This document shows positions 1 to 64,000 of a stretch of 64,000 nt of DNA, piece after piece (positions within the stretch are counted from its first letter, which is position 1; every line of letters starts with the position of its first letter). The stretch spans positions 1-64,000 of the forward strand of contig JBIJDH010000004.1 of NCBI GenBank assembly GCA_044344255.1. Reading direction: 5' to 3'. Below the pieces are notes generated by a model, which was not told the DNA's origin, did no database searches, and saw nothing but the letters and a program-made list of their open reading frames with translations. A program made the position numbers and the translations under genes. Origin of the DNA: Myxococcota bacterium. Lineage in GTDB: Bacteria; Myxococcota_A; UBA796; UBA2385.

Positions 1-3
1 TTT

Positions 4-125
<122 letters not shown>

Positions 126-132
126 TCCTTCT

Positions 133-172
133 GAACCCCCGATCGCCCCTGGCGGTCGGGGGTTCTTCATTT
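133..172 (+). terminator. Intrinsic terminator of the rRNA operon
   Basis: Hairpin GAACCCCCGATCGCC-CCT-GGCGGTCGGGGGTTC followed by TTCATTT. Confidence 0.8.
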
Positions 173-250
173 CAACGACCTCGGTACTTCGGCGGTGCCA
201 CTCGCTCGCGGCCTTCCGGATGGCTCCGTTCTCCGCTGCCGGATCGCCCC

Positions 251-1075
251 CTACCAGGTGAAGGTCGCGGTCAGTCCTAGGCCGAGGGCCGCAGCACCGG
301 CGCCGATGGAGGTGAAGAAGAGCGTGTTGGTGCGGGTGCGGAGGGAGCCAAGGTCGGAGTCCGTGACAGGATCGTCTACGTCGTCGAAGACGGTGCGTTG
401 TTGAACGGAGAGCCCGTAGAGGGTGCCCGCCGCGATGGCGGACGCGGTCGTGGCGGTGATGAGGACGACTCGCCGTCGGTGCTGCTGTGCACGCTCGAAG
501 GGGAGGGGGCCCCACGCGGGGGTGGGGTCGCCGGGTAGGAGGAAGCGCGTCTCGGTCAGTCGCCCCTCGCGGTTGTAGACCTGAACCAGTGAGCTGATGC
601 CTGTCGCACGAGCGGCGCCGCGGACACCGTCGGCGGTGGCCCAGCCGCCCTCGGGGGGGATGATGGGGTCGAGCTCGCCCTCCGCCGTGGACAGCGAAGC
701 CTCGTAGAGGTTCATCAGCGGATGACCGGCTGGTGCCACGGTCTCGGGCATCTGGTATCCGGGCTCCAAGCGTCGGGCGGCGTGGAACTCGCCGAGGACT
801 TGCTCCTGGTCGCCCGCGGTGAAGGCCGCGAGCGCCATCAGCCGGTGAAATGCGGCGGCTTGGTTGAGGGTGACGTCCTCCGTGAGGCACGGGAGCACCG
901 CGAGGGCCTGTTCTCGGGCCTCCGTGAGGCCCGGGAGGTCCATCGCGGAGAACGCACCCTCGCCACGCTTTGCGGCGTCGAGGAAGCTCTGGAAGTTAGT
1001 CCCGCTCCGGCAGTCGAAGCCCGCTTGCGCGTGTCCTTCACCGACCTGGAAGAGCAGGAAGAGGATCACTGGCAT
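251..1075 (-). CDS. Exported hypothetical protein with a TPR-like helix pair and C-terminal hydrophobic segments
   Basis: Signal-like N-terminus MPVILFLLFQVGEGHA; LAAFTAGDQEQVLGEFHAARRLEP; two C-terminal hydrophobic stretches; start overlaps the kinase stop. Confidence 0.7.
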   Translation of the reverse strand: MPVILFLLFQVGEGHAQAGFDCRSGTNFQSFLDAAKRGEGAFSAMDLPGLTEAREQALAVLPCLTEDVTLNQAAAFHRLMALAAFTAGDQEQVLGEFHAARRLEPGYQMPETVAPAGHPLMNLYEASLSTAEGELDPIIPPEGGWATADGVRGAARATGISSLVQVYNREGRLTETRFLLPGDPTPAWGPLPFERAQQHRRRVVLITATTASAIAAGTLYGLSVQQRTVFDDVDDPVTDSDLGSLRTRTNTLFFTSIGAGAAALGLGLTATFTW

Positions 1076-2781
1076 TTCTGGAAGGCCGCCGTGCACTGGA
1101 GGGTCCGGTGTTCTCCGGGGGAGAGGCTGATCTTGCCGGCCAGCACGAGATCGCTGCCGGGGGTGAACACGGCCCTCACCGTGTGCGTGCCCGCTGGCAG
1201 TGCCCCGGGGTTGCGCACCACGCCGCCATCGTCCACGAAGACGACTCGATCGACGTTCCCGGCGATGCTGACCATCGCTGGCTCGGGCGCCGCCGCAGCC
1301 GGCGCCGGATCGGTGGGAGGCTGAGGAGGCTCGGCTGGCGACGGTCCGTCGGAGTCGGAGCCATCGCCGGTGGGGGCCCCCGCCTGGCCTCCGTGTGGAT
1401 CCGCGCCTGGCTCCCGACGCCCGGCGCCGGGGTGAGGAGGAGCGCCCTCCTTGTGGGCGTTGGCGGCTTCGGAGGTCACAGCGGGGGCCTCTGGGTTCGG
1501 CGGGGGCGCGCCGACCGAGACCGGCGCGCTCGAGCTCGAGGGATTGGGCTCCTCGGCGTCGAGCCCACCGGCGATGGGGGCTCCGATGCGGGCGGGATCG
1601 GCGGACGCTTTGGGGGCCTCCGGGCCCGTGGTCGTCCGAAGGGCGAAGAGCGAGACGATGCCCAACAGCGCGATCGCCACGAGGCCGCTGATGACAAAGG
1701 GCGCGGCGCGCCGCGGCGGGCTCGGCTCGCTCTCGAGGATCGGTCCGCCGGGCCCCGGCGGGCGATGTCCCGGGCCGGTCGCGGCGGTGAGGACCTCGAT
1801 CGGCCGAGGTGCGGCGGGCTCGAGCAGCTCCGCCAGCGTCCCGCTGACCTCCAGCCTGGGGGTGTCGCTCGGGGCCGAGGGCGGCTCGGTGGCGCCGCCC
1901 CCGAATCGTCGACCGAGGCGCGGGGTGTCAGGGGGAGGCTCCGGGAGCAGCGGGATCGCCGCCTCCACCGCCTCGATGAGGGACGCGACGTCCGGGAAGC
2001 GCTGCTCTGGCTGATAGCGGGTTGCGTGGCGGATGATGTCGGCGACGGGGGAGCTCAAGCCCTGGAGCAGGCTGTCGTCCATGTCAGCGGCGAAGAGGTC
2101 TATCGGCACCTTCCCGGTGACCAGCGCGTAGAGCGTCGCTCCCATCGCGTAGATGTCGCCGCGACCATCCACCCTCCGGGCGCTGGTCCGCTGCTCGGGG
2201 GACATGAAGCCCCAGGTGCCCATCACGGCGCCCGTGCGGGTGCGGGCGTGGTCGCGGAGGCTGTCTTGTACCTGGGCGATCCCGAAGTCGCTGATCTTCG
2301 GCGTTCCACTGCCGCTCAGCAGGATGTTTTGGGGCTTGAGGTCGCGATGGACCACCCCCATCGCGTGCGCGGCCCCCACGGCGTCGAGGGCGATGCGGAG
2401 GACCCGCAGTGCCATGGACTCCGGCATGGGGCCGCAGCTCTCGACCCAGTCCCAGAGCGTGCCGCCGCGCACTACCTCCATCACCATGAACACCGTCTGC
2501 CCGTCCTCCACCACGTCTTGTACGGCGACCACGTTTGGGTGGCTGAGGCGAGCCATCGTCCGGGCCTCGGCTTCGAAGCGGGCCCGCAGATCCTTACGGC
2601 TGGACAGGGCAGGCGCCAGGACCTTGATCGCCCGCTCCACGCCGAGGCGGCTGTCCCACGCGAGGTAGACGGTCGCCATTCCGCCTTCGCCAAGGACATC
2701 ACGAAGCCGGTAGCGCCCCCCGGCTAGCGGGGGGGCGACCTCGGCGGGCCCGGGTGGGTCGGTCTCTCGTTGGCTCTCCAC
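1066..2781 (-). CDS. Membrane-anchored Hanks-type Ser/Thr protein kinase
   Basis: LGEGGMATVY, AIKVL, HRDLKPQN, DFGIA, MSPEQ; one TM (FVISGLVAIALLGIVSLFAL), Pro-rich linker and a small C-terminal beta domain. Confidence 0.95.
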   Translation of the reverse strand: MESQRETDPPGPAEVAPPLAGGRYRLRDVLGEGGMATVYLAWDSRLGVERAIKVLAPALSSRKDLRARFEAEARTMARLSHPNVVAVQDVVEDGQTVFMVMEVVRGGTLWDWVESCGPMPESMALRVLRIALDAVGAAHAMGVVHRDLKPQNILLSGSGTPKISDFGIAQVQDSLRDHARTRTGAVMGTWGFMSPEQRTSARRVDGRGDIYAMGATLYALVTGKVPIDLFAADMDDSLLQGLSSPVADIIRHATRYQPEQRFPDVASLIEAVEAAIPLLPEPPPDTPRLGRRFGGGATEPPSAPSDTPRLEVSGTLAELLEPAAPRPIEVLTAATGPGHRPPGPGGPILESEPSPPRRAAPFVISGLVAIALLGIVSLFALRTTTGPEAPKASADPARIGAPIAGGLDAEEPNPSSSSAPVSVGAPPPNPEAPAVTSEAANAHKEGAPPHPGAGRREPGADPHGGQAGAPTGDGSDSDGPSPAEPPQPPTDPAPAAAAPEPAMVSIAGNVDRVVFVDDGGVVRNPGALPAGTHTVRAVFTPGSDLVLAGKISLSPGEHRTLQCTAAFQKCQ

Positions 2782-2855
2782 TCGGACCGCTCCATGGTAG
2801 CGGTTAACCTACCCCAGGTCCGCGGTGGACTGCACCACCGATACACGAGGCAGGA

Positions 2856-3491
2856 ATGGGAACGATCTTCACCTTTAATGTGCTCGGCTATCCGGTGGCC
2901 GTCACCGGCTCCGCCTTGCTCATGTTCATTTACCTCGTCTATGGCGAGAGCGGCTCGGTGGCTGACATCTCGCGGGGGCTCATCTGGGCGTCGGTGTTGT
3001 TCTTTTCGGTGCTGGTGCATGAGCTCGGGCACGCCGTGGCGGCAGATCGCCTGGGGCTGCGACCGCTCGGGATCGTGCTCCACGGCTTCGGGGGCCTCTG
3101 CCAGTACGGGCGCTCTCCCAACCCGAAGCAGGGCCTCGTGGCCTCGGCCGCCGGGCCGGTGGCGGGGCTCCTGCTCGCCCTGGTCGCCTTCGTCTTGACC
3201 CTCGTGTTGCCGAAGACCCTGCCGGTAGGGGTGCTCTGGATGGTGCAGAGCTGCTTTCAGGTGAGCCTCTTCCTCAACCTGATGAACCTCTTGCCGATGT
3301 ACCCGCTCGATGGCGGGCACGTGCTGCACAGCGGGCTCTCCATCTTCATGCGGGGCTCGACCGCCTGGCGGGTGACCAAGTGGGTGTCGGTGCCCACCGC
3401 CGTCGTCGTCGGACTGGGAGGCCTCTACCTCGGCTTCCCCTTCCTGGCGTTCATGGCGGCTCTCTCGCTCTACCAGACCCTCACCCGCTGA
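2856..3491 (+). CDS. Site-2 protease, M50 family intramembrane zinc metalloprotease
   Basis: HELGH, AAGP and NLLPMYPLDGG motifs; multiple TM segments. Confidence 0.92.
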   Translation: MGTIFTFNVLGYPVAVTGSALLMFIYLVYGESGSVADISRGLIWASVLFFSVLVHELGHAVAADRLGLRPLGIVLHGFGGLCQYGRSPNPKQGLVASAAGPVAGLLLALVAFVLTLVLPKTLPVGVLWMVQSCFQVSLFLNLMNLLPMYPLDGGHVLHSGLSIFMRGSTAWRVTKWVSVPTAVVVGLGGLYLGFPFLAFMAALSLYQTLTR

Positions 3492-3522
3492 GCTGACCGG
3501 CTGAGTGCGCCGTGGTGCGACA

Positions 3523-4527
3523 TCACGGCTGAAAGACGAGGACGCCACCGCGCCCACCGGGGGCGCCAGCGGTGAGGGTGCCCTCGCTGAGACTGACGGC
3601 GGCGCCGAGCTCGTCACCAGGGTGACCGATCCACCGCCGGGTGGGCGCGTCGAGGTAGCCGTTGGCGAAGAGGTAGACGGCGCCCGCGCGGCTGGCGGCG
3701 AAGGCAGGCGCGCCGACGAGGACGTCGAGCTGGCCGTCCCCGTCTAGATCGGCGACCGAGAGCGCGGCGCCGAAGCGCCCCCCATCTCCTTGGAGCTCCC
3801 GCTCGATCCGACCCGTCCGGGCCGACCAGAGGTAGACCCTGTTCGCCCCGGGGGCGCCGATCAGCCACTCGACCTCGCCGTCTCCGTCGAGGTCACCCGC
3901 GGCGAGGGCGAAGCCGGCCTCGTCGCCCTCGGCCGATCGAGCGAGCTCCACTTCGCCGACCTTCAGCGTCACGGGGCCGCGCGCCATCCCCACGCCCAGC
4001 GCTCCTCCACCCCAAGCGAGGGCGGAGGGCCGACCAGGGCTCTCACCCGCCCCGCCGCCCGCCGTCACCCATCCGGTGGCGGTGCTGGCGGCCCAGTCGG
4101 CGCCGCCGGCGAGCGCGGTCCCCAGCGGGCCAGCGCGCTCGCCGAGGTCGAGCACGGCACCGTCCTCGACCCGCGACAAGCGCCCCTCGCCGTCCAGCGG
4201 GGCGCTCGCGAGGGGGCCACCGGCGTCGAGGGCGAGCGCCGCGCCGAGCTTCCCGGGGCCCTCGAGCGCCTGAGACAGCGCCCCCTCCGCGTAGCGCCAC
4301 ACCGCGCCGGAGGGGCCGTAGGGGGCGCCCACCCAGACCTCGCCGGAGGGGGCGGCGACCAGGGCGGCGCCGAATCCGGCGTCGGGCTCCGGGGCTTCGA
4401 CGCGGAGCGTGTCTTTGGGATCGCGCTCGTCGTCGGTCGAAGGTGGACCGTGGGCCCGGCAGGCCGTCCAGGAGAGCAGCCAGGAGAGCAGCCAGGAGAG
4501 CAGGAAGAGGGGGGCGGCGCGTCGCAT
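3523..4527 (-). CDS. FG-GAP (integrin-alpha-like beta-propeller) repeat protein, probable lipoprotein
   Basis: FGAAL...VGAP repeats, GDLDGDG and DLDGDGQLDVLVGAP Ca-binding loops, GAVYLF; start reassigned to MRRAAPLF...WTAC signal. Confidence 0.85.
   Translation of the reverse strand: MRRAAPLFLLSWLLSWLLSWTACRAHGPPSTDDERDPKDTLRVEAPEPDAGFGAALVAAPSGEVWVGAPYGPSGAVWRYAEGALSQALEGPGKLGAALALDAGGPLASAPLDGEGRLSRVEDGAVLDLGERAGPLGTALAGGADWAASTATGWVTAGGGAGESPGRPSALAWGGGALGVGMARGPVTLKVGEVELARSAEGDEAGFALAAGDLDGDGEVEWLIGAPGANRVYLWSARTGRIERELQGDGGRFGAALSVADLDGDGQLDVLVGAPAFAASRAGAVYLFANGYLDAPTRRWIGHPGDELGAAVSLSEGTLTAGAPGGRGGVLVFQP
4468..4503. repeat. 3x perfect 12-bp tandem repeat (CCAGGAGAGCAG) encoding LLSW repeats in the signal peptide
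   Basis: Read directly from the sequence. Confidence 0.9.
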
Positions 4528-4588
4528 CGGAGGTGGCCAGTATAGGCCCACTCGGCTACAAAGCGCCCCCCCCGACGAGGGCGTGTCC

Positions 4589-5029
4589 ATGCCGGCCATC
4601 CGCCGCCACATCTTGATCGCGACCTCCACCCGCGCCGTGTGGAACGCGATCTCCACGCCGGAAGGGCTGTGCCGCTGGCTGGTCGCGGAGGCGCGCCTTG
4701 AGCCGCGCTCCGGCGGCCGCGTCGTGCTCGCTCGGATCGGCGCCGACGGTCTCCGCGAGGAGGCGCGGGGGATGGTCCATAAGTGGCGCCCCACCTCTCA
4801 CCTCGAGATCGCCTTCGATCGGTTGGGGGACCACCCCTCCCGCGGCAGCCTCGTCGCCTTCCAGGTCGCGCGAGACGGCGACGAGACCCGGCTCTCGGTG
4901 GTCCAGAGCGGCGGTGAGCAGCTCGAAGATGAAGCCGCAGCGGCCTCTCTCGATGATCGGTGGCGCAAAGATCTGGAGCGGCTGCAGGCGGCCCTCGATG
5001 AAGGCCCCCCTCCCAAGGAGCGACGATGA
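4589..5029 (+). CDS. SRPBCC/AHSA1-like (START fold) domain protein
   Basis: IRRHILIATSTRAVWNAISTPEGLCRW N-terminus; C-terminal W..DLERLQAALD helix. Confidence 0.85.
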   Translation: MPAIRRHILIATSTRAVWNAISTPEGLCRWLVAEARLEPRSGGRVVLARIGADGLREEARGMVHKWRPTSHLEIAFDRLGDHPSRGSLVAFQVARDGDETRLSVVQSGGEQLEDEAAAASLDDRWRKDLERLQAALDEGPPPKERR

Positions 5030-5340
5030 TGGATCCAAACGCGATGGGCGGCCTCCTCGGCGGTCTCCAGGCTCGGATGCAGGCGATGAAGGCTGAGGCC
5101 GCCGTCACCGAGGTCGAGGGGCAGGCCGGGGGCGGCCTCGTGAAGGTGGTGGCCAACGGCAACCTGGAGATCGTCCGCGTCACGCTCGACCCCTCGGTCG
5201 CCGGGGACACTGAGATGCTCGAGGACCTCCTTGTGGCCGCGAGCAACGACGCGCTCCGCAAGGCGCGTGGGATCCTTGAGCAAAAGATGAGCGCGCTCAT
5301 GGGTGGGCTCCCGCTGCCGCCGGGGCTCCTCGGATTCTGA
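5026..5340 (+). CDS. ybaB: YbaB/EbfC family nucleoid-associated protein
   Basis: EVEGQAGGGLVKVVANG, DTEMLEDLLVAASNDAL, GGLPLPPG. Confidence 0.95.
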   Translation: MMDPNAMGGLLGGLQARMQAMKAEAAVTEVEGQAGGGLVKVVANGNLEIVRVTLDPSVAGDTEMLEDLLVAASNDALRKARGILEQKMSALMGGLPLPPGLLGF

Positions 5341-5361
5341 GGCCGACCGCAGGACCGGTGC

Positions 5362-5400
5362 TACACTGAAGGCTTGGTCGGACGGCCTTACACTAAAGGC
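5362..5400 (+). promoter_or_regulatory. Direct repeat TACACTRAAGGC x2 (tandem -10-like elements or regulator site) upstream of the DUF2330 gene
   Basis: TACACTGAAGGC at 5362 and TACACTAAAGGC at 5389, in intergenic DNA. Confidence 0.35.
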
Positions 5401-5448
5401 ATTGCCGGGCGCCCGGTGGGCAACGAGGGCGCCCATTGAGGTGGTTTG

Positions 5449-6819
5449 ATGTTCAGCCTCGTCCTTGGCGTCCTCGGTTTCGGGATCTCTCCTGCACATG
5501 CCTTCTGCGGCACCTATGTCGGGCAGGCGGGCTCGCAGATCTACAGCTCCGTCAGCCAGGTGGTGATGGTGCGGCAGGGCGAGCGCACCACCCTGACCCT
5601 CGCCAATGACTTCGAAGGTGATGTCACCGACTTCGCGCTGGTGATGCCGGTCCCTGAGGTGTTGACCGCGGAGGATGTCCGCACGGTGGAGGGCGAGCTC
5701 ATCGGCGCCCTGGACCTCTACTCTGCCCCGCGGCTCGTCTCGTATGAGTGTGCGGACTTCGAGTACGACTATGGCAGCGATGGCGGGACGAACGCCGACA
5801 CTGGCGCCACCTCTGGAGAGGACGCAGACGGCTCCGTGGTGGTGGAGTCCTCCTTCACCGCGGGGGAGTACGAGATCGTGGTCCTCTCGGCGACCGACTC
5901 CCTCGACCTCGTCACGTGGCTGAACGACAACGGCTTCGCGGTCGACACCGCGGCCGAGGACATGCTCGGTGAGTACATCCACGACGGCGCCTACTTCGTC
6001 GCCGCAAAGGTCTCACTAGAGGCCGCGGTGGAGGGGCGCAGCTTCCTGTCTCCGCTGCAGTTCGGCTACAATTCCCCGCAGCTCAGCCTGCCGATCCGCC
6101 TCGGGACGCTCAACTCCCAGGGGGTGCAGGACCTGCTGATCTACGCCTTCACGGACGTCGCGGCCGGACAGGTTGGCGTGTCGAACTACGATGAGCTCGT
6201 GGTGGAGGACGACTGCATGTGGCGCGACTCCGCCACGGGGGTCTTCGCCGACTTCTACAAGGCCCAGCTGGACGCCGCCTTCGAGGACGGCAGCGGCGCC
6301 GCCTGGGTGCGGGAGTACTCCTGGTCACCGTCCGGCTGTGATCCCTGCAGCGGAGAGCCACCGACGGACGAGGCGGTTCAGCAGCTCGGCTTCGTGGGCG
6401 GCGCCTCCGACGCGTTCTTCACCCGGCTGCACCTCCGCTACACGCCAGAGGCCGCGACCGCGGACGTCACGCTCTATGAGTCGAACATCACGGATTATGA
6501 CCAGATCAAGTTTATACAGTATGTCTACGAGCTCGAGGATCGGTTCCCCATCTGTGGGCTTGGCTTCGCGGAAGACCCCGGGACCTGCGACGACGGGGGC
6601 ACCGATGGCACCGACGGGGCGGACGGATCGGGGGACGATGGCGGGGAAGAGCCGGCGCCGACCCCAGACCTCAGCGGCTACGACAAGGCCGATCACCTGA
6701 GCACCCCCAAGGGCTGCGCCTACGGCTGCGCGTCGGGCGGGGGAGCTGGCGGGCTCGCCCCCTTCGGGGTGGTCGTCGTCGCTTCGACGATCACGCTCCT
6801 TCGCCGTCGTCGGAGCTGA
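5449..6819 (+). CDS. DUF2330 family exported protein with a MYXO-CTERM-like C-terminal sorting segment
   Basis: Signal peptide ending AHA; FCGTYVG...DFALVMPVP, WLNDNGF, LPIRLG, FTRLHLRY; tail GC..GCASGGG-hydrophobic-LRRRRS. Confidence 0.85.
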   Translation: MFSLVLGVLGFGISPAHAFCGTYVGQAGSQIYSSVSQVVMVRQGERTTLTLANDFEGDVTDFALVMPVPEVLTAEDVRTVEGELIGALDLYSAPRLVSYECADFEYDYGSDGGTNADTGATSGEDADGSVVVESSFTAGEYEIVVLSATDSLDLVTWLNDNGFAVDTAAEDMLGEYIHDGAYFVAAKVSLEAAVEGRSFLSPLQFGYNSPQLSLPIRLGTLNSQGVQDLLIYAFTDVAAGQVGVSNYDELVVEDDCMWRDSATGVFADFYKAQLDAAFEDGSGAAWVREYSWSPSGCDPCSGEPPTDEAVQQLGFVGGASDAFFTRLHLRYTPEAATADVTLYESNITDYDQIKFIQYVYELEDRFPICGLGFAEDPGTCDDGGTDGTDGADGSGDDGGEEPAPTPDLSGYDKADHLSTPKGCAYGCASGGGAGGLAPFGVVVVASTITLLRRRRS

Positions 6820-6822
6820 GCG

Positions 6823-7404
6823 ATGTGGTGGATCCTCCTGCTCGCCTCCTGCGCGGGGAAAGCGGAGCCGGCCACCTCCGGCGACACGAGCTCCGCGGGG
6901 GGTGACACCGCCGCCGACCCCGATGACACGGGAGCGCCGCTGCCCGCCTGCGAGCGGCCGGAGCTGGTCGTCGAGATCGGCACCGGCGCGGACACCTTCG
7001 TCCCCCTGGAGGAGGGGGCGGAGGTGACGATGGTGTACGGATCCCAGGGCGGCTGGCACATGCTCGGCAGCGTGGAGATCGGTCAGACCACGCCGATCGT
7101 CAAGATCCACTACACCGTCGCCACCGTGGACGGTGGGGTGCTCGTCTCCGACAACATTTACCAGGTCCAGCTCGTCTCCGACGGCGAGTGTTCCGGGTAC
7201 TACCCTGGGATGTACGGCTACCTCGACGTCGGAGAGCTCGTTGAGGGCACCGCCGACACCCCCCCTGAGCTCCTCGCTGGCGATCGACTGCTGATGCGGA
7301 TGGAGGTGGAGGATCGTGAGGGTCGCCTGGGCGCAGACGAGGTGGAGGTGATCGCCGCGCTCGACGTCGCCGACGGTGGCGTGCCCGCTGAGGGAGCTCC
7401 TTGA
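6823..7404 (+). CDS. Hypothetical lipoprotein
   Basis: Lipobox LLASC; acidic linker; GSQGGWH motif; co-oriented and tightly packed with neighbours. Confidence 0.75.
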   Translation: MWWILLLASCAGKAEPATSGDTSSAGGDTAADPDDTGAPLPACERPELVVEIGTGADTFVPLEEGAEVTMVYGSQGGWHMLGSVEIGQTTPIVKIHYTVATVDGGVLVSDNIYQVQLVSDGECSGYYPGMYGYLDVGELVEGTADTPPELLAGDRLLMRMEVEDREGRLGADEVEVIAALDVADGGVPAEGAP

Positions 7405-9581
7405 CAGGGGCCCCGGCCCGCGTCGGGGCATCCCTTGGCCTCGCCCTCACGATCGGACTCATCGCCTTGTCCCAGGGGGGCTGTGTGGGCGCGCCTCCCG
7501 GGGAGCCGGAGGGCGAAGGGGCGCCGCCGGGAGCGGGGGGCGCAGCGGAGTCCACCGCCGCCCCGCCCAAGGCGCGGATCACCAGCCCTTCGACGGGGCG
7601 GGTGGTGCGGGATGACCTCATCCCGCTCTCCGCCTGGACCCCCGAGGTGATGCCAGAGGCCACGGTCTCTGCGCGTCTGGACGGGGAGGACATCACGGAC
7701 CCCGTGGGGCTCTACCGGCGTCGGTGGTCTCGCGGCGGCGGCGCCGACTATCTGTCCGTGCTGGATCTCTCCGCGCTCAAGCCGGGCCGCCACACCCTCT
7801 CGCTCACCTTCCTCGCCCCCTCCGCCAAGGGGACCAGCCTCCCGGACCGACGGGAGATGGAGAGCGTGTTCGAATATGCGCCCCATCCTTGCCGAGTCGA
7901 GCTGCGCCTCGTGGACGGTGGCGGCGCGAGGCGGGGCGGGCGGGTCCTGGTCTACGACGGGCTCACCGGCGCGCCAGTGAACCTCTGGGGGGAGGACGCC
8001 GCCGCTGACCCATCGAAGCGGGATGTCGTCGGCTACACCGTGCTGCTGCCGGAGGGCGCGGGGCACGTCCGCCTGCCTCCGGGGCGCTACACATTCGTCG
8101 GGCTCGGCGGGGTGCGGGACGGGGTGGACCTGGAGACCGTCCAGGTGTACGGAGGGGAGTCGCTGACCTTCACGGTCCCCGTCGAGGTCGAGACCCCCGG
8201 GCGGGTGACCGCTGACCTGCACGTCCACTCCGGGCGGAGCACGGACGCCTTCATCCCCGACCGCTGGCGGCTGGAGAGCCTGGTCGGCGCGGACGTGGAG
8301 GTGGCGGTCCTCTCCGACCACAACAAGGTCACGGACTCCTCGATCCCCCTGGGCCTCTTGGACCTCGGCGACGCGCTGTCGCTGATCCCCGGGGCGGAGG
8401 CCCGGGTCGCCCGCGGCAACCCAGGGGTCGAAGATCCCGATGAGGGCGGCGAAGAGGAGGTGGAGGACGCGGAGTCGGGAAAGGAGAAGAAGCGAGCCAA
8501 GAACATGGCGCATGTCAACGCCTTCCCGTTGGTCGGCCCTGAGGCGGGCGGCCCGGCCTTCCCCGACCAGGTGACGGACAGCCTCCGCGCCAACCTCGCC
8601 GCCTGGCGCGAACGACAGGTCGCCGCGCCCTTCCCCGGCGTCGGGGCCGCGGTGCTGCTCCAGTTGAACCACCCGCGCGGGATTCAGTTCTTCCCCGAAA
8701 AGGGGGTCTCCCGGGTCCATGATCTGTTCGACAAGGTTGACCTCCTCCCCGGCCTCCCCTTGGGCCAGCATGCCGTCGGCTGGTTGAACGAGCCGGCGAT
8801 CAGCGGTGCCGCGGACGTGCTGGACTTCGACGCGATCGAGGTGATGAACCGCTTCAGCGCCCGCGCCTGGTGGGAGGTGCGTGCAGACTGGTTCTCTCTG
8901 TTAAACAAAGGCATTTTTATCACGGGCACTGGAAATTCAGACAGTCACTCTGTTCACGTCGAGCAGGTTGGCTATCCGGTGAACCTCGTGCACCTCCCGC
9001 CCCCCCAACCGGGCGCGGTGGGGCTCGACGTGGCGGCCTTCGTTGAGGCTATCGCGGCTGGGCGAGTAGAGGTCTCCAACGGCCCCGTGGTGGGGCTCCG
9101 CGTGCAGACCGAGCGAGGAGAGGGTGGGGTGGGTGACCTCGTGGCCGGCCGCCACCTCCGCGTGACCGCGACGGTGGACGCCGCTCGCTGGGTGCCGGTC
9201 CCCGAGGTGCGCCTCGTCGTGAACGGTGAGGTGTTGGACACCCTCACCCTCGGCCCCGCCGCCGATCCCGATTGGCCGAACGCCCGGCAGGAGGTGCACC
9301 GGGGCACCTTCACTTGGGAGCTCGACCTCGACCGCGACGGCTGGCTGCTGGTCGAGGCGGGCTGGCCCCTCCAGCGGTGGAAGGACCGCCTCCCCGGCCT
9401 CTACGGGCGCATCAGCCCGGGCTCGGTCCCCGTAGGCTTCACCAACCCGGTTCGGCTCGATGTCAACGGCGATGGCCGCTGGACGGTGGAGCCCCCTCGG
9501 GTGACGCGCGGGCCTACGCCTACGCCTACGCCTACGCCTACCCCGGCACCGGCAGATCGAGCGCCTCCAGCACGGCCCTGA
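7401..9581 (+). CDS. Exported PHP-domain (CehA/McbA-like) metallohydrolase
   Basis: DLHVHS, SDHN, NHPR, IEVMN, GNSDSH, SNGP and FTNP motifs; N-terminal signal with Cys. Confidence 0.85.
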   Translation: MTGAPARVGASLGLALTIGLIALSQGGCVGAPPGEPEGEGAPPGAGGAAESTAAPPKARITSPSTGRVVRDDLIPLSAWTPEVMPEATVSARLDGEDITDPVGLYRRRWSRGGGADYLSVLDLSALKPGRHTLSLTFLAPSAKGTSLPDRREMESVFEYAPHPCRVELRLVDGGGARRGGRVLVYDGLTGAPVNLWGEDAAADPSKRDVVGYTVLLPEGAGHVRLPPGRYTFVGLGGVRDGVDLETVQVYGGESLTFTVPVEVETPGRVTADLHVHSGRSTDAFIPDRWRLESLVGADVEVAVLSDHNKVTDSSIPLGLLDLGDALSLIPGAEARVARGNPGVEDPDEGGEEEVEDAESGKEKKRAKNMAHVNAFPLVGPEAGGPAFPDQVTDSLRANLAAWRERQVAAPFPGVGAAVLLQLNHPRGIQFFPEKGVSRVHDLFDKVDLLPGLPLGQHAVGWLNEPAISGAADVLDFDAIEVMNRFSARAWWEVRADWFSLLNKGIFITGTGNSDSHSVHVEQVGYPVNLVHLPPPQPGAVGLDVAAFVEAIAAGRVEVSNGPVVGLRVQTERGEGGVGDLVAGRHLRVTATVDAARWVPVPEVRLVVNGEVLDTLTLGPAADPDWPNARQEVHRGTFTWELDLDRDGWLLVEAGWPLQRWKDRLPGLYGRISPGSVPVGFTNPVRLDVNGDGRWTVEPPRVTRGPTPTPTPTPTPAPADRAPPARP
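9513..9541. repeat. CCTACG hexamer tandem repeat (about 4.8 copies) encoding a PTPTPT tail
   Basis: Read directly from the sequence. Confidence 0.85.
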
Positions 9582-9969
9582 GCAGGACCTCGGCGGGCGC
9601 AGGCTTGGGGACACGGCCGGTCACCCGCGCCCCGAGCACGCCGATGAGCGCGTAGTCGGTGCAGGCGGTGTGGGCGAGCACCTTGGGTGGGGGCTCGATG
9701 CGGTCAATCTCGTCGAGCAGCACGAGGCCGCCGAGGTGCTGGACGGTGTCCTGATACCGGCGAGCGCGGGGTCCGAGGGTGTCCCGCAGCCCCTCGCCGA
9801 GGGGGATGAAGATGTCGGTGACCACGAGGTCGATCGGGGCCCCCTGGAGCACCTCCACGGCCGCCTCCACGGTGTCGACGACGATCACCTCGGCCCCCAG
9901 CACCTCGGCGATGACACGGCTCGTAAAGGCCACATGCTCGGGGTCGTCGTCGATGAACAGGATTCGCAT
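9538..9969 (-). CDS. Single-domain response regulator (receiver only)
   Basis: MRILFIDDD, VVTDIFIP (phospho-Asp), HTA, PKP; insertion after the Asp loop. Confidence 0.85.
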   Translation of the reverse strand: MRILFIDDDPEHVAFTSRVIAEVLGAEVIVVDTVEAAVEVLQGAPIDLVVTDIFIPLGEGLRDTLGPRARRYQDTVQHLGGLVLLDEIDRIEPPPKVLAHTACTDYALIGVLGARVTGRVPKPAPAEVLLRAVLEALDLPVPG

Positions 9970-10009
9970 GGGCGGGCCCCTCCGGAAGAGCTGAGGTATC
10001 ATCCCGCCC

Positions 10010-11239
10010 ATGGGTCGGTCCGGCTCCTTCTGCGTGCTCATCCTCGCCGGCTTGCCCGGGTCCTTCAACCTCGCGGGTTGTTCGGGCAAGGGAGAGGGGC
10101 AACCTTCCGATTCGTCCACGTGGGTATGGGGCGACGGTCGGGACCCTGCGATCCGCCTCCGCTGGCTGCCCGTGGGCCCCGAGGAGGACTGGGACTCGGC
10201 CCGTGCGGGCCTCTGGTGGTCCCTGACCGCAGTGGGGGCCTTGCCCGTGGACGATCAGGCGCTCCAGGGGCTCGTCGAGGAGGGGGGAGGCGTCACCTTC
10301 ACCCTCGATCTTGACGAGATCGGCCACCCGAACTCGGACGCCCTCGTCGAGCCCCTGTCGGAGCTCCGGGACAGCGATGAGGCCCGGCACCTCGGCGCGG
10401 TCGACCTCGGGCGCTGGCTGATGCGCGCCGTGTACGAGCCGTGGCGGTACCTCGCGGCCACGGGGGCCTGCCGCTCGCTGGAGGGCTGGCGGCGGCGCCT
10501 CCCCACCTCCCCCACCGTCTTCGTGATCACCGACTCCCTCCTCGTCGAGACGGAGCGCGCGGTGTTGTACGACGCCGAAGCCTCGACCTACTCCGAGATC
10601 GCCTTCCTCACCGAGGAGGGGGAGGGCTCGATCGAGGGCGGGAGCTTCGAGGTCGAGCAGGTGGAGGTCCTCGACGTCATGGACAACGGCCGCGATCGGT
10701 ACGCGGCCTACGATCGGGAAGGGCGGCTCATCCCGAGCGCGGAGATCGCCGGGCTCCCCGGTCGCTGCGGCTGGTGCCACGAGGCCTCCCTCATCGGCAC
10801 ACGGCCCCAGCCCGAGGTGGGGGTCGGGGTGACCTACGAGGCCTTTATGGCCGATCTCCAGGCCCAGCAGGAGATCATCGACGCCCACCGCGCTCGGCAG
10901 GACACGGTGGCCCCGCTGCTCGACGGGGCTCGGGCCCATGAGTGGGCCGAGCGGCTGGTGGAGGGCTTCCTCCAGCCTACCGCCGCGCGGGTGGCCCTCG
11001 AGTGGGGCACCTCGGCCGCCGAGGTGGAGGCCGAGGCCTCCGCTGCCGGCCTCCGCTGGCACACGAACCTCGAGTACCCCGAGCAGGCGCCGGTGCTCTG
11101 GAGGGCGGAGGTGGACGCGCTGCTGCGCGCCCGCGCCCCCGGCTTCGAGCCGATACAGACGCTCCCCTCGGCCCGAGAGGCGCCGCCCGACTACGCCTTC
11201 GCCGAGCCGCCCCTCTCCTGGGTGGAAGACTGTCGCTGA
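10010..11239 (+). CDS. Hypothetical lipoprotein with a single CxxCH motif
   Basis: Lipobox LAGC; CGWCHE motif; globular acidic composition. Confidence 0.7.
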   Translation: MGRSGSFCVLILAGLPGSFNLAGCSGKGEGQPSDSSTWVWGDGRDPAIRLRWLPVGPEEDWDSARAGLWWSLTAVGALPVDDQALQGLVEEGGGVTFTLDLDEIGHPNSDALVEPLSELRDSDEARHLGAVDLGRWLMRAVYEPWRYLAATGACRSLEGWRRRLPTSPTVFVITDSLLVETERAVLYDAEASTYSEIAFLTEEGEGSIEGGSFEVEQVEVLDVMDNGRDRYAAYDREGRLIPSAEIAGLPGRCGWCHEASLIGTRPQPEVGVGVTYEAFMADLQAQQEIIDAHRARQDTVAPLLDGARAHEWAERLVEGFLQPTAARVALEWGTSAAEVEAEASAAGLRWHTNLEYPEQAPVLWRAEVDALLRARAPGFEPIQTLPSAREAPPDYAFAEPPLSWVEDCR

Positions 11240-12705
11240 GCCTCGGCGGGGAGCGCGCCCGCCCGCGGCCCTGCGGACGCGCCGCCCTCGGGCCCGCTCG
11301 ACCGTTGCTCCTGGTAGGCCTCGTCGGCGTTGACCGCCCAGACGTCGTGCGCCGCACCCTCGATGTTTTCAACGCTGAGCATCGCGGTGAGGATGCTGTG
11401 ATCCGAGTTGTTGTACTTGAACATCCCGTACCGACCCATCGGCGCGAGGTTCTCGAAGAGGCGCAGCCAGTCGGCGATGCAGGCGACGTTGGCCTCATAG
11501 CCGAGGGTATACATGGGGTAGGCCCGCGGGGCGCGGACCACCATCCCCTTCACCACCGGCGCGGCGCAGAGGCCGGTCTGAGCGAGCTCGCGCGTCGCCA
11601 GGGTGAGGAGCTCGGCGTCGGACATCTGCCACAGCGCGTCACCGTCCTCGGTGAAGTACTCCATCCCGAGCGCGCTCTGGCCCGTGTGCGGGACCATGTC
11701 GGGTGACCAGTTGCCGTAGTTCTGGATCCGACCCACGCGGAGCTCTGGACTGTGCACATACACCCAGTTGTCGGGGAAGATGTCGGCGCCCTGCACGACG
11801 AGGTTGACCGACACGAGGTGTCGAAAGCGGAGGGCCGCCGCGGCGCGCCGCACCGCCTCGGGCGCGGGGGGCTCGAGGGCGGTGATGAGGTGGTGGAGGG
11901 GGATCGAGGAGAGGATGTGGTCGGCCGTGTAGATCTCCCGCGCGCCGTCGGCCTGGCGGACCTCGACGGCCCGCACCTTCCCGCCGGCGTGCTGAAGTCG
12001 CACGACCTCTGCGCCGAGCGTGATGGCGCCGCCGTGGCCGAGGATCTGTTCGGCCATCCCCTCGTACATCTGCCCAGGGCCGTACCGAGGATAATGGAAC
12101 TGTTCAACCAAGCTCGTGATCGAGGCCGGTGTTCGGGAGAAGGCGGCGCGGATGGCGCCGCTGAGGGACAGGTTCTTGATTCGCTGGGACGCCCAGTCTG
12201 CGCTGATCTCATGGGTCGGGATGCCCCAGACCTTCTCGGTGTAGCTTCGGAAGAAGATGTCGAACAGACGATCGCCGAAGCGGTTGCTCACCCACTCTTC
12301 GAAGCTCTGCTCATTCCCGCGGCGACGGAGCCGGGCCCGCCCGAAGCTGGCGACGCAGCGCGCCGCCTCGACCGGGCCGAGGTTCCGGAGGGCGTTCGCC
12401 GGGCGGAGCGGGTAGTCGAAGAGCCGCCCCTGGTAGAGGATGCGGCTCTGGCGCGGTCGCAGGAGGAGCTCGTCGCCCAGCACATCTTCCCACAGGCGCT
12501 GCACCGCCGCGGTGCGGGTGAAGAAGCGGTGGCCGCCGATGTCGAAGCGGTAGCCCTCCCAGCGCACCGTGCGGGAGAGGCCGCCCACCTGCTGGTCTCG
12601 CTCGAGCACCTGCACAGGGCGACCTCGGCGGCTCCAGAGCAGCGCGGCGGCGAGGCCAGCGGGGCCGGCGCCGAGCACGAGCAGGGAGGATGGGGGAGGC
12701 GCCAT
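11191..12705 (-). CDS. FAD-dependent oxidoreductase (HemY/UDP-galactopyranose mutase-like family)
   Basis: VLGAGPAGLAAA dinucleotide-binding motif, DIGGHRFF, YPRYGPGQMYE, GRYGMFKYNNSDHS. Confidence 0.88.
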   Translation of the reverse strand: MAPPPSSLLVLGAGPAGLAAALLWSRRGRPVQVLERDQQVGGLSRTVRWEGYRFDIGGHRFFTRTAAVQRLWEDVLGDELLLRPRQSRILYQGRLFDYPLRPANALRNLGPVEAARCVASFGRARLRRRGNEQSFEEWVSNRFGDRLFDIFFRSYTEKVWGIPTHEISADWASQRIKNLSLSGAIRAAFSRTPASITSLVEQFHYPRYGPGQMYEGMAEQILGHGGAITLGAEVVRLQHAGGKVRAVEVRQADGAREIYTADHILSSIPLHHLITALEPPAPEAVRRAAAALRFRHLVSVNLVVQGADIFPDNWVYVHSPELRVGRIQNYGNWSPDMVPHTGQSALGMEYFTEDGDALWQMSDAELLTLATRELAQTGLCAAPVVKGMVVRAPRAYPMYTLGYEANVACIADWLRLFENLAPMGRYGMFKYNNSDHSILTAMLSVENIEGAAHDVWAVNADEAYQEQRSSGPEGGASAGPRAGALPAEAQRQSSTQERGGSAKA

Positions 12706-12812
12706 GCGGCGCGATGATGCCACAGGCCCGGCGGGGATGTAAGCGGTGCCCCCCACGCGGGACCCTGGGCTCGCCAGGCCTCTCGCCGCGAGTGGGGTGG
12801 TGAGGAGCCCGG

Positions 12813-13247
12813 ATGAAGTCGCTCTGGTTGATGATCCCGCTCGGAACGGGGCTGCTGATCCCGGTCCTCGTGCAGATGAACCTGCGGATGGCCCGGTCCA
12901 TCGGCGACATGGAGGCGGCGGTGCTGCTGCACGCCGTCGGCGTCGTCGCCGGGGTGGCGTGGATGGGCGTCGGGCTCCGCGGCGCCGGCTTTGGCGGGGT
13001 GGGCGCGGTCCCGTGGTGGGCCTGGCTCGGTGGCGTGATCGGCCTCTCCGGGATGGCGGCGATGAACCGGGCGATCCCAGAGGTGGGAGTGGCTTCGGCG
13101 GTGGCGGTCAACGTCGCCGCTCAGCTCGTCGCGGCCCTGCTCTTCGAGCAGTGGGGCCTCCTTGGCGCCGAGCTCCACGTCGCCACGCCCTCTCGCTGGT
13201 TGGGGGCAGCCCTGCTCGTGCTCGGCGCCTGGCTGATCCACCGCTGA
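12813..13247 (+). CDS. DMT family (YdcZ/DUF606-like) transporter
   Basis: Five hydrophobic helices, PWWAWLGG, AQLVAALLFEQWGLLG. Confidence 0.85.
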   Translation: MKSLWLMIPLGTGLLIPVLVQMNLRMARSIGDMEAAVLLHAVGVVAGVAWMGVGLRGAGFGGVGAVPWWAWLGGVIGLSGMAAMNRAIPEVGVASAVAVNVAAQLVAALLFEQWGLLGAELHVATPSRWLGAALLVLGAWLIHR

Positions 13248-13336
13248 ACGGCGACCTCCAACGCCGGGGCTGGCCGGGCACCCTTCCGATCGGAGAGCAC
13301 CTCCGATCAGGTAGAGTGAGGGCCGGAGTGCGGCAC

Positions 13337-15079
13337 ATGCGCGGATGGCTGTTCGTGACCCTGGCGGGCTGTAGCGCCTCGGGGCGCCTTGAGATGAAGG
13401 CAGAGGCTCCGCTCCCCGTGACCGACTCCGGCCAGGGGGAGGGCGGCGACGGCGGCGGCGGCGACGGTGTGGTGCCCGACGAGGACTCCGGCGGGGCCGT
13501 CCCCGAAGACGCGCCCCTCGAGGCGCTCGGCGCGGCGCGGTCCGATCTCGTCTTCACGCCCGCGGGAGGCACATTCGTCGGCTCGGTGACCGTCGACATC
13601 GGCACCACCGCCGGCGGCACCGTGCGCTACACGACGAACGGCCTCGCTCCCTCGGGCTCTTCGGACGCCTGGTCGGCGCCCCTGACCGTCGACGCCCCGA
13701 CCACGATCTGCGCCTTCTTGCCGCCCGACGGTGAGGCCCGCTGTGAGACCTACCTCCCGGTGGAAGGGGAGGGGATCGACTTCACCTCCACCTTGCCGCT
13801 GCTCGTGCTGCACACCTACCGCGCGGCCCCCGAGTACACCGACCAGCCGGCGACCCCCATCACGGTCACCCTGCTCGAGCCAGGCGAGTCGGGTCGCACC
13901 TCGCTCGTCGGCACGGCCACGCTGAGCTCACGCGGTGGGCTCGAGGTTCGCGGCTCGTCGTCGGCGGGCTTCCCCAAGCGGCCGTACTCGCTCGAGCTCT
14001 GGGAGGGGGCGGGGGGCCTCGATCGGGACGAGCCCTTGCTCGGCCTCCCCGCGGACGGCGACTGGATCCTGTACCCTCCCTACGCCTTTGACCCGTCGAT
14101 GATGCGAAACCCCTTCATCTACGACACCTCGAATGAGATCGGTCGGTGGGCGCCCCACACCCGCTTTGTCGAGGTCTTCGTGGCCGACGAGGGGGAGACG
14201 GTGGGCGCTGAGGACTATGTCGGCGTCTATGTCCTCACCGAGCGAATCGAGCGGGGCTCCGATCGGGTCGACGTGCAGAAGCTGGCGGCTACCGCCCTCG
14301 CGGAGCCGGAGGTCAGCGGCGGCTACATCTTCAAGTGTGATCGAACGGGGGCCGGGGAGTACGGCTTCTATGCGGGTGATGGCGGAGGAGTGTTCAGCTT
14401 CGGCGAGCCCTTTGTCTATGTTTATCCAGGGGAGGAGATCATCAAGGCGGAGCAGGCGAGCTGGCTCTCCGACTACATCGATGACGCAGGGGAGGCCGTC
14501 GTCGCCTCCGACCACGTCGATCCGTCGAGCGGCCTGCACTACCGTGAGATCATCGACGTCGACAGCTTCATCGACCACCACATCCTCAACACCTTCGTCA
14601 AGAACCCCGACGCGTTCCGCCTCAGCGGCTACTTTCACAAGGATCTCGAGGGCCTCCTCGTGGCCGGACCGATCTGGGACTTCGATCGTGCCATCGGGGC
14701 GAATTACGATGATCGGTCGGGTGATCCCAAGTGGTGGGACGCTACAAACTACACGAGCGACAACACATACGTCTTCGAATTTGGTTGGTACGCCGGCCTG
14801 TTTGAGGATGAAGAGTTTCGCGAGGCCTGGTGGGACCGCTATCGAGAGCTGCTCGACGGACCGCTCTCCGTCGAGGAGATGAACCTCCGCATCGACGCCT
14901 ACGAAGCTGAGCTCTCCGAGGCCGGGCCGAGAGACCTCGCCCGCTGGCCCGAGTACCCCGCGCGCGGCTCCTGGTCGGACGAGGTGGCCTTGATGCGTCG
15001 CTGGCTGGAGCAGCGCCACGCTTGGATCTCGGCCTGCGTCGATCGTCGCCCCGCGGACCCGCGCGACTGCACCGGCTGA
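13337..15079 (+). CDS. CotH kinase family lipoprotein with an Fn3-associated/chitobiase-like domain
   Basis: Lipobox LAGC; FTPAGG...VRYTTNG; RGSSS, PKRPYSLE, DGDWIL, GPIWDFD. Confidence 0.9.
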   Translation: MRGWLFVTLAGCSASGRLEMKAEAPLPVTDSGQGEGGDGGGGDGVVPDEDSGGAVPEDAPLEALGAARSDLVFTPAGGTFVGSVTVDIGTTAGGTVRYTTNGLAPSGSSDAWSAPLTVDAPTTICAFLPPDGEARCETYLPVEGEGIDFTSTLPLLVLHTYRAAPEYTDQPATPITVTLLEPGESGRTSLVGTATLSSRGGLEVRGSSSAGFPKRPYSLELWEGAGGLDRDEPLLGLPADGDWILYPPYAFDPSMMRNPFIYDTSNEIGRWAPHTRFVEVFVADEGETVGAEDYVGVYVLTERIERGSDRVDVQKLAATALAEPEVSGGYIFKCDRTGAGEYGFYAGDGGGVFSFGEPFVYVYPGEEIIKAEQASWLSDYIDDAGEAVVASDHVDPSSGLHYREIIDVDSFIDHHILNTFVKNPDAFRLSGYFHKDLEGLLVAGPIWDFDRAIGANYDDRSGDPKWWDATNYTSDNTYVFEFGWYAGLFEDEEFREAWWDRYRELLDGPLSVEEMNLRIDAYEAELSEAGPRDLARWPEYPARGSWSDEVALMRRWLEQRHAWISACVDRRPADPRDCTG

Positions 15080-15311
15080 GGCGCCTCGCGGCAGGCGAGG
15101 GCCATGGGACCTGGCCCGCATCGAGATGCTCAGCCTTCAACGTGGACGCTCAGGGTATTTTGGGTTCTCGGTTTGACGGACGGGGATGGTCGCCATAGTA
15201 AGGCGGCGTCCCGGACAGACGGGCGCTGCGGCGGACGGGTCCCAACCCATCAAAGCAACGCTCATCCCTTGTAGGTTTTCGCCTTCAGGGGTCTCTCGAA
15301 GGCCACCTTGA

Positions 15312-15388
<77 letters not shown>

Positions 15389-15425
15389 ACTTTTTCGGTT
15401 TCAACGTCTCTCTCTTACACCCTGG

Positions 15426-15502
<77 letters not shown>

Positions 15503-15508
15503 ACTCCT

Positions 15509-15560
15509 GAACGGGGCCTCGTGATTCACGAGGCCCCGTTCTTCGTTTCGTTCTTCGTTT
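15509..15560 (+). terminator. Intrinsic terminator after the tRNA pair
   Basis: GAACGGGGCCTCGTGA-T-TCACGAGGCCCCGTTC followed by a T-rich tract. Confidence 0.88.
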
Positions 15561-15573
15561 TGATGAGGGCCGA

Positions 15574-16185
15574 TCAGGCCCGCCTCCGGCGCGCTGCGAT
15601 CACGTGCAGGGTGGTGGGGGCGAGGGTGCCGCTGTCGGCGGGTTGAAAGGCGCTGGGCGTTCGTCGGAGCAGTACGACCACGGGGAGCTCGCTGTCACCG
15701 TCCTCTTCGGCGCGGAAGGTGTGGCTCGGGCCGCGGCGAGCGGTGACGTGGGTGAGGGGGCTGGCGCTGGCGCTGGCGGTGGCGCTCGAGCAGGGGGCCG
15801 CCGGTGGCGTGGCTGTCGGCGTCTCCTGGAGCCGCTTGGACATCGCGCGGCGGCCGCGGCTGAACCAGTGCACGGCGCTGAGGAGGCCGAGGCTGAGGAA
15901 GATCACGGTGGCCCAGAGCCGGTCCGTGGTGTCGGTGGCGAGGTGGAGCTGACCCAGCGCGAACAGGGTGCACACGCCGAGCAAGGGGAAAACGAGGCCC
16001 CCGGTGGGCAGCAGCAGCCAGGGCAGCCAGCCCGGAGCGCTCACCTGGGGCAGGAAGACCGGCGTTAGGGTGACAGCGAGGGTGAGCAGCGCGGTGAGGC
16101 CGAAGAGGAGCACCGGGATGAGGTGGGCGAGGTCGAGCAGGAAGAGGGTGAGCGGGACGAGGTGCCGAGGGGCGCGGTTGGACAT
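15574..16185 (-). CDS. Hypothetical membrane protein (3-4 N-terminal TMs, low-complexity C-tail)
   Basis: Strong AGGAGG RBS before ATG 16185; hydrophobic helices; upstream sigma54-like promoter. Confidence 0.7.
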   Translation of the reverse strand: MSNRAPRHLVPLTLFLLDLAHLIPVLLFGLTALLTLAVTLTPVFLPQVSAPGWLPWLLLPTGGLVFPLLGVCTLFALGQLHLATDTTDRLWATVIFLSLGLLSAVHWFSRGRRAMSKRLQETPTATPPAAPCSSATASASASPLTHVTARRGPSHTFRAEEDGDSELPVVVLLRRTPSAFQPADSGTLAPTTLHVIAARRRRA

Positions 16186-16210
16186 GGGGAGCCTCCTGCG
16201 AGGTCTCCAT

Positions 16211-16226
16211 TGCAATCGCCGTGCCG
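16211..16226 (-). promoter_or_regulatory. Sigma54-type promoter (-24/-12)
   Basis: Minus strand CGGCAC-GGCGA-TTGCA vs consensus TGGCAC-N5-TTGCW, about 25 nt upstream of the start codon. Confidence 0.7.
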
Positions 16227-16255
16227 ACGTAATTTCAGACACTTACCTCCGACAT

Positions 16256-16274
16256 CTGTCCGAATTTCGGACAG
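16256..16274. promoter_or_regulatory. Perfect inverted repeat, candidate activator/repressor site
   Basis: CTGTCCGAA-T-TTCGGACAG in the divergent intergenic region. Confidence 0.55.
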
Positions 16275-16371
16275 GGGTGGTGGACTGTCGTCACCCCCTT
16301 CGGCACCCTGCTCCTGCACCGGCACCCGCAACGGCACACGGCCGCGCCAGTAGCCGGCCGCGGGGGGTGAG

Positions 16372-16881
16372 GTGAGCCCCTGGGGTCAACGAGTCGCCAC
16401 GGTCTTCCTGGCCTTTCATCTCCTGATGATGGCGGGGAGCCTGCTTGTGGACCTCCCGGTGGGCGCGGCGATCCGAACGCTCACCGGGCCCTATGAGCGC
16501 TTCGCGGGGGTGTACCAGGGTTGGGACATGTTCGCGCCGAACGCTCCTCGAGTGACCACTTGGGTCGAGGTCGAAGGACGGACGGCCGCCGGCGAGCGCG
16601 TGGCGCTGCCGTCCATCTCAGATGATCCGGATGATCGGAAGATAAACCTACGCTATTTGCGGCGGGACAAGCTCGGACGCAACCTTGCCCAAACCCACCG
16701 GGCGACCCTCCAGCGCAGCGCCGCCGATCGGGCCTGCGCGGTGTCCAAGGCGGAGGGGGCGCCGCTGCGCGCCGTGCACCTCGTGGCCCTCCGACGCAGC
16801 ACGCCGACCCCGGGCGCCCGCCGCGCGGGGGAGGCGCCGATCCTGAAGCGCGAGACCCTCTTGGAGCGCCGGTGTCGATGA
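16372..16881 (+). CDS. SdpA/DUF5819-like partner of an HTTM protein
   Basis: N-terminal TM with FH, QGWDMFAPNAP motif; ATGA overlap with the HTTM gene. Confidence 0.7.
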   Translation: MSPWGQRVATVFLAFHLLMMAGSLLVDLPVGAAIRTLTGPYERFAGVYQGWDMFAPNAPRVTTWVEVEGRTAAGERVALPSISDDPDDRKINLRYLRRDKLGRNLAQTHRATLQRSAADRACAVSKAEGAPLRAVHLVALRRSTPTPGARRAGEAPILKRETLLERRCR

Positions 16882-17825
16882 GCCAAGCCGAGGAGACGTC
16901 GCTGCGCGCCCGACTCACCGGGGCCTGGGGCACCTTCTGGTTCGCGCCGGTCGACGCCCACGGCCTCGGGCGGGCGCGGGCCCTGCTCGGGCTGATCCTC
17001 TCGGGCAGCTTGCTCCTCTCTTGGCCGGACGCCGAGGCGACGCTCGGCCCGGACGCCGTCATCTCGGTCGCCGCTGCGGTCGTGGCGGGGGCCCGAGAGC
17101 GCTTCAGCCCCCTCGATCACCTCCCGGACAACGCCTCCCTCCACCTCGCGTACGGGGCGCTCGTCCTGGTGGCGATCGCCGTGATGATCGGCTGGCAGAG
17201 CCGGCTGATGCTCCTGCTCGCCTTCCTCGGCCAGGTCGCCCTCCACCATCGCGATCCCTGGGTGCAGCACGGCGGTGATCGTCTCCTCCGGATCGGCACT
17301 CTCCTCCTCCTCCTCTCTCCGGCCGGCGCCGCGCTGTCGGTGGACGCCTGGCGGACGAGACGGCGGGAGCGCGCGGCGGGGCAGGGCGAACGCTCTGTGC
17401 TGGTGCCGATCTTCGCGCTGCGGCTCATCCAGGTGCAAGCGGCGGTGATCTACCTCGACACCGGGCTCCAGAAGCTGGCTGGAAGCACCTGGCGAGAGGG
17501 GACGGCGCTCTACTACGCACTGTCGAGCGGCAATTTTCAGCGCCTCCCGGCGGCCTGGCTGGAGCCGCTGTTGTCCTCCGCTGCGGGCCAGGGGCTGCTG
17601 CGCGCCTCCACCTGGCTCACGCTCGGCTGGGAGCTGGCCTTCGCGCCGCTCCTGCTCTTCGCGCCCACGCGGCGGGCGGTGCTGATCGTCGGCCTCTTCG
17701 TGCACACGGGCATCCTCCTCACGATGACGGTGGGCTCCTTCAGCCCGATCATGGTCTGGACCTACCTCGCCTTCTTTTGTCACCCCTTCCTTCGGCGCGC
17801 GGATCCGCTGGCCGCCGCTGGTTAG
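16878..17825 (+). CDS. HTTM-domain membrane protein (SdpB / vitamin K-dependent carboxylase-like)
   Basis: GGDRLL, ALSVD, QAAVIYLDTGLQKL.G.TW..GTALYY, WELAF, HTGI. Confidence 0.88.
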   Translation: MSQAEETSLRARLTGAWGTFWFAPVDAHGLGRARALLGLILSGSLLLSWPDAEATLGPDAVISVAAAVVAGARERFSPLDHLPDNASLHLAYGALVLVAIAVMIGWQSRLMLLLAFLGQVALHHRDPWVQHGGDRLLRIGTLLLLLSPAGAALSVDAWRTRRRERAAGQGERSVLVPIFALRLIQVQAAVIYLDTGLQKLAGSTWREGTALYYALSSGNFQRLPAAWLEPLLSSAAGQGLLRASTWLTLGWELAFAPLLLFAPTRRAVLIVGLFVHTGILLTMTVGSFSPIMVWTYLAFFCHPFLRRADPLAAAG

Positions 17826-17833
17826 CGGTGGCG

Positions 17834-19255
17834 ATGCGACCCACCCGCCGACATCTCCTCCGCTCCGGCCTCGCCTTCGGCTCCGTTCACGGCTGCGCCC
17901 TCCAGGTCGGCCGCGGCCTCGGCGCCTTCGCCCTCGGGGCCGCTGGGTCGGGCTGCGCCGACAAGGGGGACGGAGACTCGGGGGCGGGCGGTGGGGAGAG
18001 CCCGGCGCCGGCACGCCCCGCCGAACCCGAGACTTGGGGCGCACCCGGCGTCGAGGACAGCTCCGCCTTCCCGATGGGGGTCCAGACCGGCGACGCGACC
18101 GCCACCTCGGTGATCCTCCAGGTCCACACCACCGAGGCCGAGCTCGACGTGACCCTGATGCGGGCCGACGGCAGCGACGGGTGGGTCGAAGATCGGGTGG
18201 AGGTGGGCCTCATCGCCGCCGAGGGCCTGGTCCGGGTCGAGCTCGACGGCCTCCTCCCCGACACCGCCTACAACCTCGTGGCCCAGGTCCCCGGCGGTGA
18301 CCGCCGCAGCCGTGTCGCCCGCTTCCGCACCGCCCTCGATGACAGCGGGCACCGAGTGCTCACCCTCGGGGTGACGAGCTGCTTCAAGGAGAACCGGCCT
18401 TGGCCGAGCCAGAGCCTCGCCGCTCAGGAGAAGCTCGACGCCTACCTGCTGCTCGGCGACACCGTCTATGCCGACGGCGCGGTCCTCATCGAAGAGTATC
18501 GAGCGTTCTGGACCGAGTACCTCTCCACTCAGGGTTTGCTGGATGTCACGGCCAGCACGAGCGTCGTCGCGACCTGGGACGACCACGAGGTTGCCAACAA
18601 CTGGCACCCCGAAGACCTCCTCGAGGGGCAGCTCGAGACCGCCCTCCAGGCCTACCGGGAAGGGCTGCCCCAGCGGACGGGCCCCGGCGGCACGGGCGTT
18701 TGGCGGAGCCTCTCTTGGGGCCGGGTGGCCGAGCTCTTCGTGCTCGACTGCCGTGGCGAGCGCGAGGGGGAGACCCTCTACATCTCCGTCGAGCAGATGG
18801 AGTGGCTGAAGGCGGCCCTCCTCGCGAGCACGGCGCGCTTCAAGCTGATCCTCAACAGCGTCCCGATCACCGACATGACCGCGATGGTGGGCTCGCTCGG
18901 CGCCAATGACCGGTGGAACGGCTACCCGGCCCAGCGCAGCGAGCTGCTCGACCACATCATCGACCAGGGTGTCACGGGCGTGCTCTTCCTCACCGGCGAC
19001 GTCCACTTCGGCCAGATCGGGATGGTCGACCCCGTGGGCGGGCCGGCGGAGCACCTCTGGGAGGTCTACTGTGGCCCGGCGGGAAGCTTCATCAACCCCG
19101 CCGCGGAGCTCTTCATCGGTGATCCGCAGTACCCCGTGCTCGTCTCCACCTGGAATTGGGTGCGGCTCACGCTCGATCCCGGGCTCGGGACCATCCGCGT
19201 GAACCACATGGGGGACGCCGGCGAGACGCTCTCCGACATGACGCTCAGCCTCTGA
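17834..19255 (+). CDS. phoD: Tat-exported alkaline phosphatase D (PhoD) family protein
   Basis: TRRHLL Tat signal; GVQTGD, LGDTVYAD, TWDDHEVANNW, LTGDVH. Confidence 0.9.
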   Translation: MRPTRRHLLRSGLAFGSVHGCALQVGRGLGAFALGAAGSGCADKGDGDSGAGGGESPAPARPAEPETWGAPGVEDSSAFPMGVQTGDATATSVILQVHTTEAELDVTLMRADGSDGWVEDRVEVGLIAAEGLVRVELDGLLPDTAYNLVAQVPGGDRRSRVARFRTALDDSGHRVLTLGVTSCFKENRPWPSQSLAAQEKLDAYLLLGDTVYADGAVLIEEYRAFWTEYLSTQGLLDVTASTSVVATWDDHEVANNWHPEDLLEGQLETALQAYREGLPQRTGPGGTGVWRSLSWGRVAELFVLDCRGEREGETLYISVEQMEWLKAALLASTARFKLILNSVPITDMTAMVGSLGANDRWNGYPAQRSELLDHIIDQGVTGVLFLTGDVHFGQIGMVDPVGGPAEHLWEVYCGPAGSFINPAAELFIGDPQYPVLVSTWNWVRLTLDPGLGTIRVNHMGDAGETLSDMTLSL

Positions 19256-19315
19256 GCAGGCCTCGCCGGTGAGCGGCCGTGGCGGGGCTCGACCGTCGCC
19301 GAGCCCCGCGGCGGC

Positions 19316-19642
19316 TCAAGAGAGCATCTCGGAGAGGAGGTTGTAGGTCTCGGCCTCGGAGTCGGTGATGTGCCCGTCGGCGGCCGTCATGGCGAGGGCG
19401 GACTCCAGAAAGATCTTGCGATGCTCGGGCGGCACCAGCATCGGATCGACCTCGTCGGGCGGGGGCGGGTGCTGGAGCCAGCCCTCGACGAGCTGCGCCT
19501 CTTCGGGGCTCAAGTGGAGGCGTCGCACCATCCGGTGCACAAAGTCGCGCTCCTCCTGACCGATTCGAAGATCGGCCCAGGCGAAGGAGCAGACGAATTT
19601 CATGAGCTGGAGCCGGTCTTCGGGGCTCATGTTCTGGGTCAT
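19316..19642 (-). CDS. TerB family protein
   Basis: FAWADLRIGQEE and MTAADGHITDSE duplicated ADG..E motifs. Confidence 0.85.
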   Translation of the reverse strand: MTQNMSPEDRLQLMKFVCSFAWADLRIGQEERDFVHRMVRRLHLSPEEAQLVEGWLQHPPPPDEVDPMLVPPEHRKIFLESALAMTAADGHITDSEAETYNLLSEMLS

Positions 19643-19736
19643 GGACGGACCTCGGGGGGAAGTGGAGGGTGAGGGTGAGGGGAGGCGGGGTCAGAGGGGG
19701 CGACAGGAGGGGACGGGGACGGCCGGGGTTTGCCCC

Positions 19737-20927
19737 TCATCGGGCCAGGACGCGGCGCCGACGCTTGATGTGCTCACGGAGGGAGAGGATGTCGACGTCT
19801 TCGTCGGGAGACCAGGTGATCTCTCGGTCTTCGTGGTGGTGCCACTTCAGGAAGGCGAGACGGATGAGGTCGTGGTCGAGGCTCCGGGCCCGCCACCAGA
19901 ACAGGGGCCCTCGCGTGAAGAAGCGGCGAATGCCCGTCCATAGGCGGCGCCTGGCGGGGACGAGGCGCTGTGCCTCGACGGGCAGCACGACGTCCTTCGG
20001 CTCGCCCTCCAGGTGGAGGCGGATGATGCGGTTCTCGTGGCGCCAAACGAAGAGCACGACCAGCAGCAGCAGGAAGACGAAGGGGAGCTGGAGCACGAGG
20101 ATCGCCAGCGGGATGGAGATGAGCAACACCCCGGCCTCGGAGTGTTGTCCGGTGATCCCGACGAAGACATTGACGAAGGTGTTCCAGAGGAAGTGAGCGA
20201 ACATCGCCGTCCCCCAGAACATCGGCACGAAGGCCCACCGCAGGATGCCGCGGCGCAAGACTCGCACGATGCCGAAGCCGAGGCCGGTGAGGCCGGTGTA
20301 GGCCACGTGGCTGGTGACGCCGTTCATCACGCCGCGGAGGAAGGTGAGCTTCAGCATGCCCTCCGGGCCGCCCTCGCTCGCGCTCACGTAGTACAGGATG
20401 TTCTCGAACCAGGCGAAGCCGAGCCCGACGAGCGCGCCGTAGAGGATGCCGTCGAGCACGTTGTCGAATTCGCGCTTGAACAGGAGGAAGATCAGGAAGA
20501 CCGCGGCTCCCTTCGTGAGCTCCTCGAAGAAGGGGGCGGCGAAGGAGGCGGTGGCCTGGTTGGCGAGGGCGGCGTTGCGCAGCCAGCCTTGCATCACGAG
20601 GCCGAAGCTCGTGTTTCCCACCAGCGACAGCGTGGTGGCGACCGTGGCTCCCCACATGAACGCGGTGGCGATGAGGTAGGTGGGCTCTCGTTCGTTCCGA
20701 TCGAACCAGAGGAGCACGATGAAGTAGGGCACCGCCGTGGCGGTCGCGAGGAAGGTCGCCAGCAAGAAAACGGCGGGGCCGCCAGCGAAGGTCGTGCCCG
20801 CGAAGAGCCCGCTGCAGGCGAGGCAGCAGAAGAAGAAGACCACGAGCACGCTGAGGCAGCCGTAGCGGAGGAACCAGTAGCTCCTGCGCCGCTGCAGGCG
20901 GGCTCGGGGAGGGGGCGCGGCGTCCAT
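19737..20927 (-). CDS. PrsW family intramembrane protease
   Basis: DRNEREP, APFFEELTKG, FAWFENILY, H..YTG, HFLWN. Confidence 0.92.
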   Translation of the reverse strand: MDAAPPPRARLQRRRSYWFLRYGCLSVLVVFFFCCLACSGLFAGTTFAGGPAVFLLATFLATATAVPYFIVLLWFDRNEREPTYLIATAFMWGATVATTLSLVGNTSFGLVMQGWLRNAALANQATASFAAPFFEELTKGAAVFLIFLLFKREFDNVLDGILYGALVGLGFAWFENILYYVSASEGGPEGMLKLTFLRGVMNGVTSHVAYTGLTGLGFGIVRVLRRGILRWAFVPMFWGTAMFAHFLWNTFVNVFVGITGQHSEAGVLLISIPLAILVLQLPFVFLLLLVVLFVWRHENRIIRLHLEGEPKDVVLPVEAQRLVPARRRLWTGIRRFFTRGPLFWWRARSLDHDLIRLAFLKWHHHEDREITWSPDEDVDILSLREHIKRRRRVLAR

Positions 20928-21058
20928 GGGGCGTCTCGGGGCTGGCGAAGGTCCACGGTATGCCATTCTTGGCCGCTCCGGAAGCGGGCTCCACCTCCCT
21001 GGACGCGCCACGGGCACCGCCGGGGACCGGCGCCGCCCGCGCCGGAATAGGGGGCCGA

Positions 21059-22045
21059 ATGGCGTTGAACCCGATTCGATCGATCAAGCTGCCCATCATC
21101 CTCGGCGCCATCACCGTGGTGCTCAGCCTCGCGCTGATGGTCGGCTGGATCGCGGTGATCGTCCGCAACATCGCGCTCTCCGAGCAGGTGGCGGAGCAGG
21201 GCACCGCGGGAACCTGGCTACTCGTGGCCGGGATCGTCTCGATCGTGGTCATCGTCGGCGTGCTCGTGATGTTCAGCGTCTTCCTCGTGCGCGAGGCACG
21301 CGAGGGTCGGCGCCAGGTGGGCTTCATCGACTCGGTCACCCACGAGCTGAAGAGCCCACTGGCCTCGCTCAAGCTCTGCGTTCAGACCCTCGAGCTCCGG
21401 GAGCTGGCCCCGGCTCAGCGCGCCCAGATCCACCAGATGATGCTCGACGACATCGACCGGCTGAACACCTTCATCGATGACATCCTGGTGGCGAGCCGGA
21501 TCGGACAAGGCGAGGCCGAGGGGGTGGTCGAGGTGGTCTACCTCCGAGAGCTGGTCCATCGGGTGGCCGCGCGCATCCGCGTCCGCCACCGCATCGATGA
21601 GGCGGCGATCGCCGTCGTCGTGCCGGCGGAGCTGCGCATCGTGACGGAGGCGACCGCCCTCGAGACGGTGCTGGGCAACCTGCTCGACAACGCCGTGAAA
21701 TACTCGAATCAGCCGGTGTCGGTCAGCGTTCGGGGTGTCGTCAAGCCGCGGGGGCGGCTCGAGATCACCGTCACGGATCGCGGCATCGGCGTACCAGAGG
21801 CTGATCTCCGGCGGATCTTCGAGCGCTTCTACCGATCCTCCACCGAGGATGTGCGCACTCGCCGAGGCACGGGCCTTGGCCTGTACGTCGCCTCCTCACT
21901 GGTCAAGAACCTCGGGGGGACCCTAACGGCGGACTCCCCCGGCCGAGGCCTCGGAACGACCCTCCGCTTTGAGCTGCCGATCGGCGAGCTCGATCGCCCG
22001 CCCAACCGTCGGCCCCCGCGCGCGATGGAGACTGGACCCCTATGA
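21059..22045 (+). CDS. Two-TM sensor histidine kinase
   Basis: THELKSPL H-box, NLLDNAVKYS, DRGIG, FERFY, GTGLGL. Confidence 0.95.
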   Translation: MALNPIRSIKLPIILGAITVVLSLALMVGWIAVIVRNIALSEQVAEQGTAGTWLLVAGIVSIVVIVGVLVMFSVFLVREAREGRRQVGFIDSVTHELKSPLASLKLCVQTLELRELAPAQRAQIHQMMLDDIDRLNTFIDDILVASRIGQGEAEGVVEVVYLRELVHRVAARIRVRHRIDEAAIAVVVPAELRIVTEATALETVLGNLLDNAVKYSNQPVSVSVRGVVKPRGRLEITVTDRGIGVPEADLRRIFERFYRSSTEDVRTRRGTGLGLYVASSLVKNLGGTLTADSPGRGLGTTLRFELPIGELDRPPNRRPPRAMETGPL

Positions 22046-22788
22046 CCGGCCGACTTTTGCTCGTAGAAGATGAGCACCACCTCGCGACCGGGCTGAAGCT
22101 CAACTTCGAATTCGAGGGCTTCGCGGTGGATATCGCCGGGACCGCGCGTGAAGCGATGGCGGCGCTTGCGGTGCGGCAGCCCTACGATCTGCTGCTGCTC
22201 GACGTCACCCTCCCCGATCTCGATGGATTTGAGCTCTGTGAGCGCATCCGCCGATCCGGCAACTTCACGCCGATCGTGATGCTGACCGCTCGAGCCAGCG
22301 CCGAAGACCGCATCACCGGGCTCGAGTCGGGCGCTGATGACTACCTCACCAAGCCCTTCGAGCTGGAAGAGCTGGTGGCCAGGGTGCGCTCCCAGCTCCG
22401 ACGTCGCCGTTGGGACGCGGTGGGGGAGGGGGTCGCCGCCCACGCCGCCGGGGACACGCTGCGCTTCGGCCGGGCCATCATCCACTTCGACCGGCACGAG
22501 GTGATCGTCGGGGGAGAGCCGGTCAAGCTCACCCGCCTCGAGCTGGATCTCGTGCGGTTTCTCGCCGAGAACGCCGGGCGGGTGGTGAGCCGCGACGAGC
22601 TCCTCCAAGAGGTCTGGAAGCTCCGGAATTGGCCGAACACGCGCACAGTTGACAATTTCTTGTTGCGCCTGCGCCGACACTTCGAGGTTGATCCGGCAAA
22701 CCCCGTCCACTTCCTCTCTGTGCGTGGCTCCGGCTACAAGTTCGTCCGCGGCCCGTCGACCGAGGCTGGCCCCGACGGGACCGCCTGA
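22042..22788 (+). CDS. OmpR/PhoB family response regulator
   Basis: LLVEDE, LLDVTLP, GADDYLTKPF; winged helix RTVDNF..LRR, VRGSGYKF. Confidence 0.95.
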   Translation: MTGRLLLVEDEHHLATGLKLNFEFEGFAVDIAGTAREAMAALAVRQPYDLLLLDVTLPDLDGFELCERIRRSGNFTPIVMLTARASAEDRITGLESGADDYLTKPFELEELVARVRSQLRRRRWDAVGEGVAAHAAGDTLRFGRAIIHFDRHEVIVGGEPVKLTRLELDLVRFLAENAGRVVSRDELLQEVWKLRNWPNTRTVDNFLLRLRRHFEVDPANPVHFLSVRGSGYKFVRGPSTEAGPDGTA

Positions 22789-22821
22789 GGGCATGGGATA
22801 GGGCGCCCGCGGGAGGTCGAC

Positions 22822-23205
22822 ATGGACACAGCGGCAGGCAGCAGCGTGGGGAGCGGCGGGGGCAGCGGGTCGGGGACGGTCTCCGGCATGGAGGCGCGGA
22901 TCCGCGCGAAGATCGAGGTCGCGCTGAGGCCGGCGCACCTCGAGGTGCTCAACGAGAGCCACAAGCACAACGTGCCCGCCGGCTCGGAGTCGCATTGGAA
23001 CTTGATCATCGTCTCGGAGCACTTCGAGGGGCGCCGCCTCGTCGCTCGTCACCGCGCGGTCTATGACACGCTCGGCGATGAGCTGCGCGGCGGCATTCAC
23101 GCCCTCGCGCTGAAGACGCTCAGCCCCGCCGAGTGGGCGGCCAGCGGCGGCGCGACCGCGAACCCGTCGCCCCCCTGCCTCGGCGGTTCGAAGTCCGACG
23201 GGTGA
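22822..23205 (+). CDS. bolA: BolA family protein
   Basis: LEVLNESHKHNVPAGSESH, F.G...V.RHR.VY, IHALAL, SPPCLGG. Confidence 0.93.
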   Translation: MDTAAGSSVGSGGGSGSGTVSGMEARIRAKIEVALRPAHLEVLNESHKHNVPAGSESHWNLIIVSEHFEGRRLVARHRAVYDTLGDELRGGIHALALKTLSPAEWAASGGATANPSPPCLGGSKSDG

Positions 23206-23233
23206 GGGGCCCCTCGCCGACCGAGCGGCGCCC

Positions 23234-24304
23234 TCAGTGCCGCCGAGCGACCCGGGCGATGCCCTCGGGGGTCGCAGGCACCACGCCGGCCTCGGTGATG
23301 ATGCCGGCGATGAGGTGCGCGGGGGTGACGTCGAAGGCCGGGTTGTGGACGGGGGCCGCAGCAGGGGTGGTCAGCACCCGCGTGAAGCGGCCCTCGTCGG
23401 TCCAGCCCCAGGTGTAGCGGACCTCGTCGCCGTCGCGCTCCTCGATGGGGATGTGCTCGCCGGACGGGCAGTCGGGATCAATCGTGGTGGTGGGGGCGGC
23501 GACATAGAAGGGGATGCCGTTGGCGGCGGCGCAGACCGCCGAAGAGTAGGTGCCCACCTTGTTGGCGACGTCGCCGTTGGCGGCGATGCGGTCCGAGCCG
23601 ACGATCACGAGGTCGATCAGGCCCTTGTGCATCAGCCAGCCGGTGGCGTTGTCGGGGATGATCGCGTGTGGCACGCCCTCCTGGGCGAGCTCCCAGGCGG
23701 TGAGCCGGCCGCCCTGGCCGCGCGGGCGGGTCTCGTCGGCGTACACGAAGACCCGCTTGCCGGAGCGATGGGCCACATAGATCGGCGAGAGGGCGCTGCC
23801 CCAGTCTACGAAGGCCAGCCAGCCGGCGTTGCAGTGGGTGTTGACCCGAGCGTTGTCGGGGATGAGCGGGGCGCCGTGCTCACCGATGGACTTGCAGCAG
23901 GCCGCGTCGTCGTCGGCCATCGCCTCGGCGGCGGCGACGGCGGCGGCGCGGGCGCGGGACACCTGGTCGCCCTCGGCCTCGATGGCCCGCAGCACGGTGT
24001 TGATGCCGTAGAAGAGGTTCTGCGCCGTCGGGCGGGTGCGTCGGAGGGTATTGGCGGCGTCGGCGATGTAGGCGTGGAAGCTGGCCTCGGGGGCCTCGAG
24101 GGCGGCCTGCGCCATGCCATACGCGCCGGTGGCGCCGATGGCCCCGGCGCCGCGCACCACCATTGTCTGGATGGCGACCGCGGTCTCGCGGTGGTTGGCC
24201 AGGCCGACGATCTTGAATTCGAGCGGGATCAGGTTCTGTTCGATCATGCGCAAGGTCTGGCCCTCGAGCCAGACGGTGCGGGTGGGCTTGCCTTCGACGA
24301 GCAT
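23234..24304 (-). CDS. mtnA: S-methyl-5-thioribose-1-phosphate isomerase
   Basis: MVVRGAGAIG, RPTAQNL, THCNAG, DETRP..QG..LTAWEL, NGDVANKVGTY, NPAFDVTP. Confidence 0.95.
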   Translation of the reverse strand: MLVEGKPTRTVWLEGQTLRMIEQNLIPLEFKIVGLANHRETAVAIQTMVVRGAGAIGATGAYGMAQAALEAPEASFHAYIADAANTLRRTRPTAQNLFYGINTVLRAIEAEGDQVSRARAAAVAAAEAMADDDAACCKSIGEHGAPLIPDNARVNTHCNAGWLAFVDWGSALSPIYVAHRSGKRVFVYADETRPRGQGGRLTAWELAQEGVPHAIIPDNATGWLMHKGLIDLVIVGSDRIAANGDVANKVGTYSSAVCAAANGIPFYVAAPTTTIDPDCPSGEHIPIEERDGDEVRYTWGWTDEGRFTRVLTTPAAAPVHNPAFDVTPAHLIAGIITEAGVVPATPEGIARVARRH

Positions 24305-24350
24305 CGTTCCTCCCGGGGGAGCGGGCCGCTAAGCCGCGGCGGGAGGAGGG

Positions 24351-25388
24351 TCAATCCCTGGGCGTGGCGCCTCCTCCCGGCCCCGCGAGGGGCGCGACGC
24401 GGACCGGCGGCGGCGTCCAGCGGAGGCGGCCCTCTTCGCCCACGCGGTAACGAAGCCAGCCCATGTAGTTCTCCCTCCACCATTCCTCTAGGCCCATGTG
24501 GGCGAGGTGGCCGTCGATGAGCGGTCGGTAGGCGCCATCTCCGTAGAGGCGACCGGAGACCCAGTCCCGCACCGAGAAGTCCTGACCGTCCCAGAGCGCG
24601 TACTGAGCGGAGCTGAAGGTCCAGGAGCCCGTGTTGATGTAGGTCCGTTCGGGGCCGATCTCCACCCTCCCGGGCATGTGCGAGTGTCCGGCGACGAGGA
24701 AGCGGTAGGGGCTCGCGGGCATCCAGTCCTTGACCCCCTCATACATGAGACCAGGGTCTCCGATCTGGTTCAAGGCCCAATATCGGACAAACATCCGCAG
24801 GTCGGCGAACCACTCGGGGTGGCCTTGGGCGGCCGCCATGCGGGACAGCGTCGAGACGAGCCAAGAGAACTTGTGAAAGATCCAGAAGGTCGCACGGTTG
24901 GGCAGCGTGTAGAAGTCGTCGAGGGGGAGCCTGATCCAGGAGCCCAGCATCCGCTCGACGAGGTGGTGCCCCATCGTCATCATGTGGCTGCCCTCGAGGT
25001 GAGGGCCGATGTAGGGGTCGAATTGGTAGCCATGCTGGACCAGGATGCGGTCGCCCACGTGGAGCGTCGAGCAGACGTCGAAGCGGAGCAGGTCTCGGAA
25101 GAGCGAGATGTCGTAGTCGTGATTGCCCCAGATGTAGGTGACGCCGTGGGTCTCGGCGTGCCGGGAGAGCTCGCCCATCAGGCGGGCGTGGGCCTTGAGC
25201 ACCCGGCTGATCGAGATGGCCTGGTGCAGATCGATGAAGTCGCCCGCGATGACGAGCTGGGCGCCCTCGTTCCGCACGTGCTGGAGCAGGGCGATGAGCT
25301 CGCGGTCCTTGCCGAGGAAGGCGTCGGAGCGACTGCCGTCGCCGAGGTGGAGGTCGCTGATGAAGTAGATGCGCCGATCGGCGGTCAT
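24351..25388 (-). CDS. Calcineurin-like metallophosphoesterase (LpxH-like family)
   Basis: ISDLHLG, GDFID, GNHD, HG, GHSH, YINTGSW. Confidence 0.87.
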   Translation of the reverse strand: MTADRRIYFISDLHLGDGSRSDAFLGKDRELIALLQHVRNEGAQLVIAGDFIDLHQAISISRVLKAHARLMGELSRHAETHGVTYIWGNHDYDISLFRDLLRFDVCSTLHVGDRILVQHGYQFDPYIGPHLEGSHMMTMGHHLVERMLGSWIRLPLDDFYTLPNRATFWIFHKFSWLVSTLSRMAAAQGHPEWFADLRMFVRYWALNQIGDPGLMYEGVKDWMPASPYRFLVAGHSHMPGRVEIGPERTYINTGSWTFSSAQYALWDGQDFSVRDWVSGRLYGDGAYRPLIDGHLAHMGLEEWWRENYMGWLRYRVGEEGRLRWTPPPVRVAPLAGPGGGATPRD

Positions 25389-25527
25389 GGACCGGGTGAC
25401 TTCGAGCGGCGCAGCGTGAGCCCACGACATCAACGGCATGTGCAGCACATGGGCGAGACCCCTCCTCCCACCCCCAGCAGCGAGGGTGCGCCTCGTCACT
25501 CTACCTCTGCCGGGCTACCTCCGCCCG

Positions 25528-26142
25528 ATGCCGAGCCTCGTCGTCCGCCGCCCGCCTGTCGATCCCGTTGTCCTGATCGGGAGCTTCCCCGCGGAGGTGC
25601 CCCCGACCGATCTGCCGGAGGTCGCCTTCGCCGGGCGCTCCAACGTCGGCAAGTCGAGCGCGCTCAACGCGCTGCTCAACCAGCGGGGGGTGGCGCGGGT
25701 GAGCCGCACGCCGGGGCGCACCCAGCTCATCAACCTCTTTCGGATCAACGATCGGCTCGTGTTCACCGATCTCCCCGGCTACGGCTTCGCCAAGGTCCCG
25801 GGCGAGATCCACGCCGGCTGGAAGGGCATGATCGAGACCTACCTCGCCGAGCGCGAGGAGCTCTGCCTGATCGTGGTCTTCGTCGACTGTCGACACGAGG
25901 CCCAGCCGCTCGATCTCGACCTCGTGGTCGGCCTGCGCGAGGCCGAGTTGCCCCACGTCGTGGTCGCCACGAAGGTGGACAAGCTCACCCGCAACGCGCG
26001 GAAGGGGCAGCTCTCCAAGCTGGCGCGGGGGCTCGGCGTGGCGCCGGAGGATCTGCTGCCCTTCTCCAGTCAGACCATGGAGGGGGTCGAGGACCTCTGG
26101 CGGATGATCCAGGGCTCTACCAAGGCGCGCACCGCCACCTGA
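25528..26142 (+). CDS. engB: Ribosome biogenesis GTPase YihA/YsxC
   Basis: GRSNVGKSS, SRTPGRTQ, DLPGYG, TKVDK. Confidence 0.96.
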   Translation: MPSLVVRRPPVDPVVLIGSFPAEVPPTDLPEVAFAGRSNVGKSSALNALLNQRGVARVSRTPGRTQLINLFRINDRLVFTDLPGYGFAKVPGEIHAGWKGMIETYLAEREELCLIVVFVDCRHEAQPLDLDLVVGLREAELPHVVVATKVDKLTRNARKGQLSKLARGLGVAPEDLLPFSSQTMEGVEDLWRMIQGSTKARTAT

Positions 26143-26185
26143 ACCACCGGAGCCACTTGAGCCGGCGCCGGTGGGCGGGGTCTGC

Positions 26186-28285
26186 TCAGTAGGGGTTGCC
26201 CGGCACGCGCACGATGATGTCGAGGGTGTCGAGCAGCACGGTGTCGTCGCCGATCACGTTCAGCGAGAGGCGGAAGAGCTGGTCTTCCGTGGTCGCCGCC
26301 ACCACGCCGCGGAAGGCGAGGGTGAACTGGATGACCTGGCTGCCGCCGCTGGTGTCGATGTCGGTGAAGTACTCGGGATCGACGCCGGTGACGAAGCCCC
26401 AGTCGTCCCCTTGGATGTCGAGGGCGACCTTGCTGAACTTGATCGAGCTCACGAGATCTTCGATGGCGCCAGTGATCGTCGTCTGGAAGGCGGTTGAGCT
26501 GCCGGTCCACTTGAAGGCCAAGGGATCGTCGGAGGCACCGTCGCCGTCGGTGTCGGCGTAGGAGCTGGTGTCGGCGGCGAGCTGCAGCATCTGGGTGTAG
26601 GGCGTGGACGTGTAGTTGTTCACCTGCACGCCGATGAGGTAGCCGCCGAGCGCGCCCATCGCGGCGATGACGTCGGTGCGGCCCGCGTCTTGGGGGCAGC
26701 CGCCCGGGACGCCGTAGCCGCCGTCGGCGTCGCGCAGATCGTAGTCCGTGGCGTAGACGATGACGGGGAGCGCGTAGTCGCGGAAGCCGAAGCCGCCGAT
26801 AGCACCACCGCCCGTCCAGGAGCTGCTGTAGCCCTGGCCCGCGCCGCCGCCGAAGGGATCCGTGCTCGACGACAGGAAGGGCAGCACGTCCTCGGTGGGA
26901 GAGTAGTTGCCGTCGCAGCCCATGTCGTAGCCGATGCCGGCCGCGCCCTGGAGGATGGCCTCCATGCCCGACTCCGGCCCGTCGCCGCCGTAGTGGATGG
27001 CCACCTGGGTGGAGAGCACGCTCTGCACCTGGCTCACGTTGTCGGTGACCTGCTGGCGCATGTAGAAGGGCTTGTCGCTCGAAGAGGCGTAGCCGTAGCC
27101 GCAGCAAGCGTAGTCGTCGTAGGTGCCGACGGCGTACTCGGCGTCGGGGATGGTCGAGGCCAGGGTGGTGACGATGTTGGAGAACTCGGCCGCCATCGCG
27201 TTGGCCGTGCTGCCCATCGAGCCCGTGGTGTCGATCACGAAGGCGATGTCGCCCATCTGGATCTGGAGGGTGAAGTCGAAGACCTCCTCCACCTCGGTGC
27301 GCTCCGGCACCTCGACGTAGATGCCGTCGACCACGGAGGTCTCGTCGAGGGGGTCAGTCTCGGCGGTGATCTCGCCGCCGTCCGAGAAGCCGTCGCCGTC
27401 GGAGTCGGGGTCAAAGGGGTCGGTGCCGTAGGTGTCACGCTCCTCGGCGTCGGAGAGGGCGTCGCCGTCAGAGTCCGTGTCCTCGAAGTCGAAGAGGCCG
27501 TCCCCGTCGAGGTCGCGGGGGGCGCTCCCCTCGGTGGTGACGCCGGACTCCTCTCGGTCGGTGAAGCCGTCGCCGTCGGAGTCGAGGTCACGGAAGTCGG
27601 GGGTGCCGTCGCCATCGGTGTCGACCGGGTCGCCGTCCCACTCGGTGGTGCCGGCCTCGAAGATGTCGTAGACGCCGTCGCCGTCGGAGTCGAGATCTTG
27701 GTAGTCCGAGGTGCCGTCGCCGTCGGTGTCGGGCGGCAGGCAGTCGGCGCCGATCTCGTTGACGTCGGGGATGCCGTCGCCGTCGTTGTCGGCGTCGGCG
27801 TAGTCGTACTGACCGTCGAGGTCGAGGTCGCGCGGGCCGTCGCCGGTGGGCATCTTCTCGTCGATGTCGCCCACGCAGTTGTTGTCGCTGTCGAGGTCGA
27901 GGTAGTCCGAGGTGCCGTCGCTGTCGGAGTCGATGGGCAAGGTGAGGGGATCGGCGTCCCCGGCCTCGAGACGATCCTTGATGGTGTCGCCGTCGGCGTC
28001 GTCGTCGTCCTTGTTGGCGAGCCCGTCACCGTCGGTGTCGTCGCTGCCCTCGTGGATGTCGAGGATCGTGTCGCCGTCGGCGTCATCGTAGTGGGTCTCG
28101 ACCTCGCCGCTCGAGCCGGTGTCGCTCTCTTTGGGCGCCACCGCCTCCGAGCAGCCCGCGAGGGCGATCAAGGAGATCATGCCGAGGAGCTGCAGACCCT
28201 TGGTGAGGGCCGTGGACGGGGCCTGTGCGGAGAGTGAAGCGTGATCGCCCCGAATTCGGGAATGAGTCTGAATCGGGGTCGTCAC
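26186..28285 (-). CDS. Lipoprotein with thrombospondin type-3-like Ca-binding repeats and a beta-integrin-like VWA domain
   Basis: Lipobox LAGC; over a dozen DxDxDG repeats; [44 protein letters not shown]. Confidence 0.88.
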
Positions 28286-28317
28286 AAAGCACCTCGCTGG
28301 CCACGTTGCTGTTCAAC

Positions 28318-28351
28318 AGGCTACCGGAGCGGAGGGGCGATTGTCAATCGC
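28318..28351 (-). promoter_or_regulatory. Sigma70-type promoter of the VWA gene, -35 inside a palindrome
   Basis: Minus strand TTGACA-N18-TAGCCT; inverted repeat GCGATTG-T-CAATCGC (28337-28351) overlaps the -35. Confidence 0.6.
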
Positions 28352-28446
28352 TGGTGTGCTTCTTTGCAGCCCGAAGGCGCTGCGCGAGAGCCGGCCGGTG
28401 TATACGCGGGGCTCCCTGAGGGGCGCCGGGTCGCCCGAAGGAGCTT

Positions 28447-29037
28447 TTGTACGTGGGAGACCGCAGCCGACCCGATCACTGGACCCGCCGGGCTCACGAC
28501 GAGGGGTACGCGGCCCGCAGCGTCTTCAAGCTCGCCGAGCTCGAGGAGCGCTTTCATGTGATCCCACGGGGAGGGCGCGTGCTGGATCTCGGCTGCAGTC
28601 CGGGGAGCTGGTCGGCCTTCGTGATCAAGCAGGCGGGGCCGGGGGCGCGCGTCGTCGGCCTCGATCGGTCGCCGACGCCCGACTACCCCGGCACCTTCGT
28701 CCTCGCGTCGGTCTACGACGTGCCCGCTGCCACGCTGCTCGAGGCCTTGGGCGGCCCGGCTGACCTCGTCCTCTCCGACATGGCGCCCAACACCTCCGGC
28801 AACCGCTTCGCCGATCATGTTCAGCAGATCGAACTGGCCACGCAGGCCAGCGAGATCGCCCTCGCGATCCTCGCTCCTGGCGGCACCTTCGTCGCCAAGG
28901 TCTTCGAAGGTGCGGACGCCCGAGGCTTCGTGGAGGGGCTGCGCGACGGCTTCACCGCCGTCAAGCGGCTCAAGCCCAAGGCGACCCGTACGGAGAGCGT
29001 GGAATTCTTCGTCGTGGCCACCGGGAGGCGGGGATGA
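28447..29037 (+). CDS. rlmE: 23S rRNA Um2552 methyltransferase RlmE/FtsJ
   Basis: GYAARSVFKL, LDLGCSPGSW, LSDMAPN, KVFEG, KPKATR.ES.E (K-D-K-E tetrad). Confidence 0.93.
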   Translation: MYVGDRSRPDHWTRRAHDEGYAARSVFKLAELEERFHVIPRGGRVLDLGCSPGSWSAFVIKQAGPGARVVGLDRSPTPDYPGTFVLASVYDVPAATLLEALGGPADLVLSDMAPNTSGNRFADHVQQIELATQASEIALAILAPGGTFVAKVFEGADARGFVEGLRDGFTAVKRLKPKATRTESVEFFVVATGRRG

Positions 29038-29675
29038 GCAGCCTCCGCCCGCTCGACCTCCCGACCCTCCGTGGCCTCGAGGTCGGGCTCACCGCCCGAA
29101 TGGCCCCGGCGGTGGAGCTCCCCGAGGTCTTCAGCCCGGCGGAGTGCGCGCGGATCATCGCGCTTCGAGAGTCGCTCGGCTTTGACCTGGCGCCCATCCC
29201 GACTCGCTCGACGGTCGATGGACCGCTTCGCAGCCACGTGGTCGACCGCGCGGTCCGCCGCACGGAGCGCACCCACATCCTCTCCACCCCGGACCACTCC
29301 TGGATCTACGAGCGGCTGGGCGCCTCGGTGGAGGTCGCCAACGGGCAGGCCTGGCAGTTCAAGCTCTCCTACCTGGAGCCGCTGCAGCTCCTCGCCTACC
29401 CCGAGGATGGCTGGTTCGATTGGCACAGCGATCTCGGAGATCGCGGCGTCGCCTCGCTCCGCAAGGTCTCGGCGAGCATCCTGCTCTCGGATCCCGACAC
29501 CTACGAGGGAGGCGAGCTGCAGCTGATGAACGCAGGCAAGGAGCTGGTGCCCGGCCGAAGCCAGGGCAGGGCCATCCTCTTCCCTTCCTTTCAGAACCAC
29601 CGGGTGCTGCCGGTCCGGCGCGGCACCCGGCATGTGCTCATCCTCTGGACGGTCGGCCGGCACCCTCTGCGTTGA
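29034..29675 (+). CDS. 2OG-Fe(II) oxygenase (PKHD/prolyl-hydroxylase-like)
   Basis: WHSD, RKVSASILL, YEGGEL, FPSF..HRV.PV..GTR..L..W. Confidence 0.9.
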   Translation: MSSLRPLDLPTLRGLEVGLTARMAPAVELPEVFSPAECARIIALRESLGFDLAPIPTRSTVDGPLRSHVVDRAVRRTERTHILSTPDHSWIYERLGASVEVANGQAWQFKLSYLEPLQLLAYPEDGWFDWHSDLGDRGVASLRKVSASILLSDPDTYEGGELQLMNAGKELVPGRSQGRAILFPSFQNHRVLPVRRGTRHVLILWTVGRHPLR

Positions 29676-29707
29676 GCGTGGCCCCTCCGCTGCGCTGAGC
29701 GCGGCCC

Positions 29708-31138
29708 CTAGGAGAGGACCCACCGCGTGAGCGTGGGCACCATCGCGCCGCTGCCGCCCGCGACGAAGTGGCGGAAGCCCTTGTCAAAGAAGGCAGGGCC
29801 GGCGATGTCGAGGTGCACCCAGGCCGGACCGTCCACGAACTCGGCGAGGAACAGGGCCGCGGTGATGGCGCCGCCCTCGCGGCCCCCGACGTTCTTGATC
29901 GAGCCCCACTCGGCCTTGATCTTGTCCTTGTAGTGGTCGGGCATCGGCAGGCGCCAGACGTGCTCGCCGGCGTCGTCGGCCTGCTCGAGCACCGCCGAAG
30001 CGAGGGCGTCATTGTTCGCGAAGAGTCCGGAGTAGGTGTCGCCGAGCGCGACCACACAGGCGCCGGTGAGGGTGGCGAGGTCGATGACAGCCTCGACCCC
30101 GAGGCGGCTCGCGTAGGTGAGGCAGTCCGCGAGCACGAGGCGGCCTTCGGCGTCGGTGTTGTGAATCTCGACGGTCTTTCCATTGTACATGGTCAGGATG
30201 TCGCCGAGCTTGTAACAGTCTCCGCTCTGCATGTTCTCGACGGCCCCGATGATGCCGTGCACCTCGACGTCGGGGTGGAGCTGCGACACGGCGGTCATCA
30301 CGCCGAGGACGGCGGCGCTGCCCGCCATGTCACAGCGCATCGTCTGCATTCCGTCCGAGGGCTTGAGCGACAGTCCACCGGAGTCGAAGGTCACGCCCTT
30401 GCCGACGAGGGCGATGCGGCGCCGAGGGGTGCCGACGGGGCTGTACCGGAGGTGGATGAAGCGGGCGGGGCGGGCGCTGCCCTGGCCGACCGCCGTAATG
30501 CCGCCCATGCCCTCGGCGCGGATGCGGTGCTCGTCCCAGACCTCCACGGTGATCCGGTCGTTGGCGAGGCGCAGGGCCTCTTGCGCGAGGGTCTCGGGGT
30601 AGAGGTTCGCGGGCTGCTCGTTGACGATGTCGCGCGCGAGGGTCTGACCGGCGAGGATGGCCCCGGAGCGACCCTGGAGGGAGAGGTCTGCGCTGCCTAC
30701 GAAGGCGAGGCTGTGGGCGGCCTCCTTCCGGTCAGCGGCGGGCTTGTACTTCTCGAATCGGTAGTTGCCCGTCCAGAATCCCTCGATCGCGGCGGCGGTC
30801 TCTGACGCGGTGAGGGTGTTGAAGGCGAGGGCGACCGTGGCAGCGCCGCGGCTCCTGCCGAGGTGGCCCACCTTGCCGGCCGCGCGGCGGAGCTCGTCGG
30901 CGCTGCGCTTCCCGAGCCCGACCAGCACCACCCGGCGCGCGGTGTACGGCGTGGGCGCCGGGTAGATCACCGCGGCGCCGGCCTTCCCCGTGAACTCGTC
31001 CTGGGCGGCCCAGCTCGCGAGCTGACCGAGGGCCCCACCCGCGGTCTGCAGGCCCGCGAGGGCGCCTTCGGTGACCCCGATGGCGAGCAGGTCGACATCG
31101 ACGTCTTCGGCGGACAGGGGGGTGGCGCTGTTTTCCAT
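29708..31138 (-). CDS. pepA: Leucyl aminopeptidase (M17)
   Basis: VGKGVTFDSGG..LKP, MRCDMAG, NTDAEGRL, ATLTGAC, HLDIAG. Confidence 0.96.
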   Translation of the reverse strand: MENSATPLSAEDVDVDLLAIGVTEGALAGLQTAGGALGQLASWAAQDEFTGKAGAAVIYPAPTPYTARRVVLVGLGKRSADELRRAAGKVGHLGRSRGAATVALAFNTLTASETAAAIEGFWTGNYRFEKYKPAADRKEAAHSLAFVGSADLSLQGRSGAILAGQTLARDIVNEQPANLYPETLAQEALRLANDRITVEVWDEHRIRAEGMGGITAVGQGSARPARFIHLRYSPVGTPRRRIALVGKGVTFDSGGLSLKPSDGMQTMRCDMAGSAAVLGVMTAVSQLHPDVEVHGIIGAVENMQSGDCYKLGDILTMYNGKTVEIHNTDAEGRLVLADCLTYASRLGVEAVIDLATLTGACVVALGDTYSGLFANNDALASAVLEQADDAGEHVWRLPMPDHYKDKIKAEWGSIKNVGGREGGAITAALFLAEFVDGPAWVHLDIAGPAFFDKGFRHFVAGGSGAMVPTLTRWVLS

Positions 31139-31257
31139 GGGGACCTCGTTGCGTTCAGGCGGGCGGTGCAGGCGCGCGGGGCGAGCGATGGGCCACGCGC
31201 CACCCTGCGGGGGAGCATCAGGGTTGGATGGAGCGAGGCGTCAGCTTCGGAGACCGG

Positions 31258-33516
31258 TCAAGTGAGGAACCCGAGGATGAGCGCCAGTATGATACACAGA
31301 ACGATGGCGATCACAAGGAAGAGGATGAACGCATCTCCCCTGATCGCGCTGATCGCGCGAGAGATCGCCGCTGCGACCGGCCCCGCGGAGGCTGCGTCGT
31401 TCTCGTCGACCTCCTCCTCGACCGGCGTGGTGAGGACGGGTGCGGTGGTGCGTGGCCGATCGAGCCGGGCCGGCGGGAGGTCGTCGCGGCCCGCCGAAGG
31501 CAACGGCAGCTCGCTCCATCGACCGGCGCCCTTAAAGTCGGGCTCCTCTGGGGGCGGCGGTTCGGGGCGGCGAGCGGGGGCCGTCGGGGCGGCGGGCGGA
31601 CGATTTGGGGCGGCGGCGGTTGCTGCCCCTGTTGCTGTTGCTGTCGCTGTCGCTGTCGCTGTCGCGCGAGGCGGGCTCGGTCGCGGAGCGCTGGGGGGTG
31701 CCGGCGGTGGCGTCGAGACCCCCTTCTGGGGGCCTGGGTTCGTCAACGGACCCGTCTTCGGCGGGACGGGCGCGACGGTGAGGACGGGCGCCTTGTGGGC
31801 GGCCGGTCCCGCCGATCCATTGGCGGAGCGGTTCGCTGGGTTCGACGCTGGGTTGGAGGGGGGAAGGCGGGTCGGCGTCGCGCCGCGGGCGGGCTCGCCT
31901 CGACCTTGGGCTCGACTCACCACCGCGTCGGGATCGGTCGGTGCGATCGGCGTCGGGTTCGGCATCGCGCTGAGCTGCTGCGTTGGCGACTCGTCCTCTA
32001 GCGTGGGATGGAGGGTCACCACCTGCCCCATCGTCACGGAGCGGGCCGGATCCGGGCGGAGCTCGACCTTCAGCTCGGGGCGGGGTGGCGCTTCGTGCTT
32101 GACCTTGCGGAGCGCGTCGGTCGGCGGGGCGTCGTCCTCCGAGCGATCGATGGGGATCGCGGTGGACCGCGGCTCGGGCTTGGGCGGGACGTAGCCGGCG
32201 GCAGGCCGGATGCGGAAGGTGCCCTCGGCGGTGGCGGGCTCGTCCCCGGATTCGCGGATGGTGAACGCCACCCGCACCCGGTAGCTGCCCGGGCCGAGGT
32301 CGGTGATCTTGAAGCCGAAGCGGAAGCGGCCGCTGGGGTGGCGGTCTACCGAGTATGCGCAGTTCACGTTGCGCAGCCGCTCGTCCTTCTCGGCGTCAAA
32401 GAAGGCGAGACCGCAGGCGATCTCCTCGTGCGTCTCGACCCCGGGGGAGCAGGCCACGGCCGTCGAGAAGGTGGGCTGGTCGTCGGTCGTGAAGCCCTCG
32501 CTGCCCGGCTTCTGATCGATGATGAGCCGACCGACGTGGGTGACCGTCGGGTGCACCAGCGCTTGGATCTCTTCAATTCGGCCGAGCAGCTCATCGAGGC
32601 GGCGGAACCGGTAGGGCGGCGAGGGGCTGGTCTCGCGGCTGAGGGCGCGGTTCAGGAGTGCGCTCAGGCGATCGCCGAGGCGGGTATGGAAGCGGGGGTT
32701 GCTGTTCTCCCGCTTCAGCCGGTTGATCACCCGGTCTTTCAAGGTGACGAGGCGACTCTTGTCGAGCCCCTCGTCGGGGAGGTCGGGGAAGCGCTCCGCC
32801 GGCTGACCGGGGTTGCTCATCGCGCCCCGGTAGAGGGCCATCGCGATGGCGTAGGCGTCTGTGGGCGGGCCGAGCGGCGGGCTCGAGGGCGCGGTGCGGA
32901 CCTCGGGGGCGAGGTAAGGCTGGTGGCCGCCTGCCGCCGCCAGCAGGGCCGGCAGGGCCGCGCGGAAGGCCGGAGTGACCGGATCACTCAGGAAGACCGT
33001 ACCTTGGCTGTCGAGGAGGACGTTGGTGGGGCGCAGGTTCCCGTGGAAGGGGGCTTGCTCCTCCAAGGCGCGGAGCGCGCGCACCACGCCAGCGGTGATC
33101 GTGAGCAGCTCTTCGACGGTGCAGCCGCCTGCGACACGTCGATCGAGGGAGGCGGCGGCCTTGGGGAACAGCAGCGCAGGCGAGCCGTCCGGGAGGGACA
33201 GGCGGGAGTCGAGGGCGATGAGCCCTTGTCCTGCCGCGCCTTCGAGCAGCCGAGCCTGTTCGAGGAGGATCTCTCGACACTGGGAGACGAGGTCATCCTG
33301 GCCGGGCAGCTCGGAGGGGCCGTGCGCGATCTTGATGACCCAGTCTGCTCCCCCGTTCTCCTCCCGCGCGCTGAATGACCGCCCCCAAAGGCCGCGCCCA
33401 AGCAACGGTCCTACTTGGAACGAACGGCCGCGGCCGTCCCGGACGATGTCGCCGGTCTTCATCGGCAGCTTTCCACGGATGCGGGGAGGGGAGGATGACG
33501 AGGAGGGGTGGCTCAT
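31258..33516 (-). CDS. Protein kinase-fold protein (probable pseudokinase) with a beta-sandwich domain, Pro/Ala linker and C-terminal TM
   Basis: LGRGLWG, VIK, HGNLRPTN, SDP, YLAPE; start 33516 or 33462 (upstream promoter excludes the 34182 start). Confidence 0.82.
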   Translation of the reverse strand: MSHPSSSSSPPRIRGKLPMKTGDIVRDGRGRSFQVGPLLGRGLWGRSFSAREENGGADWVIKIAHGPSELPGQDDLVSQCREILLEQARLLEGAAGQGLIALDSRLSLPDGSPALLFPKAAASLDRRVAGGCTVEELLTITAGVVRALRALEEQAPFHGNLRPTNVLLDSQGTVFLSDPVTPAFRAALPALLAAAGGHQPYLAPEVRTAPSSPPLGPPTDAYAIAMALYRGAMSNPGQPAERFPDLPDEGLDKSRLVTLKDRVINRLKRENSNPRFHTRLGDRLSALLNRALSRETSPSPPYRFRRLDELLGRIEEIQALVHPTVTHVGRLIIDQKPGSEGFTTDDQPTFSTAVACSPGVETHEEIACGLAFFDAEKDERLRNVNCAYSVDRHPSGRFRFGFKITDLGPGSYRVRVAFTIRESGDEPATAEGTFRIRPAAGYVPPKPEPRSTAIPIDRSEDDAPPTDALRKVKHEAPPRPELKVELRPDPARSVTMGQVVTLHPTLEDESPTQQLSAMPNPTPIAPTDPDAVVSRAQGRGEPARGATPTRLPPSNPASNPANRSANGSAGPAAHKAPVLTVAPVPPKTGPLTNPGPQKGVSTPPPAPPSAPRPSPPRATATATATATATGAATAAAPNRPPAAPTAPARRPEPPPPEEPDFKGAGRWSELPLPSAGRDDLPPARLDRPRTTAPVLTTPVEEEVDENDAASAGPVAAAISRAISAIRGDAFILFLVIAIVLCIILALILGFLT
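31629..31664. repeat. CTGTYG hexamer x6 encoding ATATAT in the pseudokinase linker
   Basis: Read directly from the sequence. Confidence 0.8.
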
Positions 33517-33610
33517 GCCCGCTCGGGGGGGAGGGCTCCGAGGAGCCGGACCCGCCCGGGGTGGAGGTCTGGGGGTGACCTCCTGCGGGAGTGTAGCCGT
33601 GGGGTGGGCG

Positions 33611-33639
33611 AGGGTATCGGGGCCTTCTGCCCGTGTCAA
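33611..33639 (-). promoter_or_regulatory. Sigma70-type promoter of the pseudokinase gene
   Basis: Minus strand TTGACA-N17-TACCCT. Confidence 0.65.
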
Positions 33640-33738
33640 CGGAGCGCGGCGCGGGGTGCGCCGCTTCCTGCCCTGGCTTAGGCTCCGGTGGGCCGCCCAC
33701 CCCCTTCGGAGGACGCCCCATGCTGGAGGTCGCCCAGG

Positions 33739-35400
33739 ATGTCTGACGTCGTCCAGGTCGACAGTCCGCTCGACCGAAGCGGGAACGGCCCGTATCGCCT
33801 GCTCCGCGGGGTGGCCGACCGGCTGGTGCGGCGCTTCGACGCCGCGCTCTCCGATCCACGCGCCGCACAGCACGCCCGCCTCTCCGCCATCCTGGCCGGC
33901 AGCCGTGACACCGCCTTCGGACGGGAGCACGGCCTTGCGGGGGTTCGCACTCTCTCCGAGCTCCGCCGCGCGACGCCGATCCGCGGCTATGAGGCCCTTC
34001 GGCCCTGGTTCGACCGTGTAGCGGCAGGTGAGCAGGGGGTGCTCACCGAGGAGCGGGTGGAGATGCTGCTCGAGACGAGCGGCACCACGGGCCGCCCGAA
34101 GCACCTGCCGGTCACCGCGAGCTGGGCGCGCTCGGTCGCGGACGCACAGTCCTTGTGGATGCTCGGCCTTCTGCGAGAGCACGAGGCGGCCAGCCGCGGG
34201 CGTGCGCTCACCATCGTCTCACCGGCGGAGCACGCTCGGAGCCCGGGGGGGCTGCCCATCGGCGCCAACACGGGTCGGATGGTGCTCGCCCAGCCGTGGT
34301 GGGTCCGCGCCCGCTACGCGGTCCCGTATGAGGTCTTCGGCCTCGAGCCTGCTGAACTTCGTCAGTACGCGGTGCTCCGCTTCGCCCTCGGCGCTGAGGT
34401 CACGAGCTGGACCACCGCCAACCCCTCGACCATCCTCCTCTATGCGCGTCGGTTCGCCGAGTGGCGGGAGCCTCTGTCTCGAGATCTCGCCGCTGGCACG
34501 CTCCGACACGGGCCCGCCGCGGGGCTGGACCGCCTGCGGCGCCTCCGCTTGGAGCTCCACCTGCGGCGACGACCGCCTCCGACCGATTGGCGGCTCGGCC
34601 GAGTCTGGCCGCTCGCTTCGGTGAACTGTTGGAAGGGAGGGCCGGCCGGCTACTTCGTCGATCGGATCTCCGAGGCCCTGGGCGCGGACGTACCGGTCCG
34701 CGAAGTCGGGATCACCGCCAGCGAGGGCTTCTTCGCCATCCCGCTCCAGGAAGACTGGCCGGGCGGTGTGCTCTGGACGCTGGGGCACGTGCTGGAGTTC
34801 GTCGGCGCCGACGAGGAGCCGCGCGGCGCGTGGGAGCTCGAGCTCGGCGAGCGCTATCGCCTCGTCATCACGACGGAGGCCGGCCTGTTTCGGTACGACC
34901 TGCAGGACTTGGTGGAGGTCGTGGGCTTTTGTCGACAGACGCCCCTCGTCCGCTTTGTCGGAAAGGCGGGGCGGTACCTCAACACCACCGGGGAGCGGGT
35001 GTCGGAGGCCCAGGTGTCGGAGGCCATGCGGTCCGCCGCTGAAGAGACAGGGTTGCGCCCCATCGGCTTCTCGGTCCGGGTGCTTTGGGCCGAGGTCCCC
35101 GCCTATGAGCTGCTGGTCGAGCTCCCGGGGGTGACGCCCGCGGGGGCTGAGGTGGCCCTCGCGGCCGCTTTCGAGCGCGCCCTCCGTCGGCTGAACGTCG
35201 AATTTGATGGGAGGAGGGACAGCGCCCGCCTCGCGGGTGTGCGGGTCTCGCCCCTCCCGGCCCGGACCTATCAGCGCTTTCGGGCCGATCGGGTCGCCGA
35301 GGGCGCCCCGGAGGGCCAGGTGAAGGACCCCTTGCTCTTGGTCGACGACCGGGAGTGGGGGAGGCTCGCCGCCGCGAACCGTGATGGGAGGCCTACCTGA
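33739..35400 (+). CDS. GH3 family acyl-adenylating (acyl acid-amido synthetase-like) protein
   Basis: TAFGREH, TSGTTGRPKHLPVT, ASEG, YRLVITT.AGLFRY..QD, GERVSE, GQVKDP. Confidence 0.92.
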   Translation: MSDVVQVDSPLDRSGNGPYRLLRGVADRLVRRFDAALSDPRAAQHARLSAILAGSRDTAFGREHGLAGVRTLSELRRATPIRGYEALRPWFDRVAAGEQGVLTEERVEMLLETSGTTGRPKHLPVTASWARSVADAQSLWMLGLLREHEAASRGRALTIVSPAEHARSPGGLPIGANTGRMVLAQPWWVRARYAVPYEVFGLEPAELRQYAVLRFALGAEVTSWTTANPSTILLYARRFAEWREPLSRDLAAGTLRHGPAAGLDRLRRLRLELHLRRRPPPTDWRLGRVWPLASVNCWKGGPAGYFVDRISEALGADVPVREVGITASEGFFAIPLQEDWPGGVLWTLGHVLEFVGADEEPRGAWELELGERYRLVITTEAGLFRYDLQDLVEVVGFCRQTPLVRFVGKAGRYLNTTGERVSEAQVSEAMRSAAEETGLRPIGFSVRVLWAEVPAYELLVELPGVTPAGAEVALAAAFERALRRLNVEFDGRRDSARLAGVRVSPLPARTYQRFRADRVAEGAPEGQVKDPLLLVDDREWGRLAAANRDGRPT

Positions 35401-36587
35401 TGCTGTTGCTCCAAGTCCTGCTCGGCCTGGTCATCCTGCTCTGGGGAGGCGTGGCGCTCAAGGCTCGACGGGTCAAGCAGACCAACCGCTTTCGAGTGGG
35501 CGTCGAAGACCTCCCGCCGGAGTCGGCCGTCCGCGTCACCGTGGTCGTGCCCGCGCGCAACGAGGTCCACAACATCGGCCCTTGCGTGGAGTCGATCATC
35601 CGACAGGATCTCCCCGGCCTCCGCGCTGTGGTCCTCGATGATGGGAGCACCGACGGCACGGGCGCGCTGCTCCAGGGGCTCCTGGCCGGGAGCGAGGGGC
35701 GGCTGCGCCTCCTGAGCGGCGGCGACGCCCCCCTCCCGGCTGGGTGGAAGGGAAAGCCGTGGGCCTGTCAGCGGGCCTCGGAGGCGTCGATGGCGGACGC
35801 AGACCCGCCCGAGTGGCTCTTGTTCACCGACGCGGACGTCCGGCTGCACCCCCACGCGGCGGGCGCGGCCGTGGGCTACGCCACCCGCAACCACCTGCAG
35901 ATGATGTCGGGGATCGGGCGCCTCGAGATGGTGAGCTTCTGGGAGAAGGTGCTGCAGCCGATCGTCGCGGGGGCGATCGTCGCGGGCACCGATATTGAGA
36001 AGGTAAACGATCCGGCCCGCCGAAAGGGCAATCCCCTCGCGAACGGTCAGTTCATCTTGATTCGACGGGAGGCTTACCTTGCCATCGGCGGACACGGCGC
36101 CGTCCGCGACAATGTCCTCGACGACGTGGGAATGGCCACGGCGGTGTGCAAGGCGGGGATGGCCTACCAGATCGTCTACATGCGCAACCTGTTCAGCTGC
36201 CGGATGTACCACTCTTTCGATGAGCTCTGGAAGGGCTGGACGAAGAACCTCTTTGCGGGCATCGAATATCGGTGGGACCGCGTGGTGGGCGTCTCCATCT
36301 TTACGTTCCTCACCTCGGTCCTCCCCTACATTGTTGCGCTGGTGGGGCTCGTTGTCGGGCTGGACACCGTCACGCTCGGGCTGGCTTGGGGGGCGGTGCT
36401 CGCGATCCAGGTGATGCGCTACGTGCTCGACGGCATCTTCGAGCACGACCGGCGCTACGGGCTCAGCCACTTCCTGGGTAACGTCTTGTTCATCGCCTTG
36501 TTCTTCAACTCCGGCATCCGGACTGTGCAAGGTACGGCGGTGTGGAAGGGGCGGGCCCTCCAAATGCCCGGCGAGCCGAAGGCGTGA
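35400..36587 (+). CDS. GT2 glycosyltransferase (CrtQ/CruC/HpnB-like lipid glycosyltransferase)
   Basis: VPARNE, DDGSTDGT, GWKGKPWAC, FTDAD, ANGQF...R.AY..IGGH, RMY..F..LWKGWTKN; N- and C-terminal TMs. Confidence 0.9.
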   Translation: MLLLQVLLGLVILLWGGVALKARRVKQTNRFRVGVEDLPPESAVRVTVVVPARNEVHNIGPCVESIIRQDLPGLRAVVLDDGSTDGTGALLQGLLAGSEGRLRLLSGGDAPLPAGWKGKPWACQRASEASMADADPPEWLLFTDADVRLHPHAAGAAVGYATRNHLQMMSGIGRLEMVSFWEKVLQPIVAGAIVAGTDIEKVNDPARRKGNPLANGQFILIRREAYLAIGGHGAVRDNVLDDVGMATAVCKAGMAYQIVYMRNLFSCRMYHSFDELWKGWTKNLFAGIEYRWDRVVGVSIFTFLTSVLPYIVALVGLVVGLDTVTLGLAWGAVLAIQVMRYVLDGIFEHDRRYGLSHFLGNVLFIALFFNSGIRTVQGTAVWKGRALQMPGEPKA

Positions 36588-37684
36588 TGACGGTGGACGG
36601 TGTGGTCGGGCGGGTGGCCCAGCTTTTGTCGGAGCCGATCGGAGCGCTCGAGCCGGGCGCTGTGACCCTCCTCCTTCGGTTCTCTTGCTCCGAGGCTGGG
36701 GATCGTCAGACGCGGGCCGCGGCGGTAGACCGGGCCGGGCGTGCGCTCACCCTCCAGTTCGCTGGCGGGGGGCGGCGCCGTGCCTTGGCGGAGCGCGTAG
36801 CGGGCGCGCTCCGCCGCCTCGGGGGCCACCACAAGGGGGGAGCAGGCTGGGATCTGGAGGCGAAGATCGAGGCGGCGCGCTGGCTCCGGGCGGCGGCAGA
36901 GCAGCAGAGCGCCGGGGGCCTCCGCGCCGAGGAGCGGAGCTCGTGGAGGGCTCAGGCGGAGGCGCTCCTCCATCAAAGCGCCGAGGAGCCGCTGTTGGTG
37001 GCCATCCTCAGCCAGGGCATGGTCCGCCTCGGGGCTGCGCCTCCCCCCGCCTTGGCGGCCTGGATGCGCACGCTCGCCGCCCACCCTCCAGGCTCCGGCT
37101 GGGGCCGAGGTATGGATCCGGCCTCGGCGGCGGAGTCGCAGGGGGAGCTCGTTCAGGCTGCGCTCGACGCCCACCGTCAAACGGCTGAGGCGCGCTGGCT
37201 CGAGGCCGCCCTCGAGGGCTCTCGAGCGCTCCGTCGGGGGGCGCTCGCGCTCGAGAGCCCCTCGCACCCCGCCGCGCTCACCGCCCTCCTCCGTGTGGAT
37301 CTCCTGCACCCGGTGGGGCGATCAGCCGCCGAGGCCGCCGCGCTCCGCAACCGGGCCTCCACTCTGGATCCTGCGCGGACGGCGGGAGCTGAGGATGTCG
37401 GCGCCGCCCTCTGGGCTTCCTCGCCGGGGCCCGTGGTGGCGATCACCGGCTTTTCACCTGTGGGCTCCGACGGAGCGCTCCACGCTGTCGCCGCGCGCTG
37501 GACGGGCCTGCACCGGACCGTGGTCTGCCTCGCCCCCGGTGAGTCGGCGCTCGGCGCGCGGCTCGGGGTCTTTGAGGGCCGGGCCTCCGATCGGCCCGTG
37601 GCGTGGGTCTGCCGGGGGGGCGCTTGCGAGCTGCCCACCGTCGATCCCGTTCGCCTGTCCCGGATCCTCGAGCGGTCGAGCTAA
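36584..37684 (+). CDS. Divergent YyaL/SPATA20-like helical protein lacking the N-terminal thioredoxin domain
   Basis: C-terminal AWVCRGGACELPTVDP and ALDAHRQTAEARWLEAA resemble YyaL; GTGA overlap with the GT2 stop. Confidence 0.55.
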   Translation: MMTVDGVVGRVAQLLSEPIGALEPGAVTLLLRFSCSEAGDRQTRAAAVDRAGRALTLQFAGGGRRRALAERVAGALRRLGGHHKGGAGWDLEAKIEAARWLRAAAEQQSAGGLRAEERSSWRAQAEALLHQSAEEPLLVAILSQGMVRLGAAPPPALAAWMRTLAAHPPGSGWGRGMDPASAAESQGELVQAALDAHRQTAEARWLEAALEGSRALRRGALALESPSHPAALTALLRVDLLHPVGRSAAEAAALRNRASTLDPARTAGAEDVGAALWASSPGPVVAITGFSPVGSDGALHAVAARWTGLHRTVVCLAPGESALGARLGVFEGRASDRPVAWVCRGGACELPTVDPVRLSRILERSS

Positions 37685-38343
37685 CGGTTGGGGCGCCGCG
37701 CAGAAGCGACGGCCTCGAGGTCGCGTAGGCGATCTTGCAGCTCGCCGACACGGCGTTGCTCGGCGCCAAGTTGGGCTCGCAGCCGCTCGATCAGCGCCTC
37801 GGCGGTGACCCCGGCCTCTGAGGCCGCCGCCACCTCGGGTGCCGCGGACTCGGTGACGGGGAGCGCCCGTGGCTCCGGAGTATCGACCGGCCGGCTCGTC
37901 AGCGCCATCCTCGGCGTCGCGCCCCCGCGGGGGGCGGAGGCTGGGACGGCGGCCGCCCCGGGGAGGCCGATCACGGCAGCTGGATCCGTGAGCACGTACC
38001 GTCGGTACCCTCGCCCGACCGTCGGGAAGAGCTCATGCCAGTAGGTAGCCTCCAGGGCCTCGAGGTCTTCGTCCACCAGCGTGTCGAAGGTCCAAGCCGC
38101 TCGCGCGCCCTCACCGGGGATGTGAAAGAGCACGGCCGAGCGCAGGGCCTCGAGCTCCAGCTGCGGTTCAAGGCCCTTGGAGGCGGCGGGGGCGTCGACC
38201 GTGACACCGCCGCGCCCCACGCGCAGGAGGGCCCGGCCGTCGCTGGACTCGAAGCGGACCGCGAAGGGGCGGCGCTCGTCGTCCTCGCGGAGCAGCCAGA
38301 CGCGGGGCGCGGTGGGTTCAGCGGGGGGGGCGAGAGGTTGCAT
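37681..38343 (-). CDS. Hypothetical protein with a C-terminal coiled coil
   Basis: Globular N-terminal region, LIERLRAQLGAEQRRVGELQDRLRDLE heptads. Confidence 0.6.
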   Translation of the reverse strand: MQPLAPPAEPTAPRVWLLREDDERRPFAVRFESSDGRALLRVGRGGVTVDAPAASKGLEPQLELEALRSAVLFHIPGEGARAAWTFDTLVDEDLEALEATYWHELFPTVGRGYRRYVLTDPAAVIGLPGAAAVPASAPRGGATPRMALTSRPVDTPEPRALPVTESAAPEVAAASEAGVTAEALIERLRAQLGAEQRRVGELQDRLRDLEAVASARRPNR

Positions 38344-38458
38344 CGAGCTGACCTTCAACACGAGTGGACGCGCTCGGGCCCGGTGGACGCCGAGCGGCGT
38401 CGCTTGCCTGAGGCGCGGGCCCCCCTTAACCCTTGGGGAATCCGCCCAGAGGTGTCCC

Positions 38459-38680
38459 ATGGCCGCGCCCCGCTCCGTCGTCTTTCGCATGGTTGGGGGG
38501 CTGTTGAAGCGCTTCTGGGTAAAGGTGATGGACCGCGTGGGCGGTCAGTTCGTCTCTGGGATGGCGGACACCTCGAGTGACGCGCCCTCCGCTGGCTACA
38601 CGCCGAAGCGAAAGCTCTACGAGCAGATGAAGCAAGCCTCCGAGGAGGCCGCGCACGGCCACGATCACGATCATCGCTGA
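38459..38680 (+). CDS. Small hypothetical protein with a His/Asp-rich tail
   Basis: Amphipathic N-terminal helix, YTPKRKLYEQM, C-terminal HGHDHDHR; start uncertain (38459/38489). Confidence 0.55.
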   Translation: MAAPRSVVFRMVGGLLKRFWVKVMDRVGGQFVSGMADTSSDAPSAGYTPKRKLYEQMKQASEEAAHGHDHDHR

Positions 38681-38871
38681 CCCGCACTCCGGTGCTCCGG
38701 GGTCAATTCGGTCCGCGCCCGGACCTCGGTAGTGCCCGCCCCCCCGCGGTGAGGTTTCGCCTCCTGCAAGTGGGCCGCGGCGAGACAGCGCGGCGGCGAT
38801 TCCTGTAAGATTCGCGGCGCCGCTCTACCCCCAGCGTGCGCCTTGGTCTCCGAGCCTATAGCAGGGCCTCT

Positions 38872-40989
38872 ATGGCGTCCCGTACGGCTGTCTCGACCCC
38901 CCCGACCATCCTCGAGCGCCTCCGCTCGCAGGGGGACGTTTACCTTGCAGGATCCCTGATCGCCTTCATGGCGATCATGGTGATCCCGCTCCCTGCGCCG
39001 GCCCTCGACATCCTGCTCTCGCTGTCGGTCTCGATGAGCCTGCTCGTGCTCCTCGTCACCTTGTATGTCAAAAATCCGGTTGAATTCACCGTCTTCCCGA
39101 TGGTGCTGCTGGCGACGACCCTCTTCCGGCTCGCGCTCAACGTGGCGACCACGCGGCTCATCTTGCTCAACGGATCGGAGGGGCCTGACGCCGCGGGTCA
39201 TGTGGTGCGCACCTTCGGAGAGGTCGTCGTCGGCGGCAGCTATGTGGTCGGCCTCGTCGTGTTTGCGATCCTCATCGTCATCAACTTCGTCGTCATCACG
39301 AAGGGCGCGGGGCGAATCGCCGAGGTGGCGGCGCGCTTCACCCTCGACGCGATGCCCGGCAAGCAGATGGCGGTCGACGCCGAGCTCAACGCAGGCCTGA
39401 TTGACGAAAAGGCGGCCAAGAAGAGGCGGGAGGGCATCGCTCGGGAGGCCGACTTCTACGGATCGATGGACGGCGCCAGCAAGTTCATCCGCGGCGACGC
39501 GGTCGCGGGCATCCTGATCACGCTCATCAACATCGTGGGCGGCATCATCATTGGCGTCGTTCAGAAAGACATGCCGCTGAAGGAGGCGGTCCAGGTCTAC
39601 ACCGTGCTCACCATCGGTGACGGTCTGTTGAGTCAGGTCCCCGCTTTGATCATCAGCGCGGCCGCCGGCATGCTGGTGACCCGAGTTCCCGACACCGACG
39701 AGCAGAGCCTCCCAGCGCAATTCGGCCACCAGCTCTTCGGCTCTCACCGAGCGCTCGCCATGCTCTCGGCCTCGTTGATGGGCTTCATGGCGCTCCCCGG
39801 GCTGCGCCTGCCCTTCTTCCTGCTCGCGGCGGTGGCGGCCTTTGGTGCTTGGCGCGGCTGGAAGGCCGATCAGGAGCCCAAGCCAAAGGTGGCTGAGCAG
39901 CTCGAGGGCGTGGCCGTCCCGGAGAAGGCGGGTGAGCCGCCGGTCGAGACGCTCCTCCGCGTCGAGCCGCTCGCCATCGAGCTCGGTGTCGATCTCATCG
40001 GCCTCGTGGACGAAAAGAAGGGTGGCAACCTCGTCGAGCGCATCCAGCGCATCCGCCGTCAGGTGGCGCAAGACACCGGCCTCCTCGTGCCGCCGGTGCA
40101 CCTCCGCGACAACCTTCGCCTCGAAGGCAGTGAGTATCGGGTCTTGCTCCGCGGCGAGGAGGTCGGCCGCGGCAAGGTCACCCCACGGCAGCTCCTGGCG
40201 ATCAACCCCGGCGACGCGAGCGGGAACCTCCGCGGCCATCGGACGCGTGATCCTGTCTTTGGCCTCGAGGCCCTCTGGATCTCGGAGAGCCTGCGCCAGA
40301 AGGCGCAGGAGGCGGGCTACACGGTGGTCGATGTGCCCACCGTGGTCACCACCCACCTCACTGAGGTTCTGAACCAGCACGGCCACGAGCTCTTCGGCAG
40401 GCAGCAGCTGGCCGACCTGCTGGACCGCATCCAGGTCGACAACCCGCGCCTCGTCGAGGAGCTGATCCCCGAGCCCCTGAGTCGCAGCGTTGTGCTCCGC
40501 GTATTCCGCAACCTCCTTCGTGAGGGGGTGGCCATCCGTGATGCGCAGAGCATCCTCGAGGCGATGGCCGATCACGCGCCGCGCGTTCGTGATGCCGATG
40601 CGCTCACCGAATTCGTGCGCCAGCGCCTCTCTCGCCACATCACCCGTCGCTACTCGGGTGAGGCGGGCGTGGTCAACTACATCGGCCTCGCCGCGGACGC
40701 TGAGGAGGCGCTCTCGAGCTCGGTGACCTCCGGGGAGGGCGGCGCGCTCAATCTCGCGCTCGACCCGGAAGACGCGCGGCGCCTCCTCATCAGCCTGCGG
40801 AACGTCTCGGAGCAGTGGCGGGGCTCGGCAGACCTCGTGCTGCTGGTGCCGCCGCTCGTTCGGGGGCCGCTTCGTCGCCTCACCGAGAAGCTCCTCCCGC
40901 GCGTGGCGGTGCTCTCTCCAGGCGAGCTCCTGCCCACCGTGCGCCTCGAGCGTGTGGCGGCTGTCTCCCTCAAGTCGGCGGGGGCTTGA
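38872..40989 (+). CDS. flhA: Flagellar export gate protein FlhA
   Basis: LFRLALNVATTRLIL, ITKGAGRIAEVAARFTLDAMPGKQM, EADFYGSMDGASKFIRGDA. Confidence 0.97.
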   Translation: MASRTAVSTPPTILERLRSQGDVYLAGSLIAFMAIMVIPLPAPALDILLSLSVSMSLLVLLVTLYVKNPVEFTVFPMVLLATTLFRLALNVATTRLILLNGSEGPDAAGHVVRTFGEVVVGGSYVVGLVVFAILIVINFVVITKGAGRIAEVAARFTLDAMPGKQMAVDAELNAGLIDEKAAKKRREGIAREADFYGSMDGASKFIRGDAVAGILITLINIVGGIIIGVVQKDMPLKEAVQVYTVLTIGDGLLSQVPALIISAAAGMLVTRVPDTDEQSLPAQFGHQLFGSHRALAMLSASLMGFMALPGLRLPFFLLAAVAAFGAWRGWKADQEPKPKVAEQLEGVAVPEKAGEPPVETLLRVEPLAIELGVDLIGLVDEKKGGNLVERIQRIRRQVAQDTGLLVPPVHLRDNLRLEGSEYRVLLRGEEVGRGKVTPRQLLAINPGDASGNLRGHRTRDPVFGLEALWISESLRQKAQEAGYTVVDVPTVVTTHLTEVLNQHGHELFGRQQLADLLDRIQVDNPRLVEELIPEPLSRSVVLRVFRNLLREGVAIRDAQSILEAMADHAPRVRDADALTEFVRQRLSRHITRRYSGEAGVVNYIGLAADAEEALSSSVTSGEGGALNLALDPEDARRLLISLRNVSEQWRGSADLVLLVPPLVRGPLRRLTEKLLPRVAVLSPGELLPTVRLERVAAVSLKSAGA

Positions 40990-40992
40990 GCT

Positions 40993-41937
40993 GTGGTGAC
41001 CAAGGGCGGCCACCATCGGGTCCGGGTGCGGGCGATGTACGCAGCCGCCGAGCCCAGCGCGGCGCCGGTGGCGGCGGACCGGGTCCCTGAGAGTGAAGAG
41101 CCGACCGCCCCCTTGGATCCCGTGAGCGTAGGTGTCTACGGACGCGCCGGCCGAGTGACTGAGGGCCGTCGGATCGAGGGATGCACCCGCGAAGAGATCT
41201 GCGAGAAGTACCGGGGCCGCATCCTCATCATCGCGCGGCGCGTGGGTGAGCGACTCCCCGCCAGCTGTGAGATCGAGACGGCCGACCTCGCGGGCTTCGG
41301 CGCCATCGGCCTCCTCGAGGCCTTCGACCGCTTCGACGCCGAGCGAACAATTCTCTTCTCAACGTACGCGGAGTACCGCATCCGCGGGGCGATGATGGAC
41401 GCGCTCCGTCAGAATGACGCCTTCAGCCGGCACCGTCGCCAGATGGCGCGCAAGGTGCAGCTGGCCTCCGCGGCGCTGTTGTCGGAGCTCGGCCGGCCTG
41501 CGCGCCCGGAGGAGGTCGCCGCGCGGCTCGAGGTCGATCTCGCGACCTACTGGTCGGTGGTAGACCGCACCCTCCCCGTCTCCTTCGTGAGCTTCGACGC
41601 CCAGTCTACCGAAGGAGATGACCACTCTCCGCCCTTGTTGGAGACCCTGCACGCCGGGGAAGGGCAGGAGGCGCTGCAGGCCTTGATGGGTCAGGACGCC
41701 CGTCGCCTGCTGAAGGAGGCGATACTGGCGCTTCCGGAGCGGAAGCGCCAATGTGTGCTGCTATACTACGGCCGCGGTCTCAGCCTCGCTGAGGTAGCGG
41801 CCGTGTTTGACCTGACGTCGGCGCGGATCTGCCAGATCCTCTCTGCGGCGCGGATTGATCTCCGCGCGGCCCTGGAGGGGAAGATCTCGGTCGAAGACCT
41901 CGACGGCATGGATATCGCCAAGGTGGAGTCCTCTTGA
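40993..41937 (+). CDS. fliA: Flagellar sigma factor sigma28 (FliA/WhiG) with an N-terminal extension
   Basis: GLLEAFDRFD...FSTYAEYRIRGAMMDALR; region 4 LPER...LYY..GLSLAEVA..F.LT..RICQI; start uncertain (40993/41035). Confidence 0.92.
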   Translation: MVTKGGHHRVRVRAMYAAAEPSAAPVAADRVPESEEPTAPLDPVSVGVYGRAGRVTEGRRIEGCTREEICEKYRGRILIIARRVGERLPASCEIETADLAGFGAIGLLEAFDRFDAERTILFSTYAEYRIRGAMMDALRQNDAFSRHRRQMARKVQLASAALLSELGRPARPEEVAARLEVDLATYWSVVDRTLPVSFVSFDAQSTEGDDHSPPLLETLHAGEGQEALQALMGQDARRLLKEAILALPERKRQCVLLYYGRGLSLAEVAAVFDLTSARICQILSAARIDLRAALEGKISVEDLDGMDIAKVESS

Positions 41938-42653
41938 GCCGCGACATTTTTCCTTCTCTCTCCGGGGCGATCGCCTCGGCTCGGCAGATCGAGCTGGTGG
42001 CCAACAACGTGGCCAACCAGTCTACGGTGGGCTTCAAGGCGCAGCGAGGCACCTTCGAGCAGGTCAACCGGAGCTTCGAGCCCCTGGCGAACAGCTACGT
42101 CAAGCTCTCCCCTGGGTACCCCGATCTCTCCGACGGTCCCCTCATCGAAGATGGGGGTGAGACCCACCTCGCCCTCCAAGGCCGCGGCTTCCTCGTGGTC
42201 GAAGGCGGGGAAGGGCAGGGAGGGCAGCTGCTCTGCCGTGGCGGCGCCCTCCGCCTTGACCGCGATGGCTTCCTGGTGACCGACCGCGGTGAGAAGGTGC
42301 TCGGGGAGTCCGGGCCCATCCAGGTGCCGGAGAACGAGCACATCACCGTCGATCAGGCGGGGAAGGTCTCGACGACCCGGGGGGATGAGCTCGCACAGCT
42401 CCGCCTCGTCGTCCCCTCCGGCCCGCCGGGGAGCGTCGAGGAGCTGGGCGGCACCCGCTGGCTGGCTCGCGCCGGCACTCGTCCGGCCACCGAGGTGGTC
42501 GTCGTGCAAGGGGCGCTCGAGGGCTCGAACACCAACCCCGTCAAAGAGATGGTCGATCTCATCCAGGCGACCCGCTACTTCGAGCTCTACCAGAAGGCGA
42601 TGCAGACCTCAGACGAGCTCGACGGACGTATGTATGCAACAGGGAGAGGCTGA
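41934..42653 (+). CDS. flgF: Flagellar basal-body rod protein FlgF
   Basis: ANNVANQSTVGFK, LALQGRGF, QGALEGSNTNPVKEMVDLI. Confidence 0.9.
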   Translation: MSRDIFPSLSGAIASARQIELVANNVANQSTVGFKAQRGTFEQVNRSFEPLANSYVKLSPGYPDLSDGPLIEDGGETHLALQGRGFLVVEGGEGQGGQLLCRGGALRLDRDGFLVTDRGEKVLGESGPIQVPENEHITVDQAGKVSTTRGDELAQLRLVVPSGPPGSVEELGGTRWLARAGTRPATEVVVVQGALEGSNTNPVKEMVDLIQATRYFELYQKAMQTSDELDGRMYATGRG

Positions 42654-43429
42654 TGCGCGCCCTTTATAGCGCTGCGACGGGCATGGCTGCCCAGCAGCTC
42701 AAGATCGATAACATCTCGAACAACCTCGCGAACGTCTCGACGACCGGCTACAAGAAAGCCCGCGAGTCCTTCGAAGACCTCGTCTACCAGAACATGCCCA
42801 TCGGGGGCGTCTCCAACGACACACCTCGGCCGGTCGGTATCCAAATCGGTACGGGTGTTCGGACCCTCGCCATCACCCGAGACTTCCGGAATGGCGACCA
42901 AGTCTACACCGGTAACCAGTTCGATGTGACGATCGGCGGCCGCGGGTTCTTCGTGCTCGAAGGCCCGAACGGTGAAGAGCGGTACACCCGAGACGGTCAC
43001 TTCATTAAGAACGCAGACGGGGAGCTGGTCACCGCCGCTGGCTACAAGATGTCGCCGGGAATAGAGGTCCCGGAGGATGCGATCGCTGTCATCATCTCCG
43101 AGGATGGCACGGTCCAGGCGCAGTACCAGGATCAAGTCGACCTCGCGACCCTCGGCGTGATCCAGCTCGTCGATTTCGTCAACCCTGCAGGCCTCCGCGC
43201 GGTGGGCGGCAATCTGTTCACGGTGAGCCCCGAGAGCGGTGAACCGCAGATCCTGGAGCCGGGAGACGGCTTCGTCAACCTGCAGCAGGGCTTCCTCGAG
43301 AACAGCAACGTCGACATCGCCGAGGAGCTGATCAACATGATCATCGCCCAGCGCGCCTTCGAGACGAACAGCAAGGTCATCGAGACCGAGGATCAGAACC
43401 TCCAGACCGTGAATCAGCTCAAGCGCTGA
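42653..43429 (+). CDS. flgG: Flagellar distal rod protein FlgG
   Basis: MRALYSAATGM.AQQ, SNNLANVSTTGYKK, FEDLVYQ, YTRDG, LENSNV..AEE. Confidence 0.96.
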   Translation: MRALYSAATGMAAQQLKIDNISNNLANVSTTGYKKARESFEDLVYQNMPIGGVSNDTPRPVGIQIGTGVRTLAITRDFRNGDQVYTGNQFDVTIGGRGFFVLEGPNGEERYTRDGHFIKNADGELVTAAGYKMSPGIEVPEDAIAVIISEDGTVQAQYQDQVDLATLGVIQLVDFVNPAGLRAVGGNLFTVSPESGEPQILEPGDGFVNLQQGFLENSNVDIAEELINMIIAQRAFETNSKVIETEDQNLQTVNQLKR

Positions 43430-43458
43430 GCCCGAAGCACCGTCGGCGACCCGCCTCC

Positions 43459-44202
43459 ATGCAGCTCCCCATCCGCGATCCCCTGCTGCGTCAATCCATC
43501 CGGCCCATGGTGTGTGGGCTGGTGGGCGGCGCGCTGCTCTGTGGCGCGCCCGCATTCGGGGCCGTCTCGGTGGACGCCGTGTCGGCAGCCCTCCGAGCCG
43601 AGGTGGCGGCCCGCCTGGAGAAGGCCGAGTCGGACGTCGTGGTGGGCTTCCCCGGCCTCACGGCTCCCCTCGACTGCGCCGAGAGCTCTACCCTGCAGGT
43701 GCAGGCGTCGCCGGGTGAGCGCTTTCGGGGCCACCCGAACCTGCGCCTTCGGGTCACCGAGCCCGACGGTCGGGTCTGCGCCGACCTTCGGCTGCGGCCG
43801 GAGCTTCGCCTCTACGGGCAGGTGCCGGTCGCTGCGAACGCGGTCGGGGCGGGCGCGCCGGTGACGGTGCAGATGGAGCGTGTCGCCCTCGATCGGGTAG
43901 ACGGTGCGCTCATCCCCGTCGGAGATGCGCCCGAAGCGAGCGGCCCCTGGGAGGCACGTGGGCCCTTGCAGAGAGGGCAGCCGCTGACCCTCTCGCGTGT
44001 GCGGGCCACCCCGGCCGGGCGGCAGGGCGCTGAGGTGCTCCTCGTTGCCAGCTCAGGCCCCCTGCGGGTTCAGGCTGCGGGGCGGCTCCTCGACGACGTC
44101 GCGCTGGGTGGTGAGGTGCGTGTGACCAACCTCGCTACGGGGGTCGTCGTGAACGGTGTGCTGGTGGAGCCTGGCGTCGTCCGGGCTGGAGCGCGTCCAT
44201 GA
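43459..44202 (+). CDS. flgA: P-ring formation chaperone FlgA
   Basis: Signal peptide; C-terminal V.L.ASSG.L.V.A.G..L.D...G..VRV.N..TG; position between flgG and flgH. Confidence 0.82.
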   Translation: MQLPIRDPLLRQSIRPMVCGLVGGALLCGAPAFGAVSVDAVSAALRAEVAARLEKAESDVVVGFPGLTAPLDCAESSTLQVQASPGERFRGHPNLRLRVTEPDGRVCADLRLRPELRLYGQVPVAANAVGAGAPVTVQMERVALDRVDGALIPVGDAPEASGPWEARGPLQRGQPLTLSRVRATPAGRQGAEVLLVASSGPLRVQAAGRLLDDVALGGEVRVTNLATGVVVNGVLVEPGVVRAGARP

Positions 44203-44927
44203 AGTCCCCCTCAGCCGGCTCCCGAGTGGCGGGCGCCTCGGCGCCTACCCGTCGTGCCCTGGTCGTCCTCGTCCTCGTGCTCGGCCTGGGCACCTCTGAG
44301 AGCCTCGCGGCTCCGCCGGTCCCTCCCCCGGTGACAGCCCAGCCCACCTCGGTCGAGCCTTCGCCGCCAGGGAGCCTCTGGAACGAAGGGACGGCACGGA
44401 TCTTGATCGGGCTGGACTCCAACGCCCGGCGCACCGGCGACCTCATCACGGTGAACATCACCGAAGAGACCCGGACTGAGCTCCTCGCCAACACCGAGGC
44501 GAACCGCGAGTCCTCGGTGGGCGGCGGCATCGGCTCGCTGTTTGGGCTCGACAAGGGGGCCACCAAGGCTAACGACAACCTGGACGGGGAGCTGTCGCTG
44601 TCGGTCGAAGGCGGGTCCGCCTTTAAGGGCGATGGTAAGACCTCTCGCGAGGCCTCGGTTGTCGGGAAGCTCACCTGCAAGGTGATCGAGGTGCAACCCA
44701 ACGGGAACCTCGTGATCTGGGGCTGGAAGGAGGTCAGGGCCAACCGCGAGACTCAGTACATGGTGGTCTCGGGGACTGTCCGTCCGCAGGACATCAAGGC
44801 GGACAACACCGTGGACAGCCAGCTCCTCGCCGAGGCCCACATTGAATTCAACGGGAACGGCCCGCTCTCTGACAAGCAGGGCCCGGGGCTCGGTCAACGA
44901 GTGCTCGACCGCACCTGGCCCTTCTGA
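44199..44927 (+). CDS. flgH: Flagellar L-ring protein FlgH
   Basis: GSLW, ARRTGDLITVNITE, V.PNGNLVI.G.KEV..N.E.Q, SGTVRPQDI..DN, terminal WPF. Confidence 0.94.
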   Translation: MKSPSAGSRVAGASAPTRRALVVLVLVLGLGTSESLAAPPVPPPVTAQPTSVEPSPPGSLWNEGTARILIGLDSNARRTGDLITVNITEETRTELLANTEANRESSVGGGIGSLFGLDKGATKANDNLDGELSLSVEGGSAFKGDGKTSREASVVGKLTCKVIEVQPNGNLVIWGWKEVRANRETQYMVVSGTVRPQDIKADNTVDSQLLAEAHIEFNGNGPLSDKQGPGLGQRVLDRTWPF

Positions 44928-44935
44928 GGTCTCCC

Positions 44936-46102
44936 TTGATGGTCTGCCCTTCGCCTTCCACGCCGGCCCCGACCTCGCACTCCCGCGCGCGGCGGTTTGG
45001 CTTGGTTCGGGCCGCGCTGCTCCTGCTCTTCACGCTGCTGGCCCTCCGCGTCGCCCCCGCCGAGGCGGCCCGCGTCAAGGACATCGCGACCCTGTACGGG
45101 GTCCGTGACAACGTGCTCTCGGGGCAGGGCCTCGTGACCGGCCTGAACCGCTCCGGAGACTCTCGGCGAAACGAGGCAGCGATCCGGGCCCTCGCCAATA
45201 AGCTCCAGGGCCTGGGCTTTACGATCAGCACCGACGAGATCATCGCGCGGAACGTAGCGATCGTGATGGTGACCGCCCGAATGGCCGCGGATGCCCGGCC
45301 TGGAGCCGCCATCGATGTCGAGGTCAGCTCTTCGGGTGACGCCACGAGCCTCGAGGGCGGGGTGCTCCAACTCGCGGCCTTGTATGCCCCGAACGGTCAA
45401 GTGTTCGCCACAGCACAGGGTCCTCTCTTGGTGGGCGGCTTCCAGGTCGAGGCCGAGGGGAGCAGCACGCGGAAGAACCATCCCACGGTGGGCCGAATCC
45501 CGGAGGGGGCGATCGTGGAGCGGGAGAACCCGAACCGCCTCGACCTCGACATCCAGGAGAGGGTCGATTGGATCATCCACCAGCCCGATTTCACCACCAC
45601 CCTGCGTGTCGCGGACGCGATCAACCAGGCCTTTGGGGAGGACATCGCCAAACCGCGAGACCGAGGCAGCGTGAGCGTGCGGGTCCCCGAGCGCTACAAG
45701 GGTCGGGTGGTGGAGCTGGTCTCGCAGATCGAGTCGCTGACCGTGGCCGTCGATGCGACGGCCCGGGTGGTCGTCAACGAACGAACCGGCACGGTGGTCA
45801 TGGGGGCCGACGTCAAGATCTCTCCGGTCGCGATCGCCTACGGCGCGCTGTCGATCGAGGTCCAGCGCACCACGGACGTCAGCCAACCCGGCCCGCTCTC
45901 CGGCGGCAAGACGGTCAAGTCGAACAACGCGAACCTCGTGGTCAAGGAGGGGGACGGTGAGCTCGTGATGGTGGAAGGCATCAGCATCGGCGAGCTCGTG
46001 AAGGCCTTGAACAAGATCGGCGTGAAGCCGCGCGACCTGATCCAGATCCTGATGGCCATCAAGTCCGCCGGGGCCTTGCAGGCCGAGCTGGAGGTCCAGT
46101 GA
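44936..46102 (+). CDS. flgI: Flagellar P-ring protein FlgI
   Basis: RVKDIA...GVRDN.L.G.GLVTGL..SGD, NVAIVMVTA, GDATSLEGG.L, VNERTGTVV.G, AGALQAEL. Confidence 0.96.
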   Translation: MMVCPSPSTPAPTSHSRARRFGLVRAALLLLFTLLALRVAPAEAARVKDIATLYGVRDNVLSGQGLVTGLNRSGDSRRNEAAIRALANKLQGLGFTISTDEIIARNVAIVMVTARMAADARPGAAIDVEVSSSGDATSLEGGVLQLAALYAPNGQVFATAQGPLLVGGFQVEAEGSSTRKNHPTVGRIPEGAIVERENPNRLDLDIQERVDWIIHQPDFTTTLRVADAINQAFGEDIAKPRDRGSVSVRVPERYKGRVVELVSQIESLTVAVDATARVVVNERTGTVVMGADVKISPVAIAYGALSIEVQRTTDVSQPGPLSGGKTVKSNNANLVVKEGDGELVMVEGISIGELVKALNKIGVKPRDLIQILMAIKSAGALQAELEVQ

Positions 46103-46857
46103 GCGTCGATCCGTTGGGCGCCGCGCGCTCCGTGATCTCCGAGGCCCGCCTCGCCGCGATCGCGCCCCCCTCCGACACCTCGAAGGTGAGCGCGGAGACA
46201 GCCGCGCGCCAGTTTGAGGGCTACCTCGCGCAGCTGATGATTCGGGAGATGAAGAAGACTGTCCCAGAGGGGCTTTTCAATTCTCCGGCGATGGAGGTCT
46301 TTTCGGACCTCTTCGATGCCGAGATCGCGAACCGGATGAGCGAGGGTAGGGGGCTCGGGCTGGCAGCGCAGATCACCGCTCGGATCACCGGACAGCCCCT
46401 CCACGGCGCCGCCTCAGCCGGCCCGGAGACGAGCGCGGCCGCGACGACCGCCCGATCGCGCGGGAGCGGTGCGGTCATGCCGGTCATCGGCCGGTTGACC
46501 TCCCGATTCGGTCAGCGGGCCGACCCCTTCGACGGCACCCGACGGAGCCACCAGGGGGTAGACATCGCGGCCCCGCGCGGCGCGCCCGTGAGCCCCGTGA
46601 AGGCGGGCACGGTGACCATGGCGGGCCGCCGCAGCGGCTACGGCAACGTCGTCGTCGTCGATCACGGAGACGGGCTGACGACGCTCTACGCCCACTGTGA
46701 CTCGCTCTCCGTGCGCGCGGGGCAGCAGGTGCAGCCCGGCGATGTGATCGCTCAGGTGGGGGACACGGGGCGCGCGACCGGCCCCCATTTGCACTTCGAG
46801 GTGCGCTCCGACGGCGTGGCTGTCGACCCGATTGAGACATTCGGGTGGCGGCGTTGA
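46099..46857 (+). CDS. flgJ: FlgJ rod-capping domain fused to an M23 peptidase
   Basis: AARQFEGYL...M.REMKKTV...GLGLA rod-binding domain; HQGVD, YAH, TGPHLHFE M23 motifs. Confidence 0.88.
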   Translation: MSVDPLGAARSVISEARLAAIAPPSDTSKVSAETAARQFEGYLAQLMIREMKKTVPEGLFNSPAMEVFSDLFDAEIANRMSEGRGLGLAAQITARITGQPLHGAASAGPETSAAATTARSRGSGAVMPVIGRLTSRFGQRADPFDGTRRSHQGVDIAAPRGAPVSPVKAGTVTMAGRRSGYGNVVVVDHGDGLTTLYAHCDSLSVRAGQQVQPGDVIAQVGDTGRATGPHLHFEVRSDGVAVDPIETFGWRR

Positions 46858-46867
46858 GGCTCGTCCT

Positions 46868-46894
46868 TAACTTCTGCGCGGCCCCGTCCGAAGA
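46868..46894 (+). promoter_or_regulatory. Sigma28-type promoter of flgM
   Basis: TAAC-N15-TCCGAAGA vs consensus TAAA-N15-GCCGATAA. Confidence 0.65.
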
Positions 46895-46912
46895 GGGAGA
46901 TCGGAGGCGGTC

Positions 46913-47185
46913 ATGAAAATTGAACCCACCATAGTCGCGCGAGCTGCGTTGTCCGCCCGAGCCCTCGGGAAGGGTGCGCGGGTGAGCAGCGGGGCGGCCG
47001 CGGTAGACGCCGTCGCGCTGTCGGCGTCCGCGCGCTTTGTGAACGAGCTTCGGGACGCCGTAGAGAATACGCCGGGGGTCCGTGCCGACGTGGTCGAGCA
47101 GGCCCGCGCCGACATCGCGTCGGGTCGCCTTGGCGGAGAGCTTGACCTCAACTTGGCGCTGGACTCCTTGCTCGCAGGCTTCTGA
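46913..47185 (+). CDS. flgM: Anti-sigma28 factor FlgM
   Basis: MKI..., DAVALSASA, VRADVVEQARADIASG; size and position. Confidence 0.85.
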   Translation: MKIEPTIVARAALSARALGKGARVSSGAAAVDAVALSASARFVNELRDAVENTPGVRADVVEQARADIASGRLGGELDLNLALDSLLAGF

Positions 47186-47514
47186 TGGAGCGTCCGCTCG
47201 AAGAGATCCTGGAGGATTCGCTGGCGGTGGCTGAACAGCAGCTCACCGCCGCGCGCGCGTTGGACGTCGAGGCTCTCCGAGAGGCCACCAATCGCCGCCA
47301 GGACCTCAACTTTGAGCTGGAGCTCATCGAGGCCGAAGAGCTCGATATCCGAGGGGACACGCTCATTGAAGGGCTGCTCCTCGACCTACAGCAGATCGAT
47401 CGCCGCATCACCGCCGTCGTGGGCGCGGCCAACGCGGTCTTCTCGACCCTCATCCCCCGTGAGCCGCCGCCGACCTATTCGGCCACCGGTCGGCTCCGTG
47501 GAGGCGCAGCATGA
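47185..47514 (+). CDS. flgN: FlgN-like export chaperone
   Basis: Helical 109 aa between flgM and flgK, ends in TYSATG. Confidence 0.6.
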   Translation: MERPLEEILEDSLAVAEQQLTAARALDVEALREATNRRQDLNFELELIEAEELDIRGDTLIEGLLLDLQQIDRRITAVVGAANAVFSTLIPREPPPTYSATGRLRGGAA

Positions 47515-48893
47515 GCCTACTCTCGACGCTTCAGATCGGCCGTACGGGCCTCTCGGTCGCCTCCGCCGGCGTCTCGGTGGTGGGCCACAACGTGGCCAAC
47601 GCGAGCACGGAGGGCTTCACCCGTCGGCGCCTTGAGGTCGGCACCTCTGACCCCGTCCTTCGGAAGGGGCTGTACTTCGGCCAGGGGGCGCGGACCCAGG
47701 GCATCACCCGCGTCACCGACCGCCTGGTCGAAGAGCGGCTGGTCAAGGCCACGGGTCAGCGCTCCCGCTCCGGCGCCGCGTTTGACACGCTCAGCGCGCT
47801 GGAGGGCGTCGCGTTCGACGAGACCAGCGGCACCGCCACCAACGACGACCTGCGGGAATTCTTCGACAAGCTGCAGGCCCTCTCCCGCGATCCCAGCGAT
47901 CCATCGCTGCGTCGGGAGGCGCTCTCGGTCGCGCTTCGCCTCACCGACGGTCTCAACGACACCGCCCAGGCCATGACCCGCACCATCGACGACGTCGTGG
48001 AAGAGCTGCAGGGCACCCTCGCGGACATTCAGGCGAAGGTCGATCAGATCGCCGCCCTGAACGACAAGATGGTCTCGGGAGGTCCGCAAGGCGCGGCCGA
48101 CTACGCCGATCAACGCGACCAGCTCATCACCGAGGTCGCGGACAAGATCGGGGTGCAGGTCGACTATTCACCGGATGGTCAGGCGACGTTGTTCATCGGG
48201 GGCCACGCCCTCGTGAGCGGCGGGGCTGCACGTCAGCTCGACGTCAGCTTGACGGGCGCCGGCCTCCCGGTGGTGACGATGTCCGCTGACTCCGGGGTCA
48301 TCAACGTGACGTCGATGCTCGGGGGCCGCTGGGGCGGGCTGAACGACGCCGTGACCGTGACCGCCTCCGCCCAGGCGGAGCTTGACTCCTTCACCAACGA
48401 CTTCGCGACGGCCTTCAACACCCAGCATCAGGCGGGTTTTGACACCACGGGTGCGGCCGGCATCCCCTTCTTCACCTTCTCGGTGCCGGGGGAGGCCGCC
48501 TCCATCACGGTGGATCCCTCCATCATCGCCAACGAAGGCCTCTTCGCCCTCGCGGGCGCCGCGACGGCCGCCGCGGGCGACGGAGACAACCTCACGGCGC
48601 TCGTGGGCCTGGAAGATCAAGCGATCATCGCGGGCCTGACGCTGACCCCGAACGCCGGGCTGGCGCAGGTCTACTCCACAATCGGTCGTGGGATCTCCAG
48701 CGTCGAGCTGGAGGCCAAGGGCTACGACGCGGTGGTCTCCGACCTCACGGAGCTCCGAAACTCGGTGAGCGGTGTGGACCTCGATCAGGAGGCCACCGAG
48801 CTCCTCGCCTGGCAAGCGGCCTACCAGGCCTCTTCGCGGGTGATCACCACCGCCAACGCCCTCCTGGGTGACCTCATGGACATGGTGCGCTGA
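47511..48893 (+). CDS. flgK: Hook-filament junction protein FlgK
   Basis: GHNVANASTEGFTRR, DQRDQL, SVSGVDLDQEA..L...Q.AYQAS.RV. Confidence 0.95.
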   Translation: MSLLSTLQIGRTGLSVASAGVSVVGHNVANASTEGFTRRRLEVGTSDPVLRKGLYFGQGARTQGITRVTDRLVEERLVKATGQRSRSGAAFDTLSALEGVAFDETSGTATNDDLREFFDKLQALSRDPSDPSLRREALSVALRLTDGLNDTAQAMTRTIDDVVEELQGTLADIQAKVDQIAALNDKMVSGGPQGAADYADQRDQLITEVADKIGVQVDYSPDGQATLFIGGHALVSGGAARQLDVSLTGAGLPVVTMSADSGVINVTSMLGGRWGGLNDAVTVTASAQAELDSFTNDFATAFNTQHQAGFDTTGAAGIPFFTFSVPGEAASITVDPSIIANEGLFALAGAATAAAGDGDNLTALVGLEDQAIIAGLTLTPNAGLAQVYSTIGRGISSVELEAKGYDAVVSDLTELRNSVSGVDLDQEATELLAWQAAYQASSRVITTANALLGDLMDMVR

Positions 48894-49774
48894 TGAGCAT
48901 GATCCGTTCGACCTACCACGGCCGTCTCAGCGCCCTCGCCGCGGAGGTGAGCCGCAATGGCTCGACGTTGGCTCGGGCTCAGCTCGAGGCTTCGAGCGGC
49001 CTACGCTACTTCTCTCCCGCCGATGATCCGGGCATGGTCAGCCGGATCCATGCGATGCAGGCGGAGATCGAGGAGCAGAGCGTATACCAGGACAGCGCGA
49101 GCTGGGCGACCGGGATCCAAGCCACCGCGGAGGAGGCGCTCTCACACATCTCTGATCTGCTCACGCGGACGCGGGAGCTGGCCACGCAGATGTCCAGCGA
49201 GGAGAAGAACCCGCAGCAGGTGATCGAAGCCGCGCAGGAGGCGCAAGGCCTCTACGATCAGATGGTGAGCCTCGCCAACTCCACCTTTGGTGGGCGGTTT
49301 GTCTTCGCGGGGAACGCGTACGACACCCAGCCCTTCTCTACGGTGGGGGTGTACGGCGGGGACACCGGTCAGCCCTCCGTCGAGGTGGGCCAGGGGCTGC
49401 GCGCCTCGACCGGCTTCGACGGGAGCGCCATGCTTCAGGGGACCACCGACATCTTCGCGTCCGTGGCGTCCCTCGTGACCGCGCTCGGGACGGGCGTGGC
49501 GGCCAACGTCGCCCTGACGCTGGACCCCTTGAAAGACGCGCTCCAGCAGGTCACCGGCAGCCGGACCGAGGTGGGCACCCAGCTCGCCCTCGCCGAGGAC
49601 GCGGCGCAGGTCTCCGAGAGCCTCGAGGTGGAGCTCAAGTCGCAGTTTACGAACTTCGTCGAGGTGGATCAGGCCAAGAGCTACATGCGCATGGCCCAGC
49701 TCCAGACCACCTACGAGACCACCTTGCAGGTGACGGCGTCGTCTCGCTACAACCTCCTCTTTGAGCGGCTGTAG
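48893..49774 (+). CDS. flgL: Hook-filament junction protein FlgL
   Basis: SSGLRY.SPADDP, LAN...GGRFVFAG, flagellin-like C-terminal helix. Confidence 0.9.
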   Translation: MSMIRSTYHGRLSALAAEVSRNGSTLARAQLEASSGLRYFSPADDPGMVSRIHAMQAEIEEQSVYQDSASWATGIQATAEEALSHISDLLTRTRELATQMSSEEKNPQQVIEAAQEAQGLYDQMVSLANSTFGGRFVFAGNAYDTQPFSTVGVYGGDTGQPSVEVGQGLRASTGFDGSAMLQGTTDIFASVASLVTALGTGVAANVALTLDPLKDALQQVTGSRTEVGTQLALAEDAAQVSESLEVELKSQFTNFVEVDQAKSYMRMAQLQTTYETTLQVTASSRYNLLFERL

Positions 49775-49838
49775 CGGCCTCGTCGTCCGAGGCGCGTCCT
49801 CGTCGGCGGCCCGCTCATCAAAAGGTGTCACACCGACT

Positions 49839-49865
49839 TAAAGGTGGACCACTTCAGTCCGACAA
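49839..49865 (+). promoter_or_regulatory. Sigma28-type promoter of fliC
   Basis: TAAA-N15-TCCGACAA, exact canonical spacing. Confidence 0.8.
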
Positions 49866-49928
49866 GAAACACGAGGCTCGAGGGCAAGGCGCCGAAGCCT
49901 CAACTCCCCCCCAGAACAGGTGATCCCC

Positions 49929-50759
49929 ATGTCGATGACCGTCCGGACCAACGTCTCGGCCATTCAGTCCGCTGGCGTGTTGGCCAAGACCAACAAGGCC
50001 CTCAACAAGTCGCTCCTCAAGATCTCGAGCGGCAAGCGCATCAACGGCGCGGCGGACGACGCTGCCGGCCTCGGCGTGGCCACCAACCTCGAGTCGGACG
50101 CCATCTCCGTCAAGCAGGCGATGCGCAACACCAATGACGGCATCTCCGTCATCCAGACCGCTGAGAGCGCCGCCAATGAGGTGACCGACATCCTCCAGCG
50201 CGTGCGTGAGCTCGCCGTGCAGAGCGCCTCGGAGACCCTCTCCGACAACGAGCGCTCCTACATCACCGACGAGTACACCCAGCTCAAGAGCGAAATCGAC
50301 CGCATCGCCTCGGCGACCAACTTCAACGGTATCCAGCTGGCCGATGGCTCCGACACCAACCTGTCCGTGCAGGTCGGCATCACGAGCAACACCAGCACCA
50401 GCCAGATCACCATCAAGCTGGGCGACCTCACCGCGAACACCGGCCTCGGCCTCACCTCGGTGTCGCTCGCCAGCGCTACCGGCGCCCTCGCCGCCCTCGA
50501 CTCGATCGACACCGCCCTCAACTCGGTGAACTCGGTCCGCTCGAAGTTCGGCTCCGTGCAGAACCGCCTCGAGTCCTCGCTGAACAACAGCCAGGCCTAC
50601 GTGGAGGCCCTCTCCTCCGCCGCCAGCCAGATCGAGGACCTCGACTTCGCCAACGAGACGGCCAACCTCTCCAAGCTGCAGATCCTTCAGCAGTCTGGTG
50701 TGGCCGCCCTCGCCCAGGCCAAGAACATCAACCAGTCCGTCATCTCGCTCCTCCAGTAG
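49929..50759 (+). CDS. fliC: Flagellin (276 aa, D0/D1 only)
   Basis: RTNVSA, SSGKRINGAADDAAGL, RNTNDGIS.IQTAE, RSKFGSVQNRLE, D.DFA.E, ILQQSG.AALAQA. Confidence 0.97.
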   Translation: MSMTVRTNVSAIQSAGVLAKTNKALNKSLLKISSGKRINGAADDAAGLGVATNLESDAISVKQAMRNTNDGISVIQTAESAANEVTDILQRVRELAVQSASETLSDNERSYITDEYTQLKSEIDRIASATNFNGIQLADGSDTNLSVQVGITSNTSTSQITIKLGDLTANTGLGLTSVSLASATGALAALDSIDTALNSVNSVRSKFGSVQNRLESSLNNSQAYVEALSSAASQIEDLDFANETANLSKLQILQQSGVAALAQAKNINQSVISLLQ

Positions 50760-50799
50760 GCGCGGGCGGGGCCTCCCCCGGGAGGCCTCCGGACCGGCG

Positions 50800-50839
50800 G
50801 CCTCCGCGACCCCGCTTGCAGGGTCGCGGGGGTTTTTTT
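50800..50839 (+). terminator. Intrinsic terminator after fliC
   Basis: CCTCCGCGACCC-loop-GGGTCGCGGGGG followed by T7. Confidence 0.85.
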
Positions 50840-50890
50840 ATGTTAGACTCCCCGCATCGGTTCGCGCTCTTCGCGCTTTGAGAGGTCTCC

Positions 50891-52246
50891 ATGGTCGCTT
50901 CTGCCACTCGGGTCGATGGAATCGTCTCCGGGATCGACACCACCGCCCTCATCGACGCGATCGTCAAGGCATCCAGCGCGCAGAAGACGCTCGTCTCCAA
51001 GCGGGTCGATGTCTACCAGGACAAGTCCGACAAGCTCACTGAGGTCATGAGCAAGCTCGGCGACGTCCAGGACGCCTTGGAGGACATGCAGTTCTCCACC
51101 GGGTTTCTCTCGTACAAGGCCACCTATGCGGAGAACTCCGCGGTGGATGTCACGGCCGGCGCTGGCTCGGTGACGGGCACCTACGAGATCGAGGTCCAGG
51201 CGCTCGCCAAGGCCGAGGTCAACAAGAGCCAGGGCTTCGCCTCGAAGACGGACACCGGCGTGCTCTCCACGGGGACAATGGACGTCACCTACAACGGCAC
51301 GACGACCACCCTGACCCTCGACGGTTCGACCACGCTGAGCTCGCTGGCGAACGATCTCAACGAGATCGACGGCATCTCCGCCTATGTGTCCGACACCGGT
51401 GACGCCACCAACCCCTATGTGCTCGTGGTGAAGGGTTCGAACACGGGCGCTGACTACGGCATCACGCTCGACACCTCGCTGTTGTCGGGGGGCACCACCC
51501 CGACCTTCACCGAGACGACCACCGCCCAAGACGCCGAGATGACGATCGACGGCAACACGGTCACCTCGGCCTCCAACGACGTCACCGACGCCATCCCGGG
51601 GGTCACCTTCACGCTCAAGGATGAGTCGACCAGCGCGCTCACGGTCACCGTCGCGACGGACACCGACGGGATCGAAGAGAAGATCAACGCCTTCGTGGAC
51701 GCCTACAACGCGGCCATTGACTACATCCGCGAGAACCTCGACTACGACGCCGACAAGGGGATCAAGGATGCCTTCGTCGGCGAGTCGGTGATCCGCAGCG
51801 TCACCCGCGGGATGCTCTCTGAGATCGGCAAGGCGTTCACGGCGCTCGGCCAGGACTACGACTCTGTGGGCCTCGTCGGCATCAACTCGGACGGCCTCGG
51901 AAAGCTGACCTTCGACACCACCGCCTTTGAGGAGGCCTTCGCCGCGGAGCCCGATCAGGTCACCGACCTCTTCACGAGCCCGGATGGTTTCGTAAACTCG
52001 ATGCTCGACCGGCTCGACCTCTACCTCGACACCACCGATGGTAGCCTCCAGGCCCGCCAGGACACCATCGAGGCGCGCATCGAGGACATGAACGAACAGA
52101 TCGATGCCTATACTCTCCGGCAGGACAAGCTTGAGATCCGACTCCGGAAGCAGTTTGACTCCATGGAGGCGATCCTGGGGACCTTGCAGTCCACCTCGAG
52201 CTACGTCTCGACCCTGCTCGCCTCCCTGACCAACACCTCCTCCTGA
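50891..52246 (+). CDS. fliD: Flagellar filament cap FliD
   Basis: GIVSGIDT..LID.I, V..LA.A, AQDA...IDG, SN.V.DAIPGVT..L, FVDAYN, L.KQF..ME. Confidence 0.94.
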   Translation: MVASATRVDGIVSGIDTTALIDAIVKASSAQKTLVSKRVDVYQDKSDKLTEVMSKLGDVQDALEDMQFSTGFLSYKATYAENSAVDVTAGAGSVTGTYEIEVQALAKAEVNKSQGFASKTDTGVLSTGTMDVTYNGTTTTLTLDGSTTLSSLANDLNEIDGISAYVSDTGDATNPYVLVVKGSNTGADYGITLDTSLLSGGTTPTFTETTTAQDAEMTIDGNTVTSASNDVTDAIPGVTFTLKDESTSALTVTVATDTDGIEEKINAFVDAYNAAIDYIRENLDYDADKGIKDAFVGESVIRSVTRGMLSEIGKAFTALGQDYDSVGLVGINSDGLGKLTFDTTAFEEAFAAEPDQVTDLFTSPDGFVNSMLDRLDLYLDTTDGSLQARQDTIEARIEDMNEQIDAYTLRQDKLEIRLRKQFDSMEAILGTLQSTSSYVSTLLASLTNTSS

Positions 52247-52272
52247 CCCCACTCCTGATACAGGGACACCGC

Positions 52273-52641
52273 GTGTACGGCATCAACGAGTACAAGAACG
52301 TCGGCTTGAATTCGGCCTCCAATCGGGAGCTCGTGGTCCTGCTCTTCGAGGCAGCGGAGCGCCACCAGCGGTCGGCGATCGAGGCGTTGGACGAGGGGCG
52401 CCTCATCGACGGTCGAGAGAAGCTGCGGCTCACGCGCGAGATCTTCGGCGAGCTGCTCGCCGCCTTGGACCACGAGGTGGCGCCGGAGATGTCGGCCAAC
52501 CTCGCCCGCCTCTACTTGTGGATCATCTCTCGGCTCGCGCGCGGCGGATTTGAGAACAAGTCGACCGCGATCCATGAGTCCCTCCGGGTCACCACGACGA
52601 TGCGGGAGACTTGGGTGGAGGCCTTTCGGAGTGCCACCTGA
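52273..52641 (+). CDS. fliS: Flagellin chaperone FliS
   Basis: Y.N....SAS...LV.LLFE, EL.AALD.E...E...NL..LY.W, RETW. Confidence 0.9.
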   Translation: MYGINEYKNVGLNSASNRELVVLLFEAAERHQRSAIEALDEGRLIDGREKLRLTREIFGELLAALDHEVAPEMSANLARLYLWIISRLARGGFENKSTAIHESLRVTTTMRETWVEAFRSAT

Positions 52642-52942
52642 AGCGCTTGGGGTGGCTGTCCGGCTCCGATCTCTTCGGGAGGACCTTGAGCGAGGGGACA
52701 CCGTCCCGGAAGGCGCGCTGGGGCAGCTGCTCCTTGAGGTGAACGCTGGCGGCCATCGATTGACCCCGGCGGAGCTGGAGGCGGTGCGGGTGGAGCTGGA
52801 CCGGCTCACTGATCTGGTCCAGGAGATCGAGGGGGCGTTGACCGAGGAGCTGGCGCAGCTCTCGCAGCGGCGGAAGAGCATCCAAGGTTACAATCAGCTC
52901 CGGCCGATCAAAGACCGCCAGCGGCTTTCGCGGCGAGCGTAG
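52631..52942 (+). CDS. Helical hypothetical protein, FliT-like by position
   Basis: Coiled coil ending RRKSIQGY, directly after fliS. Confidence 0.5.
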   Translation: MPPEALGVAVRLRSLREDLERGDTVPEGALGQLLLEVNAGGHRLTPAELEAVRVELDRLTDLVQEIEGALTEELAQLSQRRKSIQGYNQLRPIKDRQRLSRRA

Positions 52943-53060
52943 ACGTTCGGGTGTCGCATAGCGAGGGGCCCGTCCCCCCGCGGTGGGTTAGCGTGGCCTC
53001 AAACGTGGTTAGCTGTTGAACGTCGCTCTGCGCTGGCCGAGCGGGGTGAGTGGAGCCTCG

Positions 53061-53729
53061 ATGGGGTTGAGTCTTCCCCGCTTCATCCTTGGTGTGTGTG
53101 GCGCTTTGTGCGGCCTGCTCGGCCCACCTGCCCGCGCGGCTGACTCCTACCGTGAGCCTCCGCACAGCCCGGCCGAGGCGGCGGCCCCCGACCGGGTGGA
53201 TCTCGCCATCGGCTTCATGGGTATGGGCGAGGTCTGGCAAGACGAAGCGATCATCGACCATTATCGGTCGAGCCGCTTCTCGGGCTCCGGCTTTGCGACG
53301 GTGGGGCTGTTCCCCTGGTTCGCGGTGGAGACGGAGGTTGGCTACATGCGCATGAGCAGCGACTCCGGGCGCAGCGGCGTGGCGCCTGGCTCGATGGAGG
53401 TCGTTCCCATCACCGTCTCCGGGCTGGTCCGCTCGAGCGGGCGGCGCGCAGAGGCCTTCGGTGGGGTTGGCTACGCGATGACGGTCTTCGCCGAGCGGAC
53501 CGACGTGGGAACAGTCGCGGGGATCAAGCCGGGCTTTGATGTCCGATCCGGTGTGCGCATCCACACCAACATGGTGCAGCCGACCATGGCCCCCAACGGC
53601 TCGCCCGGCCTCCGCGGGCTGGACGTCGAGCTCCTCCTCGGTCGCCGTCAGCACCACGCCTTCGGGGTAGGACAGGGGCTCGACTTCTCGGCCTGGCGGG
53701 CGGGTGTCGGTCTGGTAGCCCGGCTTTGA
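53061..53729 (+). CDS. Probable small outer-membrane beta-barrel protein
   Basis: Signal peptide ending ARA; alternating hydrophobic/Gly strands (VETEVGY, FGGVGY, LDVELLLG); terminal strand WRAGVGLVARL. Confidence 0.65.
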   Translation: MGLSLPRFILGVCGALCGLLGPPARAADSYREPPHSPAEAAAPDRVDLAIGFMGMGEVWQDEAIIDHYRSSRFSGSGFATVGLFPWFAVETEVGYMRMSSDSGRSGVAPGSMEVVPITVSGLVRSSGRRAEAFGGVGYAMTVFAERTDVGTVAGIKPGFDVRSGVRIHTNMVQPTMAPNGSPGLRGLDVELLLGRRQHHAFGVGQGLDFSAWRAGVGLVARL

Positions 53730-53766
53730 GCCGGATGGTCCTTCGCGCCGTAGACAGGAGTGTGGT

Positions 53767-55980
53767 GTGAGATCGCCGAGCGCCTTCAGGGTTGGACTGC
53801 TGTGCTGCTGCGCGCTGTGGCTATCGTTGTCGGTGTCCGATACCGCAGAGGGCGCGGGGCCCGTCCGTGCGTTGAAGGTGCAGGTGGGCCAGCGGAGCTC
53901 GATTGAGTCGATGCCCCGCGTGCGGCCCGATCTGGTGGAGCTGGTGGTCCGCGGCGCGGAGCTTGAGCTCGACTCCGTGCTGTCGGTCCCCGCCGAGCGG
54001 GGCATCCGGGACATCCGGGTCAGCCACATGGGTGGCTCGGTCTGGTTCATCCGCATCTTCCTCGCCGAGATCGACCACGACGTAGATGCTCGTGTTGACG
54101 AAGGCGTGCTGTACGTAGACGTGGTCCCTCGGAAGGTCCCACACCTCACGCCGCGGATCGCGGCGCCCAGCGTGTCGGACGTTGTCGCGGGTCGCGCGCC
54201 TCGGAGCGGCGTCCGGGGCCGGCCTCCTCCGCTCAGCTTCCTCACCGGAGACGCGATGGCCGGTGGGTTGGTCCCCCTCCGCTACCGTCCTGCCTTGGCT
54301 CCAAGCCCGACCTGGCTCCCGCGGTCGACATGGGACGCGGTCGATCGGGCCCGCTCGGCCCTCCTCACGGCCGCCACTCCAGCTGCCGCCGATCAAGCGC
54401 GGTACCGGCTCGGGATGCATTACCTCGAGCTCGGTCTCGGGCGGGAGGCTCACTACTACTTCTCGGGGATCACGCCCGAAGGTGGCTCTGTCTCGGAGGC
54501 TGATCTGCGAATGGGCGCCGCACGGGCGGCCCTCGCCACCGGCCGCTGGACGGAGGCCAGGGAGGGGTTCAGACGGGCCTTCGAGCTGGGTGGAGATGAG
54601 GCCACCGTAATCGAGGGCCTGGCAGTGGTGAGCCTCGCCACCGCAGACCCGCCGCGGGCGTCGACGGGCCGTGCCCTGGCGGCCGTCACCGGACACCCCG
54701 CGGGCCTCGTGCTCGCCGCGGAGCTGCTACAGCGAGACGGCTACATCGCGGAGAGTCGGCCGCTGCTCGAGCTCGTCGGCGATCGGCTCTCTGGCGATGA
54801 CGCCCAGCGCGCCGCCCTCCGCCTGGGGGATGCCCGCTTCGCCGATGGCAGCCTCGCCGAGGCGCGGATGGCGTGGAAGCAGGCAGAGCTCTCGATCGGC
54901 GATGTGCGTGATCAGCTCGCCGACATCGTCGGGGGGCACCCGTCGACCTGGGCGGCTGCGATCCCCTCGCTGATCGCCGCGAGCGTTCCACGGGATGACT
55001 CCGGGGCCGAGGCGCTGTTTCTGCTCTCCCAGATCGACCTTCTCGTGGGAAGCCGCGAAGACGCGATCATCGAGCTCGCGAGCGTGATCCGGCGCTTCCC
55101 TCGTAAGGTAGAGCGCTCGGACATCCTTGAACGTTTTTGGTCGATCTACTCGGAGCACGTTCAGGATCTCGCTGACCGGGAAGAGTGGTTCGACATCGCG
55201 GCCCTCCACGAGTCGGTCTGGGATCGGTCGGTCCGACGGGCGGTCAACAGCCCGGCTGTGCTCGTCAATGTCTCGCGAGCCTACGAGCGCGTGGGCCTGC
55301 CGGAGCGTGGCGCCGCCGTCCTTCGAGACGCGCTCGCGGTCTCGATCGCTCGCGGCGTGCGGGACCCGGAGCTGGTCTTCCACCTCGCCGAGCTGTACGC
55401 CGACCTTGGCGCGTGGCGGGAGGGGATGGAGACGCTGAAGTTCTTGCGCCAAGCCAAGTTTGCGCCGGAGGAGATGGCGGGCCGCCTGGAGCTGTTGGAG
55501 GCCCGGCTCGCCCTGGGGGGGGGTGATCTGGCGGGCGCGGCGGCGGCCCTCGGTCGGGCGACGAAGGACCCGCTCTCCGCCGAGGCGGCGACCTTGGAGC
55601 TCGCCTTGCTCGACGCCGAGGGCGGGCGGTGCGAGGTGGCGCGGGCCCCCTTGGAGGCCCTGCTGTTGGCCCCCGGTGGTGAGGATCGCTTTCCGCTACC
55701 CCGTCCATGGTTGGCCTTGGCCCGGTGCGCGAGCGCCCGTGGAGACCGAGAGGTGGCCGCGAAGGCGGCTGCGGTCGCCGCGGGAAAGACGACGTCAGAC
55801 GCCGAGCAGCGGTACGCGTCCTGGATGGCTGCCGACGCCGGAGGCTGGAAGGATCCGGTCGCCGTCGACCAGCTGGCCAAGGGCGACGATGTCTGGTCGC
55901 GCTTCGCTCAGGAGCAGAAGGACGCATCGGCCTTTGCAGACGAGCTCACCTTGATGCGGGCCGAGCCGTCGTACCCCTGA
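53767..55980 (+). CDS. Large exported TPR-repeat protein with an N-terminal beta-rich domain
   Basis: Signal peptide; beta-rich first ~100 aa; Pro-rich linker; TPR-like repeats (ARYRLGMHYLELG...EA, ALRLGDARFADG...EA, ALFLLSQI). Confidence 0.8.
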   Translation: MRSPSAFRVGLLCCCALWLSLSVSDTAEGAGPVRALKVQVGQRSSIESMPRVRPDLVELVVRGAELELDSVLSVPAERGIRDIRVSHMGGSVWFIRIFLAEIDHDVDARVDEGVLYVDVVPRKVPHLTPRIAAPSVSDVVAGRAPRSGVRGRPPPLSFLTGDAMAGGLVPLRYRPALAPSPTWLPRSTWDAVDRARSALLTAATPAAADQARYRLGMHYLELGLGREAHYYFSGITPEGGSVSEADLRMGAARAALATGRWTEAREGFRRAFELGGDEATVIEGLAVVSLATADPPRASTGRALAAVTGHPAGLVLAAELLQRDGYIAESRPLLELVGDRLSGDDAQRAALRLGDARFADGSLAEARMAWKQAELSIGDVRDQLADIVGGHPSTWAAAIPSLIAASVPRDDSGAEALFLLSQIDLLVGSREDAIIELASVIRRFPRKVERSDILERFWSIYSEHVQDLADREEWFDIAALHESVWDRSVRRAVNSPAVLVNVSRAYERVGLPERGAAVLRDALAVSIARGVRDPELVFHLAELYADLGAWREGMETLKFLRQAKFAPEEMAGRLELLEARLALGGGDLAGAAAALGRATKDPLSAEAATLELALLDAEGGRCEVARAPLEALLLAPGGEDRFPLPRPWLALARCASARGDREVAAKAAAVAAGKTTSDAEQRYASWMAADAGGWKDPVAVDQLAKGDDVWSRFAQEQKDASAFADELTLMRAEPSYP

Positions 55981-56170
55981 TCGGGCGCGAAGCGCGACTT
56001 GAATGCATGTGGAGATGTCGCCCCAGGCTCTCCTCCGGGCGACCCGCCTGCGTTGAACTGTCGCCACATTTGTGTGCCGGTGAGGGGTGGAGGCTCGCAA
56101 CTGCGGCTCACAGGAGGTAGACTGGTCCGCTCCCAGGCGCGATCGCGGCGCTCGGGATCAAGGGTGGTGC

Positions 56171-56581
56171 TTGAGCTCCTTCCTCTTTGACAGGCTGCAC
56201 GTGGGCGTGGGGCAGGTGCTAGACCTTCGCTCTGCGCAAAACGCGTTCTCAGCCTCAAATCTAGCGAATGCGTACACGCCTGGCTTTCGGGCTCAGTACC
56301 TGCGTTTTGACCACATCTTGGCCGCGGCCGTGGGGCGGGAGGATGAGCTGGGGATGTCGAGGACCGACCCTCGGCATGTCGGCGGGCCGGACGAAGACCC
56401 CGGGCTGCTCCCCATCGAGACCGTCGAGCCCGCCCCCTGGGTCCTCGACGGCAACTCGGTGAACCCCGAGCAAGAGCAGGTGCGCTTGACCGAGAACGCG
56501 CTGCTGTATGATGCGGTCGCGGCCGGGCTCAGCCGGCGTATTAGTCTCCTTCGTTACGCCGCGTCTGACGGCCGGCACTGA
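56171..56581 (+). CDS. flgB: Flagellar rod protein FlgB
   Basis: LDLR, ASNLANAYTPGF, T...H, DGNSV..EQE; start uncertain (56087/56171). Confidence 0.9.
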   Translation: MSSFLFDRLHVGVGQVLDLRSAQNAFSASNLANAYTPGFRAQYLRFDHILAAAVGREDELGMSRTDPRHVGGPDEDPGLLPIETVEPAPWVLDGNSVNPEQEQVRLTENALLYDAVAAGLSRRISLLRYAASDGRH

Positions 56582-56592
56582 GAGGCGCTCGG

Positions 56593-57015
56593 ATGGGGCT
56601 CATCAACACCTTCGGCATCTCCGCCAGCGGGCTCGTCGCCCAGCGGGTCCGCCTCCAGACGGTCGCCAGCAACATGGCGAACGCCCGGACCACGCGCACC
56701 CCCGAGGGGGGGCCGTACGTGCGGCAGCTCCCAGTGCTTCAAGCGGTGAGCAACGACTTCGGCTCTGAGCTCGATCGAGAGCTGTCCCGGGTGGAGGTGG
56801 CCGACGTCGTAGACTCCACCGAGCCCTTCGTGCTGGTCTACGAGCCGGGGCACCCCGACGCCGATGCGTCGGGCTACGTCCGCTTTCCCAACGTCGACGT
56901 GCTGAAGGAGATGGTTGATCTGATGACCACTTCACGGACCTATGAGGCCAACACCAACGTGGTGGACGTCACGAAGCGGCTGGCGATGGCAGCCATCGAC
57001 ATCGGGAGGGGATGA
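56593..57015 (+). CDS. flgC: Flagellar rod protein FlgC
   Basis: ISASGL.AQRVRL..VASNMANA.TTRT..GGPY, YEPGHPDAD..GYV.FPNV, SRTYEAN. Confidence 0.96.
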   Translation: MGLINTFGISASGLVAQRVRLQTVASNMANARTTRTPEGGPYVRQLPVLQAVSNDFGSELDRELSRVEVADVVDSTEPFVLVYEPGHPDADASGYVRFPNVDVLKEMVDLMTTSRTYEANTNVVDVTKRLAMAAIDIGRG

Positions 57016-57317
57016 TGTCTCCAATCCAGGGCGTCAGCCCTATCGTTTCTCCGTTCGCTGTCGGGAGCCCCCTCGCAGTGGAGCGCGGCGCCCGCGGGGC
57101 CAGCTTCGCAGTCCAGCTCGAGTCGGCGGTGGACACGGTCTCGTTGAAGGCCAACGCGGCTGACGATGCCGTCGCGGCCTTGGCCGCGGGGGAAGACGTC
57201 GACATTCACACGTCGATGATCGCCCTCTCGGAGGCCGAGGTCACCTTGAAGATGATGGTGGCCGTCCGTGACCGTGCCGTCGAGGCCTACCAGCATATCA
57301 TGAACATGCAGATATGA
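57012..57317 (+). CDS. fliE: Hook-basal body protein FliE
   Basis: DIHTSMIA..EAEV.L..M.AVRDR.VEAYQ.IMNMQI. Confidence 0.94.
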   Translation: MMSPIQGVSPIVSPFAVGSPLAVERGARGASFAVQLESAVDTVSLKANAADDAVAALAAGEDVDIHTSMIALSEAEVTLKMMVAVRDRAVEAYQHIMNMQI

Positions 57318-57462
57318 CCGGGCGGGATGGGGGCGCGGGGGTGTCGTTCGATGGACCCTGCGCTGCGTGCTGTCGGTGACAGATTGATGGTGTAGGCTCT
57401 CTTTTTGTCCGTCTCGGTCGTTGTTAGGGTCTCGTCATCCGCGTATTTTGAGGCTGCTCGTC

Positions 57463-59112
57463 TTGGCCAGCGCGATTGAACAGTTTCGTGCGTACTACGC
57501 CGGTTTGCAGCCCGGCCAACGCGGCGTCTTGCTCGGCGCAGCGCTGCTCTCCATTGCCTCGCTGGTCGGCGTGGGGTGGTGGAGCTGGGGAGACCGGTAC
57601 GAGGTCGTTTATTCGGCGAACGATCCCCTCGACGTCCAAGAGGTGGTGTCGGCCCTCGAGACCCAGAACATCCCCTTCCGGATCGTCGAGAGCGGGCGCG
57701 CCATCGAGGTCCTCCCCGAGGATCTGGGCCGCGCGCGCATCGCCGGTGCCGCCGCGGGGAAGGTTCTGGGCTTCGAGGTGCTCGACAGCATCGAGCTCGG
57801 CAGCTCGCCCCAGCGGGAGCGGTGGGCCTTCCAGCGGGCGCTCCAAGGTGAGCTGGTGCGCACCATCAGCGCCCTGGATCAGGTGGAGTGGGCCAGGGTC
57901 CACCTCGCGCTCCCCGATCGCACCGCCTTCCTCCGGGATGAGACGCCCCCTTCGGCGAGCATCACGGTCAAGCTGCGACCGGGCGCGGTGCTCAGCGCCG
58001 CGGAGGTCCGCGGGATCACGGCCCTGGTCTCGGGCGCCGTCGATGGGCTGCACTCCAATGATGTCGTCCTGGTCAACCAAGACGGGGCCCTCCTGTCGGG
58101 CGGTGACGAGGAGGCCGCGGAGGCGGCGCTCGGCGGCGGTCCGGCCCTTATGGGCCTGCGCACCACCGAGGAGAAGCGCACACGGAACGCGATCCGGGAC
58201 GCCCTCACCCGCGTCCTCGGCTCGCCGGACGACATCACGGTCGGAGTCACGGTCGATGTCGCCGCCTCTTCGATCGACCAGTTCACGCGCAGCAAGGATC
58301 CAGACAGCCAGGTGCTGATCTCGGAGACGATCCGGGAGCAGTCGGGTGAGTCGGTCAAGCCGGGCGGGATCCCAGGCACCGCGAGCAACCTCCCCGAGCA
58401 GGGCGGCTCCTCGGCGGCCACCTCGAAGGAGTCGCTGCAGGAGCAGCGGTCGAACTTCGACTACACCACGGTCGAGACCCGCGAGCAGTCCTCAGCCGGC
58501 GCCGTGAAGCGGCTCAGCATCGGCGTCTTCGTCAATTCAGACCGCATCGTCGCCCTCGCCACCGCCGTCGCCACCGCGGCGAACGCGGGCAAGGCGCCGG
58601 ACGCCGCCGCGATCCAGGCCCAGATCGACGCGATTCAGAAGCAGGTCGAGGACACCGTGCGCGTCGCGGCTGGCTACAACAAGGAGCGCGGCGACAGCGT
58701 TCAGGTCAGCTTCGTCCCCTTCTCGGCCACCGCCGACGTCGGCTCGACGCCCTCCGAGGAGCCCGCCGCGCTGGTGGCGCTCGAGCGCTACCTGCCCTAC
58801 CTCATCGTCCTCGTCGCCATGGCGCTCCTGTTCTGGTTCGTGATTCGGCCCCTCGTGGGCGCCGTGACGCGGGCTTCGGGCGGCGGCGGCCTCCAAGCCT
58901 TGGAGGCGGGGGCGATCGGCCTCGATGGACGACGGATCCTGGACGGCCCAGGCGCCGCCCGCACCGACGCGGCGGGGCGCAACCTCACGGAGCGCCTCCG
59001 CGCCATGGTAGACAACTTCGAGACGGTGGACGCTGCCGATCTCAACCGTCTGGTCGATCTGGAGCAGGAAGCCACCGCTCAAGTCCTCCGGCGGTGGATC
59101 CGCGAGAGCTGA
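57463..59112 (+). CDS. fliF: MS-ring protein FliF
   Basis: GFE.LD, RALQGELVRTI, ARVHLALP, PSASITVKL, LVSGAVDGL...V..V.Q.G, PGTASN, RLSIGV; two TMs; start uncertain (57421/57463). Confidence 0.94.
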   Translation: MASAIEQFRAYYAGLQPGQRGVLLGAALLSIASLVGVGWWSWGDRYEVVYSANDPLDVQEVVSALETQNIPFRIVESGRAIEVLPEDLGRARIAGAAAGKVLGFEVLDSIELGSSPQRERWAFQRALQGELVRTISALDQVEWARVHLALPDRTAFLRDETPPSASITVKLRPGAVLSAAEVRGITALVSGAVDGLHSNDVVLVNQDGALLSGGDEEAAEAALGGGPALMGLRTTEEKRTRNAIRDALTRVLGSPDDITVGVTVDVAASSIDQFTRSKDPDSQVLISETIREQSGESVKPGGIPGTASNLPEQGGSSAATSKESLQEQRSNFDYTTVETREQSSAGAVKRLSIGVFVNSDRIVALATAVATAANAGKAPDAAAIQAQIDAIQKQVEDTVRVAAGYNKERGDSVQVSFVPFSATADVGSTPSEEPAALVALERYLPYLIVLVAMALLFWFVIRPLVGAVTRASGGGGLQALEAGAIGLDGRRILDGPGAARTDAAGRNLTERLRAMVDNFETVDAADLNRLVDLEQEATAQVLRRWIRES

Positions 59113-59124
59113 GGATTACGGTCG

Positions 59125-60141
59125 ATGGCGCAGGCGAACAATCAGGAGACCCAGCTCAGCGGCGCGGAGCGCGCGGCGATCCTCGTGATGTACCTCGACC
59201 GCGAGATCGCGAAGGGGCTGCTGCGCTCGCTCGATGACGAGGAGGTCCGCTCGGTCGGGCTCGCGATGGGGCGGATTGAGTCGGTGGAGCCGGCGCTGAT
59301 CGAGCGGGTCATCGGCGAGTTCGTCAAGGATCTCCACGAGGTCAGCGTCATGCCGAAGTCCGGCGCAGACTTCGTGGCCCAGGTGCTGCCTGAGCTGCTC
59401 GACGACGAACGGAAGCGCGACCTCATCCCGATGATCCACCGTCGCACCAACCGCGACTTCGAGCAGTTCATCACAGCCCGGCAGCCCTCCAGCGTAGCGG
59501 CGCTGCTGAAGGATGAGCTGCCCCAGACCCAGGCGGTGGCGCTCTGCCTGATGGGCCCCGACAACGCGGCCCGGGTCCTGAAATTCCTCCCCGAGGAGGA
59601 CCGCAATAAGATCACCGTGCGGATGGCGCGGCTGAAGCGCATCCCCGGCGAGCTGGCCGACGACGTGATCGCGGCCCTGCGGGCGGCCCTCGGCAAGCAA
59701 GCCGACCACCTCGACGTGGGCGGCGTCGATCGCACAGCCCGGATCCTCGGCAAGATGACCCGGGTGGAGAAGGGCAAGATCCTCGAGGGGGTCTCCGAGC
59801 GGGAGCCCGATCTCGCCGACGCCCTCCGCCGCCGGATGATCGTCTTCGAGGATCTCTCCCAGCTCACGAACATGGCCATCCAGGTCGTGCTCAAGAACGT
59901 CGATCGCGACGACCTCGTCGCCGCGCTGAAGGGCGCCAAGCCCGAGATGCAGGACTTCTTCCTCGCTGCCGTGTCGAGCCGCGCCGCCCAGGACATCCGC
60001 GAGGAGATGGAGCTGCCGCTCCCCGTGGCCAAGTCTCGCGTACGCACCGCCCAGGAGCGCATCGTCGCGGCTGCGCTCAAGCTGGCCGAGGAGGGCGCCA
60101 TCTTCTTGCCGATGGGCGCCGATGACGATGAGCCTGAGTAG
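59125..60141 (+). CDS. fliG: C-ring rotor protein FliG
   Basis: LSGAERAAIL, E.PQT.A..L, GG...A.IL, M.VFEDL, SSRAA..I.EEME, AQ..IV. Confidence 0.93.
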   Translation: MAQANNQETQLSGAERAAILVMYLDREIAKGLLRSLDDEEVRSVGLAMGRIESVEPALIERVIGEFVKDLHEVSVMPKSGADFVAQVLPELLDDERKRDLIPMIHRRTNRDFEQFITARQPSSVAALLKDELPQTQAVALCLMGPDNAARVLKFLPEEDRNKITVRMARLKRIPGELADDVIAALRAALGKQADHLDVGGVDRTARILGKMTRVEKGKILEGVSEREPDLADALRRRMIVFEDLSQLTNMAIQVVLKNVDRDDLVAALKGAKPEMQDFFLAAVSSRAAQDIREEMELPLPVAKSRVRTAQERIVAAALKLAEEGAIFLPMGADDDEPE

Positions 60142-60167
60142 CCCGCTCCGCGAGGGGAGCTCAGCCC

Positions 60168-60881
60168 GTGGCTGATCCCTTCGTCCCCTTCCGGAAGCAC
60201 GCCGGCTTCACCTCGACGCCCATCCCTTCGGGCCCGGCGGTGGACGTGGTGGTGCCGATCCGCGCCGACACCCGGCTGGAGATCCGACCGCTCCCGCGTC
60301 ATGACAAGACCCCCGAGGTCACCGCCCCACCGCCGCCGCCGCCTGGCCCTACCAAGGAGGAGGTGGCCCGGATGGTCGCCGCTGCCGAGGAGAAGGCTCG
60401 GCGGGCCGCCCAGCTTGAGGTCGACCAGATCAAGCGGTCCGCCGCCGAAGATCGCGCGCGGCTCGCGCTGATCGGCGATCAGGTCGCCGGGCTCCAGCTG
60501 GCCCTCGCCACCGAGGCGCGCGCCGAGATGGGGGAGCTCCTGATCCGCGCGGTCGAGCGACTCGTCGGCTCCGTGCCCGAGCTCCTCGCTGCGATGGTGC
60601 GCACGCGCTGTGGAGAGGTGGCGCAGCAGCTCGTCAGCGCGCGGCAGGTCGTGGTTCGGGTCCACCCCGACGACGTCGCGCTCGCCCAGGAGGCGCTCGG
60701 CCGCCGGGACGGCTGGCGGGTGGAAGGCGATCCCACGATCCGAGGCGGCTGCGTGGCCGAGACGGACAACGGACTGGTGGACGCCAGCCTCGACGCCGCG
60801 ATGGAGGCCCTCACCCAATCCGTGCTCTCCTGGCAGGCCGAGGTCGGCGCGGAGCCTGCGCGGAGAGAGGGGGGCCCTTGA
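60168..60881 (+). CDS. fliH: Flagellar export regulator FliH
   Basis: VRVHPDD, D.TI.GGC.AETDNG.VDASL; position. Confidence 0.88.
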   Translation: MADPFVPFRKHAGFTSTPIPSGPAVDVVVPIRADTRLEIRPLPRHDKTPEVTAPPPPPPGPTKEEVARMVAAAEEKARRAAQLEVDQIKRSAAEDRARLALIGDQVAGLQLALATEARAEMGELLIRAVERLVGSVPELLAAMVRTRCGEVAQQLVSARQVVVRVHPDDVALAQEALGRRDGWRVEGDPTIRGGCVAETDNGLVDASLDAAMEALTQSVLSWQAEVGAEPARREGGP

Positions 60882-62278
60882 GCCTCTCCATCGGGCTCGA
60901 TCGGCTCGGCGGTTGGATCGACCAGCCGGCGCTCATCAAGCGCCGTGGCCGCGTCGTGCAGGTGATCGGGGGCGTGATCGAGGCCGACCTCCCAGGAGTG
61001 GCGGTGGGCGAGCTGACGCTCATCGGGCGTACACAAGCGGAGGTCATCGGCTTTCGAGAGCAGCGTGCGCTGCTGATGCCGCTCGGCTCGATGGAGGGCG
61101 TGGCCCACGGCACCGCGGTGGACGTGCAGAGCCGCCTGCTCCAGGTGCCGGTCGGCCCGGGGCTCCTCGGCCGCGTGGTGGATCCCCTCGGCCAGCCCCT
61201 CGACGGGCGCCCCCTGTCGAACGTCCCTCTGCGCCGTGGCCTCGACGGTCGCGCCCCCGATCCGATGCTCCGATCGCTCATTGAGCGCCCGCTGCTCACC
61301 GGGCTGCGGGTGATCGACGGCATGCTCACCCTCGGAGAGGGGCAGCGGATGTGCGTCCTCGCCGGCTCGGGCGTGGGAAAGTCGACCCTGATGGGGATGT
61401 TTGCCCGGAACAGCCAGGCCGAGGTGAACGTCGTCGCCCTCATCGGCGAGCGTGGGCGGGAGGTGCGGGAATTCCTGGAGCGGGATCTCGGGCCAGAGGG
61501 CCTCTCCCGCTCGGTCGTGGTGGTGGCCACCAGCGACTCCTCGCCGGTGTTGCAGGTCAAGACGCTCTTCTCCGCGCTGGCGATCGCCGAGCACTTCCGC
61601 GACGAGGGGCGGAAGGTGCTGCTGATGGTCGACAGCCTGACCCGCCTCGCGATGGCCCAGCGGCAGATCGGCCTCTCCGCGGGCGAGCCGCCGACCACCC
61701 GAGGCTACACGCCGAGCGTCTTCACGCTGATGCCTCGCCTGCTCGAGCGGGCCGGGCCGGGCGCGGGAAAGGGCAGCATCACGGGGATCTTCACCGTGCT
61801 GGTGGAGGGCGAAGACATGGACGACCCCGTCGCCGACACGGTGCGCGGTATCGTCGACGGGCACATCGTCCTGTCCAGAAAGCTGGCTAGTCATGGGCAT
61901 TATCCGCCGATTGACGTGCTCCCGAGCGTGAGCCGGACCATGCCCTCGACGGTCGGGGCCGACCAGATGGCCTGGGCCTCTCGCATTCGTGCCCTGATGG
62001 CCACGTACCGGGAGAACGAGGAGCTCATCCGGCTGGCGGCCTACAAGCGGGGCTCGGACGGGGAGGTGGACGCGGCCATCGACGCCAACGGAAAGATCAA
62101 CGCGTTCCTGCGTCAAGCGGTCGCCGAGAGCTGCGAGCTACCGGTCACGCTGCGGATGATGGAGGAGATCGCGGTGGGCGCGAGCCGCGGCGGCCCAGCG
62201 CCGGGCGCAGGAGCCGGCCGACCGGCCCCCCCCGTAAAAGGCGTGCGCCGCGCGACTCCGGACGTGCGGAAGACGTAG
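60878..62278 (+). CDS. fliI: Flagellar export ATPase FliI
   Basis: AGSGVGKST, LIGERGREVREF, DSLTR.A.AQR.IGL..GEPP..RGY, DGHIVLSR. Confidence 0.97.
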   Translation: MSLSIGLDRLGGWIDQPALIKRRGRVVQVIGGVIEADLPGVAVGELTLIGRTQAEVIGFREQRALLMPLGSMEGVAHGTAVDVQSRLLQVPVGPGLLGRVVDPLGQPLDGRPLSNVPLRRGLDGRAPDPMLRSLIERPLLTGLRVIDGMLTLGEGQRMCVLAGSGVGKSTLMGMFARNSQAEVNVVALIGERGREVREFLERDLGPEGLSRSVVVVATSDSSPVLQVKTLFSALAIAEHFRDEGRKVLLMVDSLTRLAMAQRQIGLSAGEPPTTRGYTPSVFTLMPRLLERAGPGAGKGSITGIFTVLVEGEDMDDPVADTVRGIVDGHIVLSRKLASHGHYPPIDVLPSVSRTMPSTVGADQMAWASRIRALMATYRENEELIRLAAYKRGSDGEVDAAIDANGKINAFLRQAVAESCELPVTLRMMEEIAVGASRGGPAPGAGAGRPAPPVKGVRRATPDVRKT

Positions 62279-62369
62279 TTTCGTGTGAGAATGGCCACGC
62301 TCTGAGGGGACCTGCTCCGCGCGGTTCCTGCGGTCGAGAGCGCCAAGGGAGGTTTTGTTGAGCGAGGTC

Positions 62370-62780
62370 ATGTCGACGCTCTCGCGCGTCCGTGAGATCC
62401 AAAAGAAGGTCTCGAAGCAGGCCTTTGCCTCGGCGGAGCGGTCACGGATCCTCCAAGAGGAGGCGGTAGACCAGCTCCAGGGGCACATCCTCCGCTCCCA
62501 CTCGGCCACCCCGAAGCCCGAGGCGTGGATGGTGGGCTGCGAGCACCGCTTCCGCGGGAAGCTGCGAGGGGATCTTGTGACGGAGCAGTCGGAGCTCCAT
62601 AGCCGCACGGAGGTGGTCGCCCAGCGCCGCTCCGAGCTGCAGGAGGCCAGCCGAGAGGCCCGCGTGGTCGAGCTCGCGATGGAGGCCCACCAGGAGATGG
62701 AGACGCTGTTCGAGCGAAGGGCCGACAACAAGCGGATCGATGACATGGCGGCGGTGCGTTGGTGGAGGGCCCAGGCATGA
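62370..62780 (+). CDS. fliJ: FliJ-like export protein
   Basis: L.RVRE N-terminus, coiled coil, K.IDDMA near C-terminus; follows fliI. Confidence 0.72.
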   Translation: MSTLSRVREIQKKVSKQAFASAERSRILQEEAVDQLQGHILRSHSATPKPEAWMVGCEHRFRGKLRGDLVTEQSELHSRTEVVAQRRSELQEASREARVVELAMEAHQEMETLFERRADNKRIDDMAAVRWWRAQA

Positions 62781-63331
62781 CGACGCGCTCGCGCTGGTCC
62801 GTCCTCGGGTTGATGCTGGGGGCCGCGGTGGGCCTCGGGGTCTCCTCGGTGGGCGCTCAGGAGGCCGCGTTCGGCCAGAGCGCCGAAGACGCCGTTCGGC
62901 CGTCCCCCGAAGCCGGCCGAGAGCAGGTCATGGCGCTGCTCGTCCGCAAGGAGAGCGATCTCGACCGGCGGGAGGCCACCCTCCTCGCCCGTGAGCAAGA
63001 CCTTCGAGCCGCGGAGGAGCAGGTCGGAAAGCGCCTCTCCGAGCTGCAGACCCTCCGGGATGACATCCGGGGCATGCTCACTGGCCTGGATGAGGAGCGC
63101 ACCGCGCGGGTGATGGGCCTCGTGAAGATGTTCGAGAGCATGCGGGCCGCGCAGGCCGCGGCGATCCTCGAGAAGACCGACGCCGACATCGCGCTCGCCG
63201 TGCTCTCGCGGATGAACAAGGGCAAGGCCGGCAAGGCGCTGGCGGCGATGACACCGGAGAAGGCTGCCTACTTCGCGGAGCGCCTGGGCGGGCCGGCCCT
63301 CTCCAGCGCCAAGCGCGCGGCGCCCCCGTGA
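62777..63331 (+). CDS. MotE/FlgY/YlxF-like periplasmic motor accessory protein (MgtE_N-like repeat)
   Basis: Signal peptide, coiled coil, LVKMFESM...AAAILE, L..M...KAGK.LAAM.PEKAA. Confidence 0.82.
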   Translation: MTTRSRWSVLGLMLGAAVGLGVSSVGAQEAAFGQSAEDAVRPSPEAGREQVMALLVRKESDLDRREATLLAREQDLRAAEEQVGKRLSELQTLRDDIRGMLTGLDEERTARVMGLVKMFESMRAAQAAAILEKTDADIALAVLSRMNKGKAGKALAAMTPEKAAYFAERLGGPALSSAKRAAPP

Positions 63332-64000
63332 TCGGCCTCGTGCTGTCGCAGGCGGTCGGGGTCCGGTTGGATCAGCCGCGCCCCTCCGTTATCGGCGCTC
63401 CTCTCGGCTTTGAAGGAGCGCTGGCCGAGGCGGTGCAGGGGGAGAGCTCCTCTCCCTCCGCCGCCCCCCTTGCGGGGGGGGCCGAAGGAGAGAGCCCGGT
63501 GGCGGGGAGCGGGAGCCGTGAGGGCCGGCCCCCCGCCGCGAGGACCAAGGGGCCGAGGTCTCCCCTCGAAACTGGAGGCGCCTCGCTCCCGCCGCCGACC
63601 TTCGCGCAGCTGCTGGCGGCTCAGGGCCACCTCGAGCCGCTCGAGCTGGAGCGTGTCGGCGGGGCGCGCTTCGAACGGGGGCCCGCGCCTCAGGGGGCCT
63701 TCGAGGCCCTCCTGGAGGGGGCGGACGGCGAGGCGCCCCCCGGCCCGTTCGCCGTCGATGGGCCTGCGATCGTCGTCGGCGTGGGCCTGGGAGCGGGACC
63801 GATGCTCGCCGGGCCTCCGCCTCTCGGCGCCGAGCGTGAGCGCTCGCCGGTCACTTCGGGGCGCCTCCGCGTCCCCGCCCGTGGAATGGACGCCGCGGCG
63901 GGGAGGGCCACGACGGATGGGCTCGGCGTCGAGGCCGCTCCGCAGGCGACGGTGGCCGCCCGGTTGGACTCGCCGCGCTCGATCCCGTGGGCGGCCCAGT
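63328..64000 (+). CDS. fliK: Probable hook-length control protein FliK, N-terminal part (truncated by window end)
   Basis: Frame from GTG 63328 (GTGA overlap) stays open to 64000; Pro/Gly/Ala low complexity with an FAQLL motif; expected position after fliJ-motE; diagnostic C-terminal domain not visible. Confidence 0.55.
   Translation, partial: MIGLVLSQAVGVRLDQPRPSVIGAPLGFEGALAEAVQGESSSPSAAPLAGGAEGESPVAGSGSREGRPPAARTKGPRSPLETGGASLPPPTFAQLLAAQGHLEPLELERVGGARFERGPAPQGAFEALLEGADGEAPPGPFAVDGPAIVVGVGLGAGPMLAGPPPLGAERERSPVTSGRLRVPARGMDAAAGRATTDGLGVEAAPQATVAARLDSPRSIPWAAQ

Follow-up and report, generated by a model that had tools for sequence, protein, structure and literature searches.

Introduction

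Flagellar loci have been described from the Myxococcota before: that of Anaeromyxobacter is a cluster of 55.7 kb, and swimming was seen in strain K (PMC2330069). FlgY/PflA-type scaffold genes are described as widespread in another study (10.1101/2025.02.19.638559). For steering and power, the points of reference are the N-terminal CheY-binding motif of FliM, LSQxEIDxLL (PMC5677366), and the Na+-site residues of the stator, T158, T185 and T186 (PMC10374538); in Pseudoalteromonas, CheY did not interact with the FliM of the lateral system (PMC10304486).

Flagella as such are common in Myxococcota, and flagellated relatives of the myxobacteria are known already; of interest here are the lost steering parts and the replaced stator. 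The stretch of DNA analysed (the window) comprises the first 64,000 nucleotides of contig C59, which bears the flagellar locus of the genome under study (G000; compared genomes, families and loci carry G, f and L codes).

Results

The assembly is 95.2% complete in 83 contigs, and a 16S gene was not found in it. The RpoB region of a same-phylum genome from another class (G271, family f14) is 92-93% identical to that of Sorangium and Polyangium, in agreement with the Myxococcota-type lineage proposed by the first-pass annotation; on sequence comparison, our genome is placed in Myxococcota, in a class other than Polyangia. This class may be UBA796, as the NCBI labels of its RpoB neighbours and 24 MopE-like ORFs suggest; a preprint using an earlier release sets UBA796 within Myxococcota_A. 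The sequencing runs that hold this organism's sequence are from lakes or other fresh waters, and no mention of flagella or fliC was found in the supplement of PMC11937823. A flagellated relative of the myxobacteria had been thought exceptional, a view that we abandon: flgI occurs in 120/301 sampled Myxococcota genomes, including 10 of 23 Polyangiaceae-family genomes, and the Anaeromyxobacter cluster is in print (PMC2330069). The gliding marker CglB exceeded its cut-off in 0/301 genomes of the phylum, so Myxococcaceae-type gliders seem to be absent from the sample and 120/301 may overstate the share in the phylum.

From 38872 to the window end run 28 co-oriented open flagellar frames, none frameshifted as far as seen, as had been claimed for 25 or more genes; in total, 39 flagellar genes lie over 36 kb of contig, among them those for export gate, rod, hook, rings, junction, filament and cap. 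The first half of the window order reads flhA, fliA, flgF, flgG, flgA, flgH, flgI, flgJ, flgM, a possible flgN, flgK, flgL and fliC, and the second fliD, fliS, a possible fliT, ORF237, a TPR gene, flgB, flgC, fliE, fliF, fliG, fliH, fliI, fliJ, a flgY-like gene and a possible fliK, all on the + strand. The export gate gene flhA (38872..40989, ATG at 38872) reaches 817.8 bits with TIGR01398, above the cut-off of 772.1, and stays under the SctV cut-off, which indicates a flagellar system and not an injectisome. It is adjoined by the sigma28 gene fliA (40993..41937; TIGR02479, E 1.5e-51) with flhF/flhG not between, and fliA lies at most 1.5 kb from flhA in 30/33 loci of the order. Profile matches identify flgF and flgG of the rod (41934..43429) and flgA, flgH and flgI, for the P-ring chaperone and the L and P rings (43459..46102); the flgJ variant that follows (46099..46857) fuses a rod-binding domain to an M23 peptidase (Pfam Rod-binding and Peptidase_M23). 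Next come flgM (Pfam E 9.9e-7) and a candidate small chaperone in the flgN position (together 46913..47514), the latter conserved in 6/7 relatives' clusters and with one homologue that matches FliT weakly, and then the junction genes flgK and flgL (47511..49774), above TIGR cut-offs. A short flagellin, fliC (49920..50759, profile match), has a second copy, 70% identical, at C14:203768.

Beyond fliD and fliS (50891..52641, profile matches) lies a small helical ORF in the fliT position (52638..52942, start approximate), with 29-34% identical matches in 3/7 relatives' clusters and no convincing family match in profile searches. ORF237 (53016..53729) is a predicted outer-membrane β-barrel (Atlas features 0.97 to OMP_b-brl clusters, TM 0.6-0.75) and is present in 6/7 relatives' clusters. 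The genes flgB, flgC and fliE (56087..57317) are above cut-offs, and profile matches identify fliF, for the MS ring, with fliG (57421..60141), and fliH, fliI and fliJ of the export ATPase complex (60168..62780). An MS/C ring had been read in the window, which is right for fliF and fliG, whereas fliM and fliN lie only beyond it. In the fliK position, the 5' part of a low-complexity ORF (63328..64000) continues to C59:65988; its fliK-like C-terminal domain is conserved in relatives, and one homologue has a weak Flg_hook match. Further downstream, the expected flgDE, fliLMN, fliPQR and flhB are all present, up to C59:75044: flgD, a TIGR02530 gene, flgE and fliL (C59:66028-69484), an N-terminally truncated fliM (C59:69579-70448), and fliN, fliO, fliP, fliQ, fliR and flhB (C59:70580-75044). 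The motAB genes expected there are not in the locus (nor between flgE and fliL), but stand alone on contig C18. The layout, once seen as two deltaproteobacterial blocks joined, is better described as a Desulfuromonadia-type order that was cut at flhB/flhA and permuted, with flhF-flhG lost.

Two genes are candidates for a periplasmic scaffold. The first (53767..55980) encodes a signal peptide, an AMIN domain and TPRs (model pLDDT 75), a predicted periplasmic architecture like that of PflA, beside flagellar genes. Its N-terminal domain aligns with the AMIN domains of PilQ and AmiC (Z 7.4 and 7.3, rmsd 2.9 and 2.8, 88 aligned), and the Campylobacter jejuni motor scaffold 9hmf_K ranks third for the full-length model (TM 0.30), among generic TPR proteins. 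A PDB sequence search gave only generic TPR matches and none to PflA, and the Atlas neighbours are TPR proteins of Campylobacterota and Desulfobacterota; the protein is a PflA-like spoke candidate by a structurally weak match (TM 0.30, Z under 8). The second (62759..63331), an MgtE_N/FlbB-like protein (MgtE_N E 3.2e-5, collar_FlbB E 3.4e-6) conserved in relatives, is a candidate FlgY of the E-ring. Control parts have been lost, as the idea of a streamlined motor would have it; however, since these scaffold genes are kept, the motor is not simply streamlined.

Intact sigma28 promoters had been reported, and a clear one precedes fliC only (49839..49865, + strand, 2 mismatches), the sole such site in the cluster (1 found, where 0.24 would be expected over 38 kb); that of flgM is weak and was picked out by eye, and a search for the exact consensus gave 0 matches in the window. 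No sigma54 motif was seen in the cluster, FliW was not found, and a crude regex gave no CsrA or MglA motif. RNA contigs cover fliC in 3/3 RNA runs from three freshwater studies (contig depth 101, 52 and 32), runs that were picked up with the fliC region and whose libraries can hold DNA; those of two studies start at 49889 and 49892, a weak hint for the fliC promoter. RNA contigs also patch other flagellar genes, with almost none over 36001-38001, and a DNA run is flat at 30-42; the depth of RNA contigs cannot rank genes, and their gaps within the cluster carry no information.

Is the locus inherited? The FlhA tree recovers the class, the order and most families, and FlhA and RpoB patristic distances correlate at r 0.85 (30 genomes) and 0.91 (40 genomes), computed without G040, whose RpoB falls outside the order, and G032, which is partial and on a long branch. 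As FlhA mirrors RpoB, we read the locus as inherited rather than recently transferred, as first proposed. The RpoB tree, for which 9/80 genomes (including G003 and G013) gave no sequence, does not recover the phylum as a single clade, its deep nodes being weak; the distant genomes among the locus matches listed for the FlhA query served as outgroups and FliM controls. L040, labelled 'uncultured Myxococcota', groups with Desulfotalea in both trees and hence did not serve as a reference. The GC of the cluster (68.6%), 1.6 points under that of the contig (70.2%; genome 71.2%), might raise the suspicion of a recent horizontal import or of a chimeric contig. However, gene order is identical in four family relatives, the FlhA tree is congruent with RpoB, and a DNA contig from an independent study spans 36001-39311, bridging the left edge of the locus, so that we count this explanation as already refuted and give it next to no chance. 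Against G019 and G002, dN/dS lies at 0.04-0.78, below 1 in all 34 pairwise values, which is weak evidence since dS is saturated.

Searches of the genome returned 0 MCPs, 0 CheW and 0 CheA dimerisation domains, each search being positive in 8/14 control genomes, and 0 tblastn matches to CheA, CheW, CheR, CheB-methylesterase, CheD and CheX of G007. On C59 the syntenic che site was assembled, with a different ORF where the che block would be, and none of the 26 receiver-like ORFs looked like a single-receiver CheY; in an assembly of 83 contigs that is 95% complete, absence of che genes is not thereby proven. Amongst flgI-positive genomes, CheW was not found in 13/30 of the order, 4/10 of sister orders and 10/80 of other classes. 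MCPs were not found in 20/39 flhA-positive relatives (15/27 of those at least 90% complete) and are retained in 19/39, with up to 11; the nearest relative, G003, has six, and the MCP-bearing relatives checked carry the same truncated FliM. For FlhF the genome gave partial GTPase-domain matches only, under the model cut-off, and the best match for FlhG is MinD, over TIGR01968. Four PilZ-domain proteins are encoded, and a single flhA was found, with no second flagellar system.

The TIGR01397 match of FliM begins at position 48. The CheY-binding motif occurs in 0/33 FliMs of the order (30 loci and three more from the best 30 of 58 FliM matches); in named FliMs outside the order it was found in 26/34 by regex and in five more by eye. 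Among the best 30 of 58 matches it is kept in five sister-order FliMs (four clear, one partly shown). Regex or inspection by eye found it in 20/22 of those from other classes as well, and both family f18 FliMs (2/2) are without the N-terminus. Several of the remaining matches (f14, f31, f36, f55), which align late with the FliM model, may be without it as well. Within the order under study, FliN or the core of FliM might be the site at which CheY acts.

The lone stator pair lies at C18:542474-544383. Its MotA, the sole one in the genome, matches TIGR03818 (MotA1) over the cut-off (345 against 303.8 bits), and MotB has plug and OmpA domains, with MotB as best NCBIfam match, under cut-off. At the equivalents of T158/T185/T186, MotA carries A/G/T, the proton-type and not the Na+-type pattern. 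A PomA-like MotA (best PDB match 8bri, E 3e-57) occurs in 29 relatives, with the three threonines kept in 29/29, and motAB sits between flgE and fliL in G010, G002, G005 and G019. This PomA type groups with the ancestral stator of the Desulfuromonadia/Desulfobulbia-type locus; the MotA of our genome nests with Desulfobacterota/Nitrospirota-labelled proteins. By these comparisons, the ancestral sodium-type (PomA-like) motAB has been lost from its slot and a MotA1-type pair acquired elsewhere, and to judge by its residues the pair on C18 is likely proton-driven. The same swap is seen in G003, and G013 holds both types; in ten genomes that lack the ancestral stator a different MotA is present, which was acquired on at least two occasions, and G040 and G053 gave no MotA match with the queries used. 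The Na+-NQR gene nqrA was found in 20/29 genomes with the Na+ type and in 1/10 with the H+ type only (kin counted, not independent); it is absent in our genome, and missing in 9/29 Na+-type genomes too.

Discussion

On balance, we favour the reading of a complete inherited flagellum, likely proton-driven by an acquired MotAB and likely without chemotactic steering, known from its genes and from RNA contigs. It is likely unsteered because FliM has lost the N-terminus to which CheY docks and because the genome yielded no gene for a chemoreceptor, CheA or CheW. In such a system, sigma28 and FlgM would control flagellin, the FlgY- and PflA-like proteins would build a periplasmic scaffold, and the acquired MotAB would dock on the native FliG. 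The motor may keep one default direction, perhaps with stops, and its undirected runs could serve dispersal or prey encounter in lake water; without FlhF/FlhG, the flagellum may not sit at a pole. The stator swap likely went with a loss of sodium energetics on a move to fresh water.

Could the motor be steered in another way? A receiver or c-di-GMP effector might act on FliN, FliG, the FliM core or the stator, such that cells stop, start or reverse on cues. The truncated FliM is also found in relatives whose che clusters are complete, the PilZ-domain proteins and receiver-like ORFs offer candidates, and CheY at high activity can act on motors that lack the FliM N-terminus; yet CheA, CheW and MCP were not found here, and the PilZ matches fall in long frames of 596-1007 aa at a distance from the locus. 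With the Pseudoalteromonas observation (PMC10304486) also against it, we think such non-canonical steering rather unlikely. It is more doubtful still that the organism swims with normal chemotaxis and that its che genes were simply left out of the bin, as the fragmented assembly and the six MCP matches of the sister genome G003 might suggest: relatives' MCPs are spread over several contigs, so all would need to be lost, the syntenic che site assembled without the block, 15/27 well-assembled flagellated relatives are also without MCPs, and the FliM deletion is independent of assembly.

Perhaps, instead, the flagellum is used mainly for attachment, prey contact or secretion, with little or no rotation, and the MotAB on C18 powers something else. 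The in-locus stator and steering parts are lost, and Myxococcota repurposed flagellar export systems before (PMC3459982). However, the acquisition, at least twice, of another MotA by genomes without the ancestral one implies selection for rotation, and none of hook, rings, filament, cap and FliL has been lost (all 34 dN/dS values are below 1, with dS saturated); we judge this improbable, and keep to a flagellum that probably rotates and is probably unsteered.

More tentatively, with somewhat less than even confidence, the flagellum of the whole uncultured order could have been off chemotaxis since the common ancestor (FliM dock and flhF/flhG lost, about half of the species without chemoreceptors), with repeated Na+ to H+ stator imports alongside Na+-NQR loss and one intermediate that holds both stators. 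If so, its members would be planktonic hunters that run blind, and would offer a natural series of engine transplants in the motor. With matched Na+- and H+-type stators occurring naturally on one and the same rotor, and an intermediate besides, it becomes possible to test in laboratory strains how stator and rotor fit together and how the ion is switched in passing from salt to fresh water. At the level of the phylum, a broader picture replaces that of a single odd swimmer: about 40% of sampled species genomes keep flagellar genes, and as these are inherited along the species tree, the cultured gliding myxobacteria are likely the lineages that lost flagella.

How does the locus compare with known systems? 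With the Desulfuromonadia/Desulfobulbia loci L032 Geothermobacter and L033 Desulfotalea it shares the blocks flgD-flgE-motAB-fliL-fliM-fliN-fliOPQR-flhB and flhA-fliA-flgFG-flgAHIJ-flgK. In both of those, flhB is followed by flhA-flhF-flhG and the FliM N-terminal helix is present, whereas in this order the flhB-flhA link is cut, flhFG are gone and the FliM N-terminus is deleted, with motAB replaced in our genome. Anaeromyxobacter dehalogenans 2CP-C likewise has a single large cluster in deltaproteobacterial order, argued there to be ancestral, and, unlike the present locus, embeds motAB and a chemotaxis block in it (PMC2330069); it also differs in class, and our FliM is truncated. As in the FlgY/PflA E-ring and spokes (10.1101/2025.02.19.638559), single AMIN-TPR and MgtE_N-type genes lie among flagellar genes; unlike in those systems, we identified no PflB or cage partner, and in this order an outer-membrane β-barrel gene lies directly upstream of the AMIN-TPR gene. 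The myxococcal non-flagellar T3SS shares a flagellum-derived export apparatus and the phylum, but is without FlgBCDEK, FliEG, FlgH and MotAB (PMC3459982), all of which are present here.

The lateral flagella of Vibrio, Shewanella and Pseudoalteromonas rotate one way, as proposed here (PMC10304486, PMC7226244). They belong to Gammaproteobacteria and come in addition to a polar flagellum that is chemotactic, whereas ours is the only system found, and a sole flagellum seemingly uncoupled from chemotaxis bears on the value of swimming without steering. The secondary flagellum of Shewanella reportedly has no FlhF/FlhG, a proton stator and a FliM without the CheY motif. Descent from a lateral (Laf/Fla2) system does not fit, as our FlhA groups with Myxococcota (in a tree without Laf sequences), and the likeness to lateral flagella is convergent.

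A complete flagellar locus in an uncultured lake Myxococcota

The assembly under study (8.18 Mb, 71% GC, 95.2% complete, 2.0% contaminated) lacks a 16S gene, and placement therefore came from RpoB: in a genome classed as same phylum, other class, the RpoB region is 92-93% identical to Sorangium and Polyangium, which puts our genome in the Myxococcota but in a class other than Polyangia, and bears out the lineage proposed by the first-pass annotation. The class may be UBA796. In the RpoB tree, class and order are clades with full support. Metagenome runs holding the fliC region are from lakes or freshwater (14 DNA rows), and 6 RNA rows hold it as well.

The window takes in the opening 64 kb of the 490-kb contig C59. 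From the flhA ATG at 38872 onward it carries 28 frames that all run in the same direction; a further 11 lie past its end, the last being flhB, which ends at 75044, and apart from motAB the remaining core genes do lie downstream as anticipated. Open genes were found for the rod, hook, L/P rings, junction, flagellin, cap and MS ring, and likewise for FliG/M/N, the export gate, the ATPase complex, sigma28 and FlgM; flgN, fliT and fliK are putative names, given from position and conservation. Of the sigma28 promoters described earlier as intact, one convincing site stands before fliC, while the flgM site is weak. A second, orphan flagellin, 70% identical to that of the locus, lies on contig C14 (203768-204601) with a sigma28-like site of its own, recognised by eye. 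Among relatives, the G010 cluster (L112) is missing a flagellin between flgL and fliD, and at the same place in that of G002 (L115) the sole flagellin is short and 32% identical; their flagellins may lie elsewhere in the genome.

FlgJ (46099-46857) joins its rod-binding domain to an M23 endopeptidase, not a muramidase, as also in relatives. Left of the locus, a GH3-family acyl-amido synthetase adjoins a family 2 glycosyltransferase (33688-36587), and 14 kb past it ORF translations indicate a type II secretion/type IV pilus-like block (C59, 89450-101984). A neighbouring pair of Roadblock (MglB-like) genes sits on contig C15 (194578-195412); a crude pattern search found no MglA motif.

A 737-aa ORF is predicted to fold as AMIN plus TPRs, the architecture of PflA, which is reported to occur widely in the vicinity of flagellar genes (10.1101/2025.02.19.638559); over its full length it matches the C. 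jejuni scaffold weakly. An MgtE_N/FlbB-like gene is a FlgY candidate. Directly upstream of the TPR gene is a predicted β-barrel gene (53016-53729), present in 6/7 relatives' clusters; such an outer-membrane β-barrel gene upstream of the PflA-like gene recurs across the order's families, and could possibly encode an uncharacterised motor accessory.

RNA contigs cover fliC in three runs of three studies (depth 101, 52 and 32), with other flagellar genes covered in patches and next to nothing at 36001-38001; a DNA run shows even depth over the region. As the RNA runs were picked via the fliC region and may contain DNA, they support transcription of the flagellar genes and allow no ranking among them.

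Inheritance and gene order

The locus had been read as inherited, and the trees agree: in the FlhA tree, built from 103 sequences, class and order (both 1.0) come out as clades, as do most families, and FlhA and RpoB patristic distances, computed without G040 and G032, correlate at r 0.85 for 30 class members and r 0.91 for 40 Myxococcota. Recent horizontal transfer of the cluster is thus extremely improbable. A chimeric contig is just as improbable, since a DNA contig of a separate study bridges the left edge of the locus and gene order is identical in four family relatives. Two entries stand apart: RpoB of G040 (G040:C65) falls outside its own order, and locus L040, labelled Myxococcota, groups with Desulfotalea; both likely reflect bin contamination or mislabelling.

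Compared with the loci of Geothermobacter and Desulfotalea, the genes here stand in a permuted arrangement, cut at flhB|flhA and with flhF-flhG removed. Within the order, fliA lies at most 1.5 kb from flhA in 30/33 loci and flhB in none, whereas flhB is next to flhA in 8/10 sister-order and 10/12 other-class loci.

Apparent loss of chemotaxis genes and FliM truncation

Searches for MCP, CheW and the CheA dimerisation domain gave no matches in the genome, with controls positive in 8/14 for each. The family relative G007 carries a che block (CheA, W, R, B, D, Y, X) with no orthologues here beyond generic receivers; the genes flanking that block map to C59 at ~236-248 kb, where transhydrogenase-like genes and another ORF stand at the che site. 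Loss of the che genes in binning is accordingly improbable, complete though the assembly is to 95.2% only. Of the genomes with flgI, 13/30 in the order, 4/10 in sister orders and 10/80 in other classes gave no CheW match, and MCP was not found in 20/39 flhA-positive relatives.

FliM starts ~35 residues late, with an in-frame stop four codons upstream, and its match to TIGR01397 begins at model position 48. The missing segment holds the CheY-binding motif LSQxEIDxLL (PMC5677366). This motif was seen in 0/33 FliMs read from the order; it is present in named outside FliMs (26/34 by regex, 31/34 by eye) and, among the best 30 of 58 matches by score, a sample leaning to canonical forms, in the five sister-order FliMs read and in 20/22 other-class ones. 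FlhF, FlhG and FliW were not found in the genome. The site on FliM that FlhG engages is this same N-terminal motif. As FlhG is known to bind FliM in Shewanella and Geobacillus (PMC7226244), joint loss of FlhG and the FliM N-terminus is coherent.

A swapped stator

In four relatives (G010, G002, G005, G019) motAB lies between flgE and fliL. The nearest solved structure to the relatives' in-locus MotA is Vibrio PomA, and 29/29 such PomA-like MotAs among the relatives keep T158, T185 and T186. The Na+ site is made up of these three threonines, of which 158 and 185 are alanine in H+ stators (PMC10374538). In our genome flgE directly adjoins fliL, no PomA-type stator gene was found, and the sole motAB pair, expected earlier downstream in the flagellar locus, sits on contig C18, its MotA being MotA1-type with A/G/T at the three positions. 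The C18 pair is 76% identical to that of G003, which has the same swap; G013, which keeps the old pair too, has a second one at 59% identity. In the tree these three group together (0.998) among proteins labelled Desulfobacterota or Nitrospirota. Eight further relatives have a different H+-pattern MotA, and four of these, included in the tree, fall into a clade of their own. nqrA occurs in 20/29 Na-type genomes versus 1/10 H-type-only ones (none in ours or G003), a difference (Fisher p 0.002) overstated by non-independence of kin and with nine Na-type genomes lacking nqrA.

After its torque helix, FliG (59125-60141) reads ELPLPVAK, and in four relatives with the old stator (E/D)IMGPVP(R/K); possibly the rotor has adjusted to the new stator. 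Extra MotA-like paralogs, 29-34% identical, occur off the flagellar locus (G019:C57, G019:C112, G012:C356, G017:C51, G002:C261), with all three threonines and no adjacent MotB plug motif seen.

Discussion

We propose that this is probably a working flagellum, driven by protons and without chemotactic steering. Counter to an uncoupled motor, 19/39 flagellated relatives keep MCPs, the sister genome G003 included, although FliM is truncated in those that were checked. Non-canonical control of the motor is unlikely, yet the strongest of the rival readings. A mainly adhesive role seems to us improbable.

The first-pass annotation treated a flagellated myxobacterial relative as exceptional, which does not hold: flgI occurs in 120/301 phylum genomes, a sample from which Myxococcaceae-type gliders are seemingly absent, and flhA in 39/61 genomes of the order sample. 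Even in the Polyangiaceae-like family f14, flgI is found in 10/23 genomes (e.g. G174:C190, G157:C70, G234, G303), and its FlhAs form a clade beside families that also neighbour f14 in RpoB, so that flagella appear retained in the Sorangium family; f14 FliM profile matches begin late in the model. Reports include Polyangia MAGs with flagellar assembly genes (10.1101/2021.07.06.451402), transcripts of flagellin and pilin in a set of 35 MAGs from Bdellovibrionota and Myxococcota (PMC11937823), and Myxococcota named among motile phyla (10.64898/2026.06.16.732483). The literature searched, which took in few subscription journals or preprint supplements, did not describe a truncated FliM, a loss of chemotaxis or a replaced stator for Myxococcota. 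A swimming myxobacterium is already known in kind from Anaeromyxobacter, with its 55.7-kb flagellar cluster and swimming in strain K (PMC2330069); what is new here is the apparent loss of steering through a whole order together with the stator swap.
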